A stretch of 64,000 nt of DNA from positions 386,903 through 450,902 of the forward strand of contig CBDCYR010000005.1 of NCBI GenBank assembly GCA_965224275.1, in the 5' to 3' direction. The notes beneath the pieces were generated by a model. That model did no database searches. It saw only the letters and a list, made by a program, of their open reading frames with translations, and was not told the origin of the DNA. Positions 1 to 64,000 of the stretch are shown here, piece after piece (positions within the stretch are counted from its first letter, which is position 1; each line of letters begins with the position of its first letter). Source of the DNA: Alphaproteobacteria bacterium (GTDB taxonomy: Bacteria; Pseudomonadota; Alphaproteobacteria; SHVV01). Position numbers and translations under genes: made by a program.

Positions 1-1494
1 AAGCGGACCGGCCGAGCTGTCAAGTGGATGAGCGACCGCAGTGAGGCTTTCAATAGCGACAAGCATGGCCGCGACAACATCACCACCGCCAGCCTGGCGC
101 TCGACGGCGAGGGCCGCATCCTCGCCCTTAAAGTCGAAACCGTCGCCAACATGGGTGCGTATTTGTCGAACGTCGCGCCGATCGTGCCGACCTATGCGAG
201 CCGCGGAATCCAGCTCGGGGCCTATGTCATCCGCACCGCACTGGTGGCAGTAAAGGGCGTGTATACCAATACGGTGTCGGTCGATGCCTATCGCGGCGCG
301 GGTCGGCCGGAGGCGATCTACCTTATCGAGCGGGTCGTCAACGCGGCCGCGACCGCCCTCGACATGGATCCCGCCGAGTTTCGCCGTCGCAACCTCGTAC
401 CGACGTCGGCGATTCCCTACAACAACCCGCTCGGGTTGCTCTATGACAGCGGCGAATTCGAGCAGGTGATGGATCTGGCGCGCGAAAGCGCCGACTGGGA
501 GGGCGCCGCGACCCGACGCGCTGAAGTGCAGGCGCGCGGCGGTCTGCACGGGATCGGTATGTCCTACTATGTGGAAAAATGTGGCGATCCCGCGATCGGC
601 GACGAAACCGCGGCGCTCAGCGTCGAACCCGAAGGCATCGTCGGCATCCGCATCGGCACGCAGGCAAGTGGGCAGGGGCACGAGACAGCCTACGCACAGC
701 TGATTGAGGACATGCTGGGGGTGCCGTTTGCGAACGTCGAGGTTCGTCAAGGCGATACCGTGCCGGGCGTGATGGGTGGCGGTAGTGGCGGCTCACGCTC
801 GCTAATGGTCGGCGGCAGCGCCATCAAGCTCGCCGTCGACGAACTGGTCCGCAAAGGAACGACCGCTGCTGCCGACCTCCTCGAGGCCGCAGCCGCGGAC
901 ATCGAGTTCGCTGATGGGTCGTTCGTCGTCAGCGGCACCGATCGTGGCATCAGCTTGTTCGACCTGGCCGCGCAGCTCCACGAATCACCGGGTGTCGATG
1001 CCTTTTCGGCGGAAGCCACATTCATGCCCGAGGCTTCCTCGATCCCCAACGGCTGTCATATCTGTGAAGTTGAAATCGACCCCGACACGGGGTCGTGCGC
1101 TGTCGTCGCCTACGTCGTCGTCGACGATTTCGGCCGTATCATCAATCCGCTGCTTGCCGAGGGACAGGTGCACGGCGGAGTTGCCCAAGGGATTGGGCAG
1201 GCGCTGATGGAAGAGGCAGTATTCGATAGCGAGGGACAGTTGCTTTCCGGGTCGTTCATGGACTACGCCATACCGCGCGCAACCGACCTTCTGAACATTC
1301 AAACGTCGTTTCATGAAGTACCGACGCCCAACAACCCGCTCGGCGTCAAAGGCGCCGGCGAATCGGGCGCCATCGCCGCGCCGCCGGCGGTTATGAACGC
1401 CGTGGCCGATGCGCTCCGCGACTACGGGCCGTTTACGATCGATATGCCGGCGACGCCCGAGAAGATCTGGCGCACTATCGCACGCGCGCTCTAG
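1..1494 (+). CDS. Xanthine dehydrogenase / CoxL-family molybdopterin-binding hydroxylase large subunit, C-terminal ~490 aa; 5' end lies upstream of the window
   Basis: Frame is open from base 1. Translation (YRGAGRPEAIYLIERVV..., GGGSGGSRS, C-terminal dimerisation region) matches the Mo-hydroxylase large-subunit family. Stop at 1492-1494. Confidence 0.75.
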   Translation, partial: KRTGRAVKWMSDRSEAFNSDKHGRDNITTASLALDGEGRILALKVETVANMGAYLSNVAPIVPTYASRGIQLGAYVIRTALVAVKGVYTNTVSVDAYRGAGRPEAIYLIERVVNAAATALDMDPAEFRRRNLVPTSAIPYNNPLGLLYDSGEFEQVMDLARESADWEGAATRRAEVQARGGLHGIGMSYYVEKCGDPAIGDETAALSVEPEGIVGIRIGTQASGQGHETAYAQLIEDMLGVPFANVEVRQGDTVPGVMGGGSGGSRSLMVGGSAIKLAVDELVRKGTTAAADLLEAAAADIEFADGSFVVSGTDRGISLFDLAAQLHESPGVDAFSAEATFMPEASSIPNGCHICEVEIDPDTGSCAVVAYVVVDDFGRIINPLLAEGQVHGGVAQGIGQALMEEAVFDSEGQLLSGSFMDYAIPRATDLLNIQTSFHEVPTPNNPLGVKGAGESGAIAAPPAVMNAVADALRDYGPFTIDMPATPEKIWRTIARAL

Positions 1495-1516
1495 CGGCCA
1501 CGCCCAGAGGCACACA

Positions 1517-2310
1517 ATGCCGCTCGCCTCGCTCAGCCTGTGCGACATCTACTACGAAATCCAGGGAGACGGATTTCCCGTCGTGTTTATCGCGGGGCTC
1601 GGCGGTGCCGCCGCTTCGTGGCGTCACCAAATCGAACCCTTTGCCCGCCACTTCAAGGTCATCACATTTGACCAGCGCGGCACCCACCGCAGTGGACCGG
1701 GGCCACTGATTGGCTCGGTCGACGACCTTGCTGCCGACACCATCGCGCTGCTCGATGAGTTGTCGATTTCAAGCGCCCACGTCGTCGGCCATTCGACCGG
1801 CGGCGCTATCGCTCAAACCCTGGCGATCGACTACCCCGATCGCGTTGGCGGCCTTGCACTGTGTGCAACCTGGCCCAAGTCAGACGCGTTTTTTCGTTAC
1901 GTGTTGGGCTTGCGGCTCGACATTCTGCGCACCCAGGGGATCGCCGCCTATCTGCGCTCGACCCCCTTTTTCGTCTACCCTGATTGGTGGATCAACGAAA
2001 ACTGGGACAGCCTCGCCGCCAGCATCGAAGCCGGGATCGCCAACCCGCCCGATATCGATGTGATGGTCTCTCGCATCGAAGCGATTCTCGCTTTCGACCG
2101 CGCGAATAGCCTGGCGCAAATCAATCACCGCACTGTGGTGTTGTGTGCGCGTAACGATATCCTGGTGCCGCCCTACATGGCCGAGGCGCTCAGCTCTGCG
2201 ATACCGGGTGCCGAAAACTTGCGATGCTCGAGCGCGGCGGCCACTCGTCCAACCAAACCACGCCCGATGCTTACAACGAAACCGTGCTCGGGTTCCTCAA
2301 CCGCGTTTGA
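1517..2310 (+). pseudogene. Alpha/beta-fold hydrolase (HGHSTGG nucleophile elbow) with apparent 1-bp deletion/frameshift in an A4 run at ~2213-2217; the conserved C-terminus (..AMLERGGHSSNQTT..FLNRV*) continues in the +2 frame to the stop at 2308-2310
   Basis: ATG at 1517 preceded by AGAGG. GxSxG motif VVGHSTGGAIA. The downstream frame encodes a typical hydrolase C-terminal His region. Could be a genuine pseudogene or a homopolymer sequencing error. Confidence 0.5.
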
Positions 2311-2360
2311 TCAGCGAATTTCACGGTATACTTGGCCGTCCGGCTAAGCTGAGGATAAAT

Positions 2361-3746
2361 ATGGGTCACAACGAGCAAATTGCCCGCAAAGCGTACGGCG
2401 CCTATCACCGCGACAAGACAGGCCATCGTGAAGACGAGGAACTCACCCACGTCGGGCCGGAAACACCGGGTGGCGAATACTTCCGCTGCTTCTGGCACCC
2501 TATCGCGTTAACCACCGACGTCGAAAGCGCGCCGCTACGGTTGCGCATTTTGGGCGAGGATCTGGTCTTGTTTCGCGACCTCGGCGGGCGGTTGGGCCTG
2601 CTCGAACTTCACTGTCCGCACCGCGGCACCTCGCTGGAATTCGGCAAGCTCGATGAAACCGGCATTCGTTGTTGCTATCACGGCTGGCACTTCGACATCG
2701 ACGGCACCATTTTGGAGACGCCGACCCATAGCGACGACAACAGTTTCAAGGATCGGATCTATCACGGTGCCTATCCCGTCCACGAATATGCCGGGATGAT
2801 CTGGGCCTATATGGGCCCGCCCGAGAGCACACCTGATTTTCCAATCTTCGATATCTACGAGAAGCCCGGCGTCACCCACACGGCGTACAAATTCTTTTGG
2901 CCCTGCAATTGGCTACAGATCCGCGAAAACGGTATGGACCCGTTGCACGCCAAATATCTCCACGCCGATGCCGGCCAGAAATTCCCGCCGTCGATGAAGG
3001 TGCTGCCGGTGCTGGATTTTCAGGAATCCCCGCTCGGCATTCTTTACATCTCGGTGCGGCGCATCGGTGAGATGCTTTACCTGCGCCAGAACGAAATCTT
3101 CCTGCCCACCGCCGATTGGGTGAACGGCCTGGAAGATGCCGAGGGTGAGACCGTGTTCGATCGGCGCGGCGGTGGCACTGATTTCGTGGTGCCGATCGAT
3201 GATGCCAATAGCTACTTTTTCATGCTGCTCGATGTCACCCGCGACCAGCACGACACCGGTCTCAATGGCTTGTGGGACCGCGACACCAGCGAGGAAATCG
3301 CGCTCGGCCTCAATGCCTCGATTCCAACCTCCGGCCAACACGGCGACCGGCCCTATGACGAACGTCAGCTCTCGGCCGGCGATTGGGATGCCTGCACCAG
3401 CCAGGGCACTATCCACGGTCATGGCGGCGAGAACCTCGGCATCAGCGACACTGGCGTCGTCAAGTTCCGCAACCTGATCCGCCGCGAGATCGACAAAGTC
3501 AAAAACGGACACGATCCCAAAGGCGTCTACCGCAACACCAACGGCCAGCTGATCCGCACCCACGGCCACAACACCGTGCTGCGCGTGCCCCAGGGCGGCT
3601 CGCCCGAAGCCGACCGCAAGATCTGCCAAGCCCTCTATCGTGAGTTTCTCACCGAAGTGATCGACGGCGACTTGCAGCAAACCCTCCCCGTCGACGAAAA
3701 ATGGCGCATCGCCCGCAAGCTCGTCGAGCGCATCACGGCGGATTAG
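2361..3746 (+). CDS. Rieske [2Fe-2S] non-heme iron oxygenase, alpha-only KshA/phthalate-family type
   Basis: RBS GAGGA then ATG 2361. Rieske motif CPHRG...CCYHGW. Catalytic motif NW..EN..DPLH....H. The ORF track extension 2145-2360 overlaps the upstream hydrolase and is rejected. Confidence 0.8.
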   Translation: MGHNEQIARKAYGAYHRDKTGHREDEELTHVGPETPGGEYFRCFWHPIALTTDVESAPLRLRILGEDLVLFRDLGGRLGLLELHCPHRGTSLEFGKLDETGIRCCYHGWHFDIDGTILETPTHSDDNSFKDRIYHGAYPVHEYAGMIWAYMGPPESTPDFPIFDIYEKPGVTHTAYKFFWPCNWLQIRENGMDPLHAKYLHADAGQKFPPSMKVLPVLDFQESPLGILYISVRRIGEMLYLRQNEIFLPTADWVNGLEDAEGETVFDRRGGGTDFVVPIDDANSYFFMLLDVTRDQHDTGLNGLWDRDTSEEIALGLNASIPTSGQHGDRPYDERQLSAGDWDACTSQGTIHGHGGENLGISDTGVVKFRNLIRREIDKVKNGHDPKGVYRNTNGQLIRTHGHNTVLRVPQGGSPEADRKICQALYREFLTEVIDGDLQQTLPVDEKWRIARKLVERITAD

Positions 3747-3761
3747 TGTTCAGTCGCCAGC

Positions 3762-3849
3762 ATACCCCTCACCCCACCCCTCTCCCACAAGGGGAGAGGG
3801 AGTACATCAGCGCACGGAGAGGTTCCCTCTCCCCCTTGTGGGAGAGGGG
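3762..3849. repeat. REP-like palindromic intergenic element (CCCTCACCCC / CCCTCTCCC-N-GGGAGAGGG units) split by IS256 insertion; remainder at 5244-5270
   Basis: Seen in sequence. Imperfect inverted units CCCCTCTCCCacaaGGGGAGAGGG and CCCTCTCCCccttgtgGGAGAGGGG..GGGTGAGGGGG. Related copies at 20405-20500 and 21945-21992. Confidence 0.5.
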
Positions 3850-5243
3850 GGTTGTGTCTCGAAAGTGGTGGAAATTGGTTTTGGCGCCTCTCCGAGCGGG
3901 TTGAGTTTTGCGGCGGTCAGGCCGCGCGGTCAAGGGTTTCGTCGGCGATTAGCTGATCGAGGGTTTCCCATCCATCGACTTTGCGCATCTGGATTTGGCC
4001 GGAAGCGAGGAGCGCCCAGAGGAGCATCGGCACTGTTTCGGGACACGGCAGCACGGTCTGTGTTTTGATCCGGCGCTTGAACTCCTCGTTGAGACGCTCA
4101 ATGGCGTTGGTCGTTCGGGCTGATTTCCATTGGCTCTTGGACAGGCGCGTGAAGGTAAAGAGCTTGTCGCCCGCTTCTGCGAGGCTGTCCGCGACGGCCC
4201 TGCATTTCAGCCGCCACTTGCGGACAAACGCCTTGCGGCGGGTTTCCACCTCGGAGGCAGTGTCGGCATAGATCATATCGCGGTAATCTTCGCTCAGCTC
4301 GTCATGCATGTGTTTGGGAGCATGACCCAGAAGGTTGCGGTGCTTGTGCACGGTGCAGCGTTGAACGGGAAGGTCATCGCCCCAAAGCGCCGACAGAGCC
4401 GCCTCCAGTCCCGGCGCGCCATCGACGATGACAAACCCGGGCCGTTTCAGTCCACGCGCATCAAGGTCGTCGAGGAACTGGCGCCACGCCGCCTGGCTTT
4501 CTCCGCCCATATTCCCGATCGAAAGCAAGACCTTCTGGCCATCCCGGCGCACCCCTATAGCCGCGAGAACCGAGATGTTGGTGGCCTTGCGATCCAGTCG
4601 GGTCTTGATCACAGTGCCGTCAAGGATCAGCCGAACGATATCCTCATCCGCGAGGCCACGGCTGCACCAGGCGTCCCAATCGACCTTCACCTTGCGCCAC
4701 GCCCGGCTCACAACGTCCTTGCTCACAGCACCCCCGAAGAGCCCGAACAGCGCGCGTTTCACCCGCCGCGTGTTGGTTCCGGACAGATACACCGAAGCGA
4801 TCAGCGCCTCGGCCTTTCTGGTCAGCCGCTGGTAGCGCGGCAGCGCCCGCGAACGCCATTCCGACGCCCGACCGTCTTCCTCAACGATCCGTGCACGCGG
4901 CACGCTCACCCTCTCGGTCCCGAATGTCCCCGTCAGTTGCCGCTCCCGGTGCCCGTTCCGATACCCTTGCCGAAGCGCGTCCTCTCGACCGTATCGGCAG
5001 CGCCCGAGAAACTGCGCAAGTTCCTCCTCAAAAACGGCCTCGATCGTGGATCTGATGTTCTCCCGCAGCCGGTCCTCGAGCGGATCATAGCCGGCGTCAT
5101 TGGCCAGTAGCGAAAGCGCAGAAGTCTCGGTAGTGTTCTTCATGGCGTGATCTCCTTGGCGGTGCTAGCCGCCGGTTGGGTGGTTGTCTTGTCACCCGGA
5201 GATTACGCCATCCTCAAATTTCCACCACTTTCGAGACACAGCC
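3850..5243 (-). mobile_element. IS256-family insertion sequence, copy A (1394 bp), terminal IRs GG(T/C)TGTGTCTCGAAAGTGGTGGAAATT, 8-bp TSD GAGAGGGG
   Basis: Imperfect terminal inverted repeats at both ends. Identical flanking 8-mers GAGAGGGG at 3842-3849 and 5244-5251. Near-identical second copy at 53960-55353. Confidence 0.85.
3917..5143 (-). CDS. IS256-family (mutator-type) transposase, 408 aa
   Basis: Translation has the IS256 transposase architecture and DDE region. Differs from copy B by about 1 aa (S/C). Confidence 0.9.
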   Translation of the reverse strand: MKNTTETSALSLLANDAGYDPLEDRLRENIRSTIEAVFEEELAQFLGRCRYGREDALRQGYRNGHRERQLTGTFGTERVSVPRARIVEEDGRASEWRSRALPRYQRLTRKAEALIASVYLSGTNTRRVKRALFGLFGGAVSKDVVSRAWRKVKVDWDAWCSRGLADEDIVRLILDGTVIKTRLDRKATNISVLAAIGVRRDGQKVLLSIGNMGGESQAAWRQFLDDLDARGLKRPGFVIVDGAPGLEAALSALWGDDLPVQRCTVHKHRNLLGHAPKHMHDELSEDYRDMIYADTASEVETRRKAFVRKWRLKCRAVADSLAEAGDKLFTFTRLSKSQWKSARTTNAIERLNEEFKRRIKTQTVLPCPETVPMLLWALLASGQIQMRKVDGWETLDQLIADETLDRAA

Positions 5244-5281
5244 GAGAGGGGTAGGGTGAGGGGGTTTGTTTGTTCCTAGTA

Positions 5282-5827
5282 TCACTGATTCTCAAAAGCT
5301 CCAGCACCCACCCCCGCCAGCCGCTTGCGTAGCGTTGGCATCCAGCCGCCATTTTCGATGATCGTCAGCAATGCCGCATCGAGCGGTGGATAGTTGATCT
5401 CGCTGCCTCGGCTCACATTGCGAAACGTTCCGGTCCGAAAGTCGACGTCGAGTTCATCGCCGTCGGCCGCTTCATCGGCAACACCAGGACAGGCCGGCAG
5501 GATCGGCACCGCGCAGTTGATCGCGTTGCGAAAACTGCCGCGTGGGATCGATTCGACGACCAGGCCGAGCCCAAGGCCGGCGATTCCGATCAAGCCCTGA
5601 ATGTGCGGGTTGCCTTGCGCGAAGCGCCTGCCCGCAACAATGATGTCTCCCGGCGACACGTTCTTAGGAAAGTCGGGATCGAGACCGCACATGACGTGAT
5701 CGCGCAACACCTCCGGATCGGTTTCCCGCGCGATTGCAAAATGCAACGGCATGATGTCGCCGTCGATCGCGACATTGTCGCCGAAGTGCCAACAGCGGCC
5801 GCGATAGGTGAAGGTCACGGTTGCCAC
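5282..5827 (-). CDS. Aconitase-family small subunit (LeuD-like swivel domain; 3-isopropylmalate/dimethylmalate dehydratase small subunit-like)
   Basis: Motifs WHFGDNVAIDGDIMP and GxNFGxGSSRE-like core. Probable GTG start at ~5827, directly after the large-subunit stop (coupled). The longest ORF would start at 5878 but overlaps the large subunit by 47 bp. Confidence 0.6.
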   Translation of the reverse strand: MATVTFTYRGRCWHFGDNVAIDGDIMPLHFAIARETDPEVLRDHVMCGLDPDFPKNVSPGDIIVAGRRFAQGNPHIQGLIGIAGLGLGLVVESIPRGSFRNAINCAVPILPACPGVADEAADGDELDVDFRTGTFRNVSRGSEINYPPLDAALLTIIENGGWMPTLRKRLAGVGAGAFENQ

Positions 5828-5831
5828 CGCT

Positions 5832-7118
5832 TCAGTCCCCACCAAGCATGTCGCGGGGATCGACGATCTCGCCGGCAACCGCGGACGCCGCCACCGTCAG
5901 CGGACTCGCGAGATAAATATCTGCATCATTGGGGCCCAGCCGTCCGGGATCGTTGCGGGTTCCGGTATTGATCGAAACTTCGCCCGATGCCAGCGGCGCC
6001 ACCCGCCCGCCGGCGCAGGGGCCGCACCCCGGCGCGGTGAGGATCGCCCCGGCATCGACCAGCGTCTGCAGTAGCCCCTCATCCGCCGCACGGCGCCAGA
6101 TTTCCTGGGTTCCGGGGGTCACGAACAGGCGCACGCGGGGATGGATCACGCGGTTTGCGAGAATCGAGGCGGTATCGCGGATATCGTTCAACAGGCTCGA
6201 TGCACATGAGCCAACAAACGCATGGTGCACCGCCGTGCCGGCAACCTCGGATACCCCGACCACGTTGTCCGGCCGCGGTGGCGCCGCGACCTGCGGTTCG
6301 AGCAGGTTGACATCGTAACCGCCGCGCCACAGGAACGACGCATCGTCGTCGCTATAAGCGGGATCGAGATCACCGTCGATCCGGTCTTGCAAGTAGGCCA
6401 ACACAGCGTCGTCGGGCTCAACCAATACCGATTTCGCACCCAAATCGATCGGTGTATTGCACAACGTGAATCTTGCGTCGAGATCGATATCGGCCAGCGC
6501 GGCGCCCGCGAACTCAACCACCGTGTAGTCGACCAGGTCAGCATCGAAGTCGGCGATCAGCCGTTGCGCGACATCACGAATTGAGATCCCCGGTGTCATG
6601 CGGCCGGTAAGTTCGATGCGAACGGTTTCGGGCACCCGCAACCAGGCCGACCCACACGCCAACACCTCCGAGATTTCGACCAGCATCGCGATCCCAAGTG
6701 CACCCACGGCGCCGTAATTGGGGACGTGGGTGTCGTAGCCGGCCACGAACATGCCCGGTCGCACAAAGCCGAGTTCAACCGGGAAGACGTGCCCATGGCC
6801 GCCGCGGCCGACGTCGAAATGATTGTCGATACCAAACCGCGCCGCGATCTCGCGCACCTGTTTCTGCCGTTCGGCCGCTTGCGGTGAAACCGCGGTCGGC
6901 TCGTGATCGGTCACCAGCACCACTTTTTCGGGCGCGAACAGCTCGTCGACCCCTAACTCGTCAAGCGCTTTTGCGAAATTGACGACGTACCAGTCGTGGA
7001 CCGTGATCAACTCGGGTTCGGGAAACACGATATCGCCGGCCGCCGCATCGGTGCCGAGCACCCGCGATAGAATTTTCTCGGTCGCTGTCTGAGGCATGTC
7101 AGCGCCCGTACGGCTCAC
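5832..7118 (-). CDS. Aconitase-family large subunit (LeuC-like dehydratase large subunit)
   Basis: 428 aa with aconitase-family features (GSCASS, CGPCAG Fe-S ligand region). ATGA overlap with the upstream lyase gene. Confidence 0.8.
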   Translation of the reverse strand: MSRTGADMPQTATEKILSRVLGTDAAAGDIVFPEPELITVHDWYVVNFAKALDELGVDELFAPEKVVLVTDHEPTAVSPQAAERQKQVREIAARFGIDNHFDVGRGGHGHVFPVELGFVRPGMFVAGYDTHVPNYGAVGALGIAMLVEISEVLACGSAWLRVPETVRIELTGRMTPGISIRDVAQRLIADFDADLVDYTVVEFAGAALADIDLDARFTLCNTPIDLGAKSVLVEPDDAVLAYLQDRIDGDLDPAYSDDDASFLWRGGYDVNLLEPQVAAPPRPDNVVGVSEVAGTAVHHAFVGSCASSLLNDIRDTASILANRVIHPRVRLFVTPGTQEIWRRAADEGLLQTLVDAGAILTAPGCGPCAGGRVAPLASGEVSINTGTRNDPGRLGPNDADIYLASPLTVAASAVAGEIVDPRDMLGGD

Positions 7119-7984
7119 GCCTCGTAGCGTTCGTTCAATTCGAAATAGGCGTCGACGTCGACCAGACCGTCACGTTCGCCGGCCGATGCCAGTTGGTTCT
7201 TCATCGCGGCGCTGTGGCCATCGCGCTTGATCGTCGCCAAGACGTCAGCCATGGCTCGGATCGCGGCGCGTTGCACGTCGGCCGGATAGAGAATCATGCG
7301 ATAGCCGAGCGCACCGAGCTCCGCCGGCGGCATCACTGGTTCTTCACCGCCGCCACCGATATTGAACATCTTTGGCTCCGGAATCAGTGCCGCCAGCTCC
7401 TTGATCTCGGTCTTCGTGTGAATCGCTTCCACAAACACCATATCGGCGCCGGCGTCGAGATAGGCCCGCGACCGTTCGACCGCCGCGTCGAAGCCCTCAA
7501 CCTTGAGCGCGTCGGTACGGGCGATGATCAGAAGATCTTCGTTAACCCGGGCGTCGACAGCCGCCTTGATCTTGCCGCTCATTTCTTGGGTATTGATTAC
7601 CGCGAGATCATCGTAGAGCCCGCAGCGTTTGGGGAAATCTTGATCTTCGAGATGCAGACCGGCAACCCCGACGCGCTCAAACTCCATCACCGTGCGTCGC
7701 ACGTTGAGCGCATTGCCGTAGCCGGTGTCGGCGTCGGCCACCACTGGGATATCGGCGCTTTGGACGATCGTGGCGATACGACCGACCATCTCACTGAGAT
7801 CGACCAGGCCCAGATCGGGAAAGCCAAGACCCCGAGCGATCGAGCCGCCGCTGGCATGCGCACAGTCGAAACCCGCATCGGCAATCAACCGCGCCGACGT
7901 CGCGTCAAACGCGCTCGGCGCCAGCACCGCACCATCAGCAATCAATCGCCGCAATGTCGCAGCTCTGTTGGTCGAACCGTTCAT
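7115..7984 (-). CDS. Isocitrate lyase / PEP mutase superfamily enzyme (methylisocitrate lyase or 2,3-dimethylmalate lyase-like)
   Basis: Family-typical signature KRCGLYDDLAVINTQEM plus VEAIH.. region. Likely start at MNGSTNR (about 7984), not the ORF-track start at 8140. Confidence 0.7.
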   Translation of the reverse strand: MNGSTNRAATLRRLIADGAVLAPSAFDATSARLIADAGFDCAHASGGSIARGLGFPDLGLVDLSEMVGRIATIVQSADIPVVADADTGYGNALNVRRTVMEFERVGVAGLHLEDQDFPKRCGLYDDLAVINTQEMSGKIKAAVDARVNEDLLIIARTDALKVEGFDAAVERSRAYLDAGADMVFVEAIHTKTEIKELAALIPEPKMFNIGGGGEEPVMPPAELGALGYRMILYPADVQRAAIRAMADVLATIKRDGHSAAMKNQLASAGERDGLVDVDAYFELNERYEA

Positions 7985-8031
7985 CGCAAGTTGCCTAGCA
8001 CCAATCTTCAGATATTGGTCGAAACGACCCC

Positions 8032-9048
8032 TCACCCAACCGCAGAGCGCTGGTCTTCGGGAATCACTTCGCCCTTGACCACCATCGGCTCGTTGTCGAG
8101 ATAAACCGAACAATTGCGCATCGGGATATCGAGATGACACAGCGTATCGCGCGTGCCTCCGGCATCGTCGTTGGGCCCGGTTGAGAACATGAAATTGCCC
8201 AGGAAGGCACGGCCGTCATTGCCGTTGGTCTGCTGTTTGTCCAGCATCCCCAACGCTGTCCATTTGGCGCGTGGCTGTAAGCCCCACCCCACATGCGACA
8301 TCGCAAACCCATCGCGATCGTTATAGCTTTCGATAAACTCGCGCATGTAGTTGGCGTCGAAATCACCTGATATTTCAGTTATGTAGCCGTTTTCGAAGTC
8401 CACTCGGATGGGCGTCTGCACGTATGATTTGAACGGGAAGATGATGTCGCCGCGATCGATCACGATGGTGCCACGGGCGGTGGTTTCGTTCGGCCAGGTG
8501 GCGACGAACCCGGCGGGCCAGTGGTCCCAGTGCCCGGGTTCATCCGCATAGCCGTATTCATATAGAACCGGGTATTCCCCCAGATCGCATTCGAAAGCGG
8601 TGCCGGCTTCGGATTCAACCCGCATGGTCTTGGCGGCCTCGATCCGTTTACCCGCCGCTTGGACGCGCTGCTTGTCTTCTTCTTGCGGCATCATGCGCGC
8701 CAACGCTTCGGGGGGTTCGGTGACGTAGAGAATGCGTGTGCCGGCCGCCAGCACGTGCGGGCGCTCGCCGCCGCGCTGGAGGTGGAGCCCAACCAGATCG
8801 ACGACCAGATCGGCTTGGCGCATCGCCTCCATCGCGACGCCGTTGTCGCGTAGCCGCGTCTTACCGATATGCGGCTCCATATGCACCGCCTTGGCGCCGA
8901 TCTCGATGCAGGCGTTGTAGGCCGCTTTAACGTTCTCGGGCCGCGCCTCGGGTTTGGTCAAGACGACAACAGTCTCTTGTTCGTTGACGTTGCATAGGCG
9001 CAGGACCTCCGCCCACATCGATATCTGTTGCGACTCGCTGAGTGCCAT
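8032..9048 (-). CDS. M29-aminopeptidase-fold protein, NicX-like (candidate Fe(II)-dependent 2,5-dihydroxypyridine 5,6-dioxygenase)
   Basis: 338 aa; blocks EYGYADEPGHWDHWPAGF, HVGWGLQPRAKWTA, FLGNFMFSTGPN, CHLDIPMRNC resemble what I remember of NicX/M29 family. Assignment is by recollection, not a search. Confidence 0.4.
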   Translation of the reverse strand: MALSESQQISMWAEVLRLCNVNEQETVVVLTKPEARPENVKAAYNACIEIGAKAVHMEPHIGKTRLRDNGVAMEAMRQADLVVDLVGLHLQRGGERPHVLAAGTRILYVTEPPEALARMMPQEEDKQRVQAAGKRIEAAKTMRVESEAGTAFECDLGEYPVLYEYGYADEPGHWDHWPAGFVATWPNETTARGTIVIDRGDIIFPFKSYVQTPIRVDFENGYITEISGDFDANYMREFIESYNDRDGFAMSHVGWGLQPRAKWTALGMLDKQQTNGNDGRAFLGNFMFSTGPNDDAGGTRDTLCHLDIPMRNCSVYLDNEPMVVKGEVIPEDQRSAVG

Positions 9049-9081
9049 CGATCAGTCCCTGTCGTTCATCGGGCCGAACCG

Positions 9082-9378
9082 CTAATCCATGCCCTCGAAA
9101 ACGCGGATATCGCGCACCACCGAATCGTCGCCGAGTTTTTCGAGCGCGGCTTGGTAGCCATCACTGGAATAAGCGGCAACCGCGGCATCGAAACTCTCAA
9201 ACTCAAGCAACACGGTGCGTTCGTTCTTGCCCGCTTCGAACGCTTGCACGCGGCCACCGCGGGCCAGGATCTTGCCGCCGGCTGCCTGAATGGCGGGACC
9301 CGCGAGCTTGGCATATTCCGCCAGTGCATCCGGTTTGGAGATCGAGTGATAGGCCGAGATCCAGTATCCTTTAGCCAT
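9082..9378 (-). CDS. DUF1330-family small protein
   Basis: 98 aa; N-terminus MAKGYWISAYH..., typical of DUF1330. Confidence 0.55.
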   Translation of the reverse strand: MAKGYWISAYHSISKPDALAEYAKLAGPAIQAAGGKILARGGRVQAFEAGKNERTVLLEFESFDAAVAAYSSDGYQAALEKLGDDSVVRDIRVFEGMD

Positions 9379-9440
9379 GTTTTTCCTCCCTAGTTGATAT
9401 CGTAAACCTTAGCACGGCTGCGCTTGCAGAACGCAGCCCC

Positions 9441-10343
9441 TCAATCCATTCGGTAGATGCGTCGGGCGTTGTCGCGAAACAGCTTCACGCGCTCGTTTGA
9501 ACCCAGATCAGTGACGATTTCTGCGTAGCTGTCAAAGATCGTGTCGAAATCCGCCGCCAGGCTGTCGGGCGGGAAGTTGCTGCCGAACATCACGCGGTCG
9601 GTCCCGAACATCTCTATCGTCTCGCGCACGATCGGTCGGTTCGCATCCACCGACCAGGTGCCCCCATTGAGACCAAGGCCCGCGATCTTGACGGCAACGT
9701 TCGGATGCGCGGCGGCGGCAGCCATGGCCTGGCGCCAGCCTTCCAGTCCTTGCTCACTGCGATCGGTGGGGAAACCGGCGCTGCTCAGGATGATCTGGAT
9801 GCCTGGAAAATCCGCGGCCAGGTCGGCGGCCTCGTGCAGGTGCCAGTAGTTGGTCTGAAGATCGAACGACAGACCGTATTTCTCGAGCAGCGCAAAACCG
9901 GCCCGCCACGTCGGATCGCCCATCGACCCCGGCCCTCCGGGCTCGCTGGTTTGCGGTGTTGCCGAGGTGCGCGGTTTGTGGCGGATGCCGCGCACCATGG
10001 GAAACGCGGCCTGCGCCGCAAGAACGTCCTCGGCATCGTCGCGATCGAGCCAGGCCTGCGCAACGATCACACTGGGCAGCCCATGCGCGCCGATCATATC
10101 CTGAAGCCAGCGCGTTTCACCGACCGGATCGGCCGGATTCCACTCCGCTTCCACGTGTACGGTCGCGACCACGTTCTGATTGACCGTAACCGAGCGATAG
10201 TCAGACGGCAGAAACGTGCGCCGGATCGGTGCGGGATCGCCATAGCGATGCGGCCCAGCCGGCTCGTCGCACAGCCACGGGTAGTAATTGCGTTCGAGAT
10301 CCCACAGATGCATGTGGGCATCGACGATCTCCGCGGCTCTCAA
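9441..10343 (-). CDS. Amidohydrolase-2 (PF04909) family metal-dependent hydrolase/decarboxylase
   Basis: N-terminal IVDAHMHLW. C-terminal FGSNFP..D, typical of TIM-barrel amidohydrolase 2. Confidence 0.7.
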   Translation of the reverse strand: MRAAEIVDAHMHLWDLERNYYPWLCDEPAGPHRYGDPAPIRRTFLPSDYRSVTVNQNVVATVHVEAEWNPADPVGETRWLQDMIGAHGLPSVIVAQAWLDRDDAEDVLAAQAAFPMVRGIRHKPRTSATPQTSEPGGPGSMGDPTWRAGFALLEKYGLSFDLQTNYWHLHEAADLAADFPGIQIILSSAGFPTDRSEQGLEGWRQAMAAAAAHPNVAVKIAGLGLNGGTWSVDANRPIVRETIEMFGTDRVMFGSNFPPDSLAADFDTIFDSYAEIVTDLGSNERVKLFRDNARRIYRMD

Positions 10344-10486
10344 GCCATCGCTCCTTCCGATCCCATTTTACACACAAGGCGAACTCTCCCAGATGCCGGC
10401 GGACTCAACGGGTGATCGTATGAGCCCACTCGTCTAGACTTCCCTGGCTCCGATGTCGAAGGCGACTGTTCTGAGGAGGTCCGTGA

Positions 10487-11653
10487 ATGGCGGTCAGCGA
10501 ACGCGAGGCTGGTTACGCAGGTGTCATCGATGCGGTGGCATCGGAACTCAGCGAAACCCGTGTTCCGGTAACCCAGGCCCGCCATATGCCGGGCTACATC
10601 TACACCTCGCCGGAGATCTTCCGCCTCGAGAAGGAGCGGATTTTCACCAGGGATTGGCTGTGCGTCGCGCGCGTCGAGGAAATTGAACGCCCCGGCGATT
10701 ACCTAACGCTGCGCATCCTCGGCGAGCCCCTGATCCTCACCCGCGACGACGAGGGCGATATCAACGTATTCGCCAACGTCTGCCGCCATCGTGGCGTCGA
10801 GGTCGCCCGCGGCCACGGCAACACGTCGATGTTCAGCTGCCCGTATCACGGCTGGCGCTACGACCTGACCGGCCGCCTCGCCGGCGCCGCTTATATGGCC
10901 GAAGCCGAGCATTTCGACTCCACCAATTGCCGCCTCAAGCCAATCCTGTTCGGCGTCTGGCGCGGCTGGATTTTTATTAACTTCGATGCCAATGCCGAAC
11001 CGCTGGACGATTTCGTGGCGCCGCTCGAACAGGATTTCGGCATCCTCGAAATGGACCGTTGCCGGCTATTCGCCAAGCACCAGGTGGAGATCGATTGCAA
11101 TTGGAAGTTCGTGGTCGAGAACCTCACCGACATCTACCACTCCGAGGTTCTCCACTCTAAAACCTTCGCCGAATCGATCGACACCGAAAAGGTCGAATAC
11201 AAACTCACCGCCCGCGGCGGCAACAGCTCGTTCTACGACGCCGCACCGCACAATCCGAGCGGTAAGCCCTTGTTCGGCAAGATGCCGTGGATGACCGACC
11301 AGCCCGAAAGCTTCGCGCGATCGGGTTTCCTGGCGCCGAACTTCGACATGTTCAGCCGTGTCGACGAGGCCCACCCGGTCATCATCTGGCCGGTCTCGCC
11401 GACCAAAACCCACATTCTCATCTACCAGCTATTCCCAGCCGAGTTCTCCGCGACCAGCAATTTCGAGCAAAAGGCGCAGCTCTACCTGGATTACATGATC
11501 GCCATCGCCGAGGAAGATCGCGAGATGATCGAATCCCTCCAAAACGCTATGGACTCGACCTTGTTTGAGCCGGGCTGGATGTCCTACCTGGAGCGCGGCG
11601 TCCACCACGTCATCACCCACTACCTCGATCGCATGTTCCCGTTAGAACGCTAA
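10487..11653 (+). CDS. Rieske non-heme iron oxygenase alpha subunit (GbcA/CntA/Stc2-like group)
   Basis: CRHRG...CPYHGW Rieske motif. NWKFVVENLTDIYHSEVLH catalytic Fe motif. Confidence 0.8.
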   Translation: MAVSEREAGYAGVIDAVASELSETRVPVTQARHMPGYIYTSPEIFRLEKERIFTRDWLCVARVEEIERPGDYLTLRILGEPLILTRDDEGDINVFANVCRHRGVEVARGHGNTSMFSCPYHGWRYDLTGRLAGAAYMAEAEHFDSTNCRLKPILFGVWRGWIFINFDANAEPLDDFVAPLEQDFGILEMDRCRLFAKHQVEIDCNWKFVVENLTDIYHSEVLHSKTFAESIDTEKVEYKLTARGGNSSFYDAAPHNPSGKPLFGKMPWMTDQPESFARSGFLAPNFDMFSRVDEAHPVIIWPVSPTKTHILIYQLFPAEFSATSNFEQKAQLYLDYMIAIAEEDREMIESLQNAMDSTLFEPGWMSYLERGVHHVITHYLDRMFPLER

Positions 11654-11840
11654 ATGCGTTCTATCGAACCGGCAGGCGAAACGCGTTAGCGTTTCTGCCG
11701 AGAGGTCCCAGCTAATGCTCACCAGAGCATTGGCTACCCGACAAGCGAAACGCGTTAGCGTTTCTGCCGAAAGGTCCCAGCTAATGCTCACCAGAGCATT
11801 AGCTACCCGACAGTCGAACCGCGAAGCGGTTCTGACGAAA
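11644..11840. repeat. Hairpin-rich intergenic region containing a 69-bp direct repeat (2 full copies, 11676-11744 and 11745-11813, plus a partial third) between convergent genes
   Basis: Palindromes GAACGCtaaatGCGTTC, GAAACGCgttaGCGTTTC (x2), AATGCTCaccagAGCATT (x2), GAACCGCgaaGCGGTTC, CCCAGCgaaaGCTGGG. The two units differ at about 3 positions. Confidence 0.6.
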
Positions 11841-11963
11841 CGGCGGGATCAGAAAGGTTATTGAGACCCCATCCACGTCATCCCAGCGAAAGCTGGGATC
11901 CATGCACACCCACAGGGCCGGTGTTCCTGGATGCCGGATCAAGTCCGGCATGACAACAGTGCC

Positions 11964-12722
11964 CTACCCGCCGCCAACACTCTTGCCGCCGTCCACCGGC
12001 ACCACCGCCCCGGTGATCCACGCGGCAGCCGGCGACCCGAGAAACGCGACCATCTCGGCGACCTCGGAGGCTTCGCCGATCCGCCCAAGCAGATAGCCGC
12101 GACCGCGTCTTTTCACATAAGCGCCATAGGTCGCCGCCGTCAAACCAACGTGGTCGTGAAGGATTCGAGTCCGAACCAGGCCCGGGCTGACCGCGTTGAC
12201 CCTGACGCCGGCCGGTGCCAGTTCCACCGCCAGCGCCTTCGTGAACGCCTCGACGCCGCCTTTGGTTGCCGCGTAGATCGCCAGACCCGGCGATGGTCGA
12301 TGCGCCTGCGCTGACGATATGTTGACGATCGCACCCTTGACCCGGCGCAACGCCGGGATCGCGGCCAGACAAACGTTCATGGTGCCGACCAGATTGGTGC
12401 CAATCACCTGCTCGATCGTGGTTCGCCGGATCTCGCCGATCCGCTCCTCGCGCATGATGCCGGCGCAATTGACCACGACATCAACACGACCGAGGTCACC
12501 CACGATCGCCCGCACGGATCGCTTGACTTGCGCCTCATCGGTGACGTCGCAGGCCAGCATCGTCAACCGTTCGCCGCGACGGCTGCGAATATGACTCGTC
12601 GTTAGATCAACAATCGCAACCCGATAACCACGCGCCGCGAACGCCGAGGCGCAGGCACGCCCGATCCCCCCGCCACCGCCCGTAATGACCGCAACGCGAT
12701 CGGGCTTGCGCCCAGTTGCCAC
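11964..12722 (-). CDS. Short-chain dehydrogenase/reductase (SDR)
   Basis: TGGGGGIG Rossmann motif near the N-terminus; 252 aa. Confidence 0.8.
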   Translation of the reverse strand: MATGRKPDRVAVITGGGGGIGRACASAFAARGYRVAIVDLTTSHIRSRRGERLTMLACDVTDEAQVKRSVRAIVGDLGRVDVVVNCAGIMREERIGEIRRTTIEQVIGTNLVGTMNVCLAAIPALRRVKGAIVNISSAQAHRPSPGLAIYAATKGGVEAFTKALAVELAPAGVRVNAVSPGLVRTRILHDHVGLTAATYGAYVKRRGRGYLLGRIGEASEVAEMVAFLGSPAAAWITGAVVPVDGGKSVGGG

Positions 12723-14168
12723 CTACTTCTGATATGCCGCGCGGCGGTCGACCAGGCGCTTGGGCTTGCCCTCGCGTCCCCCCACATTGGCGATCTCGTC
12801 GAGACTGCCTTGCGCCACGATTTCGACGTCGACGCCGAGCCCGAGGTCACCCTTGAGCAACTCCGCCATCTTTTCCTTGAGGCCTTCGGCCGATCCGGCA
12901 TCGTTGCGGACCTCGATCTGCACCGTCATTTCCTCGCGCTTGACGCCGTTTTTCACCACGGCATCGGCGATGCAGATCCACTCACCGGTCGTGCGCTCAT
13001 CGCTTTGCACCGCGTTGAGGCAAGCCATCGGGTTGAGATTGACGCCGCGGATCTTGACCATGTCGTCCGAGCGGCCGAGGAAATGGTCCATGCGGCGAAA
13101 ATTGCTGCCGCATTCGCAGGTATCGGTGTGCAAAATGCGCCCGAGATCGCGCAGATTGAAGCGGATGATCGGCGGCATCGAGCGGTGGAACACCGTCACC
13201 ACCATGTTGCCGGTCTCACCATGCGGCACGGGTTCGCCGGTTTCGGTATCGACGATCTCGAAATACATACAGTCCTCCTGGAAGTGGAGGCCGTTCTTGA
13301 ATTGGCACTCGAAGGCGCCATCGCCCATCTCGTTAGTGCCGTAATTGTCATACACATTGCAACCCAGCGCCTCTTCCAGCTCGGCCCGCAACTTGCCCTC
13401 GGTGTCGGGGCCGAGAAACGCCAGCACGAACTTCGTGTTGAGCTCGCGGAAATCGCGGCCGAGTTCCTCGCGGCTCGCTTGCGCCAGGCGCAACATGTAT
13501 TCGGGAAACGAGCACCACAGATTGGTGCCGTAATCGAACGCGATTTCCATCTGTCGCCGGCTCGGCGTCACCACGCCGGTGCCCGTGGTCAGTGGCAAGA
13601 TGCCGAGATAATCGTGCACACCCTTGTAAACGCACCACCCGAGATTGCCGAGCGCCAGACTAACCGGAATCTGCATGACATCGCCGGGCCGGGCGCCCAA
13701 TACATAGAGCGTTCGCGCCGCCGTGAGCCCATTGAGTTCCCACTCCTGCGGCGTGTAAAGCGTTACCCGGGGCTTGCCCGTGGTGCCACCGCTGGTCTGC
13801 ATCTTAAAGGGCGTCGCTGCGAAGTCGGCCGGGCCGACATTGTGGAACTCGCCGAACGGCGGGGTCTCGAGTTGATCCTGTTTGACATCGTCGGAATTAT
13901 AGGTCGGGACCTTGTGGCTATCGTCGATGCTCTTGATGTCGTCGGGATTGAGACCGGCCGCCTGCCAGCGTTTGCGGTAGAAAGGGTTATCCCAGCCCAG
14001 CTTGACGCAGCGCAGGAAGCGTTCGTTTTGCAGCGCCCGTACACGCTCGGCCGGCCACTTATAAACGGTGTCGACGAACACGTCGGGCACCGGATAATCC
14101 TGGTGCAGCTGCGCCCAGTCTATCGAGTTGTGGTAGATCGGCAGCTTGCTCGCCGGAAACTCACTCAT
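12723..14168 (-). CDS. Phenylacetate-CoA ligase (PaaK)-family adenylate-forming enzyme, copy 1
   Basis: Motif TSGGTTGKPRV and PaaK-like C-terminal domain. Probable start at the second in-frame ATG (MSEFPASK, about 14168) with a purine-rich RBS. The ORF-track start is 14222. Confidence 0.7.
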   Translation of the reverse strand: MSEFPASKLPIYHNSIDWAQLHQDYPVPDVFVDTVYKWPAERVRALQNERFLRCVKLGWDNPFYRKRWQAAGLNPDDIKSIDDSHKVPTYNSDDVKQDQLETPPFGEFHNVGPADFAATPFKMQTSGGTTGKPRVTLYTPQEWELNGLTAARTLYVLGARPGDVMQIPVSLALGNLGWCVYKGVHDYLGILPLTTGTGVVTPSRRQMEIAFDYGTNLWCSFPEYMLRLAQASREELGRDFRELNTKFVLAFLGPDTEGKLRAELEEALGCNVYDNYGTNEMGDGAFECQFKNGLHFQEDCMYFEIVDTETGEPVPHGETGNMVVTVFHRSMPPIIRFNLRDLGRILHTDTCECGSNFRRMDHFLGRSDDMVKIRGVNLNPMACLNAVQSDERTTGEWICIADAVVKNGVKREEMTVQIEVRNDAGSAEGLKEKMAELLKGDLGLGVDVEIVAQGSLDEIANVGGREGKPKRLVDRRAAYQK

Positions 14169-14340
14169 CGCCCAAATTCCCCCCGCCTTTTGTTCCTTCG
14201 GTTGCGCACACATCTCACTCATCTAGACGCGCTGGTACAAGTCATCGTCGCGCGTTTGTGCTATCCAACGCTCGTACAGGCAAGGCTAACATCCGTCCGC
14301 AACGGGTTGAAGTCACGCCACGTTACGAATGGGGAGGATC

Positions 14341-15210
14341 ATGAGGGTTTTTGACTGCCACTCTCATTGGAGCACGGAACGCGGTTACATTTTTCAAGAT
14401 CCGAAAGAACGCGCCAACCAGGAAGAGATCTGGGGCACCACTGCCGAGTTTCAGACCGAACAGGAAATGACCGACACGTTCCGCAAAAACAATGTGCGGA
14501 CCGTGCTCGATCTCGCGCTAACCGTTTGGATGGACGATCTCGACGAAATCAAGGCCGCGCATGATTACACCTTCGAGGTGCAGCGTCGAAACAGTGACGT
14601 AATTTTCGGCCACTGGTTGTCGTTCGATCCGCGTATCGGCAAGGACGGCATCAAGGAATATGAACGCGCCATCGCAGCTGATGCCGGTTTCATCGGCTTC
14701 GGCATCATCGGCCAAACCGCGGGCGGACTTCCGGCCAGTGATCCGATCTGGGACCCCTTCTACAAAACCTCGATCGATGCCGGTATTCCCGTCCTCATCC
14801 ATTGCGGGCTCACCGGCATCGGCCAGGGTCTGCCCGGCGGCAAGGGCATCCTGCTCGATGACGGCCACCCCCGCCACATCGATGCCGTCGCCGCGCGATT
14901 CCCCGAGCTCAAAATCCTCGCGGCGCGCCCCGCCTACCCCTGGCAGGACGAAATGATCGCCATCCTGCTGCACAAGGGCAACGTTCATTACGAACTGCAC
15001 GGCTGGTCACCCAAGACATTGCCACCGCAACTGCTGCGCGAGATTGGCGGCCGCTTGCAGGACCGCATCATGTTCGGCTGCGATTTTCCGGTGCTCAAAT
15101 TCGAGATGATGATAGAGCGCTGGCAGGGCTTGGGTTTCTCCGACGAAGTGCTCGAAAAGGTGTTCCATAAGAATGCCGAAGCCTATTTCCCGAAAGCGGC
15201 GATCAACTAG
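14341..15210 (+). CDS. Amidohydrolase-2 (PF04909) family protein
   Basis: GGAGGA RBS before ATG 14341 (MRVFDCHSHW). C-terminal FGCDFP. Confidence 0.7.
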   Translation: MRVFDCHSHWSTERGYIFQDPKERANQEEIWGTTAEFQTEQEMTDTFRKNNVRTVLDLALTVWMDDLDEIKAAHDYTFEVQRRNSDVIFGHWLSFDPRIGKDGIKEYERAIAADAGFIGFGIIGQTAGGLPASDPIWDPFYKTSIDAGIPVLIHCGLTGIGQGLPGGKGILLDDGHPRHIDAVAARFPELKILAARPAYPWQDEMIAILLHKGNVHYELHGWSPKTLPPQLLREIGGRLQDRIMFGCDFPVLKFEMMIERWQGLGFSDEVLEKVFHKNAEAYFPKAAIN

Positions 15211-15322
15211 GAAAACGCTACTCATTCGACGAGCTACGGTTTGCGGCGCGCCCCCTGGGGAGTGGGCGGGAGTGGGGGCCGTTTGTTTCAAGCGTTTGTG
15301 ATTCTGAACACGAGGATAGGCA

Positions 15323-16111
15323 GTGGGCATGGACCTCAACTTAGGTGGCCGCAAAGCGCTGATCACCGGCGCGTCCAAGGGGATCGGTCGCGCCATCGCC
15401 AAACAGCTTGCCGAAGAGGGCTGCGACCTCTATTTGGCGGCCCGCACCGAAAGCGAACTCCAAGAGCTCCAAGATGAACTGCCGACGGCGCATGGCATCA
15501 GCGTCGAGATCTTCGCGCTCGATCTTAGCGTCAGCGCCAATCTTCAGATCCTGGCCGACGCCTGTGGCGATGCCGGCATTCTCATCAACAATGCCGGTGG
15601 CATTCCCAACGGCACCATCGAAGAGGTCGATGAAGCCAGGTGGCGGGCGACCTGGGACCTCAAGGTCTTCGGTTACACCAACCTCACCCGGCACTTCTAC
15701 ACAAAGATGAAAGCACGCCGCAGCGGCGTCATCATCAATATTATCGGTAATGGCGGCGAACGACCGGCCGCGAACTATGTCGGCGGCAGCACCGGCAATG
15801 CCGCGCTAATGGCGTTTACCCGAGCGGTCGGTGGCGACAGCCCAGAGGACGGGATCCGCGTGCTCGCAATCAACCCGGGGCCGGTGCTCACCGAGCGCCT
15901 CGAAGAACTACTGCGAAAATCCGCAGCCGACCGTCTTGGCGGCGCCGAGAAGTGGGAGGAACTGGTCGCACCAATGCCCTTCGGGCGCGCCGGCACGGTC
16001 GAGGAAGTCGCGACCATGACCGCCTTCCTGGCCTCGGATCTATCGGCATACACGTCGGGAACGGTGATCACCATCGATGCCGGTTGGGTCTATCGCGGGC
16101 CGTTGATGTAA
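15323..16111 (+). CDS. Short-chain dehydrogenase/reductase (SDR)
   Basis: ITGASKGIGRAIA motif and NNAG motif. Confidence 0.8.
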   Translation: MGMDLNLGGRKALITGASKGIGRAIAKQLAEEGCDLYLAARTESELQELQDELPTAHGISVEIFALDLSVSANLQILADACGDAGILINNAGGIPNGTIEEVDEARWRATWDLKVFGYTNLTRHFYTKMKARRSGVIINIIGNGGERPAANYVGGSTGNAALMAFTRAVGGDSPEDGIRVLAINPGPVLTERLEELLRKSAADRLGGAEKWEELVAPMPFGRAGTVEEVATMTAFLASDLSAYTSGTVITIDAGWVYRGPLM

Positions 16112-16148
16112 CGCAACAAACGCACAATCCGGATTCGCGAAACCAACC

Positions 16149-18221
16149 ATGGCCTTTCGGATCGGTGTCGACGTCGGCGGCACATTCACCGATTTCCTGC
16201 TGCTCGATGGTGAGGGCACGGCAACGGTCTACAAGGTGCTATCGACACCCGATGATCCATCGCGAGCGGTGCTCGATGGCCTCGCGCGAATGGCCGATGA
16301 TGTGGGCCTCGACTTAGGCCAATTCATCGCCGGCATTGTCCTCATCGTCCACGGCACCACAGTCACGACGAACGCGGTGCTGACCGGCAAGACCTCGCCC
16401 ACCGGACTGCTCACGACGCGGGGCTTCCGCGACGCCCTGCAAATGCGGCGCGGCGTTCGCGAGGTGCAATACGACAACAAATATCCAGCCGCCGAACCGC
16501 TGGTCCCGCGCTGGTTGCGCCGCCCGGTGAGTGAGCGGGTCGACGCGCAAGGGGCGATCGTCCAGCCGCTTGACCTGGCTGACGTCGACGATGCGATCGT
16601 GCGGTTCAAAGGCGCCGGCATTGATGCGGTCGCGATCTGCTTCATGCACGGTTACGCCAATAGCAATCACGAACAGGCCGCCGCCGATCGTGTCGCCCAG
16701 CTCATGCCCCAGGCCTACCTCTCGGTATCGAGCCAGGTGCTGCCGCAGGTGCGTTTCTACGAACGGATCAGCACCACCGTCCTCAACGCCGCCGTCGGTC
16801 CCATCCTCAGCCGCTACCTCGCCAACCTCACCGCGCGGCTTGCCGATCAGGCCTTCGCGGGCGTGCTGCTCATTATGAAATCGAACGGCGGGGTCACCTC
16901 GCCCAAGGTTGCCTCCGATCTCGCCGCGAGCACCCTGCTGTCGGGTCCGGCCGCGGCGCCGGTCGCCGGCCTCGCCTATGCCACACCACATGAAACAGGT
17001 GATTTCATCACCATCGACATGGGCGGTACCAGTTTTGATGCTGCCCTGGTTAAAGATGGCACGCCGGCGATCACCACCGATAGCCGGGTCAACCGGCATG
17101 CGCTTAGCCTCGCCAGTATGGAGATCAACACCATCGGCGCTGGTGGCGGCTCGATCGCCTGGATCGATGATGGTGGTCTGTTGCGGATGGGACCCGACAG
17201 CGCCGGCGCCAGTCCCGGTCCTGTCTGCTACAGCCGCGGCGGGACCGCCCCGACCTGCAGTGACGCCGATCTCGTGCTCGGCTATCTCGATGCCGATTTC
17301 TTCGCCGGCGGGACCATCGCGCTCGATCACGCTGCCGCCGAGCGGGCAATCGCCGAACAGATCGCCAAGCCGCTCGAGATGACCACCCTCGACGCGGCCT
17401 ACGGCATGTATCACTTGATGAACGTCAATATGGCTTCGGCGATCCGCGAAATCTCCGTACAAAAAGGCTATGACCCGCGCGACTTTCTGCTGATCTGCGC
17501 CGGCGGCGCCGGGCCCCTTCACGCCGCCGCCATTGCCGCCGAGCTTGAGGTTCGGCACATCCTCATTCCCAAGGACTCGTCGATCTTCTGCGCCGCCGGG
17601 ATGTTGCACTCCGATCTCAAACACGATTTCGTTCGCAGCTACCACACCGAATTCGCAGCCTCAGCGATCGACACCGCCCGATTTGCGACCCTGATCGGCG
17701 AGATGCAAAACGCCGGCGATACAATCTTGGCGGCCGAGGGCGTCGCAGCGGCCGATCGCGACGCCGAATTTTCGCTCGACCTGCGCTATGTCGGCCAATA
17801 TCACGAAGTTAACGTCTCGGTTTCAGCGGCCCAGCTGGCCCCACCTGACTTCGAGGCGATCGCGACAGCTTTTCACGCCGCCCACGACCGGCTTTACGGT
17901 TATTCCCTGGCCGACGATGATCGCCAGGTGACCCTGGTAAACATTCGCATGACGGCTATCGGCAGAACCGAAAAGCCCGAACTTCGCGCTGACGCTGCGC
18001 GGGGCAGCGTCGATGCCGCCCGCAAGGGTCAACGCCAGGTCTTCCTTTCCTCGCAAATGGCGTTCTCTACGCTCGATGTCTACGACGGCGACGCTATGGG
18101 ATCCGGCCATGCGCTCAAGGGCCCCGCCATCATCGAACAACGCAACACCACCATTCTGGTGCCACCGGATCACCACCTGACGTGTGATGCGTTGGGCAGT
18201 TTTCTGTTGAGCGCGTCATGA
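16149..18221 (+). CDS. hyuA: Hydantoinase/oxoprolinase family A subunit (HyuA-like, ATP-dependent)
   Basis: 690 aa. N-terminus MAFRIGVDVGGTFTDF is the characteristic HyuA start. Stop overlaps the hyuB start (ATGA). Confidence 0.85.
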   Translation: MAFRIGVDVGGTFTDFLLLDGEGTATVYKVLSTPDDPSRAVLDGLARMADDVGLDLGQFIAGIVLIVHGTTVTTNAVLTGKTSPTGLLTTRGFRDALQMRRGVREVQYDNKYPAAEPLVPRWLRRPVSERVDAQGAIVQPLDLADVDDAIVRFKGAGIDAVAICFMHGYANSNHEQAAADRVAQLMPQAYLSVSSQVLPQVRFYERISTTVLNAAVGPILSRYLANLTARLADQAFAGVLLIMKSNGGVTSPKVASDLAASTLLSGPAAAPVAGLAYATPHETGDFITIDMGGTSFDAALVKDGTPAITTDSRVNRHALSLASMEINTIGAGGGSIAWIDDGGLLRMGPDSAGASPGPVCYSRGGTAPTCSDADLVLGYLDADFFAGGTIALDHAAAERAIAEQIAKPLEMTTLDAAYGMYHLMNVNMASAIREISVQKGYDPRDFLLICAGGAGPLHAAAIAAELEVRHILIPKDSSIFCAAGMLHSDLKHDFVRSYHTEFAASAIDTARFATLIGEMQNAGDTILAAEGVAAADRDAEFSLDLRYVGQYHEVNVSVSAAQLAPPDFEAIATAFHAAHDRLYGYSLADDDRQVTLVNIRMTAIGRTEKPELRADAARGSVDAARKGQRQVFLSSQMAFSTLDVYDGDAMGSGHALKGPAIIEQRNTTILVPPDHHLTCDALGSFLLSAS

Positions 18222-19984
18222 CCAAGGCGCCTCCTTCGTCAGGCGCCAGCCGCATTGATCCGATCCTGTTGTCGGTCCTGCAACGCCGCTTCAAGTCGAT
18301 CACTGAGGAGATGGGGCAAACCCTGCTGCGCACGACGCGATCGCCGATCCTTAGCGAGGCCCGCGACTTTGTCACCGGTTTGTATGACGCCAAGGGCCGC
18401 ATGCTAGAGCAAACCGAATACATCCCGGTGCTCGCCTTCGCGCTCCAACCGGTCTGCGAATTCATCATCGACTACTACGGCGATGATATTCACGACGGCG
18501 ACGTCATTCTCCACAACGACGTGTTCAGCCGTGGCAATCAAAACGCGGACGTCGCCGCCTTCAAACCGGTTTTTTATGGCGGCGAACTCGTCGCCTGGGC
18601 CGCGTGCAAGGGCCACCAGGCCGATATCGGCGGCGCCGTCGCCGGCGGCTACAACCCCGAAGCGCGCGAGGTTTGGCAGGAGGCCTTGCGCATTCCGCCC
18701 GTCAAGGTCTACGCCGCCGGCCGCTTTCTCAACGATGTCTGGGATCTGATCTTCGCCAACGTCCGCTACGACATCGTCGCCGAAGACATCAAGGCCGAAA
18801 TCGGTGGCTGCGTCGTAGGCGAACGCGCGGTCCAGGCGCTATTCTCGCGCTACGGCCTGGCGCCGATGCTGCGCCATATCGAAACCCTGTTCGATCGCAC
18901 CGAACGCATGGTGCGCAGCGAGATCGGGCGCATCCCGGATGGCACCTACCACGGCGAAAGTTTCGCGTTTTATGATGGCGTCACCGACGGCTCGAAGATG
19001 AAGATCAACCTCGCCGTCACCGTTGCCGGCGATTCCATCACCTTCGATTTCGCAGGGTCATCGCCGCAAACGCCGGGGTTTGTCAACGCCCCCTATTCGT
19101 CAACGGCCTCGGCGGTCATGCTGACGTTCCTGATGCTGATCAATCCCGACATTCCCCATAATGATGGCATCTTGCGGCCGATTACAATCGCCATCCCCGA
19201 AGGCACCTTCCTCAATGCCGGGTTTCCGGCCGCAACCACGTTTGGCAACTCGCTGACCGGCCCAACCTCGGATGCCATTTTTCGCGCGCTTTCCCAGGTT
19301 CTCCCCGAAACCGTCAGTGCCGGCTGGAACCGCATGATTTCGTTCGCCATAACCGGCACCGACCCGCGCCACGACCGGCCCTATGTCGACATCTTTTTTC
19401 TGTCGAGCAAAGGCGGGTCCGGTGCGGTCGCCCAGGCTGACGGCTACGATCATATCGGCCTGATCAACTGCGCCGGCGGTATCCTGGCGCAGGACTACGA
19501 GATGTTTGAAATTCAAGACCCGCACGTCCTGGTGCGTCACGAATATTGGCCGGATTCGGCAGGCGCCGGCGAATGGCGCGGCGGTCTCGGCACTGAATGC
19601 GAAATCGCGATCAACGGCGAAAGCCTCACCGGGGTGGCCTTCGGCGACGGCGTCGAAAATGAAGCCCGTGCCTTTGGCCTGTTCGGCGGCACGGCTGGCG
19701 TCACCAACCAGCTCTACCTGACCGAACCCGATGGCTCCGTGCGCCGGCCCAAAGCTAAGGAGGTCGTGCGCGACATCGCCACCGGTTCGGTGTTCGTCCA
19801 GCAGGCCGGCGGCGGTGGCGGCTATGGCGACCCCCGCCGCCGTACCGTCAGCCGGGTGGTCGACGATGTCAGGAACGAACTCATTAGCGTCGAGCGCGCG
19901 CGCACCGACTATGGCGTCGTCATTGATCCGCAAACCTTCGAGGTCGACGCCGCCGCCACTGAACAATTGCGAGCCAAATCATGA
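18218..19984 (+). CDS. hyuB: Hydantoinase/oxoprolinase family B subunit (HyuB-like)
   Basis: 588 aa with HyuB family features. Translationally coupled to hyuA and to the downstream VOC gene. Confidence 0.85.
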   Translation: MTKAPPSSGASRIDPILLSVLQRRFKSITEEMGQTLLRTTRSPILSEARDFVTGLYDAKGRMLEQTEYIPVLAFALQPVCEFIIDYYGDDIHDGDVILHNDVFSRGNQNADVAAFKPVFYGGELVAWAACKGHQADIGGAVAGGYNPEAREVWQEALRIPPVKVYAAGRFLNDVWDLIFANVRYDIVAEDIKAEIGGCVVGERAVQALFSRYGLAPMLRHIETLFDRTERMVRSEIGRIPDGTYHGESFAFYDGVTDGSKMKINLAVTVAGDSITFDFAGSSPQTPGFVNAPYSSTASAVMLTFLMLINPDIPHNDGILRPITIAIPEGTFLNAGFPAATTFGNSLTGPTSDAIFRALSQVLPETVSAGWNRMISFAITGTDPRHDRPYVDIFFLSSKGGSGAVAQADGYDHIGLINCAGGILAQDYEMFEIQDPHVLVRHEYWPDSAGAGEWRGGLGTECEIAINGESLTGVAFGDGVENEARAFGLFGGTAGVTNQLYLTEPDGSVRRPKAKEVVRDIATGSVFVQQAGGGGGYGDPRRRTVSRVVDDVRNELISVERARTDYGVVIDPQTFEVDAAATEQLRAKS

Positions 19985-20382
19985 GCAAACCCCACGTTGA
20001 CCACATCGGCATTATCGTCGGCGACCTCGACAGCGCCGTAGCAACTTTTACACCCCTGTTCGGCGGTCCGCCGATCAGCAGCAAGACCCTGACCGAGGCC
20101 GGCATTCGCGTTGCCGAGTTCGAGGCCGCCAACATTACCGTCGAACTGATCGAATATTGCGAGGCCGGCGCCAGCTTCGCCAAAACCGTGATGGGTGCAG
20201 CGCAGGGCCTCAACCACTTGTCGCTTCGCGTCGACAACGTCGATGACTCCATCAGATCATTGGCCGCCTCGGGCGTGACCGTGATGGATGGATTTCCCAC
20301 CCAGGGCGCGCACGGCACCGTCGCCTTCTTCGACCCCGACACCACCCAAGGCCTGCTACTCGAAGTCTGCGAGCCCGACTAG
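19981..20382 (+). CDS. VOC/glyoxalase-family protein (methylmalonyl-CoA epimerase-like)
   Basis: 133 aa, HIGIIVGDLD N-terminal VOC module. Confidence 0.6.
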   Translation: MSKPHVDHIGIIVGDLDSAVATFTPLFGGPPISSKTLTEAGIRVAEFEAANITVELIEYCEAGASFAKTVMGAAQGLNHLSLRVDNVDDSIRSLAASGVTVMDGFPTQGAHGTVAFFDPDTTQGLLLEVCEPD

Positions 20383-20404
20383 AGATCTGTTTTGAAAAGA
20401 AGAA

Positions 20405-20500
20405 ATCCCCTCACCCAACCCTCTCCCACTGGGGAGAGGGCTTCCGTTGTGCCCACGTCCAGCTCCCTCTCCCCTCCTGGTGGGAGAGGGCGGGGGTGAG
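20405..20500. repeat. REP-like palindromic intergenic element, two inverted units (CCCTCACCC..CCCTCTCCCactgGGGAGAGGG / CCCTCTCCCctcctggtGGGAGAGGGcgGGGGTGAGGGG)
   Basis: Seen in sequence. Same family as 3762-3849/5244-5270 and 21945-21992. Confidence 0.5.
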
Positions 20501-20534
20501 GGGTACCTGGAATATAAGCTACTGAACCCGCCGC

Positions 20535-21911
20535 ATGACCCCCGATCCCAATCGCCGTCTGTGGAACGAAGCGATCGAATTGATGGCGCCCGATGAGATG
20601 CGGGCGCTGCAACTCGAGCGCCTCAAGGTGCAATGCGCCTACAACTATGCGAGTTCGCCGTTCTATCGCGGACAGTTTAAGAAGGCCGGCATGGCACCGG
20701 CCGATATCCGCAGCTTCGAAGACTTCACCGCCCTGCCGCTGATGACCAAAGACGATCTCCGGCGCGGCCAGGAAGAGTCGATCGAACAGTTCGGCAACCC
20801 CTACGACATCCTGGCCTGCGCACCCCGCACCGACATCGTGCGTATCAATTCGACATCCGGCACCACCGGCATGCCGACGCTGTGGAAGCTCACCCAACAC
20901 GATGTCGGGGTGGTCAGTGAAATGCACGCCCGCAAGTATTGGCGAGCCGGCATTCGCCCCGGCGATATCGTCATTCAGGCCGTGTCGCTGAGCATGTTCA
21001 CCGGCGGTCTGCCCTTGTCGCAGGGGATCCAGAATCTCGGCGCGGCCTGCGTCCCGGTCGGCATCGAGGGCGGCACCAAGCGGGTCCTGCAATTCATCGA
21101 ACTCACCAAGCCCACCGTGATCGTCGCGACGCCGTCGTTCGGCCAGTATTTGATCGAAGAGTGCCCCAAGCACACCGGTCGGCTGGCCAATACGCTGGGT
21201 CTCAAATGGTTTATGTGCGCCGGTGAGCCCGGCGGCGGCGATCCCGAAATGCGTCGTCTGCTGGCCGATGACTTCGGCGCCAAGGTGTACGACCACACCG
21301 GCGGCGGCCATGCTTTCCATGGCATCTCGATCGATGAGCCGCCAGAGCACTACAGTGGCATGACCTTCGTTTCGGCCGACCATTGCCTGCTCGAATTGGT
21401 CGAGCCGTCGACCAAACGACTGATCGCTCTGGCCGACGGTGCCGAAGGCGAAATGATCTGGACGTTCCTCGATTGGCGCGGTGGTCCGCTGATGCGTTTC
21501 GCGGTTGGCGATGTCGCCACCATCGCCACCGGGCCCAGCCCGGACGGCCTGCCAGGATTGCGTTTCAAGATTATCGGCCGCGCCGATGACATGCTTATCG
21601 TCAAAGGCGTCAACATCTACCCCAGCGCTATCCAAGGTGCGATCATGAACCATCGTCCGCAGCTAACCGGCACCTTCCGCATCGTCCTCGATCGCCCCGG
21701 CCCTAAGGTAACGCCGCCGTTGCGCATCCGCCTCGAGCGCGGCCACGACGTCACCGAGGCCGACACCCCCGATATCGAAGCAAGGCTGCGCAAGCAGTTT
21801 CGAGAGGATCTACGGATTAACCCGGCGTTCGAGTGGGTGCCGGCCGGATCAATCGAACGCGCGGCCCACAAAACTCAACTGATAGAAATCGAGCCCGACG
21901 GAGAGTCGTAA
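20535..21911 (+). CDS. Phenylacetate-CoA ligase (PaaK)-family adenylate-forming enzyme, copy 2
   Basis: STSGTTGMPT motif; 458 aa; paralogue of 12723-14168. Confidence 0.75.
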   Translation: MTPDPNRRLWNEAIELMAPDEMRALQLERLKVQCAYNYASSPFYRGQFKKAGMAPADIRSFEDFTALPLMTKDDLRRGQEESIEQFGNPYDILACAPRTDIVRINSTSGTTGMPTLWKLTQHDVGVVSEMHARKYWRAGIRPGDIVIQAVSLSMFTGGLPLSQGIQNLGAACVPVGIEGGTKRVLQFIELTKPTVIVATPSFGQYLIEECPKHTGRLANTLGLKWFMCAGEPGGGDPEMRRLLADDFGAKVYDHTGGGHAFHGISIDEPPEHYSGMTFVSADHCLLELVEPSTKRLIALADGAEGEMIWTFLDWRGGPLMRFAVGDVATIATGPSPDGLPGLRFKIIGRADDMLIVKGVNIYPSAIQGAIMNHRPQLTGTFRIVLDRPGPKVTPPLRIRLERGHDVTEADTPDIEARLRKQFREDLRINPAFEWVPAGSIERAAHKTQLIEIEPDGES

Positions 21912-21944
21912 AGCTATTTCTTCCCCGCAACCCTAGCCAAAGAT

Positions 21945-21992
21945 TCCCTCTCCATCCTTTTGGGGGGAGAGGGGTAGGGTGAGGGGGGCGGC
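21945..21992. repeat. REP-like palindromic element (CCCTCTCC..GGGGAGAGGGGtaGGGTGAGGGGGG)
   Basis: Seen in sequence; same family as above. Confidence 0.4.
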
Positions 21993-22060
21993 TGAGGTCG
22001 CAAGATCGCCCGTTGTGCAGATTTGCTCCCGGCAAACCACGGGTTGAAAGGAAAACAATC

Positions 22061-23359
22061 ATGTCGCAGCCAACCCAGGCCCTGAGAAACGCCCGCGCGC
22101 CGAGAGCGCTCGTGGCCGACCCACCGGCCGAACTGATTCCCGACAGCGAAGACCTGATCACCGTCGATATCGAAATTTCCGCCGGGCGCATCGCCGCGAT
22201 CACAGCACCGTCTGGCACCATCGGCGCCGCTGAGATCGACCTTGATGGCGGCCAGGTGTGGCCGTGCTTTGCAGATATTCACACCCACCTCGATCTCGGT
22301 CACATCTGGCGGCGTGCGCCCAATCCAGATGGATCGTTCGAAACCGCCTTCGCCACCGTTGCCGCCGATCGCGACGCCCACTGGACGGCCGAAGATCTTC
22401 GCCAACGCATGGAGTTTGGCTTGCGCTGCAGCTACGCCCACGGCACCCGCGCCATTCGCACCCATCTCTTGTCGCAACCGCATCAGGCGCCCATCACATG
22501 GGGCGTTTTCCGCGAACTGCGCGAAGACTGGCGCGGTCGTATCGATCTCCAGGCCGTGTCGCTGCTCGTCGTCGATGATTTTCGCGACGGCCAGAGCGAT
22601 GCGATTGCCGATCTTGTTGCCGAGTCCGGCGGTCTGCTTGGCGCGGTCTGCTTCATGCGCCCCGACCTCGACGACCTGTTTGATCGCATCTTCCGGCTCG
22701 CCGGGGATCGCGGGATCGACCTCGACCTTCACGTCGACGAAAGCCTCGACGCGCAGGATAAAGCGCTTCGCCATGCCGCCGCGGCCGCGGTCCGCAACAA
22801 GTTCGAAGGCCGTGTGCAATGCGGCCATTGCTGCAGCCTGTCGGTGCAGTCGGCCGACGATGTCGATCGCACCCTCGATAGCGCGGCCCAGGCCAACTTC
22901 TCGATCGTCAGCCTGCCAATGTGCAACATCTATTTGATGGATCGCGAGGCCGGACGCACGCCGCGCCGGCGCGGCGTCACCCTGGTGCGCGAAATGGCGG
23001 CCCGCGGCATCCCGGTCTCGTTTGGCAGCGACAACTGTCGCGATCCGTTCTACGGCTACGGCGATCACGATGCCTTCGAGGTCATCACCGAGGCCGCCCG
23101 CATCGCCCACGTCGATACACCGTTCGCCGAGTGGCCGCGCAGCGTCACCGCGACACCGATCGACGTCATGGGGCTCGACTCGCCTGGCTTCATCAAAGTT
23201 GGCGAACCCGCCGATCTCGTCTTGTTCAGCGGTCGCTTCTATAGCGAGTTGCTGACCCGGCCACAGACCGATCGAACCGTCCTCCGCAACGGCGAGGCCA
23301 TTGACACAACCCTGCCCGACTATAGAGAGTTGGACGATCTGCTCGTCGGCTCAGCCTAG
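22061..23359 (+). CDS. Amidohydrolase-superfamily enzyme (cytosine deaminase / chlorohydrolase-like)
   Basis: ADIHTHLD (HxH), HVDE and FGSDN motifs. ATG 22061 after AAAGGAAAACAATC. Confidence 0.6.
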   Translation: MSQPTQALRNARAPRALVADPPAELIPDSEDLITVDIEISAGRIAAITAPSGTIGAAEIDLDGGQVWPCFADIHTHLDLGHIWRRAPNPDGSFETAFATVAADRDAHWTAEDLRQRMEFGLRCSYAHGTRAIRTHLLSQPHQAPITWGVFRELREDWRGRIDLQAVSLLVVDDFRDGQSDAIADLVAESGGLLGAVCFMRPDLDDLFDRIFRLAGDRGIDLDLHVDESLDAQDKALRHAAAAAVRNKFEGRVQCGHCCSLSVQSADDVDRTLDSAAQANFSIVSLPMCNIYLMDREAGRTPRRRGVTLVREMAARGIPVSFGSDNCRDPFYGYGDHDAFEVITEAARIAHVDTPFAEWPRSVTATPIDVMGLDSPGFIKVGEPADLVLFSGRFYSELLTRPQTDRTVLRNGEAIDTTLPDYRELDDLLVGSA

Positions 23360-23467
23360 GGCATTGTCGACGTAATCCTCAAAATGCTCGAGGCGAGCGC
23401 TAAACCAAAAATCCGCGCGCCAAGCGCGGTACAAGTGTAGAAACCATAGGAAACCTGGGGAGGATTC

Positions 23468-24217
23468 ATGGGCAAGCTCGACGGAAAAGTTGCGTTCATC
23501 ACCGGCGCTAGCCGCGGCTTGGGGAAAGCCATGGCGATCGCGTTCGCTGCGGAAGGCGCCGCACTGGCGGTCGGCTACAATTCAAGCGCTGAGGGCGCCA
23601 ACGATACGGTCGCAACCATCCGCAAGGCGGGCGGCAATGCTGAAGCCTACCAAGGCGACATCACCGTTCCTGAAGTGGTCGACGGGATCGTCACCGGGGT
23701 GGTCGACCAATTCGGCACCGTCGACGTCCTGGTTAACAATGCCGGCCTCGTAAACGCCTCGCCGCTCAACGAAATGTCGGTTGAAATCTGGGATGCCATG
23801 TTCGCGATCCATGTGCGGGCCATGTTCCTGTGCTCGCGAGCCGTGCTACCGCACATGCTGGCTCAGAAGTCAGGCAACATTATCAACATGGGCGGCACTT
23901 TCGGGGTCACCGGGATGGAGAACTTCACTCATATGTCGGCTGCCAAAGCTGCGATGATCGGCTTCACCCGCGCGCTGGCCAAAGAAGCCGGGCCCAACGG
24001 GATTCGCGTCAACTGCCTGACGCCGGCAATGATTCGTGGTGAAACCACCGCCAATATGCCGCAGGATTATTTGGAATCGTTGCGTCAGCGCTATCCATTG
24101 CGCCGTCTTGGCGAAGTTGAGGACGTCAATTCCTGTGCCTTGTTCCTGGCATCGGACGAGTCCTCGTTCGTTACCGGACAAAACCTCGCGCCCGCCGGCG
24201 GCGAAGTGATGCCCTAA
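23468..24217 (+). CDS. Short-chain dehydrogenase/reductase (FabG-like SDR)
   Basis: ITGASRGLGKAMA and NNAG motifs. Confidence 0.8.
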   Translation: MGKLDGKVAFITGASRGLGKAMAIAFAAEGAALAVGYNSSAEGANDTVATIRKAGGNAEAYQGDITVPEVVDGIVTGVVDQFGTVDVLVNNAGLVNASPLNEMSVEIWDAMFAIHVRAMFLCSRAVLPHMLAQKSGNIINMGGTFGVTGMENFTHMSAAKAAMIGFTRALAKEAGPNGIRVNCLTPAMIRGETTANMPQDYLESLRQRYPLRRLGEVEDVNSCALFLASDESSFVTGQNLAPAGGEVMP

Positions 24218-24293
24218 GCGAAATAAGTCTATTGGCCGTGGCCCGTGGGTCGTCGGCCCCATTCAACAGCACGAACCGCGCGGAGTAATGACG

Positions 24294-25124
24294 ATGAAGG
24301 TCAATGTAGGACTGGTCCAGATGGACTGCTCGGGCGAGCGCAAGGCAAACCTTGCCCGTGCCGAGGAGATGGTGCGGCAGGCTGCCGGCCAGGGCGCGCA
24401 AGTGATCCTGTTGCCGGAAGTTTTTCACGAACTCTTTTTCATCATGTCGCTCGACATGTCGATCTTCGATAAATCCGAGCCGATTCCGGGTCCTATCACC
24501 GATCAGATGCAGGCGCTCAGCCAGGAGCTCGGCGTCGTCATCGTCGCGCCGATCTATGAAAGCGTTGGCAGTAGCGTCTACTACAACTCGGCCGCCGTGA
24601 TCGATGCCGATGGCAGCCTGCTCGGCGTTTACCGCAAAAACCATATCCCGCTCAGCACCAAGTTCTACGAGAAGCTCTATTTCAAACCCGGCAATTTGGG
24701 CTACCCGGTTTTTGATACCAAGTTCGGCCGCGTCGGCATTCTGATCTGTCACGATCGCCACTACCCCGAAGGCGCGCGGGCGCTCGGCCTCAACGGCGCT
24801 GAGATCCTCCTGGTGCCGAGCGCGACGCCAACCGCCAGCCTGTCGGTGCGGGTGTGGGAGAAGGAATTGGCAGCGCATGCGATCTTCAACGAGTATTTCG
24901 TTGGCGGCCTCAACCGCGTCGGTACCGAAGGCGACTACACCTATTATGGCCGCAGCGTCATGTTCGACCCGGCCGGCGAGCTCATCGCCCAAGCCGGCGA
25001 AGGCGAAGAATGCCTGATCGGCGAATGCGACCTCGACGTGATCGTCAGCCGCCGCCGCGCTTGGCAGTTCTACCGCGACCGCCGACCAGACACTTACGAC
25101 GTCCTTACCCAACTTGTTCCCTAG
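24294..25124 (+). CDS. Carbon-nitrogen hydrolase (nitrilase superfamily; N-carbamoyl-amino acid / beta-ureidopropionase-like amidase), paralogue A
   Basis: E (LPEVF), K and C (ICHD) catalytic triad context. Shares long identical blocks with 31224-32087. Confidence 0.75.
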   Translation: MKVNVGLVQMDCSGERKANLARAEEMVRQAAGQGAQVILLPEVFHELFFIMSLDMSIFDKSEPIPGPITDQMQALSQELGVVIVAPIYESVGSSVYYNSAAVIDADGSLLGVYRKNHIPLSTKFYEKLYFKPGNLGYPVFDTKFGRVGILICHDRHYPEGARALGLNGAEILLVPSATPTASLSVRVWEKELAAHAIFNEYFVGGLNRVGTEGDYTYYGRSVMFDPAGELIAQAGEGEECLIGECDLDVIVSRRRAWQFYRDRRPDTYDVLTQLVP

Positions 25125-25149
25125 TAGATCAAGACCGGAGATACATGCC

Positions 25150-25539
25150 ATGACGGCCGCAATTGAGCACATCCATTTCCTGTGCGCCGACCCCGAAAGG
25201 ACCGCGGGTTTCTTCAACACCTATCTCGACGCCGAGGAGATCGAGCGGGTGACGATGCCCGATTGGTTGATTATCCGGCTGCGGATCGGACCGGCCATCA
25301 TCGCCCTGTCGCCGAAACGCGGCGCGCAAGTGCTGGCCGATCCACCGAGCCCGCCCTATCGCGGGTTCTCGCATATCGGCCTCACGGTTGCCGCGGTCGA
25401 CGAATTGGTCGAACGCATGCGCGGTGACGGCATTCCAGTCACGGTCGAACCGTTCGAAATCGCGCCCGGGGTGCGCGCGGCCTATGTGCTGGCCCCGGAC
25501 GACATCGAGCTCGAACTCCTGCAACCGCCCCAATCCTAG
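25150..25539 (+). CDS. VOC/glyoxalase-family protein
   Basis: GGAGA RBS then ATG 25150. HIHFLCADPERT N-terminal VOC module. Followed by short CCTAGG-type micro-repeats. Confidence 0.55.
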   Translation: MTAAIEHIHFLCADPERTAGFFNTYLDAEEIERVTMPDWLIIRLRIGPAIIALSPKRGAQVLADPPSPPYRGFSHIGLTVAAVDELVERMRGDGIPVTVEPFEIAPGVRAAYVLAPDDIELELLQPPQS

Positions 25540-25566
25540 GCGTCCTAGACGTCCTAGGCGGCCTAA

Positions 25567-26498
25567 GAGTCCGACTCGAAACTCTATGTTTGATAACAGT
25601 ACCTTGCGAGCCGCCTTGTGAGGAGTCGGATGTTGGCGACAAGAATCCATGCCTGTGCGGAGGCGATTGATTTCTCCCAATCCTTGGCCAGTCGACGGCA
25701 TCGGTTGAGCCAGGCGAAGGTCCTCTCGACGACCCATCGTCTGGGCAGGAGCTCGAAGCCCTGGGCGGTGTCTGAGCGCTTGATGATCTCGAGCTTCCAG
25801 CGGCCGATGTCCTCAAGGGCGCCCTCGAGTTTCGGTCCCGCGTAGGCGGCGTCGGCGAAGAGGTGACGCAGCCGGGGGAAGCGATGACGGATCGATTTGA
25901 GGACCTCGGGCGCGCCGTCGCGGTCCTGGATATCGGCTGCGTGCACGATCAGGCCGACCAGCAGGCCGAGTGTATCGGTGACGATGTGACGCTTGCGGCC
26001 CTTGATCTTCTTGCCCGCGTCATAGCCCCGAACACCACCGCTTTCCGTGGTTTTCACGCTCTGGCTGTCGATCACCCCGGCGCTCGGGCCGGCCTCGCGT
26101 CCTTCCAGCTCCCGGGCCGCCATGACCAGGTGATGGTTGATGCTCTCCAGCAGGCCGTTGGAGCGCCAGTCGTAGAAATAGCGCTGGACCGTGGAAGGCG
26201 GAGGGAAGTCGTTCGGCAACATCGCCCACTGGCAGCCCGTCGAGGCCATGTACATGACCGCATCCATGACATGGCGCAGGTCCGTCGTCCTCGGCCGGCC
26301 GATCTTCTTGCGCGGCGGCATGAGCGGCGCGATCAACGCCCACTCTCGATCCGTCAGGTCGCTTGCGTAGCGCCCGCCACGGCGCTCATAATTCGGGCGA
26401 GTGATTTCGGTCCACATGTTGTGCCTCCTCGTTTGCTTTGACACAACCGAGTAAGCCACAACCGACTGAAATCACTCAACTAGTTTCGGGTTGGCCTC
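25567..26498 (-). mobile_element. IS5-family (IS427/IS1031-like) insertion sequence copy 1, 932 bp, TSD TAA
   Basis: Terminal IRs GAGTCCGACTCGAAACT / GAGGCCAACCCGAAACT (rc). Flanking TAA at 25564-25566 and 26499-26501. Confidence 0.9.
25584..26459 (-). CDS. IS5-family transposase (DDE), 291 aa. Probable true start at ATGTGG (MWTEI) preceded by GAGGAGG.
   Basis: GRPRTTDLRHVMDAVMYMASTGCQWAMLP and DDE region typical of the IS5 family. Confidence 0.85.
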   Translation of the reverse strand: MAYSVVSKQTRRHNMWTEITRPNYERRGGRYASDLTDREWALIAPLMPPRKKIGRPRTTDLRHVMDAVMYMASTGCQWAMLPNDFPPPSTVQRYFYDWRSNGLLESINHHLVMAARELEGREAGPSAGVIDSQSVKTTESGGVRGYDAGKKIKGRKRHIVTDTLGLLVGLIVHAADIQDRDGAPEVLKSIRHRFPRLRHLFADAAYAGPKLEGALEDIGRWKLEIIKRSDTAQGFELLPRRWVVERTFAWLNRCRRLAKDWEKSIASAQAWILVANIRLLTRRLARYCYQT

Positions 26499-26551
26499 TA
26501 AGCGGCCCGGACGACTGAAACGGCTTAGCGGAGGAGCAACACGGAGTCGCC

Positions 26552-27337
26552 ATGGCAGACCCCACCAACCTGTTGATCGAGCGCGACAACGGCATTGCCT
26601 GGTTGATTGTCAACCGTCCGGAAGTCCGCAACGCGCTGGATACCGAACTCTGCGGCCAAATGATCGCGGCGTTGAAGACGGTGAGTGATGATCCCAACGT
26701 GCGCGTCATCGTGCTGCGCGGCGCCGGCGAACGCGTGTTCATTTCCGGTGCCGACGTCAACGAGTTCCGGGCCCGCCTGGCCACACCGCAGGGCGCCCTG
26801 GACTACGACGAAGAGGCCGAAGCGCTAATGCGCGCGATCAAATCGGTCGCTAAACCCGTAATCGCGATGATCCATGGTTACGCCATCGGCAGCGGTCTTC
26901 TCGTTGCCATGGCCTGCGATCTTCGCATTGCCGCCGACGCCGTGCGGGTTGGCATCCCGGTCGCCAGGATCGGACTGGTTCCACCGGTTCCCGACGTCGC
27001 CCGCCTGGTGCGTCTGATCGGCCCGGATCGTGCCAAATGGCTGCTCATGACCGGCCGCCTGATCACTGCCGCTGAGGCTCAGTCCTACGGGCTGATCAAT
27101 CGGGTGGTGCCAGCCGAGGAACTGGAGTCGACGACCACCGAGATTGCCGCAACCCTGGCCGGCAACGCCCCGCTCTCGCTCAAAGCCATCAAACAGATGG
27201 TCGACCGCATTGGCGCTGCCGGACAATCGGTCAGCGAGGGCGCGTTGTGGTACGACGAGGTCTACACCAGCGCGGATTTCAAAGAGGGCGTCGATGCCTT
27301 TTTCGACAAACGCGCGCCGGTCTTCCGCGGCGAATAA
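26552..27337 (+). CDS. Enoyl-CoA hydratase/isomerase (crotonase family)
   Basis: 261 aa; crotonase fold signatures (ISGADVNEF; oxyanion hole region). Confidence 0.8.
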   Translation: MADPTNLLIERDNGIAWLIVNRPEVRNALDTELCGQMIAALKTVSDDPNVRVIVLRGAGERVFISGADVNEFRARLATPQGALDYDEEAEALMRAIKSVAKPVIAMIHGYAIGSGLLVAMACDLRIAADAVRVGIPVARIGLVPPVPDVARLVRLIGPDRAKWLLMTGRLITAAEAQSYGLINRVVPAEELESTTTEIAATLAGNAPLSLKAIKQMVDRIGAAGQSVSEGALWYDEVYTSADFKEGVDAFFDKRAPVFRGE

Positions 27338-27352
27338 AGCCTGCGCGTAGAC

Positions 27353-28564
27353 ATGAACAATACCGACACCGCTACGCCTGAGCTAGGGTCCGGACCACTC
27401 GCGGGGATCCGCGTCATCGACTTCACGCATATGCTCGCGGGCCCCTACGCAACCTGGATATTGGGCGCACTTGGCGCCGACGTCATCAAGGTCGAACGTC
27501 CCGAAACCGGCGATTTCACACGCGCGATCGAACCCCGCATCGGCGGCGAGAGCGTCTATTTCGCCAGCGTCAACCGCAACAAACGCAGCATCACCATAAA
27601 CCTTAAGTCCGACGAGGGTCGTGAGATCGCTCGAAAGCTTGTCGCTGGCGCCGATATTCTGGTCGAGAACAACCGGCCCGGTGTGATGGATCGACTCGAG
27701 CTCGGTTACGAAGCCCTCAGCGCGATCAATCCCGGCCTGGTCTACGCCTCGATCTCCGGTTTCGGCCAGACCGGACCGTTGCGCGATCGGCCAGCATTTG
27801 ACATGGTCATCCAGGCCATGTCGGGGATGATGAGCATCACCGGCACGCCCGATGGTCCGCCCGTGCGAGTGGGGACATCGCTCGGTGATATCGGCTCGAG
27901 TCTGTTCGGGACAGTTGGCATTCTCGCCGCGCTGCAAGAACGCAATCGCACCGGCAAAGGCGCCGCGATCGACGTCGCCATGCTCGACAGCCAGTTGGCG
28001 ATCCTCGAAAACGCCATCGCGCGCTGGTTCAATACCGGTCAGCGCCCTCAGCCGCTCGGCTCACGCCACCCCATGGTGGCCCCGTTCCAGGCTTTCGCGA
28101 CGCAGGATGAACCCATCGTCGTCTGCGTCGACACCACCGCTCAGTGGCAGCGATTGTGCGACGCGATGGCGCGCCCCGAATTGATCGGGGATCCGCGGTT
28201 CGCCGATAGCAATGATCGAGTCCGCAACCACGCCGAACTCGAGCCCGAACTCATGCGCACCTTCGCAACCCGCACACGTGACGAATGGCTCGCCGCGCTT
28301 GAGGTCGCCGACATCCCGTGCGGATCGGTCAATGCGATCGACCAAGCCATGGCATTGGATCAGGTCGCGGCGCGCGACATGATCTCCGACCTCGCCGATC
28401 AAGGCAGCGGACAATTCGTCGCCATGCCGATACGCACCGGATCACAGGAACCACTGGTTGAGCGTCGCGCCCCTCATCTCGGCGAGCACACCGACCAGGT
28501 TCTTGGCGAACTCGATTATTCCGCCGCCGATGTCGAACGTTTGCGCGCAATCGGCGCCGTCTAG
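27353..28564 (+). CDS. Family III CoA-transferase (CaiB/BaiF/Frc family)
   Basis: IRVIDFTHMLAGPYATWILGALGADVIKVE N-terminal signature. Confidence 0.8.
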   Translation: MNNTDTATPELGSGPLAGIRVIDFTHMLAGPYATWILGALGADVIKVERPETGDFTRAIEPRIGGESVYFASVNRNKRSITINLKSDEGREIARKLVAGADILVENNRPGVMDRLELGYEALSAINPGLVYASISGFGQTGPLRDRPAFDMVIQAMSGMMSITGTPDGPPVRVGTSLGDIGSSLFGTVGILAALQERNRTGKGAAIDVAMLDSQLAILENAIARWFNTGQRPQPLGSRHPMVAPFQAFATQDEPIVVCVDTTAQWQRLCDAMARPELIGDPRFADSNDRVRNHAELEPELMRTFATRTRDEWLAALEVADIPCGSVNAIDQAMALDQVAARDMISDLADQGSGQFVAMPIRTGSQEPLVERRAPHLGEHTDQVLGELDYSAADVERLRAIGAV

Positions 28565-28598
28565 CGGAACAAACCGATCAACAGGGGAGTTACAGCCC

Positions 28599-29498
28599 AT
28601 GGCCACCTTCACGACCACCGATGGCGTTCAGCTCTATTTCGAGGAAACCGGCGCCGGAACGCCGATCATCTTCGTGCACGAGTTTTCCGGTGACTATCGT
28701 GCCTGGGAACATCAGGTTCGCTTCTTCAGCCGCCGCTATCGCTGCATTACCTTTAACGCGCGCGGCTATCCGCCCTCGGAAGTGCCTGATGATGTCGAGC
28801 TCTATAGCCAGACGCGCGCAGTTACGGATATCTGCGAGACCCTCGATCACCTTGGTATCGACACGGCCCATGTTGTCGGCTTGTCGATGGGTGGCTTCGC
28901 CGCGATGCATTTCGGGCTGGACTACGCCGATCGCGCGCGCTCGGTCGTCATTGGCGGTGTCGGCTTTGGCGCCGACCCCAGTACCGCCGATAAGTTCCGC
29001 GACGAAGTCGAAGCCGTCGCCCGGCGCTGGGAGGACGAAGGCCCGGAGATATTCGCGCCGATCTATGGCCGGGGTCCGGGCCGCGAGCAGCTCGAAAACA
29101 AGGATCCGCGTGGCTTCGATGAATTCATCAAGCAACTCCAGCAACATTCCGGCCGCGGCGCCGCAATGACGCTACGCGGCGTGCAAATGCGCCGGCCCTC
29201 GCCGTGGGACCTGCGCGACCGTCTCGCCGAAATGACCGTTCCCGCCCTCGTCCTGCATGGCGATGAAGACCGCCCGGCGTTGCCGACCGGCGTGTTCCTC
29301 AAACAGACGATCCCCACAGCCGGCCTGGTGGTCCTGCCCAAGACCGGCCACACCGCCAACCTCGAAGAACCGGCCGCCTTCAATCAGGCGGTCCAGGATT
29401 TCATCCTCACCGTCGACAATGGCCGCTGGGAGCGCCGCGACAAACGCACCGAAAGCGAAGCCATCCTCTTAGAGTCCGACTCGAAACTCTATGTTTGA
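28599..29498 (+). CDS. Alpha/beta-fold hydrolase; native last two codons and stop (EK*) replaced by 8 IS-encoded residues because IS5 copy 2 inserted at 29472
   Basis: GLSMGG nucleophile elbow. ORF ends ...ILLESDSKLYV* inside the IS. Removing the IS with TSD TTA restores ...ILLEK*. Confidence 0.7.
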   Translation: MATFTTTDGVQLYFEETGAGTPIIFVHEFSGDYRAWEHQVRFFSRRYRCITFNARGYPPSEVPDDVELYSQTRAVTDICETLDHLGIDTAHVVGLSMGGFAAMHFGLDYADRARSVVIGGVGFGADPSTADKFRDEVEAVARRWEDEGPEIFAPIYGRGPGREQLENKDPRGFDEFIKQLQQHSGRGAAMTLRGVQMRRPSPWDLRDRLAEMTVPALVLHGDEDRPALPTGVFLKQTIPTAGLVVLPKTGHTANLEEPAAFNQAVQDFILTVDNGRWERRDKRTESEAILLESDSKLYV

Positions 29499-30403
29499 TA
29501 ACAGTACCTTGCGAGCCGCCTTGTGAGGAGTCGGATGTTGGCGACAAGAATCCATGCCTGTGCGGAGGCGATTGATTTCTCCCAATCCTTGGCCAGTCGA
29601 CGGCATCGGTTGAGCCAGGCGAAGGTCCTCTCGACGACCCATCGTCTGGGCAGGAGCTCGAAGCCCTGGGCGGTGTCTGAGCGCTTGATGATCTCGAGCT
29701 TCCAGCGGCCGATGTCCTCAAGGGCGCCCTCGAGTTTCGGTCCCGCGTAGGCGGCGTCGGCGAAGAGGTGACGCAGCCGGGGGAAGCGATGACGGATCGA
29801 TTTGAGGACCTCGGGCGCGCCGTCGCGGTCCTGGATATCGGCTGCGTGCACGATCAGGCCGACCAGCAGGCCGAGTGTATCGGTGACGATGTGACGCTTG
29901 CGGCCCTTGATCTTCTTGCCCGCGTCATAGCCCCGAACACCACCGCTTTCCGTGGTTTTCACGCTCTGGCTGTCGATCACCCCGGCGCTCGGGCCGGCCT
30001 CGCGTCCTTCCAGCTCCCGGGCCGCCATGACCAGGTGATGGTTGATGCTCTCCAGCAGGCCGTTGGAGCGCCAGTCGTAGAAATAGCGCTGGACCGTGGA
30101 AGGCGGAGGGAAGTCGTTCGGCAACATCGCCCACTGGCAGCCCGTCGAGGCCATGTACATGACCGCATCCATGACATGGCGCAGGTCCGTCGTCCTCGGC
30201 CGGCCGATCTTCTTGCGCGGCGGCATGAGCGGCGCGATCAACGCCCACTCTCGATCCGTCAGGTCGCTTGCGTAGCGCCCGCCACGGCGCTCATAATTCG
30301 GGCGAGTGATTTCGGTCCACATGTTGTGCCTCCTCGTTTGCTTTGACACAACCGAGTAAGCCACAACCGACTGAAATCACTCAACTAGTTTCGGGTTGGC
30401 CTC
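29472..30403 (-). mobile_element. IS5-family insertion sequence copy 2, 932 bp, TSD TTA
   Basis: Identical to copy 1. TTA at 29469-29471 and 30404-30406. Confidence 0.9.
29489..30364 (-). CDS. IS5-family transposase
   Basis: Identical protein to copy 1. Confidence 0.85.
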   Translation of the reverse strand: MAYSVVSKQTRRHNMWTEITRPNYERRGGRYASDLTDREWALIAPLMPPRKKIGRPRTTDLRHVMDAVMYMASTGCQWAMLPNDFPPPSTVQRYFYDWRSNGLLESINHHLVMAARELEGREAGPSAGVIDSQSVKTTESGGVRGYDAGKKIKGRKRHIVTDTLGLLVGLIVHAADIQDRDGAPEVLKSIRHRFPRLRHLFADAAYAGPKLEGALEDIGRWKLEIIKRSDTAQGFELLPRRWVVERTFAWLNRCRRLAKDWEKSIASAQAWILVANIRLLTRRLARYCYQT

Positions 30404-30503
30404 TTAGAGAAGTAACGCCAGGACAGCGGACAACGACACCAACGTCCCTCTCGCAAGCGAACAAGGATTTGCCGCACCTCGACAAGCTCCCTCGCCCTTC
30501 GGG

Positions 30504-30968
30504 GTGAGGATGAAAAACATATGGCAACAACAGGACGCGCACGGTATGGCCGAGTCCAACAAAGAGCGGCTAATTATAACCCGCTTCATTGAAGAGGTTT
30601 GGTCTCAAGGCAATGTCGACGCTGCCGACGACTACCTGGCGCCGCACTACACCCTCCATCACGATCCCGGTGATCCATGGGATGGTCAAACGCTTGACCT
30701 CATAGGCTACAAAGATCGCGTTCGACGCTCGCGAGCACCTTTCCCTGATCAACGCTTCACCATCCAAGAGTTGATCGCCGAGCACGACCGCGTCGTCGCG
30801 ACGTGGCAGTGGCGCGGTACCCACCAGGAGGACATCCCGGGCTTCCCGGCCTCTGGCAAATCGATCGCCATGTCGGGGATGACTGTCTATATCTTCGACG
30901 GCGATCGTATCGCCGGCCACTGGCAGATTGTCGACCGCTTAAGCGTCTACCAACAATTATCCGCCTAA
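30504..30968 (+). CDS. SnoaL-like / NTF2-fold small protein (ester cyclase-like); start uncertain (ATG 30504, 30510 or 30546)
   Basis: About 140-154 aa with EEVWSQGNVDAADDYLAPHY SnoaL-like N-terminus. Confidence 0.5.
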   Translation: MRMKNIWQQQDAHGMAESNKERLIITRFIEEVWSQGNVDAADDYLAPHYTLHHDPGDPWDGQTLDLIGYKDRVRRSRAPFPDQRFTIQELIAEHDRVVATWQWRGTHQEDIPGFPASGKSIAMSGMTVYIFDGDRIAGHWQIVDRLSVYQQLSA

Positions 30969-31223
30969 ACGCCATCGCGCCCCGTCGTGGTCTCGATGTT
31001 TGGCTAAGTTGGGGCCTAATTGCTTTGCGATAATCGCCGCACGATTTTCGTTATCTCCGCGCCAATCAATTCGGCGCCGGCGTTCGAAACGTAGTCGTAT
31101 CCAAATACAGCACACGTCCGTCGGCGCTGTTGACGCATCGACCTTTTATCTGCGAATCACAGAAAATCTCATGCGGCTGGCTTGGTCGTGGTGCATTCAA
31201 GCATCGTGAAGAAAGCGCCTTGG

Positions 31224-32087
31224 TTAAGTTCCCAACGACCCGTAGGTATCCGGTCTGCGGTCGCGATAGAACTGCCAGGTGTCGCGGGTTTTGCGAATTT
31301 GGTCGAGGTCTAAGTCGGCCACGACAAGCCCGTCATCGTCGTAGGGCGCCTGCGCGACGATCTCGCCGCGGGGATTTGCGAAGTAACTGCCGCCGTAGAA
31401 CTGTCCACGATTCCACGGCGGTTCCATACCCACCCGGTTGATAGTGCCGATGAATATGCTGTTGGCGACGGCCGCGGCGGGTTGCTCGAGCTCCCACAAA
31501 TGATCGCTCAGGCCGCGTGTTGTCGCTGATGGATTGATAACCAGTTCGGCACCCGCCAGTGCGAGCGCTCGCCAACCCTCGGGGAAATGGCGGTCATAAC
31601 AGATGTAGACACCGAGCCGGCAATAGGCGGTTTCGAACACGGGGTAACCGAGGTCGCCCGGTTTGAAGAACAATTTTTCGTTGTAGCCGACCAGTTGCGG
31701 AATGTGGCTCTTGCGATAGCTCCCGAGATAACTGCCATCGGCATCGATGACCGCCGCCGAGTTGTAATAGACACCCGTGATGGTCCGTTCGTAGACCGGC
31801 ACCACCAGCACCATCTCGTGATCGCGCGCCACGCCCTGCATCGCGGCTATCGTCGGCCCGTCCGGAATAGGTTCGGCGGCCGCATACCAGCTCACGTCCT
31901 CCGACGCCGGGAAATAGGGCAGGTTGAAGATTTCCTGCAGCCCAAGCACTTGGACGCCTTGCCGCGCCGCGTTCTCGATCAGCGGCAAGTGAGCGGCGAT
32001 CATTTTCTCAGCGATCGCGGCGGGCGGGTCCGTCTCCGCATCGCCGCGCAAGCTCATCTGAATGAGGCCCGCCTTAATCACTGCCAT
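31224..32087 (-). CDS. Carbon-nitrogen hydrolase (nitrilase superfamily), paralogue B
   Basis: Blocks YYNSAAVIDADGS.LG.YRK.HIP and WQFYRDRRPDTY shared with 24294-25124. Confidence 0.75.
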   Translation of the reverse strand: MAVIKAGLIQMSLRGDAETDPPAAIAEKMIAAHLPLIENAARQGVQVLGLQEIFNLPYFPASEDVSWYAAAEPIPDGPTIAAMQGVARDHEMVLVVPVYERTITGVYYNSAAVIDADGSYLGSYRKSHIPQLVGYNEKLFFKPGDLGYPVFETAYCRLGVYICYDRHFPEGWRALALAGAELVINPSATTRGLSDHLWELEQPAAAVANSIFIGTINRVGMEPPWNRGQFYGGSYFANPRGEIVAQAPYDDDGLVVADLDLDQIRKTRDTWQFYRDRRPDTYGSLGT

Positions 32088-33028
32088 CTTATCCGCCCGT
32101 TCGCAGTGGGGTCTTCGACCAAAGGCCTACATCGCGTCCATGCGCAGTGTGGTGCCGATGGTGCTCCCCTTGGATTTGTAAAGCGCCTGATACGCTCGCT
32201 GCAGCGCGGTGCCGGATCGGCGTCTTCTTCGTAAATCACCGTCGCGGCGGCGCTGATCGTTACGGCGACCGGGCCGGCCTCGGCTTCAACGTGGGTGCTG
32301 GCAACGCGGATACGCAAACGATCGGCGACCTCCGCGGCCGACGTCGCCGGCGTCTCCGGCAACAGCATGGCAAACTCTTCGCCGCCGAGACGCCCGCAGA
32401 CGTCGGTCGTCCGCAGTTCGGCCATGATTGCGACGGCAACCGCTTTCAACAGTTCATCGCCGATATGGTGGCCATGTTCGTCATTGACCTGACGGAAATG
32501 ATCGATATCGCAGAGCACGACGGCGAGCGTGTGGCGGTGGCGCCGGGCGCGGGAAAACTCCACGTCGGCGCGATCCATGAATGTGCGCCGGTTCGAGAGC
32601 CCGGTGAGAGCATCGGTTGATGCCGCGACACGAAGGGCCTGTTCGGATTCTCGAAGATCGGTGAGGTCGCGGCCGATCAGCGCAAAATGAGTGATCCGAC
32701 CGCTCTCGTCGGGCAACGGGATGATGTTGAGTTCCAACCAATATTCGCGGCCGCTTCTGGTTTCATTGCAGACGACTTCGCGGATCGGTAGCTGCAGATC
32801 GAAGGCGCCCTGGATACGGGTCAGCGCATAGGCGGGGGTCTTGGGGCCTTGAATGATGCTGGGCGTTGCACCAATCGCTTCGGCTTCAGTCAGCCCGGTA
32901 ATCTCAGCGAACGCGTCGTTGATGTAGACGATGGTCGGGCCTTCGCCGCGTTGCGCCGCAATCGACGTCACCATCACAGCGTCACTACTCAAGCGAACGA
33001 TATCGCGAAATGAAAACCCGTCTGTCAT
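32078..33028 (-). CDS. PAS-GGDEF diguanylate cyclase
   Basis: GGEEF active-site motif (RLGGEEFAML). N-terminal PAS-like region. Confidence 0.7.
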   Translation of the reverse strand: MTDGFSFRDIVRLSSDAVMVTSIAAQRGEGPTIVYINDAFAEITGLTEAEAIGATPSIIQGPKTPAYALTRIQGAFDLQLPIREVVCNETRSGREYWLELNIIPLPDESGRITHFALIGRDLTDLRESEQALRVAASTDALTGLSNRRTFMDRADVEFSRARRHRHTLAVVLCDIDHFRQVNDEHGHHIGDELLKAVAVAIMAELRTTDVCGRLGGEEFAMLLPETPATSAAEVADRLRIRVASTHVEAEAGPVAVTISAAATVIYEEDADPAPRCSERIRRFTNPRGAPSAPHCAWTRCRPLVEDPTANGRIRWQ

Positions 33029-33089
33029 CGCCTACGCCAACCAACCACGATAGGGACACACTTAGCGGACCACGACAATACCTTGCGAC

Positions 33090-34148
33090 TCATCGTTCGC
33101 GTGCCGCCGCTTTGACATGGTTAAGCCGTTCAAACAACGCATCGTAACTCGGCACCACACGATAGTGGGCGCAGCGGGAAATTTCCTCCTCTAACGAGTC
33201 CCATTGGATTGCGGCCAGATGATCGGCACTGAAAGCCGCCATTACTGTGGGATCGGCCATCTGCACCACCGGATTAACCGTACCCTCGCTCAGGGCCACC
33301 GACACGGCAACGGCCGGCCGCAACAAATAGTCGAGAAAATCCTCGGCCAAGGCGGGCGCGGCTGCGCCGGCAAGCACCGAGGTTACTTCGGCGAACACGA
33401 TACCGCCTTTACCCTCGATCGGGCCGCGTTTAGGCGTGATCGCCCGGATGTTGTGGTGGCCCTCGAGACGCGCCGGTGAGGCGCTGAACACGCCGCCCGA
33501 TAGGTAGAAATCGATCTCACCGTTCACCAACGCGCGATTCATGGCGATGTGATCGGGGGTCATCACGGTCGCACCGTCGAACCATCGGCTTGCCGCCTCC
33601 GTAAAACGGTCGAGATCGTCGTCGTTTTTTGGCTCGAACGGGTCGAGACCGGTGCCGATACAGATGTGGAACACATTGAAATCGTCATATTCAAGAACCC
33701 CGTATCGTCCGGTGTGACGGGGATCGTCTACCAGATGAAAGCCCTGGTCTTCCGCCGCATCGCGCGAAATCCGATCGCTGTTGACCACCAGATTGAACGG
33801 ACCGAAGCGTTGACAGATGCCGATCAGGGCGCTGCCGTCGGCGTCTTTGGCCCACTGATAGAGATCGGCAAACTGCGGCAACCACCCGGCTACGCAGGCC
33901 CCGAAGCGATCCCCATCGAGCTCCCGGATCAAACCCCGTGGATGGAGCACATCGCGCACAAAAGGGTTGTTCAAATTTACGACGTCCCAAGCGTCGGCCT
34001 CGGGCCCGGCCAGACGATCCACCGTTCCCGCGTCCGAGACGTGGGCCTCACCGCGCACCGTAATCCCGTGCTCGGCGGCAAAGGGATCGAGCAATGCCGG
34101 ATAATCGTAGCCTTCCCAACACAGCACGTTGAGGTCTGAGCGAGCCAT
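33090..34148 (-). CDS. Periplasmic-binding-protein-fold protein (PotD/PotF-like SBP family 1) without obvious signal peptide
   Basis: 352 aa. Weak family assignment by fold-typical spacing only; N-terminus MARSDLNVLCWEGY has no signal sequence. Confidence 0.35.
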   Translation of the reverse strand: MARSDLNVLCWEGYDYPALLDPFAAEHGITVRGEAHVSDAGTVDRLAGPEADAWDVVNLNNPFVRDVLHPRGLIRELDGDRFGACVAGWLPQFADLYQWAKDADGSALIGICQRFGPFNLVVNSDRISRDAAEDQGFHLVDDPRHTGRYGVLEYDDFNVFHICIGTGLDPFEPKNDDDLDRFTEAASRWFDGATVMTPDHIAMNRALVNGEIDFYLSGGVFSASPARLEGHHNIRAITPKRGPIEGKGGIVFAEVTSVLAGAAAPALAEDFLDYLLRPAVAVSVALSEGTVNPVVQMADPTVMAAFSADHLAAIQWDSLEEEISRCAHYRVVPSYDALFERLNHVKAAARER

Positions 34149-34167
34149 CTCTGCGCGCGCAAGCAGC

Positions 34168-35145
34168 TCAGGTATCGAGCGCGGATTCGTGGAACAGTTG
34201 TTCGACCGGGATCGGACGGTCGATCAGCTTCTGGTCGGCAACGTAGCCGATGAACTGCTCGATGTTGGCGCGGTTGGCGGCTAGGCCCGAGGGGAACAAG
34301 TCCTCACCCAGCGTATCGCGCTGCCATTCAAACTCATTGCGCGCAAACACCAGCAGTGAGAACCCCGGATCCTCGTAGAACTCCGCCGTCTTGCGCTTGG
34401 CATCCTCCCAGCAGTCGATCATCGCGCGCGGCAACCAGGGATCCGCCTCGACGAGTTCGCGCGCGAATACCAGTAAATGCATGATCGGGCAGTAGCCGAA
34501 CTTCTCGAAGTGAAGCAGTGATTCGGCGCGCGCGTCGGGGAACAGGCGTCGCACCCGGTCCGGGTTGGCCAACACGGCCGACGGCGGCAGCGGGTGAAAC
34601 ATCGCGTCAAGTTCACCGTCGACCAGCATCTGGCCGGCGTCCTTGCCCTCGGGAATGTTCTGGACAGAGATTCCATCTCCGGCCCACGGTAACTCCTCGT
34701 GATATTGGATATGCCAGTCGATATCTTGCCAGGGTACGCCGTACTCCGATTTGAGATCGCCCTTCGCCAGCACGCACAACGTGGTTTGGAACGACCACAC
34801 GCCTACCCGCTTGCCGATCAGGTCGGTCGGCTTGTCGATCCCGGCATCGACATTGACAAACATGCAACTCTGGCTGAATAGCCGGCGTGGGAACACCGGT
34901 GTCGCCACGAAATCATCGCTGCGGCTCGACGACATGATGTAGGACGCCAACGATTGCTCGCAGATATCGAATTCGCGATCGCGAAACATGCGTCCATGAC
35001 GATCGATACCGTCACGTCGGCCCGGATCAAAACCGACGCCAACCTCGAGCGCCTTGAATTCGATCCCCTCCGGCGCCGCGACCGTTCCCATAAAGAAGGG
35101 CGCGTGACGGTCGAGCCGTTCAAGAGCAATCGTAAGGGTTCGCAT
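34168..35145 (-). CDS. NMT1/THI5-like (SsuA-fold) protein, 4,5-dihydroxyphthalate decarboxylase-like
   Basis: 325 aa. Assignment by recollection of PhtD/NMT1-like family features; low confidence. Confidence 0.35.
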   Translation of the reverse strand: MRTLTIALERLDRHAPFFMGTVAAPEGIEFKALEVGVGFDPGRRDGIDRHGRMFRDREFDICEQSLASYIMSSSRSDDFVATPVFPRRLFSQSCMFVNVDAGIDKPTDLIGKRVGVWSFQTTLCVLAKGDLKSEYGVPWQDIDWHIQYHEELPWAGDGISVQNIPEGKDAGQMLVDGELDAMFHPLPPSAVLANPDRVRRLFPDARAESLLHFEKFGYCPIMHLLVFARELVEADPWLPRAMIDCWEDAKRKTAEFYEDPGFSLLVFARNEFEWQRDTLGEDLFPSGLAANRANIEQFIGYVADQKLIDRPIPVEQLFHESALDT

Positions 35146-35452
35146 ACCGGCCTCGTCGAGGTTTGGTTAGGGACCGCGCGGGCGCTGCAGCGGCCCTGCT
35201 GCCGCGCAACTAAGACGCGATAACGTATACGGTTTCCGGCCGAAAACCATCATGTGGCCATCTGTTTTGCAGAGTTCGGCAGATCATTCCATGACTACCC
35301 GCCGACATCGGCGCGCTGGCGTGTGGGTTGATGGATGATGTGTAAAATGCCGGCATCATTAACCTAAGTTGGTGAGCGCCGAACATTATCGGTCAGGGTT
35401 GCGAGTGATCGGCGCACCATTCACACTGGGCGATCGAACCAGGAGCAAAGTT

Positions 35453-36553
35453 ATGTTTCTCAGGAATTACTGGTACGCAGCAGGGTTTAGCGAGGAAGTC
35501 GGACGCGATTTTCTCGCCCGCACTTATCTCAACGAAGACGTGGTGATCTTCCGTAAGGAAGACGGCACGCCGGTCGCATTGGAAAACCGTTGCGCCCATC
35601 GCCGCCTGCCCTTGTCGATGGGTAAGCTGATCGGCGATACCGTCGAGTGCGGCTATCACGGTTTGCTCTACGATTGCGCCGGCGCCTGCATCAAGATTCC
35701 AGGCCAGGACCGTGTTCCTAAAGGCACCGGCGTCAAGTCCTACCCGATTGTTGAGCGGCACCGTTATCTATGGATCTGGATGGGCGATCCTAAACGCGCC
35801 GATGAGGCGGAGATTCCCGATTTCAGCCGCATCGACGATCCCGCCTATGGCGTCTCCAACATCAAGCTTCGCCACAATGCCCACGTGCAACTCCTTATCG
35901 ATAATTTGATGGATTTATCACATCTTGCTTATGTCCACAGCACCACCACGGGAAGCCCGCAAATTGCCGAGCTCGCCGAGGTCGATACCATCCGTGAGGG
36001 CAACACAGTCAGCGTCAAGCGATGGATGGAGGATGTACCGGCACCGCGAACCCACCGCGAATTTGGCGGCTACAATGGCAATATGGATAGCTGGCAGGTA
36101 TCGGAGTTCAGTCCCCCAACCTATGTACGCGTTAGCTACGGTTCGCGCGGGACCGGCAACGGCGTGCCCAAAACCGACTGGTTCGACGATCAGGGACACT
36201 GGGGGTTCTACGTGTTTCACGGCCTGACGCCCGAGACCGATATGACGGCCCATCAATTCCGCTACATCGCCTTCGCAAAAGGCATCGGCAATAAGAAGCA
36301 AACCAAGGAGTTCATCCGTCAGTGCGATCAGATCATCACCGAGGACGCGGTTGTCTTCCCGATCCAGCAACGGGCCATCAACGATGATCTAGCCGAAACC
36401 GACGCCTGGAACATCAACGAACGGGTCCGCTTGATCCACGACGGTGGCCTCCTGCAATCGCGCCAGATCGTTGAGGATTTGTTGGCCCAGCAAGCCGCCA
36501 AGAAAAAGAAATCGGCGCGTAAAAAGCCCGGCAAACGCGCCGCTGCCCGTTAA
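35453..36553 (+). CDS. VanA-like Rieske oxygenase (vanillate O-demethylase oxygenase / KshA-type), copy 1, with Lys/Arg-rich C-terminal tail
   Basis: AGGAG RBS then ATG 35453 (MFLRNYWYAAGF). CAHRRLPLS...CGYHGL Rieske motif. Tail AAKKKKSARKKPGKRAAAR. Confidence 0.8.
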   Translation: MFLRNYWYAAGFSEEVGRDFLARTYLNEDVVIFRKEDGTPVALENRCAHRRLPLSMGKLIGDTVECGYHGLLYDCAGACIKIPGQDRVPKGTGVKSYPIVERHRYLWIWMGDPKRADEAEIPDFSRIDDPAYGVSNIKLRHNAHVQLLIDNLMDLSHLAYVHSTTTGSPQIAELAEVDTIREGNTVSVKRWMEDVPAPRTHREFGGYNGNMDSWQVSEFSPPTYVRVSYGSRGTGNGVPKTDWFDDQGHWGFYVFHGLTPETDMTAHQFRYIAFAKGIGNKKQTKEFIRQCDQIITEDAVVFPIQQRAINDDLAETDAWNINERVRLIHDGGLLQSRQIVEDLLAQQAAKKKKSARKKPGKRAAAR

Positions 36554-36573
36554 CGTTTCCAAGGAAGATCAAC

Positions 36574-37734
36574 ATGTTTCTGAGAAACCACTGGTACGTG
36601 GCCGCTTGGAGCGATGAACTCGGCAAAGACCCGCTCGCGGTCAAAATGCTCAATGAAGACGTCATGCTTTATCGCAAGCAGGATGGAACGCCGGTCGCGC
36701 TCGAAGATCGCTGCGCCCATCGCCGGCTACCGCTTTCGGAAGGAAAACTGATCGGCGACACCGTCGAGTGCGCCTATCACGGCCTCACCTATGATTGCAA
36801 TGGTACCTGCATCAAGGTCCCCGGTCAGGGCCGCTGGCCCAAGAAACTGGGCGTCAAATCATATCCGGTCGTCGAACGGCACCGGTTTATCTACGTCTGG
36901 ATGGGTGATGTCGAGGACGCCGAGGAGGCGCTGATCATCGATTTCCCGCTCCTGACCGACCCCGCATGGGGGGTGACCAAGATCCACCTCGATATCAAGG
37001 CCAACTACCTCCTGATCATCGACAACCTGCTCGAACTCAGCCACGTCGCCTACCTTCATTCGTCGACCATTGGCAACGCCCCGGTCGCCGAAGACGCCTA
37101 TGTTGCCTTCCATCGCGAGGGTAACGCAGTCCGGGTGATGCGTGAAATGGTCGACGTGCCGGCAGCCCGTACCTATGCCGAGTTCGGCGGTGAAGTCGCC
37201 AATTTCGATCGCTGGCAGACCTCGGAATTTCGCCCGCCCGCTTATTTCCTGATCAACAACGGGTCTGAAGCCACCGGTCGCCGGGCACCGGGCGACCATC
37301 GGCTGTGGGATCGCGGCGAGTGGGGCTTCCAGGTCTATCACGGGATCACCCCCGCCACCGAGAAGACCACGCATCAGTTTTGGGCGATCTGCCACCCCTT
37401 GGCGATGGTCCCTAAAAAGGGCCGCAAGGAGTTTTATCGCCAGTGTCATGAGGTGATCTGGGAAGACGTTGGCGTCTACCAGGCGCAACAGGTTTCACTC
37501 GACACCGATCCCGAGGGTCCGAGCGCCGACAACGTCAACGCCAAGGTGCGAATTGATTACGACGGCGCGTTCTTCGAAGCACGCCGAGTCATCAAGCGGA
37601 TGCTGAAAGAGGAAGCCGCGGCCGCGAAAGCCAAAAGGGCGCGCAAGTCGAAAAAGCGCGGCCGCAAGACTGCTCCGGTTGCCTGGATTTCTGTGCGCGG
37701 CGAACAGCAAGCACACCAACAGGCTGCTGAATAG
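36574..37734 (+). CDS. VanA-like Rieske oxygenase, copy 2, with Lys/Arg-rich C-terminal tail
   Basis: AAGGAAG RBS. MFLRNHWYVAAWSDE; CAHRRLPLS...CAYHGL. Tail AKAKRARKSKKRGRK. Confidence 0.8.
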   Translation: MFLRNHWYVAAWSDELGKDPLAVKMLNEDVMLYRKQDGTPVALEDRCAHRRLPLSEGKLIGDTVECAYHGLTYDCNGTCIKVPGQGRWPKKLGVKSYPVVERHRFIYVWMGDVEDAEEALIIDFPLLTDPAWGVTKIHLDIKANYLLIIDNLLELSHVAYLHSSTIGNAPVAEDAYVAFHREGNAVRVMREMVDVPAARTYAEFGGEVANFDRWQTSEFRPPAYFLINNGSEATGRRAPGDHRLWDRGEWGFQVYHGITPATEKTTHQFWAICHPLAMVPKKGRKEFYRQCHEVIWEDVGVYQAQQVSLDTDPEGPSADNVNAKVRIDYDGAFFEARRVIKRMLKEEAAAAKAKRARKSKKRGRKTAPVAWISVRGEQQAHQQAAE

Positions 37735-38406
37735 GCGATCACGGAGGTATCGGTGTTTCTGAGAGATTATTGGTACCTCGCGGCCTGGGCGCGTGACGTT
37801 GGGCGCGATCCGCTCGGGCGCGTGATGCTCGGCGAACCCGTGGTCTTGTTCCGCAAGCAGGACGGCACGCCTGTCGCTTTGGAAGACCGTTGCATTCACC
37901 GCCGCCTGCCGTTGTCGATGGGCAAGATGATCGGCGACGAGTTGCAATGCCATTACCACGGCCTGGTGTTCGACTGTTCGGGCGCGTGCGTCAAAATCCC
38001 GGGTCAGGATCGGGTCCCCAAATCGGCCCGGGTCAGGAGCTACCCCGTCGTCGAGCGCAATCAATGCGTCTTTGTCTGGATGGGCGATCCCGCCCAACCG
38101 GACGAGTCAAGGATCCCCACCCACTTTAACCTGCTCGATGAAGAGGGCTGGACCTCGAGCCTGGTCTATCGCCCGGTACGTTGCCACTACGAACTGATCA
38201 ACGACAATCTTCTCGATCTGTCCCACCTTGCCACGGTGCACGCCTCGACCGTCGGCACCGGCCACGTTGCCGATTTCGCCGATGTCGAAACCGAGCACGA
38301 GGGTCATCACATCAAAGTTTCACGCTGGACGATGGACGTGCCGGCCGCGACCACCTATCAGCAGTTCGGCAATTACGAGAGCAATATCGACCGTTGGCAG
38401 GTCTCA

Positions 38407-39338
38407 GAGTCCGACTCGAAACTCTATGTTTGATAACAGTACCTTGCGAGCCGCCTTGTGAGGAGTCGGATGTTGGCGACAAGAATCCATGCCTGTGCGG
38501 AGGCGATTGATTTCTCCCAATCCTTGGCCAGTCGACGGCATCGGTTGAGCCAGGCGAAGGTCCTCTCGACGACCCATCGTCTGGGCAGGAGCTCGAAGCC
38601 CTGGGCGGTGTCTGAGCGCTTGATGATCTCGAGCTTCCAGCGGCCGATGTCCTCAAGGGCGCCCTCGAGTTTCGGTCCCGCGTAGGCGGCGTCGGCGAAG
38701 AGGTGACGCAGCCGGGGGAAGCGATGACGGATCGATTTGAGGACCTCGGGCGCGCCGTCACGGTCCTGGATATCGGCTGCGTGCACGATCAGGCCGACCA
38801 GCAGGCCGAGTGTATCGGTGACGATGTGACGCTTGCGGCCCTTGATCTTCTTGCCCGCGTCATAGCCCCGAACACCACCGCTTTCCGTGGTTTTCACGCT
38901 CTGGCTGTCGATCACCCCGGCGCTCGGGCCGGCCTCGCGTCCTTCCAGCTCCCGGGCCGCCATGACCAGGTGATGGTTGATGCTCTCCAGCAGGCCGTTG
39001 GAGCGCCAGTCGTAGAAATAGCGCTGGACCGTGGAAGGCGGAGGGAAGTCGTTCGGCAACATCGCCCACTGGCAGCCCGTCGAGGCCATGTACATGACCG
39101 CATCCATGACATGGCGCAGGTCCGTCGTCCTCGGCCGGCCGATCTTCTTGCGCGGCGGCATGAGCGGCGCGATCAACGCCCACTCTCGATCCGTCAGGTC
39201 GCTTGCGTAGCGCCCGCCACGGCGCTCATAATTCGGGCGAGTGATTTCGGTCCACATGTTGTGCCTCCTCGTTTGCTTTGACACAACCGAGTAAGCCACA
39301 ACCGACTGAAATCACTCAACTAGTTTCGGGTTGGCCTC
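38407..39338 (-). mobile_element. IS5-family insertion sequence copy 3, 932 bp, TSD TCA
   Basis: TCA at 38404-38406 and 39339-39341. One nucleotide difference from copies 1 and 2. Confidence 0.9.
38424..39299 (-). CDS. IS5-family transposase
   Basis: Identical protein to copies 1 and 2. Confidence 0.85.
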   Translation of the reverse strand: MAYSVVSKQTRRHNMWTEITRPNYERRGGRYASDLTDREWALIAPLMPPRKKIGRPRTTDLRHVMDAVMYMASTGCQWAMLPNDFPPPSTVQRYFYDWRSNGLLESINHHLVMAARELEGREAGPSAGVIDSQSVKTTESGGVRGYDAGKKIKGRKRHIVTDTLGLLVGLIVHAADIQDRDGAPEVLKSIRHRFPRLRHLFADAAYAGPKLEGALEDIGRWKLEIIKRSDTAQGFELLPRRWVVERTFAWLNRCRRLAKDWEKSIASAQAWILVANIRLLTRRLARYCYQT

Positions 39339-40055
39339 TCAGAATATTTCCCGCCTTCCTATTGCCGCATCAACAACGGCGCCGCGGCGGTCAATACCGG
39401 CGCGCGCGAGGGCAAGGGCGAAAAGCGCTGGGATTTCTGGGTCAGCCACGGCATCACGCCGGAGTCCGAAACCTCGACTCACTATTTCTGGGCCCTCGCC
39501 CATCGCACCTGGACCAACAACCAAGACGACATCGAGGAGTTCCACCGCCAGTGCCATCACGTCGTCGGCGAAGATCTTGCCGTGTTTGCGGCCCAGCAGG
39601 CATCTATCGACCTCGACCCCGGCGCGCCCACCCTCGATATCCGCTACGACGCCGGCCCCATGATGGCCCGCCGTATCATCAACGAACTGCTAGAGGCCGA
39701 GCGAACACCTCCTGCAAACCACGAGTAGCGGTTCTGCAGCCCTTTGGGTGTTCCGCTAACCCAACCGTCGAACCGCGCATGCGGTTGTGGCGCTCTTGGG
39801 TATTTTGATTAGAGGCGGAGGCGTCCGGCTAGTTCGGGCAGAACATCCCAGAAGTTCTGCCAACCCAACACCGGACATTTCTAAGCGCTCGTGGGTCGCA
39901 CACGAATCATCATCGACGGCCTGCTCCCGTGAGCCGGTCTTGATCATTCCCCTCCTGCGGGTAAAGGACGGTCGCGTCCATTCGAACCTCAGGAATAGAC
40001 CGGGGCCGAAGCTCCATCTTGATTCGAATGACACTCGTACTATATATTATTACGA

Positions 40056-40697
40056 ATGTCACAAACACGATCCATGGACACGCGCGAATCCATCGTCGAA
40101 GCAGCCACGACGGTGTTCAGTCAGCACGGCTATCGGGGAGCGTCTGTGCGCGAGATCTGTGCACGCGCAGGCGCTAGCGCGAATGCGATCACATACCACT
40201 TCAAATCAAAAGAGCAGCTCTATCGGCACATTCTTGGCAGCTTCGCGTCGTTGCAGCTCGAGTACGCAAAGACAGTGCTTTCGACAGACCCAAGATCGCA
40301 GCAAGAGTTTGTGATTCGCCTGGAGCTATTCTTCGAGCAGCTTCTCGACGTCTACATCGAAAATCGCGAGACGATTCAGATCTTGTTTCGCGAGTTCAAG
40401 CAGTTGCTTCCTCACGGCAACGACGGTGTCGTCGGCGAGATGGTCAAGACCAGCTATGCGATCGCTGAGTTTATCAACAGAGCGATGGACCTTGGCTTTG
40501 TTCAGGCCGACGTAGACCCTGATATCGTGGCTGGCCTGCTAATGGACCGTTTGCTCAATCAGGCGCGTTTCGTCGATTCACACCGGATCTTCTTCAGCGC
40601 ATCGACGCTCGACACCGAGTATCGCGCCCACTGGGTGCGAGCAACGCTGCGAATTGTTTTCGACGGTATCAACGCCCGGGATGAGCCCGTTGCGTAA
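40056..40697 (+). CDS. TetR-family transcriptional regulator
   Basis: N-terminal HTH ESIVEAATTVFSQHGYRGASVREICARAGASANAITYHFKSKEQLY. Start may be ATG 40074. Confidence 0.75.
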   Translation: MSQTRSMDTRESIVEAATTVFSQHGYRGASVREICARAGASANAITYHFKSKEQLYRHILGSFASLQLEYAKTVLSTDPRSQQEFVIRLELFFEQLLDVYIENRETIQILFREFKQLLPHGNDGVVGEMVKTSYAIAEFINRAMDLGFVQADVDPDIVAGLLMDRLLNQARFVDSHRIFFSASTLDTEYRAHWVRATLRIVFDGINARDEPVA

Positions 40698-40714
40698 CTC
40701 ACAGGAGGATAACA

Positions 40715-41179
40715 ATGCAAGTACAAAGCATCATTGAAATTGACGCCCCGGTCGAGATTGTCTGGAGCAAGATCAGCGATCTGGCTGATATTCAAAACTG
40801 GACCGTGACGGTGAACGAATCCCACTATCACACCGACACTCAGCGGGGAGTTGGTGCTGGCCGCACGTGTGACGTGAAGGGTTTCGGTACGCTTGTGGAG
40901 AACGTCCTCGAGTGGGAGGAGAACGAAAGCTTCAGGCTGTCACTCGAAGGACTGCCGGCTATCGTCAAAGAAGCAAGTGGGGGTTGGCAACTCGAAAGTC
41001 TGGGCGCTAACCGAACCCGGGCCACCACAATGATCGAGATGCAAACCCGGTACGGGCCCATCGGCGCGCTGCTCGAGAAACTTATGCTCGGCCCTAAATT
41101 GGGAAAGACCGTCAAGAGCGTTCAGGGGGAGTTCAAAGCGTACGTCGAGGCGAGCGTTGTCACTCAAGAGGTTGCCTAA
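40715..41179 (+). CDS. SRPBCC-superfamily (polyketide cyclase/dehydrase-like, START/Bet v1 fold) protein
   Basis: Strong RBS AGGAGGA. 154 aa with SRPBCC-like pattern (IEIDAPVEIVWSKISDL...). Confidence 0.6.
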   Translation: MQVQSIIEIDAPVEIVWSKISDLADIQNWTVTVNESHYHTDTQRGVGAGRTCDVKGFGTLVENVLEWEENESFRLSLEGLPAIVKEASGGWQLESLGANRTRATTMIEMQTRYGPIGALLEKLMLGPKLGKTVKSVQGEFKAYVEASVVTQEVA

Positions 41180-41465
41180 TCGGAAACCCGTCGTCGCGGT
41201 GCGAGATTGGGCGGGCTGAAAGCCTAGTTTACCCCGGTTGAGGCGGCCTCCCAGATTCGGACGCCAGGCGGGCACGCCCCGCAACGGCAGTTCGTCGCCA
41301 ACTTAAGACATGGTCGCTCGTTCATTACCTGTGGCACAATTCCGCCATGAAGCTCTTTGGCATATTCTGTCAATGACGTTTGCAATCAGACGGTAGCTGC
41401 CGAGTTGGTCTCGGAATTGGCGATAAACGCCGCTTCCGACAAGACTAACGAACAAGGAGAAAACC

Positions 41466-42602
41466 GTGGCCGGACAATACACAGCGATGATCTCAGGCGA
41501 TTCGCACATTTTCGAGAAAACGGATCTGTGGCGAAACGCACTTGGCGACAAATACGGCGACGACATCCCGCACGAGTTCTACGAATATAGGGGCAAGAAG
41601 GGGACCTACTTCTATACCGGCGCCCAGGTGCTGCTGACCGCCGGAGCTGATGGTGAGCACAAGCAAAGTGGGCTTCACCTCTCTGGCTACGACCCGGAAA
41701 AGCGGATCCAATACCAGAAGGATGCCAATGTCCTAGCCGAGGTGATCTACCCGACCTACGGCCTGATTGTGATGCAGAGCAAGCACCACGAGGCACTGAA
41801 CGCGGTGGCCGAGGTCTACAACGACTGGCTGTACAACGATTTCCTCTCTTACGACACGACGCGGTTGCTCGGGGTCGCCATGATCCCGACCACCAATGTC
41901 GATTGGGCGATCAAGGAACTCGAACGCTGCGTGAAGATGGGCTATGTCGGGGTCTGCTTCAATTGCCGCAATCTCGAAGGCACCCCGCCCTATCGCGATC
42001 CGGTCTACGACCCGCTGTGGGCGCGCTGCGCGGAAATGAATATTCCGGTCACGCTGCATTCGATCACCGGCCGAGTCCACGATCCGCTCCACCCCCATAA
42101 CGAAGACGAACTCATGGACGCGCCACGCTTGGCGCTGGATATCTACAATGAGATCCAGGGCACCCTTGGCAGCGACATTATTTTTGGCGCCGTGCTGGAT
42201 CGCCATCCCGATCTCAAAATCGTGGTCAGTGAGTTCGAACTTTCCTGGCTGCCCAACTTCGCCTTCCGCCTCGATATGATCAAAGACGGTTTTGCCAGCC
42301 GGATCACGTTGCCGAAACTGGAAATGAAACCAAGCGACTACTTACGCGAACGTTGTTATTTCGGCTGGATCGATGATGGTCGCGGGATGCTCGGGGTCGA
42401 AGAGGTTGGCGCCGACCGGGTGATGTGGGGCTCCGATTTTCCCCATGTACGTTCGGTCGGTGTTGATGCCCAGAGCGTTGTCGGCAAGATGCTGAGTAAC
42501 CTGGCGCCCGAGGATCAGGACAAGATCGTCGGTCTCAACACCGCGGAGCTCTACAACATCAACCACGAAGAGCTCTATTGGACGAAGCAAGCGGCCGAGT
42601 AG
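41466..42602 (+). CDS. Amidohydrolase-2 (PF04909) family enzyme, ACMSD/LigW-type non-oxidative decarboxylase-like
   Basis: GTG start after AAGGAGAAAACC. 378 aa. Motifs GDSHIFE, HS (His) region and WGSDFPH. Confidence 0.65.
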   Translation: MAGQYTAMISGDSHIFEKTDLWRNALGDKYGDDIPHEFYEYRGKKGTYFYTGAQVLLTAGADGEHKQSGLHLSGYDPEKRIQYQKDANVLAEVIYPTYGLIVMQSKHHEALNAVAEVYNDWLYNDFLSYDTTRLLGVAMIPTTNVDWAIKELERCVKMGYVGVCFNCRNLEGTPPYRDPVYDPLWARCAEMNIPVTLHSITGRVHDPLHPHNEDELMDAPRLALDIYNEIQGTLGSDIIFGAVLDRHPDLKIVVSEFELSWLPNFAFRLDMIKDGFASRITLPKLEMKPSDYLRERCYFGWIDDGRGMLGVEEVGADRVMWGSDFPHVRSVGVDAQSVVGKMLSNLAPEDQDKIVGLNTAELYNINHEELYWTKQAAE

Positions 42603-42649
42603 TTATCCCGGACATTTCTGCACCGAAAGTCCGGTTTGCCTCGAAGTGC

Positions 42650-44050
42650 GGACGTTCCAACAAGGCACACGAAGGCCGCTAATTAGCCAATACCGGTCGT
42701 GGCCGCATGAAGAAAAGTCAGCCCAGACGAGAGCGGGCCTACCACGGCCATAAGATGTTCATCGGCGCTGCGGATCTCGACCGCTCGATAATCGCTTGGC
42801 AGGCTGGGGGCGAAACGCAATGAAGAGTTTGCAGGACATCTTTGATGCTGTGGACGGCGCCCTGTTCGGCATCTAGGTGCCAAAGTGGTAGCTGTTAGAG
42901 ACCACTTAAAAGGGGAGCCGTCCGACATGAATGTTAGCAGAATTGGTCTAGATATCGCGAAGAACGTGTTTCAGGTTCACGGCGTCGATGAGGCGGGTGA
43001 AGTCGTCATCCGCAAGCAACTGAGGCGCAGCCAGGTGATGCCCTTCTTCGAGAAGCAGTCTTCGTGCCTGGTCGGCATTGAGGCCTGCGCCACGTCCCAC
43101 CACTGGTCGCGCGAGCTGCAAGCTTTGGGTCATGAGGTTCGGCTGATGCCGGCGGGCTATGTGAAGGCCTACGTGAAGCGCAACAAGAACGATGCGGCCG
43201 ATGCTGAGGCGATCTGCGAGGCAGTGACACGGCCGACGATGCGGTTCGTGGCAACCAAGACCAAGGAGCAGCAGAGCGTCTTGATGGTGCACAAGACGCG
43301 ACAGTTGCTGGTCCGTCAACGGACCATGCTGAGCAATGCGATGCGCGGCCACTTTGCTGAGTTTGGGATCACCGCGCGGGTCGGACGCCTGGGCTTGGGG
43401 AAGCTCCTAGCGATTGTTCAGGATCAAGATGACCAGCAGATCCCCGCCTTTGCTCGGCTGGCATTGATCGCTTTGGCAGACCACTACCAGACGGTACATG
43501 CGAAGATTGTCGCGCTCGAGCGCAGCCTGAATGCTTGGCATCGCTCGAATGAGACCAGCCGACGCTTGGCGGAGATTCCAGGCGTCGGCCCGCTCGTGGC
43601 CACGGCATTGACCGCGAGTGTGACGGATCCGACAGTCTTCTCTTCGGGGCGAAGTATGGCGGCCTGGATCGGATTGGTGCCGAGGGAGAACTCCACTGGC
43701 GGCAAACGCCGGCTCGGACCGATCTCCAAGCAGGGCAACCGCTATCTCCGATGGATGCTGGTGACAGGCGCTATGGCGGTGATCCGTTACGCCAAGAAAA
43801 CGGGCTTTAAGAAACGACCTTGGTTGGCCCGATTGGTCGAAAACCGCCCGATCAAGCTCGCGGCGGTGGCGCTGGCCAACAAGATCGCCCGCATCGCCTG
43901 GGTGATCATGGCGCGCGGTGAACGCTATAAGGAGCCGGCCCTGACGGCCGCATAAAGAAATCGGTGTAGGCCGGAGCCTACGCAACGAAATTGGGAAGGG
44001 CTGACGACGTCATGCAGCAACGGTCGATCCGGGGATTGGAAGAGCCCGCT
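42650..44050 (+). mobile_element. IS110-family insertion sequence (approximate extent; this family lacks classical IRs/TSDs so ends are not determinable by eye)
   Basis: Contains IS110-type transposase gene. Hairpin GTAGGCcggaGCCTAC just downstream of tnp stop. Confidence 0.45.
42927..43955 (+). CDS. IS110-family transposase (DEDD type)
   Basis: AAAGGGGAG RBS then ATG 42927 (MNVSRIGLDIAKNVFQVHGVD...). C-terminal IS116/IS110/IS902 domain (LVPRENSTGGKRRLGPISKQGNRYLR). Confidence 0.85.
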   Translation: MNVSRIGLDIAKNVFQVHGVDEAGEVVIRKQLRRSQVMPFFEKQSSCLVGIEACATSHHWSRELQALGHEVRLMPAGYVKAYVKRNKNDAADAEAICEAVTRPTMRFVATKTKEQQSVLMVHKTRQLLVRQRTMLSNAMRGHFAEFGITARVGRLGLGKLLAIVQDQDDQQIPAFARLALIALADHYQTVHAKIVALERSLNAWHRSNETSRRLAEIPGVGPLVATALTASVTDPTVFSSGRSMAAWIGLVPRENSTGGKRRLGPISKQGNRYLRWMLVTGAMAVIRYAKKTGFKKRPWLARLVENRPIKLAAVALANKIARIAWVIMARGERYKEPALTAA

Positions 44051-44313
44051 TGGGTCAACGCATCTCTAGAATGCGTATTTTTGATTTGGGACCCAATCTG
44101 CGGAGAGCATGAGGGCCAGCGGTCACACGCACCGCATCAACAGGCCGGACAGATGACCGCACCCGACCAACCCTGCATCGACATCAAGAAAACCTTGCCA
44201 ATAACGCGCCGTCCACAGATGACCCAAACAGCATTATCGAGCTGAGCTTTTTCAATTTTCGCAACGCTATCACCGCGGCATATTTCGCTGACGAAAAACT
44301 CCGCATCAAGCGT

Positions 44314-45471
44314 GTGAACGAAAACTTCCGTGCGTTCTTCCCCGTTCTCGGCAATGTCTCCGATGCTTATTTCCCGGATGTCTTGAAGCAACTCAGCGTC
44401 GGTGAGGAGCATATCGAATCGTTCGAACGTGAGTTGAGCGAACTAGGCCGCGTGCTAATCCCGATTATCCCGATAACGATTGACGGCGATGAACGTGTCT
44501 ACTCCTTGCTCTCGACGCGGACGACGGACGACGATTTTTCGTATCTGAACGGCGTGCAAGGCCAGTTCATCGACCGCACGCGCGAGCACGAATTGCAGAT
44601 GGCGCATGAACATTTGTTGGAGGAGAAGGCACGCGATAACGAGAGTATCAAGGCCAAGAGTCAGCAGTTGCAAGACCTGGCCAACCGTTTGGCCAAGTAT
44701 CTTTCGCCGCAGGTGTATGACTCGATCTTCGCGGGGGACCGCGACCCCAACGAGAATTTCGCACGAAAAAACCTTACGATCTTTTTCTCCGATATCGTTG
44801 GGTTCACCGATATCAGCGACGGCATGGAACCCGAACGGCTTGCCTTCGTCATCAACACTTATCTCAGCGAGATGTCGAAAATCGCCATCGAGAACGGCGG
44901 CACCATCGATAAGTTTATCGGCGACGCGGTTCTCGTTTTCTTCGGCGACCCGGAGACGGAAGGCGACACCAGCGACGCGATCAAGTGCGTAAGAATGGCA
45001 CTACGGATGCGTGAACGTGTTGCCGAACTTCAAAGTCTTTGGCAGTCGAAGGGGGTATCCAAGGCGCTTCAGGTACGAATGGGTATCAACACTGGATATT
45101 GCACGGTTGGCAATTTCGGATCCGACCAGCGCCTTGAGTACACGGTCCTCGGCAGTCAGGTGAACATGGCGGCTCGCCTGCAAGGCGCTACGGAACCGGA
45201 CACAATACTGATCAGCGAATCAACTTACCCTCTCATCAAGGACGTCGCCGACTGCACACCGATGGGAAACATTACGCCGAAGGGATTCACGCGGCCGATC
45301 GAGACATACCGCGTGGACGGTCTTAAGGTTGACGCTGACTCGGACCTCGCATCACAGCCGCTCACCCGGGTCGGCCGCCACGTCCAGGTGAGCATTTCGA
45401 ACCGAAGCAACATCCGAGAAGCGATCATTGAACTGCGAAAGATCCAAGAAGAGTTCGAAGAACAAAGTTGA
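44314..45471 (+). CDS. Class III adenylate/guanylate cyclase (CHD domain) with N-terminal PAS-like region; N-terminus possibly truncated
   Basis: Cyclase motifs FSDIVGFT and GDAVLVFFG. The only in-frame start is GTG 44314. About 200 bp upstream are open in frame and encode PAS-like sequence (SIIELSFFNFRNAITAAYFADEKLRIKRVNENF) with no start codon. Confidence 0.65.
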   Translation: MNENFRAFFPVLGNVSDAYFPDVLKQLSVGEEHIESFERELSELGRVLIPIIPITIDGDERVYSLLSTRTTDDDFSYLNGVQGQFIDRTREHELQMAHEHLLEEKARDNESIKAKSQQLQDLANRLAKYLSPQVYDSIFAGDRDPNENFARKNLTIFFSDIVGFTDISDGMEPERLAFVINTYLSEMSKIAIENGGTIDKFIGDAVLVFFGDPETEGDTSDAIKCVRMALRMRERVAELQSLWQSKGVSKALQVRMGINTGYCTVGNFGSDQRLEYTVLGSQVNMAARLQGATEPDTILISESTYPLIKDVADCTPMGNITPKGFTRPIETYRVDGLKVDADSDLASQPLTRVGRHVQVSISNRSNIREAIIELRKIQEEFEEQS

Positions 45472-45670
45472 GGCCCTCCGGTCGTACTGGCTAGGCCGGT
45501 TTACCTCGAAAGCCGACATAATTTTCGTCAATCTTGAGGGCTAGGTTTAGCCAGTTCCAGTCGTTCGATGAACAAAGAAAAAGCGGCCCAAAGACCGCTT
45601 GTTAAGGCGTTGGTGCCAGATTTTTAGGCGTCTTTACGTCTTCGCCACCCCACCGCCAGCATTAGTCAAG

Positions 45671-46858
45671 TCAAGGCGCCTTGGTCTGAGTTTCGGCCAT
45701 GGGGTCGTTAGCCCGCCGTCCAACAAGTTGACTCCATTCGTCGTAAAAGACACGCACGCTTTCGTCATCCTGAGTTGCGTGTCCTTCATGACGACCGAAA
45801 ATTCCGTACCGGGCTGCCCGCTCGCGGTTGGCTCGCGCGACGCACTCGACCGCAATTACGTCTTCGGGGACGTTACGTCCAAACGGCCCCCAAAACTCGT
45901 TGTGGTGCTCTATACGCATGGCGCGGTCTTGCGCGGATTCACCCTTTACGCCCAGTCCCCGCCACTCAACGAGTGTTTTCTCGGCGCTGAGCGCATTGGT
46001 CGTGTGAATCATCATCACGGTAGCGCGGCATACAAATACCGTATTCGGAAAGAGACCGACGACGCGGGTTTCGCCGGGATGTAGGCCAGGAAGGGTATTG
46101 TCGCGCTGGCCAGAACTGCCGATGTTTTGATAGCTCTGCCGCGTCGGTTCGAGCGAAGCATGACCATGAGGATAGAAATGCCAAGGCGTATCGAAGTACC
46201 CCTCTGTGCGGATTCCAACGCGACGGTTCAGATAGTGAAGATACTCATGGTACAGCTCCGTGCTCACCTCGTGCCATTGCTTCCAGTTAGCATCGACGAC
46301 TGCGCGATGCAGATGAAAAACCTCCAGTTCACCGGTTGCGAAAATGGAGGTCAGGCTCTCAAATGCATCACCTAAATAGTCGTCAAAAGAATTCGCCGAC
46401 GTATCCAAGTTGACGAACACTAAATCATGGCGGGTTTCCGCCCTAACTTCGCGTAAGCCCCGATCGGCCTTGCAGATCCCCGCTTCCTCGTATCCTTCTT
46501 CACGTGGAATCGAAATGCATTTGCCCGAGGTGTCATAAACCCAGTTGTGGAAAAGGCACGTCCATGACTTGGCATTGCCCGCAGCTTCTCGCAGCACCAG
46601 AGCAGAACGATGCGAGCAAGAGTTGATAAAGGCGCGGATTTGCCCATCATTGTCCCGGGCAACGATCAGTGGATACCCGGCGTACTCGAAGGTTCGGTAG
46701 TCGCAGGGAACCGGGATCTCGCTTTCGTGGCAGATGAATTTCCACGTCTTGCGAAAAACGAACTCCCGCTCATCGCGAAATATGTCGGGGTCTGTGTATA
46801 TTCTCGAGTCAACATAATCCCGTTCGTGCAGTGCAGTCTGGTGGGCCGAGCCTCCCAT
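45671..46858 (-). CDS. Rieske non-heme iron oxygenase alpha subunit (no adjacent beta subunit or reductase)
   Basis: CSHRS...CLFHNW Rieske motif. NWKQWHEVSTELYHEYLH catalytic motif. Confidence 0.8.
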   Translation of the reverse strand: MGGSAHQTALHERDYVDSRIYTDPDIFRDEREFVFRKTWKFICHESEIPVPCDYRTFEYAGYPLIVARDNDGQIRAFINSCSHRSALVLREAAGNAKSWTCLFHNWVYDTSGKCISIPREEGYEEAGICKADRGLREVRAETRHDLVFVNLDTSANSFDDYLGDAFESLTSIFATGELEVFHLHRAVVDANWKQWHEVSTELYHEYLHYLNRRVGIRTEGYFDTPWHFYPHGHASLEPTRQSYQNIGSSGQRDNTLPGLHPGETRVVGLFPNTVFVCRATVMMIHTTNALSAEKTLVEWRGLGVKGESAQDRAMRIEHHNEFWGPFGRNVPEDVIAVECVARANRERAARYGIFGRHEGHATQDDESVRVFYDEWSQLVGRRANDPMAETQTKAP

Positions 46859-46938
46859 TCTTGCTCCGTCCTTGCCATGATCGCCTCAACCCAGAAGTCA
46901 CCCAGTTTGTCGTCGTATTGTAGCCCGCAATAAACATA

Positions 46939-47049
46939 GCGCTCCAACGGCCTGCTGGAGAGCATCAACCATCACCTGGTCATGGCGGCCCGGGAGCTGG
47001 AAGGACGCGAGGCCGGCCCGAGCGCCGGGGTGATCGACAGCCAGAGCGT
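46939..47049 (+). mobile_element. Internal fragment (~111 bp) of the IS5-family element (encodes SNGLLESINHHLVMAARELEGREAGPSAGVIDSQSV of the transposase)
   Basis: Exact match to an internal segment of the 932-bp IS. No ends or TSD, so it is a remnant. Confidence 0.7.
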
Positions 47050-47265
47050 CAATTTCTATTTGCCGCAGTCTGGTGGCAATGTCCGAGGTAGCTCCCCGTT
47101 GGTCGGTGCGGCCATGAGTCGGAGCTGTTAACGCGGCGCCGATGCGTTGTATGCGCTGACGCGGCCATGATACGCTCCTCTTAACAATAAAATATCGTGT
47201 CGGTTCGATTGCCCGCATTCATTCGAAGCGGTGATCCGACTTCAAGCGACCAAGGGGAGGACAAC

Positions 47266-48276
47266 ATGATCCGTATCTGCAGCTTGTTACTCGTTGGGTT
47301 TATCGCGTTGGTGGCCATTACGTTCTCGAACAATGTCATGGCCGAAGAAGTAACGCTTCGAGCGGTGAGTTACACGCCGATCAACACTGAAACCTCGTCG
47401 CACTTCGCCAGATTCATTGACAAGGTCAACGCCGAGGGCAAGGGACTCGTGCAGATTAAATACCTTGGTGGCGCGCCGAAGGTCATGACCATTTTTGAGG
47501 TCGGTAACGCGGTCAGCAAGGGCAGTATCGATATCGCCAACGTAAGTGGAGTTTTCTATGCCTCCCTCGTGCCTGTCGCAAACGCAACGTTTTACTCCGA
47601 ACACACCATTCAAGAACTGCGCAAAATGGGTGTCTGGAAATTGATCGTTGATATTCATCGGGAAAAGATGAACGTCCACTATCTAGCCCGCGCGCGCGAC
47701 CGCATGACCCTCAGTTACTTCGTCAACAAGAAAATTACCAAACCCGACTTCAGCGGCATGAAAATGCGATCAAGCACGCTGCATACGCCATTTATCAAAG
47801 CACTTGGCGGGACGCCGATCGAGACCGGGCTCCCTCAAATTTACCCTGCGCTCGAACGAGGCGTCGTTGACGGGCTCGGATTCGTGACCTCTCTGTTGAT
47901 GGATTTCCGTCTTCATGAAGTCGTCAAGTATCGCATTGAACCCAGTTTTTACCGGTTAGACATCGCGATTCTGGTCAATTCGCGGGTGTGGGAAAACAAG
48001 CTCAACAACGAGCAACGGGCGTTCCTCACCAAGATGGGAGAGTGGGTAGAAAGTATCAACGTGGAGGACATCGAGAAGGACAAAGCGGCCAAGAAGCGCC
48101 AGGAAGATGCCGGAATGAAGGTAATCCGGTTCACCGGACAGGATTGTATCGACTACATTCGCAAGGGCTACGAAGCCGGATGGGCCGCGGTTACCAAGCG
48201 CGATCCCGAAAACGCGAAGAAGCTCAGGAAACTGATCTACAATCCGGCCGCGATTGAAAAAGCATTCTGTTCGTAA
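47266..48276 (+). CDS. dctP: TRAP transporter substrate-binding protein (DctP family)
   Basis: AAGGGGAGG RBS then ATG 47266. Signal peptide MIRICSLLLVGFIALVAITFSNNVMA. DctP-like body. Confidence 0.75.
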   Translation: MIRICSLLLVGFIALVAITFSNNVMAEEVTLRAVSYTPINTETSSHFARFIDKVNAEGKGLVQIKYLGGAPKVMTIFEVGNAVSKGSIDIANVSGVFYASLVPVANATFYSEHTIQELRKMGVWKLIVDIHREKMNVHYLARARDRMTLSYFVNKKITKPDFSGMKMRSSTLHTPFIKALGGTPIETGLPQIYPALERGVVDGLGFVTSLLMDFRLHEVVKYRIEPSFYRLDIAILVNSRVWENKLNNEQRAFLTKMGEWVESINVEDIEKDKAAKKRQEDAGMKVIRFTGQDCIDYIRKGYEAGWAAVTKRDPENAKKLRKLIYNPAAIEKAFCS

Positions 48277-48342
48277 TCCACATGACATCTCGGGCGGGGA
48301 ACTGAAGCGCCGCAGGCGCCGCAGTCCCCGGTTCGCGGGCTC

Positions 48343-48879
48343 GTGAGGCCACCTCGCATGTTTGCTATGGCAGCGATCTATCGGGTGGTCCTCGAGCTCT
48401 GCGGGAGGCTCACCGGCCTCAGTATCGGCATCATTGCCGTTCTGGTTAGCGTCGACGTTCTAATCCGGAATCTGGGGTTCGCCCCTCTCTCCTGGCTGCT
48501 CGAATCTGTCGAATACACGTTGTACGCCACCACGTTCCTGGCGGCTCCGTGGGTGCTGAGCAAAGGTGCTCACGTTCGGGTCGACCTAATTATCGTTCTG
48601 CTACCCCCAAAGTTCCGTTATGGGCTCGAACTGCTGGTCGATGGGCTTGGCGCTACCATCTCGCTGATTCTGTTTTACTACAGTCTCGGCGAGGCCATCG
48701 ATTCCTACGCTCACGATCGGCTCATTTATAAGACTCTAACCGTGACCGAGTGGTGGTTTCTTGCCATCATTCCCTTCTCCAGTGCTCTTCTGGCGATTGG
48801 GTTTGTCCTGCGGATTCTTCGCACTGTCTCCCACGGCATTGGCGCCGTTGAGGGCACCCGTATCCCGGACGGGTTTTAG
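48343..48879 (+). CDS. dctQ: TRAP transporter small permease (DctQ family)
   Basis: 178 aa, four hydrophobic segments, positioned between dctP and dctM. Confidence 0.6.
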   Translation: MRPPRMFAMAAIYRVVLELCGRLTGLSIGIIAVLVSVDVLIRNLGFAPLSWLLESVEYTLYATTFLAAPWVLSKGAHVRVDLIIVLLPPKFRYGLELLVDGLGATISLILFYYSLGEAIDSYAHDRLIYKTLTVTEWWFLAIIPFSSALLAIGFVLRILRTVSHGIGAVEGTRIPDGF

Positions 48880-48882
48880 AGC

Positions 48883-50199
48883 ATGAGTTGGAGTGCGACC
48901 CTGGCGTTGCTGCTCGGCGGCTACGTCTTTCTCATGGCAATCGGGCTTCCCGTCGCTTTTGCGTTTTTTGGCATCAACTTGGTGGGCGCATTTATGTTCC
49001 TGGGCGGCGAGATCGGTCTCCACCAACTCGCCCGCAATTCCATGGGCGCGCTGACAAATTTCATATTAACGCCGATTCCCCTCTTTCTGCTGATGGGCGA
49101 AATTCTGTTTGAGACCGGTGTGGCGGTAAGGGCGATTGACGCGATCGATAAGTTGATCGCCCGGGTTCCCGGCCGGTTATCGATCGTGTCTATCGTTGGC
49201 GGCACCTTGTTCTCTTCGCTTTCAGGTTCGACGATCGCCAACACCGCGGTGCTCGGAAGCACGCTGCTTCCCAATATGCTCAAGCGGAATTACCACCCAA
49301 ATTTCGCAATGGGGCCAATCATGGCGGTGGGCGGGATCGCCATGCTGATCCCGCCTTCGGCCCTCGCGGTTCTGTTAGGCAGTCTGGCCGGCATATCGAT
49401 CGCCAAGCTTTTGATCGCCGGAATCGTCCCCGGCATCTTGATGAGCGTGCTCTTCGTTGTCTATGTGGTGGGACGCAGCGTCACCAACCCGTCGCTGGCC
49501 CCTGCGTACGACGTCGCGCACTTGACGTTGTGGCAGCGTTGGCGACCGTTCCTCATCTACGTTGTGCCGCTGTTCAGCATTTTTGTCGTCGTCGTGGGTA
49601 GCATATTTGCGGGATTGGCAACGCCGACGGAATCTTCTGCGCTCGGCTGTATCGCTTGCTTGATCATCGCGATCGCCTACAGATCGCTCACCCTCCGGAA
49701 TTTGATGAACGCGCTTCAGGAGACGGCGAAAATATACGCCATGGTGCTGTTCATCATTGTGGCGTCACTCACTTTCTCGCAGATCCTAGCGCTGTCAGGT
49801 GCTACCGACGGACTTCTCTCCCTGATCACTGGTGCCGGCTTGTCAAAGTTCACGATCGTGCTGGGCATGCTCCTAATCCTGCTTTTCCTGGGTGCCTTCA
49901 TGGATCAGGTGAGCATGATGTTGATCACACTTCCCCTATACATGCCGATGGCGGAGACCATGGGAATCGATGTCGTCTGGCTCGGCGTGCTGATACTGGT
50001 TTCCATGGAAGTCAGTCTGCTAACGCCGCCGTTCGGCATCCTGCTGTATACGATGAAAGGTGTGGCGCCCCGGGAGATAACGCTACAGCAAATCTGGTGG
50101 GCGGCCGCTCCGTTTATTGCACTGGAGTTGCTGGTCCTGGTGCTGCTTGTGGCTTTTCCTGTGCTGGCTCTATGGTTGCCATCGGTGACTATTAAGTAA
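48883..50199 (+). CDS. dctM: TRAP transporter large permease (DctM family)
   Basis: 438 aa polytopic membrane protein with DctM features. Confidence 0.85.
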   Translation: MSWSATLALLLGGYVFLMAIGLPVAFAFFGINLVGAFMFLGGEIGLHQLARNSMGALTNFILTPIPLFLLMGEILFETGVAVRAIDAIDKLIARVPGRLSIVSIVGGTLFSSLSGSTIANTAVLGSTLLPNMLKRNYHPNFAMGPIMAVGGIAMLIPPSALAVLLGSLAGISIAKLLIAGIVPGILMSVLFVVYVVGRSVTNPSLAPAYDVAHLTLWQRWRPFLIYVVPLFSIFVVVVGSIFAGLATPTESSALGCIACLIIAIAYRSLTLRNLMNALQETAKIYAMVLFIIVASLTFSQILALSGATDGLLSLITGAGLSKFTIVLGMLLILLFLGAFMDQVSMMLITLPLYMPMAETMGIDVVWLGVLILVSMEVSLLTPPFGILLYTMKGVAPREITLQQIWWAAAPFIALELLVLVLLVAFPVLALWLPSVTIK

Positions 50200-50213
50200 A
50201 CCGCTGCTTCTAA

Positions 50214-51156
50214 GAGTCCGACTCGAAACTCTATGTTTGATAACAGTACCTTGCGAGCCGCCTTGTGAGGAGTCGGATGTTGGCGACAAGAATCCATGCC
50301 TGTGCGGAGGCGATTGATTTCTCCCAATCCTTGGCCAGTCGACGGCATCGGTTGAGCCAGGCGAAGGTCCTCTCGACGACCCATCGTCTGACCTTCACCT
50401 TGGCAGGAGCTCGAAGCCCTGGGCGGTGTCTGAGCGCTTGATGATCTCGAGCTTCCAGCGGCCGATGTCCTCAAGGGCGCCCTCGAGTTTCGGTCCCGCG
50501 TAGGCGGCGTCGGCGAAGAGGTGACGCAGCCGGGGGAAGCGATGACGGATCGATTTGAGGACCTCGGGCGCGCCGTCGCGGTCCTGGATATCGGCTGCGT
50601 GCACGATCAGGCCGACCAGCAGGCCGAGTGTATCGGTGACGATGTGACGCTTGCGGCCCTTGATCTTCTTGCCCGCGTCATAGCCCCGAACACCACCGCT
50701 TTCCGTGGTTTTCACGCTCTGGCTGTCGATCACCCCGGCGCTCGGGCCGGCCTCGCGTCCTTCCAGCTCCCGGGCCGCCATGACCAGGTGATGGTTGATG
50801 CTCTCCAGCAGGCCGTTGGAGCGCCAGTCGTAGAAATAGCGCTGGACCGTGGAAGGCGGAGGGAAGTCGTTCGGCAACATCGCCCACTGGCAGCCCGTCG
50901 AGGCCATGTACATGACCGCATCCATGACATGGCGCAGGTCCGTCGTCCTCGGCCGGCCGATCTTCTTGCGCGGCGGCATGAGCGGCGCGATCAACGCCCA
51001 CTCTCGATCCGTCAGGTCGCTTGCGTAGCGCCCGCCACGGCGCTCATAATTCGGGCGAGTGATTTCGGTCCACATGTTGTGCCTCCTCGTTTGCTTTGAC
51101 ACAACCGAGTAAGCCACAACCGACTGAAATCACTCAACTAGTTTCGGGTTGGCCTC
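50214..51156 (-). mobile_element. IS5-family insertion sequence copy 4 (943 bp: 932 bp plus an 11-bp insertion ACCTTCACCTT at ~50391-50401 that frameshifts the transposase), TSD TAA
   Basis: TAA at 50211-50213 and 51157-51159. Transposase ORF terminates prematurely (240 aa, 50395-51117). Confidence 0.85.
50395..51117 (-). pseudogene. IS5-family transposase, frameshifted by the 11-bp insertion
   Basis: Protein identical to other copies up to ...GFELLPR, then premature stop. Confidence 0.75.
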
Positions 51157-51395
51157 TAAGGACTCTATCAGGAGCGATATCAATGGTTATTCCGACGCCG
51201 TCTCTCTAATTTGCGACATGTTTCGGTGCTCGTCGCTACGCTGGTGGTTTAGAGGAGATCCGCGGCGGCCGAAAGCGTATTGCCAGCAAACAGCGCCAAT
51301 CAGAGCCCGCGTAGCGCCATCACAAAATGACTAAGCTCGCAGGCGAGTGTATGGTGCGCAACCGAACAATCGTCGTGTGGTAGAGGAGGATTACG

Positions 51396-52325
51396 ATGAC
51401 TTCCGCATCCGCAATCAATCGATCCAAAGTGATCGACGCTCATGTCCATCCGTTCGGAAATCCAGCTTGCAATCTTACCGGGAAGATCAACGTCAAACGC
51501 GATGCCGTCCTCCTTCGCAAACGAGACCCCGGTTTATTTCAAGAGCTTTGGGGCTCGAAGATGGAGGATCAGACCGACCTCTTGATCGAGGATATGGACG
51601 AGCGCAACATCGATCATTCGTTGATCCAACCCTCCGTTGGTGAGGGAAACGACGGTGTTGCCGAAGCCATCAACAGGCATCCCGATCGACTCTTCGGGTT
51701 GTTCACCACCGAGCACGATCTTTTGGGCGATCGGAGCGTCGTAAAGCCTACCGACCTCGGCAAGTTCGGAGAAGAAGCCAGTCGCCGCTTCGATGATGAA
51801 GGATTTAGGGGCGTCGGCGAGATTGTCATCAGTGACTTCACAAAAGAATCGGAGCCACCAAAAATAGCTAACGACCTCATGCCGTTCGTCGAAATCCTCG
51901 ACCGCCACAAGAGCCCGGTCCAATTTCCGACTGCCTGGACCCAGTTTGACACCCCTCTTTATCATGGCTTTCCGCTGTTCATCGACAATCTCGCTGAGCG
52001 GTATCCCGATGTGCCCGTCATCATTACCAAGATGGGTCGCGGATATGATTTTATTTTCGAAATGTGCTTGGCGGTCGCTTTCAAGCACGAACACATCTAT
52101 CTGGAAACCTCGCAAGCACCGGCCCGTCATATTTCCAGAGCGGTCAGCGAGCTCGGCGCGGAGCGGGTGATCTTCGGCACCGATTGGTGCGCCAGTTGGC
52201 GCGAACTCTACTTGCCCAAAGGTATCTACAGGAACGGCATCGACATCGTCGATGACGCCGGTCTTTCCGACGACGACAAGGACTGGATCTTGGGTAAGAC
52301 CGCCGCCGCGCTGTACCGGATCTAA
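51396..52325 (+). CDS. Amidohydrolase-2 (PF04909) family protein, member of a three-gene paralogue set (with 57961-58875 and 58925-59881)
   Basis: GAGGAGGA RBS. Motifs VIDAHVHPFGNPACNLT, AWTQFDTPLYHG, KMGRGYDFIFE, FGTDW shared with the other two. Confidence 0.75.
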   Translation: MTSASAINRSKVIDAHVHPFGNPACNLTGKINVKRDAVLLRKRDPGLFQELWGSKMEDQTDLLIEDMDERNIDHSLIQPSVGEGNDGVAEAINRHPDRLFGLFTTEHDLLGDRSVVKPTDLGKFGEEASRRFDDEGFRGVGEIVISDFTKESEPPKIANDLMPFVEILDRHKSPVQFPTAWTQFDTPLYHGFPLFIDNLAERYPDVPVIITKMGRGYDFIFEMCLAVAFKHEHIYLETSQAPARHISRAVSELGAERVIFGTDWCASWRELYLPKGIYRNGIDIVDDAGLSDDDKDWILGKTAAALYRI

Positions 52326-52341
52326 CCAACGTCGATCGGGG

Positions 52342-52362
52342 CTAGTGGATGGAATCCACTAG
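52342..52362 (+). terminator. Perfect 9-bp-stem hairpin CTAGTGGATggaATCCACTAG 17 bp after the amidohydrolase stop; no T-tract, so terminator function is uncertain
   Basis: Seen in sequence. Confidence 0.3.
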
Positions 52363-53959
52363 CTGTGCCGATATCTCCGGTGCTTCACGATGCTCGCGCA
52401 GGAAGCGCTGCCGAGCGTTCTTTTTTGGTCTTGGGCGTGTAAAAACGTTCGCCGGATTAGCGATGCGGTGAGGGTTAGCGGTGCTGTTCGGGCCTCGTCC
52501 CTTTTTTCGGTTTTAGCTTGTCGTAGGGGCGGATTAGGCTGTTTCACCGCCACGACTGGATCTCGCGAGGGCGTCGCGGCGGTAGCGGGCCCTTACACTA
52601 TGCCCGCATAGCTGCCATCAGGGGTCCGGCGCCGAGAACGTTCATGACTCGCGTCAGATTGTAAGCGAGTACGTGCAGCGCCATTTCGGTTCTGACCCGC
52701 GGCAGCGTCTTCACCAGGAAGTGGGTGGCACCCATTCGGGCTTTGATGGTGCCGAAGGGGTGTTCGACCGTTTCGCGCCGCTGGCGCATCTTTTCCGGAT
52801 GCGCGTCGAGCCGGTGCTGGACCTCTTCCAGAACGTGCTCATGCTCCCAGCGGGTAATTCGGCGCTCTTTGGCGGTGGTGCACTGAGCCTTAATGGCGCA
52901 GTTCTGGCAGACATTGGTCCAGTAGCGACGTAGGGACAGCCCGTGCTCCTCTCTGGTGAAGCGGTAGACCAAGCGCTCGCCGGCTGGACAGACGTACACG
53001 TCCTCATCCTTCACATAGCGGAAGTCCTGCTTGCCGAACTTCCCTTTGGCTTTGATGCCCGAGGTTAGCGGTTTGGGGAGCGTGACTGTGATGCCGGCCT
53101 GATCACATGCCAGGATCTGATTGCTACTGAAGTAGCCGCGATCGGCGACCACCTCGAGTTTATCGACGTTCAGAGCGGCCTTGGTCTGCTCCGCCATGGG
53201 AGAGAGTTGCGCTCTGTCATTGCCAACGTTGGTCACCTTGTGTGTGACGATCAGGTGGTTCGACGTATCGACCGCGGCCTGCACGTTATAGCCAACCACA
53301 CCGGAACCGCGACCGCTGGTAGCCATGGAGCGAGCGTCGGGATCGGTCAAGGAGATCTGATGATCGGGTGTCGCGCGCATACGGGCGTCGAGGGCCGTAA
53401 GCCGTTGCATCTCCAGATGAAGACGCGCGATCTTCTCTTTCAGTCGGGTTACTTTCATCGCAAGCGCTTCCGACGGCTCCTGGCGGTCGGCGCTGTCGAG
53501 CTGATGGAGATAGCGCGACACGCTCTCTTCGATCTGCGCCTTGCGCCGATCCATCTTGGCGCGGGTGAAGTTCCGGTCGCGGTTGTTGACCGCTTTGAAC
53601 TTGCTACCGTCAATCGCAACGCTGGCCGTTGTCAGTAGACCGATCCTCCGGCAAAGCTCGACGAACCGGGCACAGACTTTGCCGATGGCAGCGCCGTTGT
53701 CCTTGCGGAAGTCAGCGATCGTCTTGTGATCCGGCACCAGGCGGCCGGTCAGCCACATGACCTCCACATTGCGCCCGGCTTCGCGTTCGAGACGCCGGCT
53801 CGATTGAACCCGATTAAGATAACCGTAGATGTACAGCTTCAACAGAACCGATGGGTGATAGGACGGACGGCCCGTGGCCGCTGGATCGATACCGCCAAAA
53901 CCAAGCCCACCCAGATCCAGTTCCTCGACAAAGACATCGATCACCCGAACCGGGTTGCC

Positions 53960-55353
53960 GGCTGTGTCTCGAAAGTGGTGGAAATTTGAGGATGGCGTAA
54001 TCTCCGGGTGACAAGACAACCACCCAACCGGCGGCTAGCACCGCCAAGGAGATCACGCCATGAAGAACACTACCGAGACTTCCGCGCTTTCGCTACTGGC
54101 CAATGACGCCGGCTATGATCCGCTCGAGGACCGGCTGCGGGAGAACATCAGATCCACGATCGAGGCCGTTTTTGAGGAGGAACTTGCGCAGTTTCTCGGG
54201 CGCTGCCGATACGGTCGAGAGGACGCGCTTCGGCAAGGGTATCGGAACGGGCACCGGGAGCGGCAACTGACGGGGACATTCGGGACCGAGAGGGTGAGCG
54301 TGCCGCGTGCACGGATCGTTGAGGAAGACGGTCGGGCGTCGGAATGGCGTTCGCGGGCGCTGCCGCGCTACCAGCGGCTGACCAGAAAGGCCGAGGCGCT
54401 GATCGCTTCGGTGTATCTGTCCGGAACCAACACGCGGCGGGTGAAACGCGCGCTGTTCGGGCTCTTCGGGGGTGCTGTGAGCAAGGACGTTGTGAGCCGG
54501 GCGTGGCGCAAGGTGAAGGTCGATTGGGACGCCTGGTGCAGCCGTGGCCTCGCGGATGAGGATATCGTTCGGCTGATCCTTGACGGCACTGTGATCAAGA
54601 CCCGACTGGATCGCAAGGCCACCAACATCTCGGTTCTCGCGGCTATAGGGGTGCGCCGGGATGGCCAGAAGGTCTTGCTTTCGATCGGGAATATGGGCGG
54701 AGAAAGCCAGGCGGCGTGGCGCCAGTTCCTCGACGACCTTGATGCGCGTGGACTGAAACGGCCCGGGTTTGTCATCGTCGATGGCGCGCCGGGACTGGAG
54801 GCGGCTCTGTCGGCGCTTTGGGGCGATGACCTTCCCGTTCAACGCTGCACCGTGCACAAGCACCGCAACCTTCTGGGTCATGCTCCCAAACACATGCATG
54901 ACGAGCTGAGCGAAGATTACCGCGATATGATCTATGCCGACACTGCCTCCGAGGTGGAAACCCGCCGCAAGGCGTTTGTCCGCAAGTGGCGGCTGAAATG
55001 CAGGGCCGTCGCGGACAGCCTCGCAGAAGCGGGCGACAAGCTCTTTACCTTCACGCGCCTGTCCAAGAGCCAATGGAAATCAGCCCGAACGACCAACGCC
55101 ATTGAGCGTCTCAACGAGGAGTTCAAGCGCCGGATCAAAACACAGACCGTGCTGCCGTGTCCCGAAACAGTGCCGATGCTCCTCTGGGCGCTCCTCGCTT
55201 GCGGCCAAATCCAGATGCGCAAAGTCGATGGATGGGAAACCCTCGATCAGCTAATCGCCGACGAAACCCTTGACCGCGCGGCCTGACCGCCGCAAAACTC
55301 AACCCGCTCGGAGAGGCGCCAAAACCAATTTCCACCACTTTCGAGACACAACC
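53960..55353 (+). mobile_element. IS256-family insertion sequence copy B (1394 bp), 9-bp TSD CGGGTTGCC, nested inside the IS1182 transposase gene
   Basis: Same IRs as copy A. CGGGTTGCC at 53951-53959 and 55354-55362. Confidence 0.85.
54060..55286 (+). CDS. IS256-family transposase (408 aa)
   Basis: 1-aa difference from copy A. Confidence 0.9.
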   Translation: MKNTTETSALSLLANDAGYDPLEDRLRENIRSTIEAVFEEELAQFLGRCRYGREDALRQGYRNGHRERQLTGTFGTERVSVPRARIVEEDGRASEWRSRALPRYQRLTRKAEALIASVYLSGTNTRRVKRALFGLFGGAVSKDVVSRAWRKVKVDWDAWCSRGLADEDIVRLILDGTVIKTRLDRKATNISVLAAIGVRRDGQKVLLSIGNMGGESQAAWRQFLDDLDARGLKRPGFVIVDGAPGLEAALSALWGDDLPVQRCTVHKHRNLLGHAPKHMHDELSEDYRDMIYADTASEVETRRKAFVRKWRLKCRAVADSLAEAGDKLFTFTRLSKSQWKSARTTNAIERLNEEFKRRIKTQTVLPCPETVPMLLWALLACGQIQMRKVDGWETLDQLIADETLDRAA

Positions 55354-56681
55354 CGGGTTGCCTTCGTCGATCCAGTCCTCAAGACACTCGGGGAACAGCG
55401 TCGACTGACCCCGGTCCACACCCGCAACGAAACGCTTCATCAAATACTCCCGCCAAACGACGGGAGAATCATAACAACACCAACGTTTTTACACAGGCTG
55501 GGTCATGACAAGCCATTGCCGTTCGAACGCATTCCCGCGCCGATAGCTGCCCCCGGCGCGAAGTGAGCACTCAAGGCCGTAGACATGGCCGATGATTCAG
55601 CGGTCGTCATAGGCGCAGGAATTGCGGGAATATTGGCCGCGTCCGCGCTTGCTCGGCACTTTCGCCGCGTCACGATTGTCGAGCGTGATCGCCTTCGAGA
55701 CGTGCCGGAAGTGCGTAAGGGAACCCCCCAGTCGGCCCACGTTCACATACTTCTCGATCATGGTCTTACGGTTTCCGAAAGTCTTCTGCCGGGCGCGCGA
55801 AAAGCGCTCCTCCAAGCCGGCGCCATCACCATACGCGCAGGCTGGGATGAACGTGTGTTCGATGGCGAGCAGTGGCTTCCCCAGCTCGATTGTGGGATTA
55901 CGAATTTATCCCAGAGCCGGCCAGTATTTGAGAACGCACTGCGCGGCTGCCTGCAGCAATTCGCCAATGTAGACGTCCGGGACGGGACAAGTCTCACCGC
56001 GTTCAGATTGAGCGATAAAGGCTGTGTCACAGGCGTTGACGTGACTGGCCCATCCGGAAAGGCCGAGCATCTACCAGCAACCCTAATTGTTGACGCCTCG
56101 GGAAGAGCCAGCAAATCGGTGCGCTGGCTGGAACAATTAGGGTTTGGTCCGCTGGCAGCGGATGAGATCTGGATCGGTTTGAGTTATGCGAGTGGAATTT
56201 TCAGGCGGTCTCAACAATGGTGCGACAATCCGACGGCTTGGCGGGTTCAGTGCAAGGAGACCATGCGCGGCGGTGTCGTTCGCCCGATCGAGGGAAACCG
56301 CTGGATATTCACCGCCGCCGGCTATTTCGACGATATTCCTCCGATAGACTTGCAGGATATGCTTCGTTTTCTTCGATCCTTGCCGGACCCTCGGCTATAC
56401 GAGTGTATACGCGACGGAGAACTGGAGGGTCGGCTACGGGTTTACCGTACGCCGACAGTCCTCGTGCGCCGATTCGACCGATTGGCCGCGTTGCCAGGCG
56501 GATACATTCCCGTTGGCGACGTTGTGGCCCACCTGAATCCCCTCGGCGGCCAGGGCATGTCCGTTGCCGCGGTCCACGCCGACATATTGCGTAAACATTT
56601 GGAAATGCGAGCCGAAAAACGAACCGGTCCGGAGGAATTTTCTCAGGCGTTCGTCGAGGAGGCTGTTGCCGTAAGCGCTAA

Positions 56682-57613
56682 GAGGCCAACCCGAAACTAG
56701 TTGAGTGATTTCAGTCGGTTGTGGCTTACTCGGTTGTGTCAAAGCAAACGAGGAGGCACAACATGTGAACCGAAATCACTCGCCCGAATTATGAGCGCCG
56801 TGGCGGGCGCTACGCAAGCGACCTGACGGATCGAGAGTGGGCGTTGATCGCGCCGCTCATGCCGCCGCGCAAGAAGATCGGCCGGCCGAGGACGACGGAC
56901 CTGCGCCATGTCATGGATGCGGTCATGTACATGGCCTCGACGGGCTGCCAGTGGGCGATGTTGCCGAACGACTTCCCTCCGCCTTCCACGGTCCAGCGCT
57001 ATTTCTACGACTGGCGCTCCAACGGCCTGCTGGAGAGCATCAACCATCACCTGGTCATGGCGGCCCGGGAGCTGGAAGGACGCGAGGCCGGCCCGAGCGC
57101 CGGGGTGATCGACAGCCAGAGCGTGAAAACCACGGAAAGCGGTGGTGTTCGGGGCTATGACGCGGGCAAGAAGATCAAGGGCCGCAAGCGTCACATCGTC
57201 ACCGATACACTCGGCCTGCTGGTCGGCCTGATCGTGCACGCAGCCGATATCCAGGACCGCGACGGCGCGCCCGAGGTCCTCAAATCGATCCGTCATCGCT
57301 TCCCCCGGCTGCGTCACCTCTTCGCCGACGCCGCCTACGCGGGACCGAAACTCGAGGGCGCCCTTGAGGTCATCGGCCGCTGGAAGCTCGAGATCATCAA
57401 GCGCTCAGACACCGCCCAGGGCTTCGAGCTCCTGCCCAGACGATGGGTCGTCGAGAGGACCTTCGCCTGGCTCAACCGATGCCGTCGACTGGCCAAGGAT
57501 TGGGAGAAATCAATCGCCTCCGCACAGGCATGGATTCTTGTCGCCAACATCCGACTCCTCACAAGGCGGCTCGCAAGGTACTGTTATCAAACATAGAGTT
57601 TCGAGTCGGACTC
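56682..57613 (+). mobile_element. IS5-family insertion sequence copy 5, 932 bp, TSD TAA; transposase carries TGG->TGA nonsense change at the MW(TEI) codon plus one missense (D->V)
   Basis: TAA at 56679-56681 and 57614-57616. ATGTGAACC at 56763 versus ATGTGGACC in the other copies. Confidence 0.85.
56721..57596 (+). pseudogene. IS5-family transposase with premature stop near the N-terminus (downstream Met ORF 56844-57596 remains)
   Basis: See mobile_element entry. Confidence 0.7.
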
Positions 57614-57960
57614 TAAGGCATGGCGTATCTTCGCGATGCGCGATTTACAGCATCCAGCCGCGAGGGGCGAACGCCCGGTCAATTTCGACGAAGTAAAACG
57701 AATAATACGCGGCGTCGACAAACTCGTAAGTATAGATCCTGAAATCCATGAGATGACCCTCAAGATCAGAAATATGCTGGCGGAGCCCAGCGTTCTGCAA
57801 ACCCCGGAAATAGTGAGACGCGTATTGGCATTAAGTTAGAGAACGCGGCGGAAAATCTCGGTTTCCACGCCGCTCTATGACACAGGCTCCCTGAATCGGT
57901 TGAGAACCAAAACAACCGCTATGCTACGGTTATGCAAATCAAATAATAAGGGAGGAACCC

Positions 57961-58875
57961 ATGATTATTGATAGTCATGTCCATGTCGTTGGCAACCCAG
58001 CATCCAACGCACCCGACTACATCACGGTAAAACGAGACGCGGTGTTGCTTCGCCGTCGCCACCCCGATGTCTTCGCGGCCCATTGGGACCGATTGGAAGA
58101 CATGAGCGACCTCCTGATCGAGGACATGGATGCTTTCGGCATCGACAAGGCCGTCGTCCAGCCGGCGCGCGGCGAGTCGCTGGAGTTGGTTGCTCAAGCC
58201 GTGGCGAAGTATCCAGACCGCCTGGTCGGTTTGTTCATGTCCGGTTACAACGAGTTTTTTGGAAAAAATCCCATCGTTGCGGGCGGTCCGACGCAAAAGC
58301 CTGACCTCAACCAATTTGCCGACAACGTCCGCCATTGGGTCAAGGATCTGGGGCTGAGGGGATTCGGCGAATTCGGCGTCCGCACATTTAGTGAGGAATC
58401 CGATCCCAGCATGATCGCCCGCGATCTCATGCCGGTGATGGAAATCATTAACGAGTACAAAATTCCGGTCTTGATTCACACCGCGTGGACACAGTTTGGA
58501 ACCAAGCTCTATCACGGCATTCCGATGTTCGTTGATGATCTGGCTGAGCAATTTCCCGAGATTCCGTTTGTGCTGACCAAAATGGGGCGCGGTTACAACT
58601 TCATCTTCGAGATCTGCATCGCTCTGGCGATGAAGCACGATAACGTCTACCTCGACACGGTTCAGTCGCCGCCCGAACACGTGGCGCGGGCCGTCCGCGA
58701 GGTCGGTGCGGAGCGCGTTATGTACGGGACGGACTGGGACCCTACCTGGCGGCCGCTTAGCCTGCCCGAGGGAATCTATGGACGCACCCTGGCTGTCATC
58801 GAAGACGTCGGACTCACCGACGATCAAAAAGAGCAAGTGCTGGGCAAGACCTCGGCAGCGCTCTACGGGATGTAG
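57961..58875 (+). CDS. Amidohydrolase-2 (PF04909) family protein, paralogue
   Basis: GGGAGGAACCC RBS. Motifs IIDSHVHVVGNPASN, AWTQFGTKLYHG, KMGRGYNFIFE, YGTDW. Confidence 0.75.
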   Translation: MIIDSHVHVVGNPASNAPDYITVKRDAVLLRRRHPDVFAAHWDRLEDMSDLLIEDMDAFGIDKAVVQPARGESLELVAQAVAKYPDRLVGLFMSGYNEFFGKNPIVAGGPTQKPDLNQFADNVRHWVKDLGLRGFGEFGVRTFSEESDPSMIARDLMPVMEIINEYKIPVLIHTAWTQFGTKLYHGIPMFVDDLAEQFPEIPFVLTKMGRGYNFIFEICIALAMKHDNVYLDTVQSPPEHVARAVREVGAERVMYGTDWDPTWRPLSLPEGIYGRTLAVIEDVGLTDDQKEQVLGKTSAALYGM

Positions 58876-58924
58876 CGCCGCGGCGTAAGCCGCCTCCACG
58901 TAGAAAAGTGAGGAGAACGTACCC

Positions 58925-59881
58925 ATGACAAATGATGCACGACGTTCGATCATCGATATTCATTGTCATCCCTTCGGCAATCCGGCCTGCGACCTAACCG
59001 AGCATATCAAAGTGAAACGCGACGCCGTGTTGTTGAGACGCAAGCAACCGGATCTATTTGCCGAGCAATGGGGGGTTCTGGAAGATATTTCCGATCTATT
59101 GATCCACGACATGGATGAACGCGGCGTCGAAGTCGCGCTGGTTCAGGCCTCGGTCGGCGAACCCGCCGACAAAGTCGCGGAAGCAGTAAAGAAATATCCT
59201 GAGCGCTTCATCGGTCTGTGCAGTACTGGTCACTACGACTTTTATCCTGGCACTCACCCGGTTCTGGAGAAGCCCGACTACGTCAAACTGACCGAAGACA
59301 TTCGTTACCAGGTCGAGGAACTTGGATTTCGCGGGCTCGGAGAGGTCGCCGTGCGTTTATTCAGCAACGAATCGGCGCCGGACCGGATCGCCAAGGACAT
59401 GATCCCCCTGATGGAAATCCTCAATCAGCATAAGATTCCGGTGATGCTGCTAACCGCGTGGACTCAATTCGGGACGCCGCTCTACCATGGTCTCCCGCTT
59501 TATATGGACGATCTAGCCGAAAGCTTTCCCGACGTACCTATCGTCGTCATGAAGATGGGGCGGGGTTACGATTCCTTCTTCGAGATGGCGCTGGCACTCG
59601 CCACCAAGCACGACAATATTTATCTCGAGACCGCGCAAGCGCCTATGGCACACATTGAGCGCGCTGTACGCGAGGTCGGCGCCAGCCGGGTTGTCTTCGG
59701 CACCGATTGGTGCAGCACCTGGCGTCAGTTGGCTGCCCCAAATAACATGTTGGGGCTTGGGGTAGACGCTTTGGAGAAGGCGGATATCAGTGACGAGGAC
59801 CGCGACTGGATTCTCGGCAAGACGGCAGCGGAACTCTATAAAATCGATCTGTCCAAAATGGGTAGAAACGCCGTATCTTGA
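58925..59881 (+). CDS. Amidohydrolase-2 (PF04909) family protein, paralogue
   Basis: GAGGAGAACG RBS. Motifs IIDIHCHPFGNPACDLT, AWTQFGTPLYHG, KMGRGYDSFFE, FGTDW. Confidence 0.75.
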   Translation: MTNDARRSIIDIHCHPFGNPACDLTEHIKVKRDAVLLRRKQPDLFAEQWGVLEDISDLLIHDMDERGVEVALVQASVGEPADKVAEAVKKYPERFIGLCSTGHYDFYPGTHPVLEKPDYVKLTEDIRYQVEELGFRGLGEVAVRLFSNESAPDRIAKDMIPLMEILNQHKIPVMLLTAWTQFGTPLYHGLPLYMDDLAESFPDVPIVVMKMGRGYDSFFEMALALATKHDNIYLETAQAPMAHIERAVREVGASRVVFGTDWCSTWRQLAAPNNMLGLGVDALEKADISDEDRDWILGKTAAELYKIDLSKMGRNAVS

Positions 59882-60275
59882 GGTCAGAGTTGGCGTGAAG
59901 AAGAGCTCCATGAGTTGGCGTGGGAATTCATGAGTCCCTCGAGATACGCGAAGCCGCGAAAAAGGCCCATCCGACGCACCAGGCGGACTACGAAAATCTG
60001 ACGCGGCAGTAAGCCGCCATGCTGATGTCTGTGCCTTCGTGGGTGTCGCTGCTGGATGGATACGGTAAAGGCGAAGAAAGCGTCGGCAGGGCGGGCTGCG
60101 CCGATAGAACTTGGGGAAACCGGGTAAGACCACAATTCCGGCCTAATCGGGTGCTCATCCAATACGTCCGAACACCGCTCGCTTCGAGACGTAGTCCGTC
60201 AGAAAGTGGACATCGCCAGCCGGCGGGTAACGATCTGATACCAACCCATAACCCCGGTACTCGCAATCCTCGTCT

Positions 60276-61553
60276 CTAAGGTCCGATCAGTCGGGTCAGC
60301 ACCAGCGAGACGTCGGGCACGTATGTCACGATCCCGAGCGCGATGATGTTGATGATGATGAACGGCATCACGCCGCGGTAGATCGCTGCCAGCGGCGCCC
60401 GCAGCACCGACTGCACAACGAATATATTGAGCCCGAACGGCGGCGTGAACATGCCGATCTCAAGATTCATCACCATGATGATTCCGAAATGGATGAGATC
60501 GACGTCGGCGGCCTGCACGATCGGTATCAGCAGCGGCGTGAGGATGATGATCGCCGAGGTCGGATCGAGCAGGCAGCCGACCACCAACAGCAACAGGTTG
60601 ATGACCATCAGCACCGCCCACGGCTGTGCGCCGATGTCTTGAATAAAGGCGACGATCGCCTGCGGCACGCCACTGATCGTCAGCAGCCACGAATAGAGCC
60701 CGGCTGCGGCGATAATGATAAAGATCTGGGCGCAGACATAAGCCGTGCGTACCGCCGCTTCCCAAAGCCCGCGCAGATCGAGATCGCGGTAGGCAAACAT
60801 CGTAACGACAATCGCGTAGATGCTGGCGACCGCACCTGCTTCGGTGGGGTCGAAGATGCCCGAGTAAATACCGCCCAGGATGATCAACGGTGTCGCCAGC
60901 GCGAGAACCCCGCGACGGCTGGCGCCTATGAAATTGGCCAGGCTGAACGATTGGGTTTCACCAAGATTGTTGATCCGCGCGTAGACATAGATGTAGAGGG
61001 CCATCAGGGTCGCCAGCATGATGCCGGGGATGAATCCGGCGATGAACAGTTTCACCACCGATACCTCGGCCGAGCCGCCATACAGAATCATGGCAATCGA
61101 GGGCGGGATAATCACGGCAATCGCGCCAGAAGATGCCAGCACGCCGGACGAAAAGCTTTCGCTATAGCCGTTGTTGAGTAGCGGCTTGTACAACACCTGG
61201 CCCACCGCGGCGGTCGTCGCCGCGCCCGACCCGGACATCGCACCGAAGAACGCGCAACTGCCGACCGCCGTAATCGGCAGGCTGCCGCGCATTCCACCCG
61301 ACAGCGATAGAACCCACGTCACGATTCGATTTGAAAGACCGCCCCGGCTCATCAATTCGCCGGCAAAGATGAAAAATGGCGCCGCAAGGAACGACAGCTT
61401 GTCGACGCTGCCAAACATTTTGAGGTGCGCGATGGTGAGCGGCACGTCCATGAAAAGGAACAGCACGACCGCCGATGTCGTCATTAAAATGATGAAGACT
61501 GGGAAACCCAGCACCAGTAAGCCGATCGGCAGCAACACCATGACCCACGCCAT
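60276..61553 (-). CDS. dctM: TRAP transporter large permease (DctM family), second system
   Basis: 425 aa polytopic DctM-like protein. Confidence 0.85.
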   Translation of the reverse strand: MAWVMVLLPIGLLVLGFPVFIILMTTSAVVLFLFMDVPLTIAHLKMFGSVDKLSFLAAPFFIFAGELMSRGGLSNRIVTWVLSLSGGMRGSLPITAVGSCAFFGAMSGSGAATTAAVGQVLYKPLLNNGYSESFSSGVLASSGAIAVIIPPSIAMILYGGSAEVSVVKLFIAGFIPGIMLATLMALYIYVYARINNLGETQSFSLANFIGASRRGVLALATPLIILGGIYSGIFDPTEAGAVASIYAIVVTMFAYRDLDLRGLWEAAVRTAYVCAQIFIIIAAAGLYSWLLTISGVPQAIVAFIQDIGAQPWAVLMVINLLLLVVGCLLDPTSAIIILTPLLIPIVQAADVDLIHFGIIMVMNLEIGMFTPPFGLNIFVVQSVLRAPLAAIYRGVMPFIIINIIALGIVTYVPDVSLVLTRLIGP

Positions 61554-61641
61554 GTTTCGCGCGCCTACGCGTTGTCGCGTGAACGTGCCACGCGACGAGA
61601 TTGCGTCAAGGTTGTATCGACGTACGGGTCAGCCATAAAAC

Positions 61642-62211
61642 CTAAATACCGAGGTCTAATTTCTTGCCCGGCGAATCTTCCAGAAGCTCCTCGCGCACGT
61701 TCCCGAGCTCGCCTCTGATGTGGGCGCGAAACCGCGCGATGACAGCCACCATCATGAAGAAAAATCCGATCAACACCATCGAGTGGGGGATCACCATCGG
61801 GACCTCCGCGGCCACGCTGCGCTTACCGAACTCGACCTGCAGGACGGTCACCTCGAGTGATTGAATGACGATGAAGACGCAGATTGCCAAGAACAGCATC
61901 GTTGAGAGGAAATTGACGAATTCCTTCCACGGGCTCTTCAGCATCTGCGACAGGATATCCATCTTGAGATGATTGCCATCCCAGGTGACGAGAATCGCCG
62001 CGATGTAGATGAACGAAATCATCACATAGGTGAGAATTTCCTCGGCCCAGTAAAACGGCGCTAGGAAGATGTAGCGGGCGATAACGTTGGCGCCGGTGAC
62101 GGCGACGATCGAAAGAACCAATGTCCCGGCGATGAAACGCGGAACCGCGAAGATCACGCGCTCGATGCGCTGATTTCGTGCCCGCCTGTCCCCGCCTGGC
62201 GCTTCGCTCAT
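61642..62211 (-). CDS. dctQ: TRAP transporter small permease (DctQ family), second system
   Basis: 189 aa, hydrophobic segments, upstream of dctM on the same strand. Confidence 0.6.
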   Translation of the reverse strand: MSEAPGGDRRARNQRIERVIFAVPRFIAGTLVLSIVAVTGANVIARYIFLAPFYWAEEILTYVMISFIYIAAILVTWDGNHLKMDILSQMLKSPWKEFVNFLSTMLFLAICVFIVIQSLEVTVLQVEFGKRSVAAEVPMVIPHSMVLIGFFFMMVAVIARFRAHIRGELGNVREELLEDSPGKKLDLGI

Positions 62212-62351
62212 GCCGCGTCACCTCCCGCTCACACTCGCTGAAACCCGCAGAAACAAAGGGCTATCGAGCGTCGTTACCTTTACACTATCGAGATCGTTGG
62301 CTAAGCTCAACCGAGCGACCACGATCAAGAAATCCTAGGGAGGGAATTTAA

Positions 62352-63419
62352 ATGTCGTTAGCTGTATCCAGGATATTTGCGCGCTTTGCGCAGGCACTCG
62401 CGCTTGCGAGTCTCGCCGCGTTGATTGCGATACCAACCCAGCCGGCAGCCGCTGCCGACTTCACTATCAAGGTCGCGATTTTCCCGACCGACGAGATCCA
62501 TCATGAATGGGGCCGCTCATTCGAAGAGCGCCTAGAGAAAGCAACCAACGGCCGGATCGATGTCAAGCTGTTCCCCGGCCATTCGCTCGGCGGCATTGCC
62601 GAGATGGTCGATGGCGTTCAGGTTGGCACCATCGAGATCAGCATGCTGCCCCCCGGTTTCTTTAAGGGCGTCGACCCGCGCTATCAGGTCACCGACGTCC
62701 CCGGTCTGTTCGATGACATCGCGCACATTTCTCGCGCGCTGAGTTGTGACGAATTCCGTGCCCCCTTCATGAGCATGGCCGAAGACAAAGGCATGATCGG
62801 CATCTCGATCTTTGACTATGGGCCCACCGCCTATGCGTCGGTCAAACCGATCCGCAAACTCGCCGATTTCAAGGGCGCCAAGATGCGCGTGTTGGCGACC
62901 GACGTTGAGCGCGCCATCATTAAAGAATTCGGCGGCACCGGCATCCCGATGGGCATGGGCAATGTCATTCCGGCCCTGCAGCGCGGGCAGATCGACAGCG
63001 TGCGCAGCACCATCGTCGTTCTCGCGGCGCTGAAAATTTACGACGCCGCCAAATACATCACGCTCGTCGAGGATACCCACATCCCCGACATGGCGATGAT
63101 GAGCAAGAAGTTCTACGACAAGCTGCCGCCCGACCTGCAAAAGGCGGTGATTGATACCGGTCGTGAACTCGAGCGTTACATGGAAGATGTCGTCATCCGC
63201 TACGATCGTCGTGCCGGTAATATTTGGGAGAGCAAGGGCGGCGAAGTGATCCGACTGTCGACGGCGGAACGCGACGAATTCATGCGCCGTACCGCTCCAA
63301 TTGGCGACAAGGTCATGGGTGGCGATGCGAAACTCGCCCCGATGTACAACAAGCTGAAGGCATGCGCCGAGCGCACTCGCCTCACCGCGCACGAGCGCAA
63401 AAAAGGCTCAGGTCTCTAA
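62352..63419 (+). CDS. dctP: TRAP transporter substrate-binding protein (DctP family), second system, divergently transcribed from dctQM
   Basis: GGGAGGGAA RBS. Signal peptide with AAAA cleavage region. DctP-like body. Confidence 0.75.
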   Translation: MSLAVSRIFARFAQALALASLAALIAIPTQPAAAADFTIKVAIFPTDEIHHEWGRSFEERLEKATNGRIDVKLFPGHSLGGIAEMVDGVQVGTIEISMLPPGFFKGVDPRYQVTDVPGLFDDIAHISRALSCDEFRAPFMSMAEDKGMIGISIFDYGPTAYASVKPIRKLADFKGAKMRVLATDVERAIIKEFGGTGIPMGMGNVIPALQRGQIDSVRSTIVVLAALKIYDAAKYITLVEDTHIPDMAMMSKKFYDKLPPDLQKAVIDTGRELERYMEDVVIRYDRRAGNIWESKGGEVIRLSTAERDEFMRRTAPIGDKVMGGDAKLAPMYNKLKACAERTRLTAHERKKGSGL

Positions 63420-63440
63420 GACCAGGCGTCTCGAAAATCA

Positions 63441-63469
63441 GGGCCGGCTTAACCGCCGGCCCTTTTTTT
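63441..63469 (+). terminator. Rho-independent terminator: GGGCCGGCttaaccGCCGGCCC followed by TTTTTTT
   Basis: Seen in sequence, 22 bp after the dctP stop. Confidence 0.6.
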
Positions 63470-63535
63470 GCGCCTTGCCGGGGTGTTTTTGAGCCCCTAC
63501 GATCACGTGCGTACTGTTTAGGAGGGAGAAAAATA

Positions 63536-64000
63536 TGTTCCCAGTCACGCAAGTTGGCAGCTGGCCGCGATCGGAGAGCCTTCTCGCCGCCCTGAGCGAT
63601 CTCCAGCAAGGACGCATGTCGCGAGCGGAGTTCGACCGTGTCGCAGACGCTGAGGTGCGCCGCGCCGTTGAATTGCAGGTCGAAGCCGGCGTCGACATCA
63701 TCGTCGACGGCGAGCAGCGTCGCGACAACTTCGTCTCCTTCGTCACCGAGAAGTTGGATGGCACGCGCCTGATGTCGTTGACCGATAGCGCCGACAACGA
63801 AGACGGCTTTAGCGAGGAGTTGGCGGCCGCCGACGTGACCCCCGATTCGATCATGAATGCGGTCTGCGTCGGCAAGCTCGAACGCCGCGAACCGCTCGCC
63901 GTCGACGACTACAAGTTCGTCCGCGAATTGACCGACCGGCCGATCAAGGTGCCGCTTCCCGGACCCTATATTCTGATCCGTTCCATGTGGTCGCCAAAGT
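63536..64000 (+). CDS. Cobalamin-independent methionine synthase (MetE) C-terminal-domain-like / UROD-fold protein, 5' portion (runs off the window end)
   Basis: GGAGGGAGAAAAAT RBS then ATG 63536. MFPVTQVGSWPRSESLLAAL...DIIVDGEQRRDNFV matches the MetE-like family start. Confidence 0.55.

Follow-up and report, generated by a model that had tools for sequence, protein, structure and literature searches.

Insertion sequences in an aromatic catabolism region

The window, a 64,000-nucleotide stretch of alphaproteobacterial DNA, raises the question of whether its many insertion sequences (ISs) mark a mobile catabolic island struck by recent bursts or belong to an expansion across the whole genome. 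The first-pass annotation, made from the sequence alone, had called positions 3850-57613 a catabolic island saturated with recently active ISs of four families. About one-fifth of this 54-kb aromatic-compound degradation stretch indeed consists of ISs of four known families. We consider it very probable (about 0.88) that the window is a chromosomal neighbourhood for the catabolism of aromatic and lignin-derived compounds in an uncultured Hyphomicrobiales-like alphaproteobacterium with a genome-wide IS expansion, mainly of a new 932-bp IS1031-type element. The IS features are as follows (TSD, target site duplication; IR, inverted repeat):

3850-5243, minus strand: IS256-type copy X, 1394 bp; transposase 3917-5143 (408 aa)
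25567-26498, minus strand: IS5-type copy A, 932 bp; intact transposase 25584-26417 (277 aa); TSD TAA
29472-30403, minus strand: IS5-type copy B, 932 bp; TSD TTA
38407-39338, minus strand: IS5-type copy C, 932 bp; TSD TCA
42841-44226, plus strand: IS110-family element of IS1111 type, conserved core 1386 bp; recombinase 42927-43955 (342 aa)
50214-51156, minus strand: IS5-type copy D, 943 bp; TSD TAA
52431-55498, minus strand: IS1182-type element, about 1665 bp without the nested IS256; 13-bp IRs GTGTAAAAACGTT
53960-55353, plus strand: IS256-type copy Y, 1394 bp; transposase 54060-55286
56682-57613, plus strand, inverted relative to A-D: IS5-type copy E, 932 bp; TSD TTA (TAA on the plus strand)

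The four-family reading held, as all four transposases score above curated cut-offs in Pfam and NCBIfam, which also confirmed the IS110 and IS1182 elements. Chance origin of the repeats is excluded: units of 932-1394 bp are 99.8-100% identical and carry exact TSDs, and empty sites restore single TAA, TTA and TCA.

An IS1031-like element with a C-TNA-G target

The IS5-type unit is 932 bp long, with ends GAGTCC...GGCCTC forming an imperfect 17-bp IR whose termini, GAGTCCGACTCGAAACT and GAGGCCAACCCGAAACT, agree at 13 of 17 positions. Its uninterrupted ORF (277-291 aa) encodes a single DDE transposase that matches PF01609 (E 2.6e-39) and PF13340 (DUF4096 + DDE_Tnp_1) and scores 265.6 bits against NF033580 (curated cut-off 110). 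Elements of the IS1031 group are about 0.9 kb long and combine DUF4096 and DDE_Tnp_1 with short imperfect IRs starting in GAG and a TNA target. Among the traits reported for the group, in a study that discusses ISLxx6 of Leifsonia, are a single ORF and a 3-nt target (PMC2516522). By anatomy only, the element is placed in the IS1031 group of the IS5 family: it resembles IS1031 of acetic acid bacteria and ISLxx6 in its length of about 0.9 kb, one DDE ORF, GAG-starting IRs and 3-bp TNA, but differs in being documented with an extended C-TNA-G preference and tandem copies (n = 18 insertions). Because its nearest annotated relatives are only about 75% identical in amino acids and 76% in nucleotides, a new IS name would be warranted.

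All five window copies lie at C-TNA-G targets with the central 3 bp duplicated (TAA, TTA, TCA, TAA and TTA), in agreement with the earlier claim of independent insertions. The transposase would bind the terminal repeats and make a staggered cut that yields the 3-bp duplication. With G as its first base and C as its last, the element rebuilds CTNAG at its junctions whenever it inserts. This would account for copies that stand head to tail elsewhere in the same population, 3 bp apart. Judging from family membership, transposition may proceed by cut-and-paste or copy-out.

The earlier count of five nearly identical, full-length 932-bp copies needs amending, as five are present but two are damaged. 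Copies A and B are identical, and C and E are 1 nt and 2 nt off, respectively. Copy D is 943 bp long owing to a window-specific 11-bp insertion (50391-50401), which with its flanks makes a 13-nt match to the IS256 interior and frameshifts the transposase just ahead of the catalytic-E motif; siblings of the window (see below) carry intact 932-bp copies at this site. In copy E, codon 2 of the 277-aa transposase ORF is a stop through a window-specific nonsense mutation, and the site of this copy is filled in four siblings (L003, L004, L009 and L011) with the transposase intact.

The insertions differ in their effects on neighbouring genes. Copy C splits a VanA-like Rieske oxygenase gene, the third of three in tandem (37753-38406 / 39342-39728; rejoined, 346 aa), and copy E splits a FAD-dependent monooxygenase gene (55585-56681 / 57617-57839; rejoined, 439 aa). 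Copy B replaces only the final two codons of an alpha/beta-hydrolase gene (28599-29471 / 30407-30415). Copy A is intergenic, 28 bp past a glyoxalase-family gene and about 50 bp ahead of an enoyl-CoA hydratase gene, and copy D lies 12 bp beyond the DctM stop codon. With IS256-X also intergenic and IS256-Y within the IS1182 gene, only two cargo genes are clearly broken, rather than the three or more first proposed. Intergenic insertions inside operons may additionally exert polar effects.

Empty sites reveal recent insertion of copies A, B and C

The window was compared with sibling metagenome contigs 99.7-100% identical to it, which come from low-coverage long-read assemblies (2-21x). The comparison with relatives that the first-pass annotation had proposed bore out its prediction: in sibling L001 the sites of A, B and C are empty to the base, each reading a single TAA, TTA or TCA between flanks that are 99.9-100% identical. 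The copy-C site is empty and the 346-aa gene intact in L001, L002, L010 and L011. The 10-Mb sibling contig is 2819 bp shorter between window positions 10343 and 39337, against 2805 bp for three IS5 copies with their TSDs, and a 350-kb contig shows a length difference of 2238 bp that fits no simple count of missing copies; both values are coordinate arithmetic, in which sites A and B were not read directly. These data show that A, B and C entered the window lineage after its split from near-identical siblings. Their absence from contigs otherwise 99.9-100% identical indicates recent activity of the IS5-type element, which is probably active at present.

Alternatively, the assembler could have misplaced or multiplied the repeats, for instance by repeat-induced metagenome mis-joins. 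Junctions A, B and C are based on one assembly, together with exact TSDs and matching empty sites, and the siblings do show local noise or chimerism, including a flank of 78 bp that is duplicated in L002 and one that does not match in L010. An extra 553 bp in L009, a 9x contig, proved to repeat the IS110 5' region locally and is treated as assembly noise. However, each window copy sits at a consensus target and has an exact TSD of the length usual for its family, taking out A, B or C yields the sibling sequence base for base, and D, E, X, Y, IS110 and IS1182 have the same junctions in assemblies made independently from different samples. An assembly artefact is thus very improbable.

At the sites of copies D and E, of both IS256 copies and of IS110 and IS1182, every sibling contig examined carries the same insertion, across independent assemblies and several samples (that of X, for example, in L005 and L007); these insertions therefore predate the split of these lineages. 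The claim of recent activity is therefore sustained for the IS5-type element through A, B and C, but not for D, E or the other families, and very recent movement is demonstrated only for the IS5-type element. With the older D and E inactivated in the window while A-C arrived, the pattern would be one of birth-and-death turnover rather than a single burst.

Could all insertions be ancient, their near-identity being kept by gene conversion? Same-site copies do vary mosaically between siblings, at IS5 positions 97, 244 and 259 and at IS256 positions 153 and 1271, the latter swapped between X and Y, and no examined sibling lacks D, E, X or Y. The mosaic variants may reflect conversion between copies or low-coverage consensus errors, since at 2-21x single-nucleotide differences between copies may be errors; near-identity is no clean clock here. 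Conversion could keep the older copies identical but would not create new sites: A, B and C are polymorphic for presence among haplotypes less than 0.3% different elsewhere, and dozens of 100% identical IS5-type copies lie in unrelated contexts. We therefore regard concerted evolution of ancient copies as unlikely, though less so than an assembly artefact, and favour recent IS5-type transposition.

A templated patch and small window-specific insertions

Two further window-specific changes lie close together:

46835-46842, no strand: 8-bp insertion AGTCTGGT, which frameshifts the 5' end of a Rieske oxygenase gene
46940-47048, no strand: templated patch, about 109 bp of IS5-type interior in place of 20 bp (GATGGGGTCGCATAAAGCTA)

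The IS5-derived fragment (46939-47052, 109-114 bp) comes from element positions ~487-600. It had been taken for a 111-bp internal remnant of the IS, but it is a templated patch and not a decayed copy. It replaces 20 bp that the sibling contigs, which lack the patch, keep as GATGGGGTCGCATAAAGCTA. Both patch junctions show 1-nt microhomology. The AGTCTGGT insertion with its flanks is an exact 12-nt copy of 47065-47076.

No sign that the IS256 copies delimit a mobile island

The IS256-type transposase matches PF00872 (E 1.7e-72) and scores 272.8 bits against NF033543 (cut-off 150). Its Mutator-type transposase, 1394-bp length, IRs of roughly 26 bp and 8-9 bp TSDs are in keeping with the family, although the nearest annotated relative is only 79% identical in nucleotides. 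As claimed earlier, the two copies are 2 nt apart and each has its own TSD; they lie in opposite orientation. Copy X sits in intergenic hairpin-like sequence, between two copies of the 8-bp TSD GAGAGGGG (3842-3849 and 5244-5251). Copy Y, with the 9-bp TSD GGCAACCCG (CGGGTTGCC on the plus strand; 53951-53959 and 55354-55362), is nested in the IS1182-type element and interrupts its transposase gene at codon 26 of 480, an insertion that inactivated that gene.

We considered whether the cargo had moved as a unit, as a catabolic island or composite transposon mobilized by the two IS256 copies. These near-identical inverted copies bracket 48.7 kb including catabolic genes, GC content drops from ~0.62 to 0.55-0.59 toward the right-hand part of the window, and the nearest species-level genome is syntenic over only about 7.5 kb. 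Nevertheless, an IS256-bounded composite transposon was rejected, as each copy has its own matching TSD pair (8 bp and 9 bp) and no duplication is common to the outer flanks; one copy is nested in another IS, and catabolic genes run on past both copies on their outer sides. ARAGORN found no tRNA in the window, no integrase, conjugation or transfer domains were present among the annotated window genes, and no Rfam family matched the window at gathering thresholds. The counterpart of the region on the 10-Mb sibling contig occupies 4.74-4.81 Mb, about half-way along. With no tRNA, integrase or transfer genes and only a modest GC shift, the term island finds no support; movement of the cargo as a unit is very improbable, and we retain the reading of a chromosomal neighbourhood.

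The host is a soil-type, uncultured alphaproteobacterium with a genome of ~10 Mb. The nearest annotated relatives of the ISs, from Hyphomicrobiales and Rhodobacterales, are only 63-79% identical, and the CoA-transferase shares 75% amino acid identity with the closest species-level genome. Other genes named for the window include DctM, DctQ, TetR and a 395-aa Rieske protein.

The expansion is genome-wide

Exact-protein look-ups were keyed on the 277-aa transposase ORF and DctQ. The collection's index lists the exact IS5-type transposase in 210 blocks, and ~300-kb contigs carry several copies each (a lower bound), indicating that saturation is not special to this region but part of a genome-wide expansion. 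Among 13 further IS5-type copies examined, 11 are 99.9-100% identical to copy A and 12 have matching TNA duplications, with flanks mostly C-TNA-G. The IS256-, IS110- and IS1182-type elements are also multi-copy in the population (the IS256 transposase in 50 blocks, the IS110 element on 12 contigs). A near-identity search of PLSDB plasmids with both IS units yielded only 76-79% relatives; the exact IS-end pattern had no match in species-representative genomes, nor did the IS1182-end and IS5-end patterns in JGI metagenomes. The lineage was met only in ENA long-read samples.

A possible partnership between the IS110 and IS1182 elements

The IS1182-type transposase (52598-53959, resuming past the nested IS256) matches PF05598 and PF13751 and scores 436 bits against NF033551 (cut-off 270). 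Its DUF772 + DDE_Tnp_1_6 architecture, length of about 1.66 kb and 13-bp IRs are in keeping with the IS1182 family, whereas the nearest annotated relative shares only 74% amino acid identity. The window element is flanked by TTGGTC and TGGGTC, that is, GACCCA and GACCAA (5/6 match). GACCCA stands on both sides of IS1182-type copies at five other loci, and a 71% identical relative in Methylorubrum has the flank GACCCTG. These flanks suggest a sequence-specific target for the element, though they may instead be terminal direct repeats rather than a TSD; such a target is not known to be described for the IS1182 family.

The IS110 recombinase contains DEDD_Tnp_IS110 and Transposase_20 domains, scores 323.8 bits against NF033542 (cut-off 140) and is 63% identical in amino acids to its nearest annotated relative. 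Recombinases of the IS1111 group within the IS110 family are DEDD enzymes guided by a bridge RNA. The group is defined by a short left end, a long right end and sub-terminal IRs of 7-17 bp (PMC11208160). The window element has a left end of 86 nt, a right end of 271 nt and 13-bp sub-terminal IRs CTGTGGACGGCGC (42848-42860 and 44206-44218), and thus resembles the group in DEDD domains, end lengths and sub-terminal IRs, as well as in a long conserved target and guide-like segments. Two such segments lie in the right end (44047-44057 and 44077-44085). One, of 11 nt, complements the right half of the target, the other, of 9 nt, is identical to the left half, and a hairpin lies between them; both together occurred in 0 of 2000 shuffles. 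The candidate right-end RNA has a fold z-score of -1.87, with no Rfam match, no donor loop found and, as all copies are identical, no covariation. No unoccupied target (TTTTGATGACCCA) was found in about 0.5 Mb of the same organism's DNA.

The IS110 element repeatedly adjoins IS1182 copies; between two and four loci show this independently, one of them on a circular 161-kb contig.

IS110/IS1182 pairs that share a left flank (L108/L109; window/L115) differ in their right flanks beyond GACCCA; chimerism is possible both in L109 (1x) and in L115, which is a short-read scaffold. In its right half, the putatively RNA-specified IS110 target (TGACCCAA) coincides with the IS1182-flanking GACCCA, which would make the elements landing sites for each other and explain their abutment. 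We tentatively propose, with somewhat less than even confidence, that the two form a coupled pair, in which each insertion makes or is the landing site for the other. If so, this would be an IS1182-family DDE transposase with a strict GACCCW target conserved across genera. IS4321 and IS5075 of the IS1111 group target the terminal IRs of Tn21-family transposons; like them, the window element is found repeatedly at the end of another mobile element, but its partner is an IS1182-type IS rather than a Tn3-family transposon. An IS110 gene beside an IS1182 relative in Bradyrhizobium sp. CB82 was discarded as support, its recombinase being only 29% identical and in opposite orientation.

Implications for IS expansion and catabolic gene clusters

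IS expansions in bacteria include those of Shigella, Bordetella pertussis and Amoebophilus asiaticus (PMC3196728). The present case is like them in its identical copies of few ISs, gene disruption, nesting and IS-mediated rearrangements, but it takes place in a free-living environmental bacterium with a large genome, not in one restricted to a host, and activity is seen as insertion polymorphism between co-occurring metagenome haplotypes. The elements are new members of known IS families and ongoing jumping is well documented, ordinary biology; knowledge of these families is unchanged by our findings. The CTNAG targets of 18 independent insertions nonetheless provide a clean natural set on IS1031-type target choice, and the IS110 element offers a natural IS1111-type case in which five different occupied targets are available for comparison with the guide-like segments of the right end.

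Together, base-precise filled and empty sites among co-occurring haplotypes give direct evidence that ISs are still expanding in a bacterium so far seen only in metagenomes. Its catabolic clusters are eroding and rewiring fast, with two oxygenase genes split and operons interrupted, and the identical repeats may drive further deletions, inversions and gene conversion.

Insertion sequences of four known families

Repeat finding recovered all of the repeats listed in the first-pass annotation, which had described positions 3850-57613 of the window as a catabolic island saturated with recently active insertion sequences (ISs). Element ends were then set by motif search and alignment, and the ISs were found to make up 10.5 kb (19.6%) of this 53.8-kb span.

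Insertion sequences in the window, with orientation, target-site duplications (TSDs) and family matches

IS256-type copy X: 3850-5243, 1394 bp, inverted relative to Y, 8-bp TSD GAGAGGGG
IS5-type copy A: 25567-26498, 932 bp, orientation common to A-D, TSD TAA
IS5-type copy B: 29472-30403, 932 bp, orientation common to A-D, TSD TTA
IS5-type copy C: 38407-39338, 932 bp, orientation common to A-D, TSD TCA
IS5-type copy D: 50214-51156, 943 bp, orientation common to A-D, TSD TAA
IS256-type copy Y: 53960-55353, 1394 bp, inverted relative to X, 9-bp TSD GGCAACCCG
IS5-type copy E: 56682-57613, 932 bp, inverted relative to A-D, TSD TTA (TAA on the plus strand)
IS5-type 932-bp unit (277-aa ORF): Pfam DUF4096 and DDE_Tnp_1; NCBIfam NF033580, 265.6 (curated cut-off 110)
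IS256-type 1394-bp unit: Pfam Transposase_mut; NCBIfam NF033543, 272.8 (curated cut-off 150)
IS110 transposase (recombinase), 42927-43955: Pfam DEDD_Tnp_IS110 and Transposase_20; NCBIfam NF033542, 323.8 (curated cut-off 140)
IS1182 transposase, 52598-53959 (element ~1665 bp): Pfam DUF772 and DDE_Tnp_1_6; NCBIfam NF033551, 436 (curated cut-off 270)

The single IS110 and IS1182 elements were thus borne out by Pfam and by NCBIfam matches above curated cut-offs. By its anatomy (single ORF, 3-bp TNA duplication and GAG ends), the 932-bp unit belongs to the IS5 family and probably to its IS1031 group, of which GAG ends are typical. A single ORF and a 3-nt target are IS1031-group traits (PMC2516522). 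The closest annotated relatives are distant (IS5-type, 76% nucleotide and 75% amino acid identity; IS256-type, 79% nucleotide; IS110-type, 63% amino acid; IS1182-type, 74% amino acid), and the four elements are therefore new ISs inside known families. For all four, the nearest annotated relatives lie on Hyphomicrobiales or Rhodobacterales plasmids.

All five IS5-type copies in the window start with GAGTCCGACTCGAAACT and finish with AGTTTCGGGTTGGCCTC, forming an imperfect 17-bp inverted repeat (IR), and all five occupy a C-TNA-G target with an exact TNA duplication, as expected from the independent insertions that had been claimed. Likewise, the two IS256-type copies differ at 2 aligned positions and carry their own TSDs of 8 bp and 9 bp; a composite transposon formed by this pair was ruled out by the separate TSD at each copy. 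The description of five full-length, near-identical 932-bp IS5 copies held for their number, but D is 943 bp long and the transposases of D and E are disrupted. Compared to copy A, B differs at 0 nt, C at 1 nt and E at 2 nt, and D carries an 11-bp insertion; the transposase ORF is intact in A, B and C. The insertion in D causes a frameshift just upstream of the RRWVVERTFAWL motif, which bears the catalytic glutamate, and in E a stop replaces Trp at codon 2. Both lesions are specific to the lineage of the window, because near-identical sibling contigs carry intact D and E.

Empty sites date the IS5-type insertions

Siblings were found by exact-protein look-ups among ENA long-read metagenome contigs, 99.7-100% identical to the window, of 10.02 Mb (ERZ26694896:ctg118121), 1.28 Mb (ERZ25069191) and 350 kb (ERZ25071132), together with several short ones. 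The comparison for empty sites proposed in the first-pass annotation gave a precise result on the 1.28-Mb contig (locus L001), where none of sites A, B and C is occupied: single TAA, TTA and TCA are restored, and the rest is base-identical. Site C is also empty in the sibling loci L002, L010 and L011. By coordinate arithmetic, the stretch corresponding to window 10343-39337 has 2819 bp fewer in the 10-Mb contig, and the three copies with their TSDs amount to 2805 bp. In every sibling covering them, D, E, X, Y, IS110 and IS1182 have identical junctions. Three insertions within a single lineage are far more probable than three independent precise excisions spread over several, which makes A, B and C recent and the other elements older. 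Recent activity, claimed for the whole set, therefore stands for the IS5-type element, whereas D, E, X, Y, IS110 and IS1182 are common to the siblings.

Same-site copies show mosaic differences from one sibling to another, at IS5 positions 97, 244 and 259 in D, E and their counterparts; for example, copy E carries variant 244A in the window and in sibling L004, and in siblings L009 and L010 it is copy D that does so. Similarly, variants at IS256 positions 153 and 1271 swap between X and Y among contigs. These patterns fit gene conversion among IS copies or consensus errors from low coverage. Such same-site mosaics make identity alone no clock, and presence/absence polymorphism is the deciding evidence for recency.

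The siblings vary in other ways. At L003 12163-13322 on the 10-Mb contig (window ~60127), a 1.16-kb IS630-type element (DDE_3) with a TA duplication is present that the window lacks, and several IS families are therefore moving in the population, IS630-type being a fifth. L002, on a 5x contig from another sample, has at 2299-3326 an IS5-type copy at the TTA of site B (window 29469-29471) but oppositely oriented; this copy lacks ~37 bp at its far end, in front of which stands a 78-bp duplication of right-flank sequence, pointing to either an independent hot-spot hit with rearrangement or a misassembly. In L010 on the 350-kb contig, sequence from 16985 (window 55353/55354), to the right of Y, is unrelated to the window, lacks the matching TSD and carries genes for a large serine recombinase and for a second IS110-type protein; either IS256 mediated a rearrangement here or the join is chimeric (7x coverage). 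Polymorphic indels include 12 bp, in frame, in the hydantoinase A gene (17756-17767) and 9 bp at 60011-60019.

Expansion is genome-wide

The collection indexes the exact 277-aa transposase in 210 blocks, the IS256 transposase in 50 blocks and the IS110 recombinase on 12 contigs. Four contigs of 237-311 kb add ten loci, with two or three IS5-type copies each, in unrelated gene contexts. Among 13 further IS5-type copies examined, ten are 100% and two more 99.9% identical to copy A; 12 have a matching TNA duplication, and the flanks are mostly C-TNA-G. The spread over so many blocks and contigs shows that the expansion is genome-wide and not peculiar to this region.

At L096 (1920-3786) and L098 (957-2851), IS5-type copies stand in head-to-tail tandem, separated by the 3-bp TNA alone; this arrangement would be expected if an element inserted into the CTNAG that is re-formed at the junction of a resident IS. 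The copy at L100 (1917-2854) has unequal flanking triplets, TTA and TGA, which could reflect point mutation, sequencing error or recombination between two copies.

The term "island" found no support either. Neither tRNA nor Rfam matches were detected in the window, no integrase or transfer genes are among its genes, and the region lies in the middle of the 10-Mb contig, at ~4.74-4.81 Mb. GC content drops modestly, from about 0.62 to 0.55-0.59, past ~39 kb. Among species-level genomes, the closest is a MAG of an uncultured alphaproteobacterium (CoA-transferase 75% identical), which shares synteny in the 22-29.5-kb block only and is IS-free there. "Catabolic gene neighbourhood" is the accurate description.

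Genes hit by the insertions

Three VanA-like Rieske oxygenase genes stand in tandem, and copy C breaks the third (rejoined product, 346 aa); copy E breaks an FAD-dependent monooxygenase gene (rejoined product, 439 aa). Copy B replaces only the final two codons of an alpha/beta hydrolase gene. Copy A has a glyoxalase-family gene on one side and an enoyl-CoA hydratase gene on the other, D is 12 bp downstream of the DctM stop codon, X sits in an intergenic hairpin-like sequence, and Y interrupts the gene for the IS1182 transposase at codon 26 (of 480). By position, the insertions certainly break two cargo genes, affect a third marginally and in one case have killed another IS; of the at least three cut cargo genes originally claimed, C and E are thus certain but B is marginal, and the other insertions lie elsewhere.

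The three Rieske paralogues (35369-39728, repeat family D7) are ~75% identical across a 185-nt core. The surroundings of X (3825-3849 and 5244-5270) are G/C-rich and hairpin-like (CCCTCTCCCCCTTGTGGGAGAGGGG...), possibly a REP-like element or terminator.

Small insertions of copied sequence unique to the window

The supposed 111-bp internal IS5 remnant proved to be a copied patch. Between the Rieske and DctP genes, three siblings have ...AACATAG GATGGGGTCGCATAAAGCTA TCAATTT...; at 46940-47048 of the window, ~109 bp of IS5-type interior replaces those 20 bp, with 1-nt microhomology per side. About 100 bp from the patch, an 8-bp insertion (46835-46842) forms with its flanks a 12-nt exact copy of 47065-47076, 230 bp away. 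Taken with its flanks, the 11-bp insertion in copy D (50391-50401) matches the interior of IS256 exactly over 13 nt; 0.03 chance 11-mer matches would be expected in the window. Junction microhomology at the three window-only insertions is 1-2 nt. Judged by sequence, they look like template-switch or filler-DNA repair, or library or assembly artefacts.

Guide-like segments of IS110 and its pairing with IS1182

Alignment of nine copies defined a conserved 1386-bp IS110 core at 42841-44226, with a left end of 86 nt, a right end of 271 nt and 13-bp sub-terminal IRs. The ends and sub-terminal IRs match the anatomy of the IS1111 group as defined in PMC11208160. Five different left flanks share AGGnAAyTTTTG-ATG and right flanks start with ACCCA(A), giving across five loci the target consensus AGGnAAyTTTTG-ATG-ACCCAA; ATTTTTGATGACCCAAGCG is a candidate target sequence. 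The right end (43956-44226) contains, in order:

44047-44057: CGCTTGGGTCA, 11 nt, reverse complement of TGACCCAAGCG, the right target half
Between the two guide-like segments: a hairpin
44077-44085: ATTTTTGAT, 9 nt, identical to the left target half

Both guide-like matches occurred jointly in 0 of 2000 shuffles. The layout is consistent with that expected for the target-binding loop of a putative bridge RNA.

At further IS110 loci (L109, L111/L112, L114 and L115), an IS1182-type copy directly adjoins the IS110 right end (...CCACAG ATGACCCA GCC TGTGTAAAAACGTT), representing two to four independent loci (~3290-3310 in 5029-nt loci; compare window 55495-55510). The window IS1182 has the same ATGACCCAGCC ahead of it without an adjoining IS110. 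Every IS1182-type copy is followed by GCCCAA GACCCA (GACCAA in the window), so that GACCCA borders all of them, and a relative on a Methylorubrum populi plasmid (L117, 71% identical) lies between direct repeats of GACCCTG. Most simply, GACCCW would be the insertion site of this IS1182 lineage, and each IS110 right junction would offer such a site; the reverse order may also apply. The pairing suggests a shared or mutually created target. L114 (ERZ25069191:ctg584000_7x_c, 160,819 bp, marked circular), which bears the pair, may be a plasmid belonging to this organism and hence a spreading route for both ISs.

Together, the original observation is confirmed and its interpretation right in outline, with recency proven for the IS5-type element only. 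The region yields new members of known IS families, and the IS110 guide-like segments and the IS110-IS1182 pairing are among the side observations.

Follow-up and report, generated by a model that had tools for sequence, protein, structure and literature searches.

Results

On the minus strand of the 64-kb window (the whole stretch of DNA that was analysed, from an uncultured alphaproteobacterium), four ORFs are present which, in the order of transcription, encode a NicX homologue (8032-9048), a PrpB-like lyase (7115-7984), a LeuC-like subunit (5832-7097) and a LeuD-like subunit (5282-5827). All four products gave strong family matches, and gene calls made independently on two metagenome contigs with identical proteins returned the same four ORFs. 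The junction sequences show same-strand spacers of 47, 17 (or an overlap) and 4 nt. The lyase starts at ATG 7984, 47 nt past the NicX stop, and not at 8140, and its TGA stop (7117-7115) overlaps a GTG at 7118. A preliminary description of this DNA had reported an ATGA overlap between the lyase and LeuC genes; the junction instead reads GTGA, or is a 17-nt gap if LeuC begins at ATG 7097, which is the likelier start because matches to the family profiles begin there. The tight packing of the four genes was borne out by the short spacers, but the LeuD start (GTG 5827) lies 4 nt past the LeuC stop rather than immediately after it; the 181-aa product from this GTG has an exactly matching entry in the protein collection. 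Beyond the four genes first described, the operon probably includes two more upstream on the same strand, encoding a 98-aa DUF1330 protein (9082-9378; PF07045 in the precomputed annotation), whose ATG is preceded by a GGGAGG ribosome-binding site, and a 300-aa Amidohydro_2 hydrolase (9441-10343; PF04909, 3e-44), the first gene on the NicX strand. Locus L094 likewise pairs a DUF1330 gene with a lyase of 79% identity.

The 338-aa product of 8032-9048 belongs to the non-haem Fe(II) 2,5-dihydroxypyridine-type 5,6-dioxygenases of the NicX family (PF26233), and matched P. putida NicX (PDB 7CN3) with E = 4.1e-103 over residues 2-334. When the catalytic residues defined in PMC7910607 were mapped by alignment to 7CN3, all four Fe ligands (H252/S289/H305/D307) were found to be conserved, as were E164/H176/R280 (also given as E177/H189/R293). 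No Pfam match to the M29 peptidase family was found for this protein at E<=10, and an M29 aminopeptidase identity is ruled out by the NicX match, the intact Fe ligands and the lack of a peptidase match. The NicX assignment of the preliminary description was correct, and by homology the protein is a genuine NicX pyridine-ring-opening dioxygenase.

The second gene encodes a 289-aa C-C lyase of the PEP-mutase/isocitrate-lyase superfamily (PF13714, E = 6e-49). Its top PDB matches were PrpB (6T4V, 3e-50; 1MUM, 1e-49), followed by petal death protein (2e-47) and then DMML (3FA3, 1e-44); PA4872 (9e-39, weaker than PrpB) and OAH are also significant relatives. The suggested comparison with dimethylmalate lyase and PrpB places the protein nearer PrpB than the sole solved dimethylmalate lyase, which is fungal. 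With PrpB (2-methylisocitrate lyase) it shares the fold, the Asp and Glu residues that bind Mg, an Arg and the catalytic Lys-Arg-Cys loop; the Cys, Arg, Glu, Asp and Lys that act in PrpB catalysis are all kept. It differs in having His for Tyr43, Leu for the His after CG (KRCGL vs KRCGH) and NIGGGG for NITEFG in the substrate-side strand, in scoring 267.6 bits with the TIGR02317 prpB equivalog (cut-off 354.4), and in lying outside any methylcitrate-cycle context. By these features the lyase is a distinct, PrpB-like subfamily. Homologues of about 55% identity carry the NCBI name oxaloacetate decarboxylase. The retained loop Cys is the proton donor in true lyases.

The LeuC-like large subunit (421 aa, or 428 aa from GTG 7118; PF00330, 1.4e-65) is a predicted [4Fe-4S] hydro-lyase of the aconitase family, in which the three Cys cluster ligands and the DH, D-T-H and Arg residues align. 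It scored 389 bits with NF001614 (cut-off 385) and fell far below the cut-offs of the LeuC and HacA equivalogs, the LeuC and LeuD equivalog scores being about half of what is required; its best PDB matches were M. jannaschii HacA (4KP2, 2.6e-80) and the IPMI large subunit (5e-75). The 181-aa LeuD-like small subunit matched the M. jannaschii IPM/citramalate isomerase small subunit (3VBA, E = 9e-36), scored 105.8 with TIGR02087, just under the cut-off of 108.95, and gave no match to PF00694 in a Pfam search. Its motif reads F-A-Q-G-N-P-H-I-Q-G in place of the canonical F-G-C-G-S-S-R-E-H-A, with Asn-Pro-His (NPH) replacing Ser-Ser-Arg, and its substrate loop is lengthened. The NPH motif is kept in all LeuD-like orthologues and in RraA-linked relatives, and x-x-H variants occur frequently in the nearest 150 representative clusters. 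Judged by the missing Ser-Ser-Arg, the missing PF00694 match and the TIGR02087 score, the subunit is not of the canonical LeuD/DmdB type. In aconitase-family enzymes the serine (S642 of aconitase) is the catalytic base and R644 is the neighboring Arg; since the LeuD-like subunit has neither, its chemistry may differ from plain maleate hydration. Clustering of the lyase or the LeuCD-like pair with propionate or leucine orthologues, raised earlier as a contrary outcome, was not seen: all score below equivalog cut-offs, and neither prpC/prpD/acnD nor leuA/leuB was found in the 64 kb scanned.

Six sequence-distinct metagenomic versions of the locus were found in which NicX, with or without the lyase, is followed by LeuC and LeuD and then by convergent Rieske and hydrolase genes. 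The full NicX-lyase-LeuC-LeuD order is present in L091/L092/L093 (lyase 89% identical, on 18 contigs from several samples) and in L087/L088 (NicX 72%, lyase 64% and LeuC 75% identical), and L100 carries lyase-LeuC-LeuD at a contig end, with NicX outside the stretch fetched. The lyase is absent from three of the six versions (L003, L084, L090), and must therefore be dispensable or replaceable. NicX identity ranges from 60 to 100% across the six, with NicX and the LeuC-like gene on one strand and separated by short spacers or the lyase, and a LeuC remnant directly follows NicX in L083. All NicX proteins of LeuCD-linked loci fell within one 12-leaf branch of a neighbor-joining tree. The linkage of NicX to the lyase and LeuCD is conserved and confined to one clade, and an arrangement found in six sequence-distinct versions is no chance neighborhood.

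LeuCD of the NPH type was found in none of the 78 other NicX loci, which carried NicF in 66 cases, NicD in 58 and NicE in 48. No homologues of NicF or NicE were detected at E<=1e-3 in the window or in any LeuCD-linked locus, the only related match being a weak NicD-like hydrolase, and no clear maleamate amidase was identified in the window. A nearby nicE is also missing from 30 of the 78 other loci, and in Alcaligenes the maleate isomerase gene lies at a separate genomic site, so absence from the window is not proof of absence from the genome. The close NicX relatives in L004 and L085 have no LeuCD. In L016, from an unrelated lineage (NicX 49% identical), a PrpB-like lyase lies directly upstream of NicX, in a cluster with NicC/NicD/NicF-like genes and without NicE.

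The NPH-type LeuCD family mostly occurs without NicX, and a C-C lyase gene nearly always precedes it. An RraA-like aldolase gene lies directly upstream in 21 of the 27 metagenome loci with upstream sequence, and the PrpB-like lyase takes this position in L100, L137 and L145. The latter two are minimal modules of lyase, LeuCD and a carboxylate transporter, with an IclR regulator also in L145, and fit the hydration and subsequent splitting of an imported unsaturated acid. RraA-like aldolases act on 4-hydroxy-2-oxo acids rather than on malate-type substrates, a point against the reading favored below.

Several neighboring genes might supply the remaining steps. The best NCBIfam match of the Amidohydro_2 protein was L-fucono-1,5-lactonase (86.8 bits, far under cut-off), with weak PDB matches to 6UVZ and 4DLF, placing it closer to the LigI/fuconolactonase group than to PicC/ACMSD-type decarboxylases. 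It did not match the PicC-like ORFs of the Alcaligenes/Bordetella pic loci, which do match other Amidohydro_2 paralogues in the window. In L091 and L087 too its gene lies upstream of NicX, and L084 retains remnants of it; the protein is a candidate amide or formyl hydrolase. A RutD/PcaD-like alpha/beta-hydrolase on the plus strand (276 aa, 1517-2347; TIGR03611 RutD, 168 bits, cut-off 238.5; PDB matches Est1 and RutD 3V48) is a candidate deformylase, because it is the sole weak relative in the window of NicD, the N-formylmaleamate deformylase (32% over 105 aa, E = 3.5e-9, to the Pfam-verified NicD of Pseudomonas locus L046). The adjacent plus-strand gene (2361-3746) encodes a phthalate-dioxygenase-like Rieske oxygenase alpha subunit (461 aa), with best PDB matches 7FJL (1.5e-46) and 7FHR, putative phthalate 4,5-dioxygenase. 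It is convergent with the operon, follows LeuD in L003, L084, L088, L090, L091 and L100, and is a candidate ring hydroxylase acting before NicX. The Mo-hydroxylase large subunit noted earlier at the window start is real and belongs to the same convergent unit (28-1494, plus strand); it is of the xanthine dehydrogenase/CODH family and is cut by the window edge to its C-terminal 488 of 772 aa. NCBIfam matches (glyceraldehyde dehydrogenase alpha, CODH large subunit, XdhA) were all under cut-off, and the full 772-aa gene, with Ald_Xan_dh_C/MoCoBD domains, is present on L001, L002, L084 and L091. Divergent from the operon is a second Rieske alpha subunit (388 aa, 10487-11653, plus strand; PF00355, PF00848), related to GbcA (NF058607, 157.8 bits, under cut-off) and carnitine monooxygenase CntA (6e-41), with 49-55%-identical homologues near NicX in L003, L004, L083, L085, L087 and L090.

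Discussion

The reading that we favor, with confidence evenly balanced against doubt, is that the segment encodes ring cleavage and the lower pathway for a 2,5-dihydroxypyridine-type (maleamate-type) route that ends in a non-canonical way: maleate, or a substituted form of it, would be hydrated and then split. The NicX homologue would open a 2-pyridone-5-ol ring between C5 and C6 to an N-formyl-maleamate-type product, a step predicted from strong homology and conservation of every catalytic residue. The formyl and amide groups might then be removed by non-canonical hydrolases, for which the RutD-like and Amidohydro_2 proteins are candidates. The resulting cis-ene-dicarboxylate (maleate itself, or one substituted at C3/C4, for instance citraconate) would not undergo NicE-type isomerization to fumarate; instead, the LeuCD-like [4Fe-4S] hydro-lyase may form a D-malate- or D-citramalate-type (R)-2-hydroxy acid, and the Mg-dependent PrpB-like lyase may split this into a 2-oxo acid (glyoxylate or pyruvate) and a short carboxylate, e.g., acetate. 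The conserved Mo-hydroxylase, the Rieske oxygenases and a TRAP transporter probably act before NicX; the route would then start from a pyridine carboxylate.

Compared with the known maleamate pathway (P. putida nicX-nicD-nicF-nicE; A. faecalis picD-picE-picF-picG), the window likewise encodes a NicX-family Fe(II) dioxygenase, whose Fe ligands and substrate-H-bonding residues are identical, and, like the pic clusters, has a Mo-hydroxylase, Rieske oxygenase and alpha/beta-hydrolase nearby. It differs in that the window and related loci are without an isochorismatase-type amidase (NicF/PicF) or cis-trans isomerase (NicE/PicG), and the LeuCD-like hydratase and PrpB-like lyase follow NicX instead; in addition, its NicX-adjacent Amidohydro_2 protein is not PicC-like, and its Rieske enzymes are alpha-only, in contrast to the multi-component PicB. 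In nicotinate fermentation by Eubacterium barkeri, DmdAB, a two-subunit aconitase-family hydratase, acts on a substituted maleate, after which Dml, an ICL/PEP-mutase-superfamily lyase, yields pyruvate and a short acid. The window has the same two superfamilies in the same order of action, and what ties it to this anaerobic 2,3-dimethylmalate branch, as proposed earlier, is a parallel in enzyme logic alone. In contrast to that system, the window context is aerobic and oxygenase-rich, and oxidative ring cleavage, in place of reduction and B12 mutase steps, would supply the substrate. Maleate hydratase (EC 4.2.1.31) is known as HbzIJ from the hydrolytic gentisate pathway of Pseudomonas alcaligenes, and archaeal IPM isomerase/homoaconitase has a maleate-hydrating side activity. 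HbzIJ is, by description, likewise a two-subunit LeuCD-type enzyme acting after a maleate-yielding ring cleavage, although D-malate dehydrogenase follows it where the window has a dedicated lyase, and the archaeal HacA/IPMI proteins are the best structural relatives of the window subunits. By analogy, the hydrate-and-cleave ending matches both DmdAB/Dml and the gentisate-pathway maleate hydratase.

Among the papers that could be searched, none linked 2,5-dihydroxypyridine or NicX with a maleate hydratase, LeuCD or a PrpB-like lyase. Since NicX is confirmed, the lyase and LeuCD are not housekeeping enzymes and the linkage is conserved in one clade, the non-canonical pyridine-ring route first suggested is a fair reading; however, a simpler variant, in which the aerobic maleamate pathway ends with the hydratase and lyase in place of maleate isomerase (NicE), fits better than an aerobic/anaerobic hybrid. 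The joining of NicX to an iron-sulfur hydratase and a C-C lyase, rather than to the usual amidase and isomerase, points to an undescribed finish of pyridine breakdown.

It is possible, although unlikely, that the same architecture serves different chemistry, with the LeuCD-like enzyme binding the amide of maleamate or an oxo-acid arm, or dehydrating a dihydroxy acid to an oxaloacetate-type product, and the PrpB-like protein acting as a 2-oxo-acid lyase/decarboxylase (like PA4872 or oxaloacetate hydrolase). Replacement of Ser-Ser-Arg by Asn-Pro-His suggests that a non-carboxylate group may be bound, and the motif is invariant in the subfamily, with x-x-H variants widespread. The RraA-like aldolase/decarboxylase genes that are the usual upstream partner would match such a role for the PrpB-like protein, and the oxaloacetate decarboxylase names, the PA4872 and OAH relationships and the lack of an evident separate maleamate amidase are consistent with it. 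On the other hand, the lyase keeps its loop Cys and matches PrpB better than PA4872, and the LeuC active-site residues are otherwise canonical.

We consider it slightly less likely still that the LeuCD-like enzyme and lyase serve another substrate stream in a mosaic catabolic island, for instance as an oxalomesaconate-hydratase/aldolase-like pair completing a pathway fed by the adjacent phthalate-dioxygenase-like Rieske enzyme and hydrolase, with NicX only co-located or co-regulated. The window is IS-rich and holds many paralogous Rieske, Amidohydro_2 and TRAP genes, the convergent 461-aa Rieske and hydrolase genes always follow LeuD, and LeuCD and NicX each occur without the other, all as expected of a separate stream. 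However, NicX and the LeuC-like gene are co-stranded and close-packed in six versions spanning 60-100% NicX identity, and the LeuC remnant behind NicX is kept in L083; this persistence through rearrangements argues for a shared pathway.

That these are ordinary methylcitrate-cycle PrpB and leucine LeuCD genes, or an M29 aminopeptidase gene, in a neighborhood without pathway meaning is very improbable, since, although prpB and the 3-isopropylmalate dehydratase family head the NCBIfam matches, the equivalog scores, the absent LeuD catalytic motif, the missing prp and leu genes, the intact NicX active site without a peptidase match and the conserved NicX synteny all stand against it.

Two features of the neighborhood lie outside the proposed pathway. 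An IS256 element (3849-5244, minus strand; transposase 3917-5143, Transposase_mut 1.7e-72, NF033543) has inserted between the LeuD-like gene and the Rieske gene convergent with it, and so now parts the Mo-hydroxylase unit from LeuD. An inverted copy at 53959-55354 shares 99.86% identity with it over 1396 bp, and the flanks of the element align to L091, where the 141-bp spacer is uninterrupted; the element is not a pathway part. Lastly, a PaaK-like ligase gene is the most constant neighbor of this NicX clade, and CoA-transferase and enoyl-CoA hydratase genes are nearby, which hints at CoA-dependent chemistry outside the proposed model.

Organization of the NicX operon and its surroundings

ORF listing and translation placed four genes on the minus strand, encoding a NicX homologue (8032-9048), a PrpB-like lyase (7115-7984), a LeuC-like large subunit (5832-7097, or to 7118) and a LeuD-like small subunit (5282-5827), and identical proteins were called independently on two long-read metagenome contigs, L001 (350 kb) and L002 (10 Mb). 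The ORF listing, the junction sequences and the two contigs confirm, with minor corrections, the four-gene arrangement given in the preliminary description. The tight packing noted there is borne out by the short spacings: 47 nt separate the NicX stop from the lyase ATG, and LeuD starts with a GTG located 4 nt past the LeuC stop; the 181-aa LeuD-like product read from this GTG matches a protein-collection entry exactly. The ATGA overlap formerly assigned to the lyase/LeuC junction needs correction, since the sequence reads GTGA, with the lyase stop TGA overlapped by a GTG, or leaves a 17-nt gap to an ATG. We consider this ATG, 17 nt downstream of the lyase stop/GTG overlap, the likelier LeuC start.

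A DUF1330 gene (9082-9378) precedes NicX on the same minus strand, and a gene for an Amidohydro_2 hydrolase (9441-10343), also on the minus strand, lies upstream. Between the stop of Amidohydro_2 and the start of DUF1330 lie 62 nt, which contain an inverted repeat, GCTGCG-ttctgcaa-CGCAGC, at about 9415-9440, with no T-run. Five Amidohydro_2 paralogues are present in the 64 kb (9441-10343, 14329-15210, 41466-42602, 51396-52325 and 58925-59881), and only the one at 41466-42602 is similar to the PicC-like ORFs of the Alcaligenes and Bordetella pic clusters, with those at 51396-52325 and 58925-59881 similar more weakly. Identification of the hydrolase beside NicX as a PicC-type 3,6-dihydroxypicolinate decarboxylase was rejected, as this protein had no match to the Alcaligenes/Bordetella PicC-like ORFs and resembles the lactonase group.

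Downstream of LeuD lies an IS256 element (3849-5244, 1396 bp), and beyond it, on the plus strand, are a phthalate-dioxygenase-like Rieske oxygenase (Rieske461, 2361-3746), a RutD/PcaD-like alpha/beta-hydrolase (1517-2347) and the 3' part of a Mo-hydroxylase large subunit (28-1494). Because IS256 was inserted between convergent genes, it breaks none, and relatives lacking the element have a 141-bp spacer at this point. An inverted copy, 99.86% identical, is found at 53959-55354, so that the two copies flank about 48.7 kb of catabolic genes, including the NicX operon, in a composite-transposon-like layout. An IS5-family element about 940 bp long is also present, in five near-identical copies (98.8-100%; 25557-26500, 29468-30404, 38396-39339, 50210-51160 and 56676-57619) and a 111-bp fragment (46939-47049). 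A tandem array of three VanA-type Rieske oxygenase genes (35369-38433) has its third member cut short by one copy.

The ring-cleavage dioxygenase homologue

The product of 8032-9048 matched Pseudomonas putida NicX (7CN3) over essentially its full length (E=4.1e-103, residues 2-334 on 2-348), 7CN3 was its sole PDB relative, and PF26233 is assigned to it in precomputed annotations. The NicX Fe(II) ligands are His265, Ser302, His318 and Asp320, and Glu177, His189 and Arg293 are essential for substrate positioning (PMC7910607). Identical residues occupy the corresponding positions here (H252, S289, H305 and D307; E164, H176 and R280), and all seven columns are invariant in a 20-sequence homologue alignment. 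The NicX identity had been proposed from the sequence alone, with an ordinary aminopeptidase as the alternative; the full-length match and the seven retained active-site residues bear out the proposal, and searches of 8032-9048 returned no Pfam family at E ≤ 10, neither M29 aminopeptidase (AmpS/AmpT) nor any other peptidase profile, and no NCBIfam family.

Clade-specific changes in NicX are clustered around the gate loop (Leu104-His105), which carries a two-residue insertion here and whose Leu-His pair, L88-H89, is one alignment position off. The gate partners C76 and E308 are replaced by Ile and Asp, and further clade-specific changes occur at positions 74, 75, 106 and 107. Relatives without LeuCD have the gate-loop changes too, and the changes therefore do not decide whether the ring is substituted or unsubstituted.

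The lyase and the LeuC-like subunit

The lyase matched PF13714 (PEP mutase/isocitrate lyase superfamily) over its full length (E=6.1e-49, profile positions 1-239 of 240), and was closest to PrpB yet scored under the equivalog cut-offs (TIGR02317, 267.6 vs 354.4; NF008455, 224.1 vs 353). Among the catalytic residues of PrpB, which are the loop Cys, Arg158, Glu115, Asp58, Asp85/87, Lys121 and Tyr43 (bioRxiv 10.1101/2025.01.06.631558), equivalents of the loop Cys, Arg158, Glu115, Asp58, Asp85/87 and Lys121 are retained, including the Mg ligands. Where PrpB has Tyr43, KRCGH and NITEFG, the lyase has His, KRCGL and NIGGGG. The PrpB pocket for the C2 methyl group is presumably formed by Phe186, Leu234 and Pro236; equivalents of these residues appear to be conserved in the lyase and would favor a pyruvate-forming substrate such as citramalate, a comparison to which we attach little weight.

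The LeuC-like protein is a canonical archaeal-type large subunit (PF00330, E=1.4e-65; NF001614, 389.1 vs a cut-off of 385), in which the three cluster cysteines, GSC and CGPC, align to HacA. Equivalog scores of both subunits fell under their cut-offs (LEU2, 313 vs 611, and HacA, 306 vs 550, for LeuC-like; leuD, 91 vs 246, and HacB, 92 vs 230, for LeuD-like). The annotated genes of the window include no methylcitrate-cycle partners (prpC, prpD, acnD/prpF), and no prp or leu pathway partners were found in the 64 kb. Orthology of the lyase and LeuCD to propionate or leucine enzymes, which the preliminary description had named as an outcome that would refute its reading, is thus contradicted both by the sub-threshold scores and by the missing partners.

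An altered motif in the LeuD-like subunit

The LeuD-like protein is clearly homologous to the small subunits of IPM isomerase and homoaconitase (3VBA, 9e-36), falls just short of the cut-off of TIGR02087 (105.8; cut-off 108.95) and gave no PF00694 match. In aconitase, the G-S-S-R-E motif supplies the catalytic Ser and the substrate-binding Arg. A well-anchored alignment to 3VBA, 1V7L and 2PKP placed G-N-P-H-I at this position, and the change is kept in every LeuD-like orthologue and so does not reflect decay. Of the 150 nearest representative clusters (protein entries P0392-P0541), 45 had x-x-H (NPH 13, KPH 5, HPH 4, NFH 3, KAH 3, HGH 3, and others), 35 had the canonical SSR and 54 had no readable motif. 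Subunits with x-x-His make up a broad branch that seems to be uncharacterised, and this non-canonical branch is a second point of interest, independent of the pathway. Matches to the LeuC- and LeuD-like proteins included no PDB entry or named homologue that was a maleate hydratase (HbzIJ) or a dimethylmaleate hydratase (DmdAB).

The metagenome scan with a LeuD-like alignment revealed that a three-gene unit of RraA-like, LeuC-like and LeuD-like (NPH) genes is widespread (L089, L101-L141; e.g., L104, 8039-10516). In 21 of the 27 metagenome loci whose sequence extends past LeuC on its upstream side, the RraA-like gene (HMG/CHA aldolase family) is directly upstream and on the same strand; it is speculation that this unit could be an alternative oxalomesaconate-hydratase/CHA-aldolase-like pair. 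HydA-like genes, of the hydantoinase/oxoprolinase type, lie nearby in about 15 of 48 screened loci, together with HydB-like genes in 12 of these, and ABC-transporter genes are found in several. A PrpB-like lyase takes the partner position instead of the RraA-like protein in L100, L137 and L145. L137 (994-3685) and L145 (586-7109) are minimal modules of lyase, LeuC, LeuD (NPH) and an MFS or TAXI-TRAP carboxylate transporter, with an added IclR regulator in L145; both contigs are short and have no NicX.

Occurrence of the operon among NicX loci

A genome scan with the NicX alignment gave 80 loci, which were screened with the window's proteins, and the metagenome contexts of close NicX, LeuC and lyase homologues were added. 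The nearest genome matches were an Alphaproteobacteria MAG and a Defluviicoccus MAG. The complete order NicX-lyase-LeuC-LeuD was found in L091, L092 and L093, whose lyase is 89% identical and occurs on 18 contigs from several samples, and in L087 and L088 (NicX 72% identical). Lyase, LeuC and LeuD lie at one contig end in L100, where the stretch fetched ends without NicX; NicX, LeuC and LeuD occur without the lyase in L003, L084 and L090, and L083 has a LeuC fragment directly after NicX. The convergent Rieske461 follows LeuD in all these loci except L083, and the RutD-like hydrolase follows Rieske461 in all but L003 and L090. In L091, an entire supercluster is present without the IS256 element, comprising a caprolactamase-like HydA (with HydB past the end of the fetched sequence), SDRs, Amidohydro_2, a PaaK-like ligase, a second Rieske oxygenase (Rieske386), the operon, Rieske461, the hydrolase, the Mo-hydroxylase, a 2OG oxygenase and a TRAP transporter.

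In a neighbor-joining tree, the window's NicX fell in an eight-sequence clade in which five members are LeuCD-linked, one (L083) has the LeuC remnant and two are without LeuCD, and an L090 copy branches nearby. LeuCD of this kind was found in none of the 78 other NicX loci. To locate the canonical genes, we used Pfam-verified NicF, NicE, NicD and NicC of the Pseudomonas locus L046 as tblastn queries (E ≤ 1e-3). The other NicX loci contained NicF in 66, NicE in 48 and NicD in 58 of 78, and at this threshold neither NicF nor NicE had a match in the window or 13 related loci, where the NicD query gave a weak match alone, to the conserved hydrolase. A Pfam scan of the window likewise returned no domain of an isochorismatase-type amidase or Amdase-family isomerase.

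A different pairing of NicX with a lyase was seen in L016 (526-16337; Proteobacteria SKS3.bin69 MAG), where another PrpB-like lyase is directly upstream of a NicX that is 49% identical, in a cluster with NicC-, NicD- and NicF-like genes and no NicE, and a canonical LeuCD pair is located 7 kb upstream. This lineage is unrelated, and the arrangement lends independent, weaker support to a lyase step after that of NicX. No plasmid matched 5282-11653 by megablast, and tblastn of the LeuD-like protein gave distant plasmid matches only (≤38% identity), the sole suggestive one being a Halomarina plasmid in which LeuCD adjoins an ICL-family gene.

A possible alternative ending for pyridine-ring catabolism

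The breakdown of nicotinate, picolinate, nicotine and hydroxypyridines funnels through 2,5-dihydroxypyridine, whose taught fate is one fixed route in which NicX, a deformylase, an amidase and maleate isomerase lead to fumarate. This maleamate pathway, encoded by the nic and pic clusters, is the closest known system by function, sharing the NicX step and differing in the ending. We propose that the NicX homologue opens the ring to an N-formylmaleamate-type product, with the RutD-like hydrolase and the Amidohydro_2 protein as candidates for stripping off its formyl and amide groups. Hydration of maleate, or a substituted maleate, by the LeuCD-like enzyme would then give an (R)-2-hydroxy acid, and the lyase may split this acid to yield glyoxylate or pyruvate together with acetate or a different short acid. 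By enzyme logic, the closest analogues of such an ending are DmdAB/Dml of Eubacterium barkeri and the maleate hydratase of the hydrolytic gentisate pathway.

What is in hand is a predicted NicX-type dioxygenase whose active site is intact, its conserved co-linearity with the putative hydratase and lyase, and a lack of canonical amidase and isomerase genes in the window and related loci; the hydrate-then-cleave mechanism overall is plausible, if unproven. The hybrid or novel N-heterocycle route originally suggested is supported in part: NicX, the conserved linkage and the absence of canonical genes stand in its favor, while hydration and cleavage are inferred chemistry. It is possible that LeuCD and the lyase perform other chemistry, on an amide-bearing or oxo-acid substrate or with a decarboxylase-type partner, as the altered small-subunit motif, the usual RraA-like partner and the missing amidase would allow. 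Because an RraA-like or PrpB-like partner recurs across loci, the pairing of hydro-lyase with C-C lyase is constant, as expected for hydration of an unsaturated acid with subsequent splitting of the resulting hydroxy acid. The dipicolinate (dip) cluster was set aside as a model, since the dip route needs neither Mo cofactor nor maiA.

A further, joint reading is possible rather than probable. The His-for-Arg, Ser-less LeuD-like branch would represent a large uncharacterised group of aconitase-family hydro-lyases, forming a "hydrate and split" module with a C-C lyase that is usually RraA-like and sometimes PrpB-like; joined to NicX, this module would give an undescribed pyridine-ring ending that uses neither maleate isomerase nor CoA, and converts maleate or alkyl/methyl-maleate arising from ring cleavage directly to glyoxylate or pyruvate and a short acid. 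On this reading, catabolism of C3/C4-substituted pyridines beyond the reach of the canonical NicE route may also be opened. The operon is a conserved, uncharacterised candidate for an alternative lower branch, so far seen only in uncultured Alphaproteobacteria, and the literature searched contained no paper linking dihydroxypyridine, maleamate or NicX with maleate hydratase, isopropylmalate, methylisocitrate lyase or citraconate enzymes. The proposal is directly testable, because the three enzymes concerned are small, soluble and simple to assay.

If the proposal is correct, the reading of pyridine-degrading capacity from genomes and metagenomes would change, as clusters without nicE/nicF would no longer be scored incomplete. 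It would further provide the first physiological context for a LeuCD-like subfamily that is widespread and unstudied and whose catalytic motif is altered, and candidate enzymes for chiral acids of the D-malate or D-citramalate type. Candidates for the initial substrate are picolinate-like acids, methyl- or alkyl-pyridine carboxylates and vitamin B6 catabolites. Demethylation of homarine or trigonelline by a GbcA/CntA-like Rieske oxygenase is speculation, on which a literature search yielded nothing usable.

Other genes of the region

The PaaK-like ligases, CoA-transferase and enoyl-CoA hydratase located nearby fall outside the model. Two PaaK-like adenylate-forming ligases are encoded in the window (12723-14222 and 20535-21911), and such a ligase is the most constant neighbor of this clade's NicX. 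A block at 22013-29498 encodes Amidohydro_3, SDR, CN_hydrolase, enoyl-CoA hydratase, family III CoA-transferase and alpha/beta-hydrolase proteins, and this block is kept beside NicX of this clade in L084 and L085 as well. A HydA/HydB pair resembling the caprolactamase-like ATP-dependent lactamases (16149-19984) scored 709 and 439 bits, below the equivalog cut-offs, and its presence in the conserved supercluster suggests a lactam-opening step in the same island.

Duplicated NicX genes were also observed. L090 (1289-7353), a 10-kb MAG contig, carries two (344 and 351 aa), and the window's organism has a second NicX, P0072 (L098, 10001-11050), which is 58% identical and adjoins SnoaL, Rieske and amidase genes; its surroundings contain no NicE or NicF, and it is not in a canonical nicDFE cluster, so that its context is uninformative on whether the NicX of the operon has a different substrate. 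In L094 (8698-9873), a DUF1330 gene and, after it, a lyase gene (79% identical) occur with no NicX; a TRAP system and three Rieske genes of the VanA type lie alongside, and the same Rieske trio is present in the window (33090-38433).

Follow-up and report, generated by a model that had tools for sequence, protein, structure and literature searches.

What does a HyuA/HyuB pair act on when it is encoded together with CoA ligases, amidohydrolases and nitrilase-superfamily amidases, and which of these genes belong with it? The question arises from a 64,000-nucleotide stretch of an Alphaproteobacteria contig (CBDCYR010000005.1), hereafter the window, for which a sequence-only reading had proposed a composite module at 12723-25539. 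Coding ORFs were picked by codon-position GC and then scanned with Pfam and NCBIfam, giving the following features.

11964-12722, minus strand: SDR0, short-chain dehydrogenase (Pfam adh_short_C2, 198.8 bits)
12723-14222, minus strand: Lig1, PaaK-type acyl-CoA ligase (Pfam AMP-binding and AMP-binding_C_2)
14329-15210, plus strand: Amidohydro_2, decarboxylase/hydratase/lactonase superfamily (Pfam PF04909, 110 bits)
15323-16111, plus strand: SDR1, core gene (Pfam adh_short/adh_short_C2)
16149-18221, plus strand: HyuA, ATP-binding subunit of hydantoinase/oxoprolinase type, core gene (three Pfam HyuA domains)
18218-19984, plus strand: HyuB, metal/hydrolysis subunit, core gene (Pfam Hydantoinase_B, 496 bits)
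19981-20382, plus strand: VOC1, methylmalonyl-CoA-epimerase-like, core gene (Pfam Glyoxalase_4)
20535-21911, plus strand: Lig2, PaaK-type acyl-CoA ligase, core gene (Pfam)
22013-23359, plus strand: Amidohydro_3, cytosine-deaminase-like amidohydrolase, add-on (NCBIfam PRK07583)
23468-24217, plus strand: SDR2, FabG-like short-chain dehydrogenase, add-on (Pfam)
24288-25124, plus strand: CNhyd1, nitrilase-superfamily amidase of N-carbamoyl-amidohydrolase type, add-on (Pfam CN_hydrolase, 204 bits)
25114-25539, plus strand: VOC2, second VOC protein, add-on (Pfam Glyoxalase)
25567-26498, minus strand: IS5-family insertion sequence, 932 bp (transposase DDE_Tnp_1 and DUF4096)
26552-27337, plus strand: ECH, enoyl-CoA hydratase/crotonase family, add-on (Pfam ECH_1, 197 bits)
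27353-28564, plus strand: family III (CaiB-type) CoA-transferase, add-on (Pfam CoA_transf_3, 448 bits)
28599-29498, plus strand: alpha/beta hydrolase (Pfam Abhydrolase_1/6)
29472-30403, minus strand: second identical IS5-family copy (target duplication TTA)
30504-30968, plus strand: SnoaL-like protein, last plus-strand gene of the operon (Pfam SnoaL, 114 bits)
31224-32087, minus strand: CNhyd2, nitrilase-superfamily amidase, convergent with the operon (Pfam CN_hydrolase, 204.6 bits)

Within 12723-25539, the scans bear out the earlier gene list for HyuA and HyuB, both PaaK-type ligases, the cytosine-deaminase-like amidohydrolase and the two VOC proteins; as claimed, the interval encodes neither a transporter nor a regulator. 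Three SDRs, two paralogous nitrilase-superfamily hydrolases, an enoyl-CoA hydratase and a family III CoA-transferase also exist as claimed, but only SDR1, SDR2 and CNhyd1 lie inside the interval; SDR0 and CNhyd2 fall outside it, as do ECH and the CoA-transferase (26552-28564), beyond the IS element. The list had omitted Amidohydro_2, which opens the plus-strand operon. The alpha/beta hydrolase and SnoaL, likewise members of the operon, had gone unmentioned. The HyuA stop overlaps the HyuB start and the HyuB stop overlaps the VOC1 start, and SDR0 lies immediately 3' of Lig1. The gene caller's start for Lig1 in locus L002 corresponds to 14168 of the window, and for Amidohydro_3 the called start is 22061.

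On near-identical metagenome contigs, the genes from Amidohydro_2 through SnoaL form a single IS-free operon. Both 932-bp IS copies are missing from L001 and L002, the latter being 99.9% identical to the window. The copy at 25567-26498 splits VOC2 from ECH with a 3-bp target duplication (TAA); its insertion site is empty in L001, L002 and L090, where ECH lies directly 3' of VOC2, and further identical copies are found in the window. According to the junction sequence, the second copy exchanges the last three codons of the alpha/beta hydrolase gene (intact at 293 aa in L002) for a nine-codon tail. Gene order is kept on the independent contigs L001, L002 and L090 with 89–100% amino-acid identity, and the position of SnoaL is conserved in L002, L090 and L003. 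Given this common order on L001, L002 and L090, the clustering is not chance. A scan of the operon for strong internal terminators found none and was itself uninformative. Counted over the whole window, there are at least five copies of the IS5 family, two that are IS256-like, and two transposases of other kinds.

This IS load would suit an explanation in which no integrated pathway exists beyond the core and the extended cluster is an accidental mosaic in an IS-rich island, as would the absence of the add-on genes from all distant loci, the degenerate version in L003, which is interrupted by different IS elements, and the different arrangement in L091, where Amidohydro_2 adjoins an Amidohydro_3 homologue. 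We consider it unlikely, as the add-on genes all run in one direction, separated by short gaps or overlapping, and L090 retains the same order from HyuB to SnoaL at 89–98% amino-acid identity with no window IS copy in between. The region is better read as one catabolic operon, cut by two recent IS insertions, around a conserved five-gene module; in this explanation, taken together with the pathway proposed below, our confidence is about even.

When the region is compared with 86 loci from outside the window, spread over Alpha-, Beta- and Gammaproteobacteria, Desulfobacterota and Chloroflexota and many of them from uncultured bacteria, the module SDR1-HyuA-HyuB-VOC1-Lig2 (15323-21911) is the sole part that is conserved. 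Partner counts were taken from the 55 loci with sufficient flanking DNA: HyuA is present along with HyuB in 54, VOC1 in 52, Lig2 in 44 and any CoA-activating enzyme in 47. SDR1 (30 loci) or a PreA-like reductase (8) occurs in 38 of the 55, never both at one locus; altogether, 11 loci from anaerobes have a PreA-like gene (dihydropyrimidine-dehydrogenase family) together with the module. HyuB homologues were present in 89/89 loci fetched through HyuB relatives (66–94% identity), Lig2 orthologues in 68 loci (57–68%), and SDR1 orthologues adjoin HyuAB in 41 (54–72%), with a VOC gene no more than 30 nt 3' of HyuB in 65 of 71. Our literature search found no paper describing the module and no characterised member; the core, which has no described function, probably degrades a ring-shaped nitrogen-containing acid.

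These neighbourhoods tie HyuB to VOC1 and Lig2, not to the carbamoylase-like hydrolases that had been taken as its core partners, and Lig2 is a conserved companion, not the foreign flank that the CoA enzymes had been thought to be. The genome-context comparison that the sequence-only reading called for thus shows the core partners co-occurring widely and the add-ons confined to close relatives. Conserved partners of HyuAB elsewhere had been named as evidence against the module; they exist, yet they lie within the interval itself, and since the add-ons occur only in close relatives the objection holds by half.

HyuA (690 aa) is closest among solved structures to caprolactamase (6yra_A, 508 bits), and HyuB (588 aa) scores 355 bits against 6yra_B; the similarity ranking runs from caprolactamase through N-methylhydantoinase and acetophenone carboxylase to acetone carboxylase. 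Against NCBIfam, HyuAB stays below the caprolactamase cut-offs (HyuA 709 bits against CapA, cut-off 1000) and matches no other equivalog. A standard 5-oxoprolinase was rejected on these same scores, as the earlier reading had supposed. The predicted ATP motifs of HyuA are intact (DVGGTFTD 8-15, DMGGT 290-294, GASPGP 353-358). The metal tetrad of HyuB is Asp50-Gln108-Asp111-His133, compared with D-H-D-H in caprolactamase, and the otherwise invariant metal-binding His is replaced by Gln in every member of this HyuB family. Mutation of the corresponding His inactivates caprolactamase, so HyuB may do something other than plain hydrolysis of a lactam. The subunit lengths and the lack of a gamma-subunit gene match the criteria for the hydrolase branch (PMC5214803). 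Judged by homology, HyuAB is of hydrolase type, closest to caprolactamase.

VOC1 aligns full-length with methylmalonyl-CoA epimerases (MCE), which it resembles with a score below the equivalog cut-off (TIGR03081, 73.9 bits, cut-off 115). Its His8, Glu55, His79 and Glu128 stand opposite identical residues of human MCE, which we take to be metal or catalytic residues. Lig2 carries the P-loop TSGTTG (107-112), scores 214.8 bits against the PaaK model (cut-off 646), and matches 2-hydroxyisobutyryl-CoA synthetase (189 bits) and PaaK (184 bits) in the PDB. SDR1 is proposed to reduce a ring or an enoyl-thioester.

Related loci carry further genes near the module. Nine module-linked acyl-CoA dehydrogenases carry the motif IGGGTS, in which GGG replaces YEG; GGG is the distinguishing motif of IaaF, the benzylmalonyl-CoA dehydrogenase that also decarboxylates its substrate, a compound epimerised by an MCE. 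The window's own cluster encodes no acyl-CoA dehydrogenase. Together, these dehydrogenases and the likeness of VOC1 to MCE point to a malonyl-type intermediate. Transport genes of carboxylate type (TRAP or ABC) are found with the module in 33/55 loci. One TRAP binding protein scores 170 bits against 4mnc and below 70 bits against all others, and one ABC binding protein scores 375 bits against 7YLT and 346 bits against CouP, a full-length likeness that is at family level only. Xanthine-dehydrogenase-family Mo hydroxylases recur close to modules, and one is also found in the window (28-1494). The binding proteins resemble binders of aromatic acids and of auxin and, like the recurrent hydroxylases, suggest an aromatic or heterocyclic acid as substrate.

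Our best reading, on which we are evenly divided, is a CoA-dependent, ATP-driven reaction that opens the lactam ring of a carboxylate, itself cyclic or heteroaromatic. A carboxylic acid bearing, or converted into, a cyclic amide (lactam or pyridone) would be taken up and converted to its CoA thioester by Lig2, or in some relatives by a family III CoA-transferase. A ring C=C would then be reduced by SDR1 in aerobes or the PreA-like flavoprotein in sulfate reducers, and HyuAB would spend ATP to open the stable lactam. The resulting 2-substituted (malonyl-type) acyl-CoA would be epimerised at its alpha-carbon by VOC1 and, in many relatives, decarboxylated and oxidised by the IaaF-type dehydrogenase for beta-oxidation. 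The likeliest substrate class is a cyclic amide or a heteroaromatic acid; acids of the oxindole, quinolone or pyridone type are candidates, for example oxidised auxin or hydroxylated acids of the nicotinate type. The composite pathway proposed earlier thus keeps its CoA context and substrate class, with its parts weighted differently.

A narrower version, in which the substrate is 2-oxindole-3-acetate (or hydroxylated indole-3-acetate), activated with CoA and opened at its gamma-lactam in a variant of the iaa pathway, seems doubtful. IaaB-, IaaCE-, IaaF- (GGG) and IaaL-like components are present, and a Rieske alpha/beta dioxygenase adjoins the module in L088. The structure 7YLT is cited in the paper on the Variovorax auxin operon (iad) and is presumably one of the two Iad binding proteins, which bind IAA or, weakly, oxIAA. 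However, the module-linked protein is nearly as close to cinnamate binders, the canonical iad locus lacks a hydantoinase and its pathway runs via isatin, opening of oxIAA-CoA would give a succinyl-type and not a malonyl-type product, the 86 loci yielded no IaaGH B12 mutase, and an indole-specific marker is absent from the window's own cluster.

The C-N hydrolases, Amidohydro_3, Amidohydro_2, VOC2, ECH, the CoA-transferase and Lig1 accompany HyuB only in close relatives of the window. Lig1 (P-loop TSGGTTG; 24% identical to Lig2) is lineage-specific and scores 199–212 bits against NCBIfam PaaK, far under the cut-offs. SDR0, found only in L001/L002, is lineage-specific too and 28% identical to both SDR1 and SDR2; the SDR2 position is shared in L090 (98% identity). 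Amidohydro_3 exceeds the PRK07583 cut-off (612 bits against 403), is far from AtzC and solved cytosine deaminases (92 bits), and its homologues at up to 62% identity have none of the window genes nearby. Neither Amidohydro_2 nor VOC2 matches NCBIfam; the only PDB similarity of the former is weak and leads to a protein that is itself uncharacterised, and the latter, with no significant similarity to VOC1, appears unrelated to it beyond the fold. CNhyd1 has a Glu-Lys-Cys triad (LPE, YRK, ICH) and is closest to N-carbamoylputrescine amidohydrolase (197 bits), beta-ureidopropionases and D-carbamoylases; its paralogue CNhyd2 (48% identity) also has the triad. ECH stays under every NCBIfam cut-off, as does the CoA-transferase, whose best models are for dicarboxylates (oxalate 366, glutarate 340, mesaconate 314 bits). 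The add-on genes may act on another substrate than the core; in the lactam-opening pathway the amidohydrolases, carbamoylase-like amidase, crotonase, CoA-transferase and second ligase would presumably serve to trim a substrate that carries more decorations, with release of ammonia.

A classical ureide route (hydantoin/dihydropyrimidine/creatinine logic) would instead have the deaminase-like enzyme yield a cyclic ureide, HyuAB open it like N-methylhydantoinase and a C-N hydrolase free CO2 and NH3, with the CoA enzymes in an unrelated pathway. Three such families do share one operon, the closest solved relatives of CNhyd1 are all N-carbamoyl amidohydrolases, N-methylhydantoinase ranks second among solved HyuAB homologues, and the anaerobe loci contain the PreA-like gene. 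This route is nonetheless improbable: its deaminase-like and C-N hydrolase genes join HyuB only in the window's lineage, it needs neither the CoA ligase nor the epimerase-like VOC, Amidohydro_3 is remote from true cytosine deaminases, and the PreA-like protein reaches 145 bits against a PreA cut-off of 335.

In an acetone/acetophenone carboxylase-like pathway, SDR1 would turn a secondary alcohol into a ketone, HyuAB, with VOC1 at the place of the gamma-subunit gene, would carboxylate it to a beta-keto acid, and Lig2 would form a beta-ketoacyl-CoA for thiolysis. Such a pathway could draw on the CoA ligase in the acetophenone carboxylase operon, which serves the next step there; on the small gene 3' of the B-subunit gene, an arrangement like that of acxB and acxC; on genes for thiolase and 3-hydroxyacyl-CoA dehydrogenase near some modules; on the bicarbonate requirement even of caprolactamase; and on the altered HyuB metal ligand. 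It has little chance of being right, since HyuA and HyuB score only 239–315 and 80–126 bits against carboxylases, far below the lactamase values, their lengths fit the hydrolase branch, VOC1 has no homology to the gamma subunit with its four Cys, and a neutral ketone would need no carboxylate transporter.

The proposed lactam opening on a CoA ester is analogous to the anaerobic indoleacetate (Iaa) pathway but differs from it in that there a B12 mutase forms the malonyl-type intermediate; with no such mutase, the module would, we conjecture, have to obtain it directly from ring opening. The precedent for the module lies in the same pathway, where the HyuAB-type lactamase IaaCE acts on a CoA ester and stands beside the PaaK-type ligase IaaB.

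Coding ORFs were selected by codon-position GC and then scanned against Pfam and NCBIfam, which gave the following gene content for the cluster around the hydantoinase genes:

11964-12722, minus strand: SDR0, short-chain dehydrogenase
12723-14222, minus strand: Lig1, PaaK-type ligase
14329-15210, plus strand: Amidohydro_2
15323-16111, plus strand: SDR1
16149-18221, plus strand: HyuA
18218-19984, plus strand: HyuB
19981-20382, plus strand: VOC1
20535-21911, plus strand: Lig2, PaaK-type ligase
22013-23359, plus strand: Amidohydro_3, cytosine-deaminase-like
23468-24217, plus strand: SDR2
24288-25124, plus strand: CNhyd1, C-N hydrolase
25114-25539, plus strand: VOC2 (an IS element lies between this gene and the next)
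26552-27337, plus strand: ECH, enoyl-CoA hydratase
27353-28564, plus strand: family III CoA-transferase (CaiB-type), dicarboxylate-type
28599-29498, plus strand: alpha/beta hydrolase (a second IS copy follows)
30504-30968, plus strand: SnoaL
31224-32087, convergent with the plus-strand series: CNhyd2, second C-N hydrolase

The plus-strand series from Amidohydro_2 to SnoaL is co-directional, with overlaps or short gaps, and divergent from SDR0 and Lig1. The family list of the sequence-only reading was essentially right, but four of the genes it named lie outside the interval it gave (12723-25539), and the Amidohydro_2 gene at 14329-15210 had been overlooked. The C-N hydrolases, which it had described as a paralogous nitrilase-superfamily pair, are indeed true paralogues with 48% identity, and the closest solved relatives of CNhyd1 are N-carbamoyl amidohydrolases. 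Lig1 and Lig2 share a mere 24% identity. Neither could be placed more closely than in the PaaK-type subfamily (both have AMP-binding_C_2 and a P-loop), their scores with the PaaK model TIGR02155 (cut-off 646) being 199.5 and 214.8 bits, respectively; Lig2 carries a TSGTTG P-loop and is about equally far from PaaK and 2-hydroxyisobutyryl-CoA synthetase.

Two metagenome contigs turned up in an exact-protein look-up of HyuB: L001, of 350 kb, and L002, of 10 Mb. Two insertions aside, the window is 99.9% identical to L002. Junction sequences delimited two copies of a 932-bp IS5-family element (25567-26498 and 29472-30403), identical to each other, each with a 3-bp target duplication (TAA and TTA) and an empty site in L002. 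The former lies between VOC2 and ECH, and the alpha/beta hydrolase has its final three codons replaced by the latter. The window holds five IS5-family copies, 99-100% identical and encoding a 291-aa DDE transposase; the others are located at 38398-39342, 50392-51160 (partial) and 56676-57619 (inverted). The target duplications of the two mapped copies are of the 3-bp TWA type. The IS5-family copies indicate a very recent IS burst in the window. Two IS256-like (Transposase_mut) copies of 1396 bp, 100% identical and inverted (3849-5244 and 53959-55354), bracket about 50 kb including the entire operon, in a composite-transposon-like arrangement. The more diverged contig L090 (89-98% amino-acid identity) has HyuB through SnoaL in unchanged order with no IS, and in L003, whose HyuB is 91% identical, the version is degenerate, other transposases having cut into Amidohydro_3 and the C-N hydrolase. 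The extended cluster is one operon recently broken by IS elements, and a purely accidental mosaic is contradicted for this extended operon by its retention in L090.

Several further observations were made on these contigs. Both the window and L002 have an uninterrupted HyuA, that of the window with a 12-nt (4-aa) insertion relative to L002; on L001 (7923-10004), a frameshift or an assembly error splits HyuA into ORFs of 521 aa and 97 aa. On a 2-kb metagenome contig (L091), an Amidohydro_2 gene 91% identical to that at 14329-15210 immediately precedes an Amidohydro_3 gene of 74% identity, an order suggesting that the two added amidohydrolases act as a pair. A 69-bp tandem repeat at 11669-11840 (2.5 copies, 89% match, two palindromes inside) sits between SDR0 and the Rieske oxygenase gene that converges on it (10487-11653), is also present in L001 and L002, and looks like a REP-like or terminator-like element. 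Scans for promoters and terminators gave counts at or below chance and were uninformative, and Rfam and tRNA scans gave no matches and so no RNA clue to a ligand. The idea of a known plasmid or catabolic island was rejected, as a PLSDB megablast of 12000-30400 and 30401-55400 matched IS elements only; tblastn of HyuB against plasmids returned nothing above 38% identity, so the module is absent from the PLSDB plasmids.

Metagenome bins of alpha- and deltaproteobacteria contain thousands of HyuB homologues, many of which exceed 70% identity. The comparison set comprised 80 loci from species-representative genomes (the best 80 of 387 GTDB hits, every genome a MAG or uncultured bin) and nine obtained by exact look-up. 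The window proteins and Pfam-labelled neighbours were mapped onto the fetched loci, 86 of which formed the non-window set; gene counts refer to the 55 of these whose HyuB was flanked by 4.5 kb or more upstream and 4 kb or more downstream. HyuA was present in 54 of the 55, VOC1 in 52, Lig2 in 44, a CoA-activating enzyme of some kind in 47, and a TRAP or Liv-type ABC transporter in 33. SDR1 occurred in 30 loci and a PreA-like flavoprotein in 8, with no locus having both, and this mutual exclusivity suggests that they are functional analogues. In 65 of 71 cases the VOC gene lay no more than 30 nt downstream of HyuB, and the identity of the module HyuB was 66-76% across several phyla, the best species-representative genome reaching 76%.

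By contrast with these five genes, the others in the family list did not recur in the fetched loci beyond the window's close relatives. Homologues of CNhyd1 and CNhyd2 stood alongside HyuB in L001, L002 and L090 only, with remnants in L003, and Amidohydro_3 homologues in a metagenome scan (at most 62% identity) had no neighbours in common with the window. Since recurrence is limited to five genes, the conserved unit is SDR1-HyuA-HyuB-VOC1-Lig2 (15323-21911), and all genes outside it are a lineage-specific extension. The unlabelled ORFs of the 86 loci yielded no other conserved family, none occurring in more than five. PyrD/PyrK-like genes beside the module in two loci (L087 and L023) were considered as pathway reductases and rejected: the PyrD of L087 is a genuine dihydroorotate dehydrogenase, above its cut-off and so likely housekeeping. 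A second, more distant HyuAB pair occurs near the module in L036, L052, L074 and L087; in L087 (18065-21740), a MarR gene and an arylmalonate-decarboxylase/EutA-like gene stand in front of the pair.

HyuA contains the N-terminal, central and C-terminal hydantoinase-A domains (Pfam 299.5, 169 and 66 bits) and HyuB a full Hydantoinase_B domain (496.5 bits). The closest solved relative of both is caprolactamase (6yra; 508 and 355 bits), with N-methylhydantoinase next. The NCBIfam CapA and CapB models (NF050156/NF050157) gave 709.4 and 439 bits, short of their cut-offs of 1000 each; the Apc models gave 330, 203 and 133 bits, short of cut-offs of 1250-1500. Acetophenone and acetone carboxylases are far behind the lactamases, with 239 and 80 bits to Acx in the PDB. 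The subunits have 690 and 588 aa, and the gene 3' of HyuB is a VOC gene, with no Cys4 gamma-subunit gene. Judged by subunit length and the lack of a Cys4 gamma subunit, which define the hydrolase (Hyd) branch (PMC5214803), HyuAB matches that branch and is predicted to hydrolyse lactams.

The ASKHA ATP-binding motifs of HyuA are intact (DVGGTFTD 8-15, DMGGT 290-294 and GASPGP 353-358), following the definitions for CapA (DxGGTxxD, DxGGT and GxxPGP; PMC8453981). The metal tetrad of CapB, Asp41-His99-Asp102-His124, is described as fully conserved in hydrolases and carboxylases, each residue being essential (PMC8453981). The His that is replaced in HyuB is otherwise a constant metal ligand, from caprolactamase, hydantoinases and oxoprolinases to ketone carboxylases. 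The aligned tetrad of HyuB is Asp50-Gln108-Asp111-His133, i.e. D-Q-D-H rather than D-H-D-H, the Gln lying in residues 106-112 (GNQNADV; about 18533-18553). D-Q-D-H was found in all 89 homologues above 60% identity, and two second-copy paralogues in module loci keep D-H-D-H. The Gln common to all 89 close homologues marks a distinct HyuB subfamily.

VOC1 aligned end to end with methylmalonyl-CoA epimerases (MCE; TIGR03081, 73.9 bits, cut-off 114.95), and its His8, Glu55, His79 and Glu128 face identical MCE residues, which we take to be the metal-binding and catalytic positions. In loci without Lig2, a family III CoA-transferase was often nearby and tended to adjoin a three-subunit Mo enzyme of the xanthine-dehydrogenase family, whose best NCBIfam match was 4-hydroxybenzoyl-CoA reductase. 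The window itself begins inside a Mo-enzyme gene of this family (28-1494). Acyl-CoA dehydrogenase genes were located near the module in 12 cases and were absent from the window cluster; nine of the 12 (adjoining the module in L030, L036, L038, L049, L058, L067, L068, L082 and L088) encode IGGGTS, with GGG for the catalytic YEG. This replacement is the hallmark of IaaF of the anaerobic indoleacetate (iaa) pathway, which oxidatively decarboxylates benzylmalonyl-CoA enantiospecifically, the other enantiomer requiring prior epimerisation by MCE (PMC8360864).

The module is best read as an unreported version of the hydantoinase-type lactamase pathways on CoA esters. In the general model, about which our confidence is evenly divided, the lactam of a cyclic or heteroaromatic carboxylate is opened in a CoA-dependent, ATP-driven manner; any particular substrate merits much less credence. 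An acid with, or converted into, a lactam or pyridone ring would be CoA-activated, a ring C=C conjugated to the carbonyl would be reduced by SDR1 or the PreA-like enzyme, and HyuAB would open the lactam at the expense of ATP. With the activated carboxyl on the carbon beside the lactam carbonyl, opening would lead directly to an aminoalkyl- or aminobenzyl-malonyl-CoA, and a product of this type would account for both VOC1, with its likeness to MCE, and the GGG dehydrogenases, no mutase being needed. The additions in the window lineage (the deaminase-like amidohydrolase, Amidohydro_2, the carbamoylase-like amidase, the crotonase, the dicarboxylate-type CoA-transferase, the alpha/beta hydrolase and the second ligase) probably handle a more substituted substrate or a nitrogen-containing fragment.

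A more far-reaching version, which we consider rather unlikely, is that the D-Q-D-H HyuAB-VOC-ligase-SDR module, often with a GGG dehydrogenase, constitutes an undescribed, phylogenetically widespread, B12-independent lactam-acid pathway. It would proceed by CoA activation, ATP-dependent opening to the aminoalkyl- or aminobenzyl-malonyl-CoA, epimerisation and oxidative decarboxylation. If true, it would give aerobes and sulfate reducers alike a new route for an N-heterocyclic acid that is common in nature; the plant auxin catabolite oxIAA, quinolone acids and pyridone acids are examples.

Clues to the substrate came from the transporters and from the surroundings of the cluster. The TRAP binding protein of the sulfate-reducer loci scored 170 bits to 4mnc, presumably an aromatic 2-oxo-acid binder, and below 70 bits to all others. 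A Liv-type binding protein adjoining the module in L088 scored 375 bits to 7YLT; against CouP and similar binders of aromatic acids its score was about 346 bits. Being cited in the Variovorax iad auxin paper, 7YLT presumably shows a binding protein encoded by the iad operon; that paper reports specific binding of IAA by IadK2 and weak binding of oxIAA by IadK3. An auxin-specific role for the module is conceivable, though unlikely; the absence of a mutase and of an indole marker in the window speaks against it. Upstream of the cluster, the window has the following genes:

5282-7118: LeuC/LeuD(DmdB)-type hydro-lyase pair
7193-8104: unknown ORF of 303 aa
8032-9048: 338-aa protein, labelled NicX in precomputed Pfam hits and without a match in our own Pfam and NCBIfam scans
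9441-10343: Amidohydro_2
10487-11653: GbcA-like Rieske oxygenase
within 5282-11653: DUF1330 protein

This block looks like pyridine-ring or aromatic-acid catabolism, and the wider setting, with the NicX-labelled protein, the hydro-lyase, Amidohydro_2 and several Rieske oxygenases, fits a pyridine/aromatic-acid catabolic island. Downstream lie three tandem VanA-type Rieske monooxygenase genes (35369-38433; 394 aa, 386 aa and a truncated 226 aa), the last of which (37753-38433) is truncated by the IS5-family copy at about 38398. More Amidohydro_2 genes are located at 41466, 51396 and 57961, and two TRAP transporter sets at 47197-50199 and 60276-63419; the DctP encoded at 47197 shares 31.5% identity with its module-linked counterpart in L005. 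The VanA genes, Amidohydro_2 genes and TRAP sets form a dense catabolic island.

To our knowledge, the known substrates of ATP-spending hydantoinase-type openers of stable lactams are a handful, and a CoA thioester as substrate of such an enzyme is limited to one predicted case. A full-text literature search found no description of the module; given its conservation across phyla and its occurrence in nearly only uncultured genomes, it therefore points to an unrecognised, probably common route of nitrogen-heterocycle or lactam turnover in soils and sediments. Were the substrate an auxin catabolite or a pyridine acid, the route would bear on plant-microbe signalling or on vitamin and alkaloid turnover. 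The invariant His-to-Gln change at the catalytic metal site poses a specific, testable question for enzymologists, and the module-linked binding proteins offer a cheap handle on the substrate.

Among known systems, the iaa pathway of Aromatoleum aromaticum comprises a PaaK-type ligase (IaaB), hydantoinase-like IaaCE, a CoA-transferase (IaaL), a B12 mutase (IaaGH) and IaaF, and IaaCE is predicted to be a 2-oxoindoleacetyl-CoA gamma-lactamase. The likeness, which is at the level of families, lies in a PaaK-type ligase and a hydantoinase-type ATP-dependent hydrolase in one operon. It extends to a CoA thioester whose lactam ring is predicted to be opened, to the presence of a family III CoA-transferase, to the GGG-for-YEG acyl-CoA dehydrogenase of the module's related loci, and to the putative involvement of a substituted malonyl-CoA epimerisable by MCE. 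In contrast, no B12 mutase was found in the window or in any of the 86 loci, unlabelled ORFs included, which rules out identity with the iaa operon; the MCE-like VOC and the SDR are fixed members of the module, its HyuB has Gln at a metal-ligand position, and the window cluster lacks an acyl-CoA dehydrogenase. The module is iaa-like in logic and distinct from the iaa operon. Membership in the canonical iad auxin locus, whose pathway runs through isatin, was likewise ruled out, that locus having no hydantoinase.

A ketone carboxylase of the apcABCDE-bal or acxABC type would come from the same superfamily, and such operons likewise include a CoA ligase gene for the next step and, behind the gene of the B-type subunit, a small third one (PMC5214803). 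This reading is disfavoured by the much lower similarity scores, the shorter, hydrolase-type subunits without a Cys4 gamma subunit, and the carboxylate transporters attached to the module. The classical hydantoin/pyrimidine logic emphasised by the sequence-only reading draws on the window lineage, in which one operon unites HyuAB with a carbamoylase-like C-N hydrolase and a deaminase-like amidohydrolase; N-methylhydantoinase/hydantoin-utilisation and reductive pyrimidine systems pair a ring amidohydrolase with an N-carbamoyl amidohydrolase. It fails the conservation test of the neighbourhood comparison, because this association is unconserved beyond close relatives and the conserved partners are CoA-dependent enzymes. 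The nearest characterised homologues of HyuAB are the lactamases CapAB (Pseudomonas jessenii) and OplAB (P. putida), with the same two-subunit architecture; HyuAB retains the ATP motifs and, of the four metal ligands, three. HyuAB is nevertheless clearly diverged (355 bits over the full length of HyuB), below the equivalog cut-offs and with Gln in place of CapB His99, and whereas the partner genes of CapAB belong to an aminotransferase route, those of the module encode a CoA ligase, a VOC protein and an SDR.
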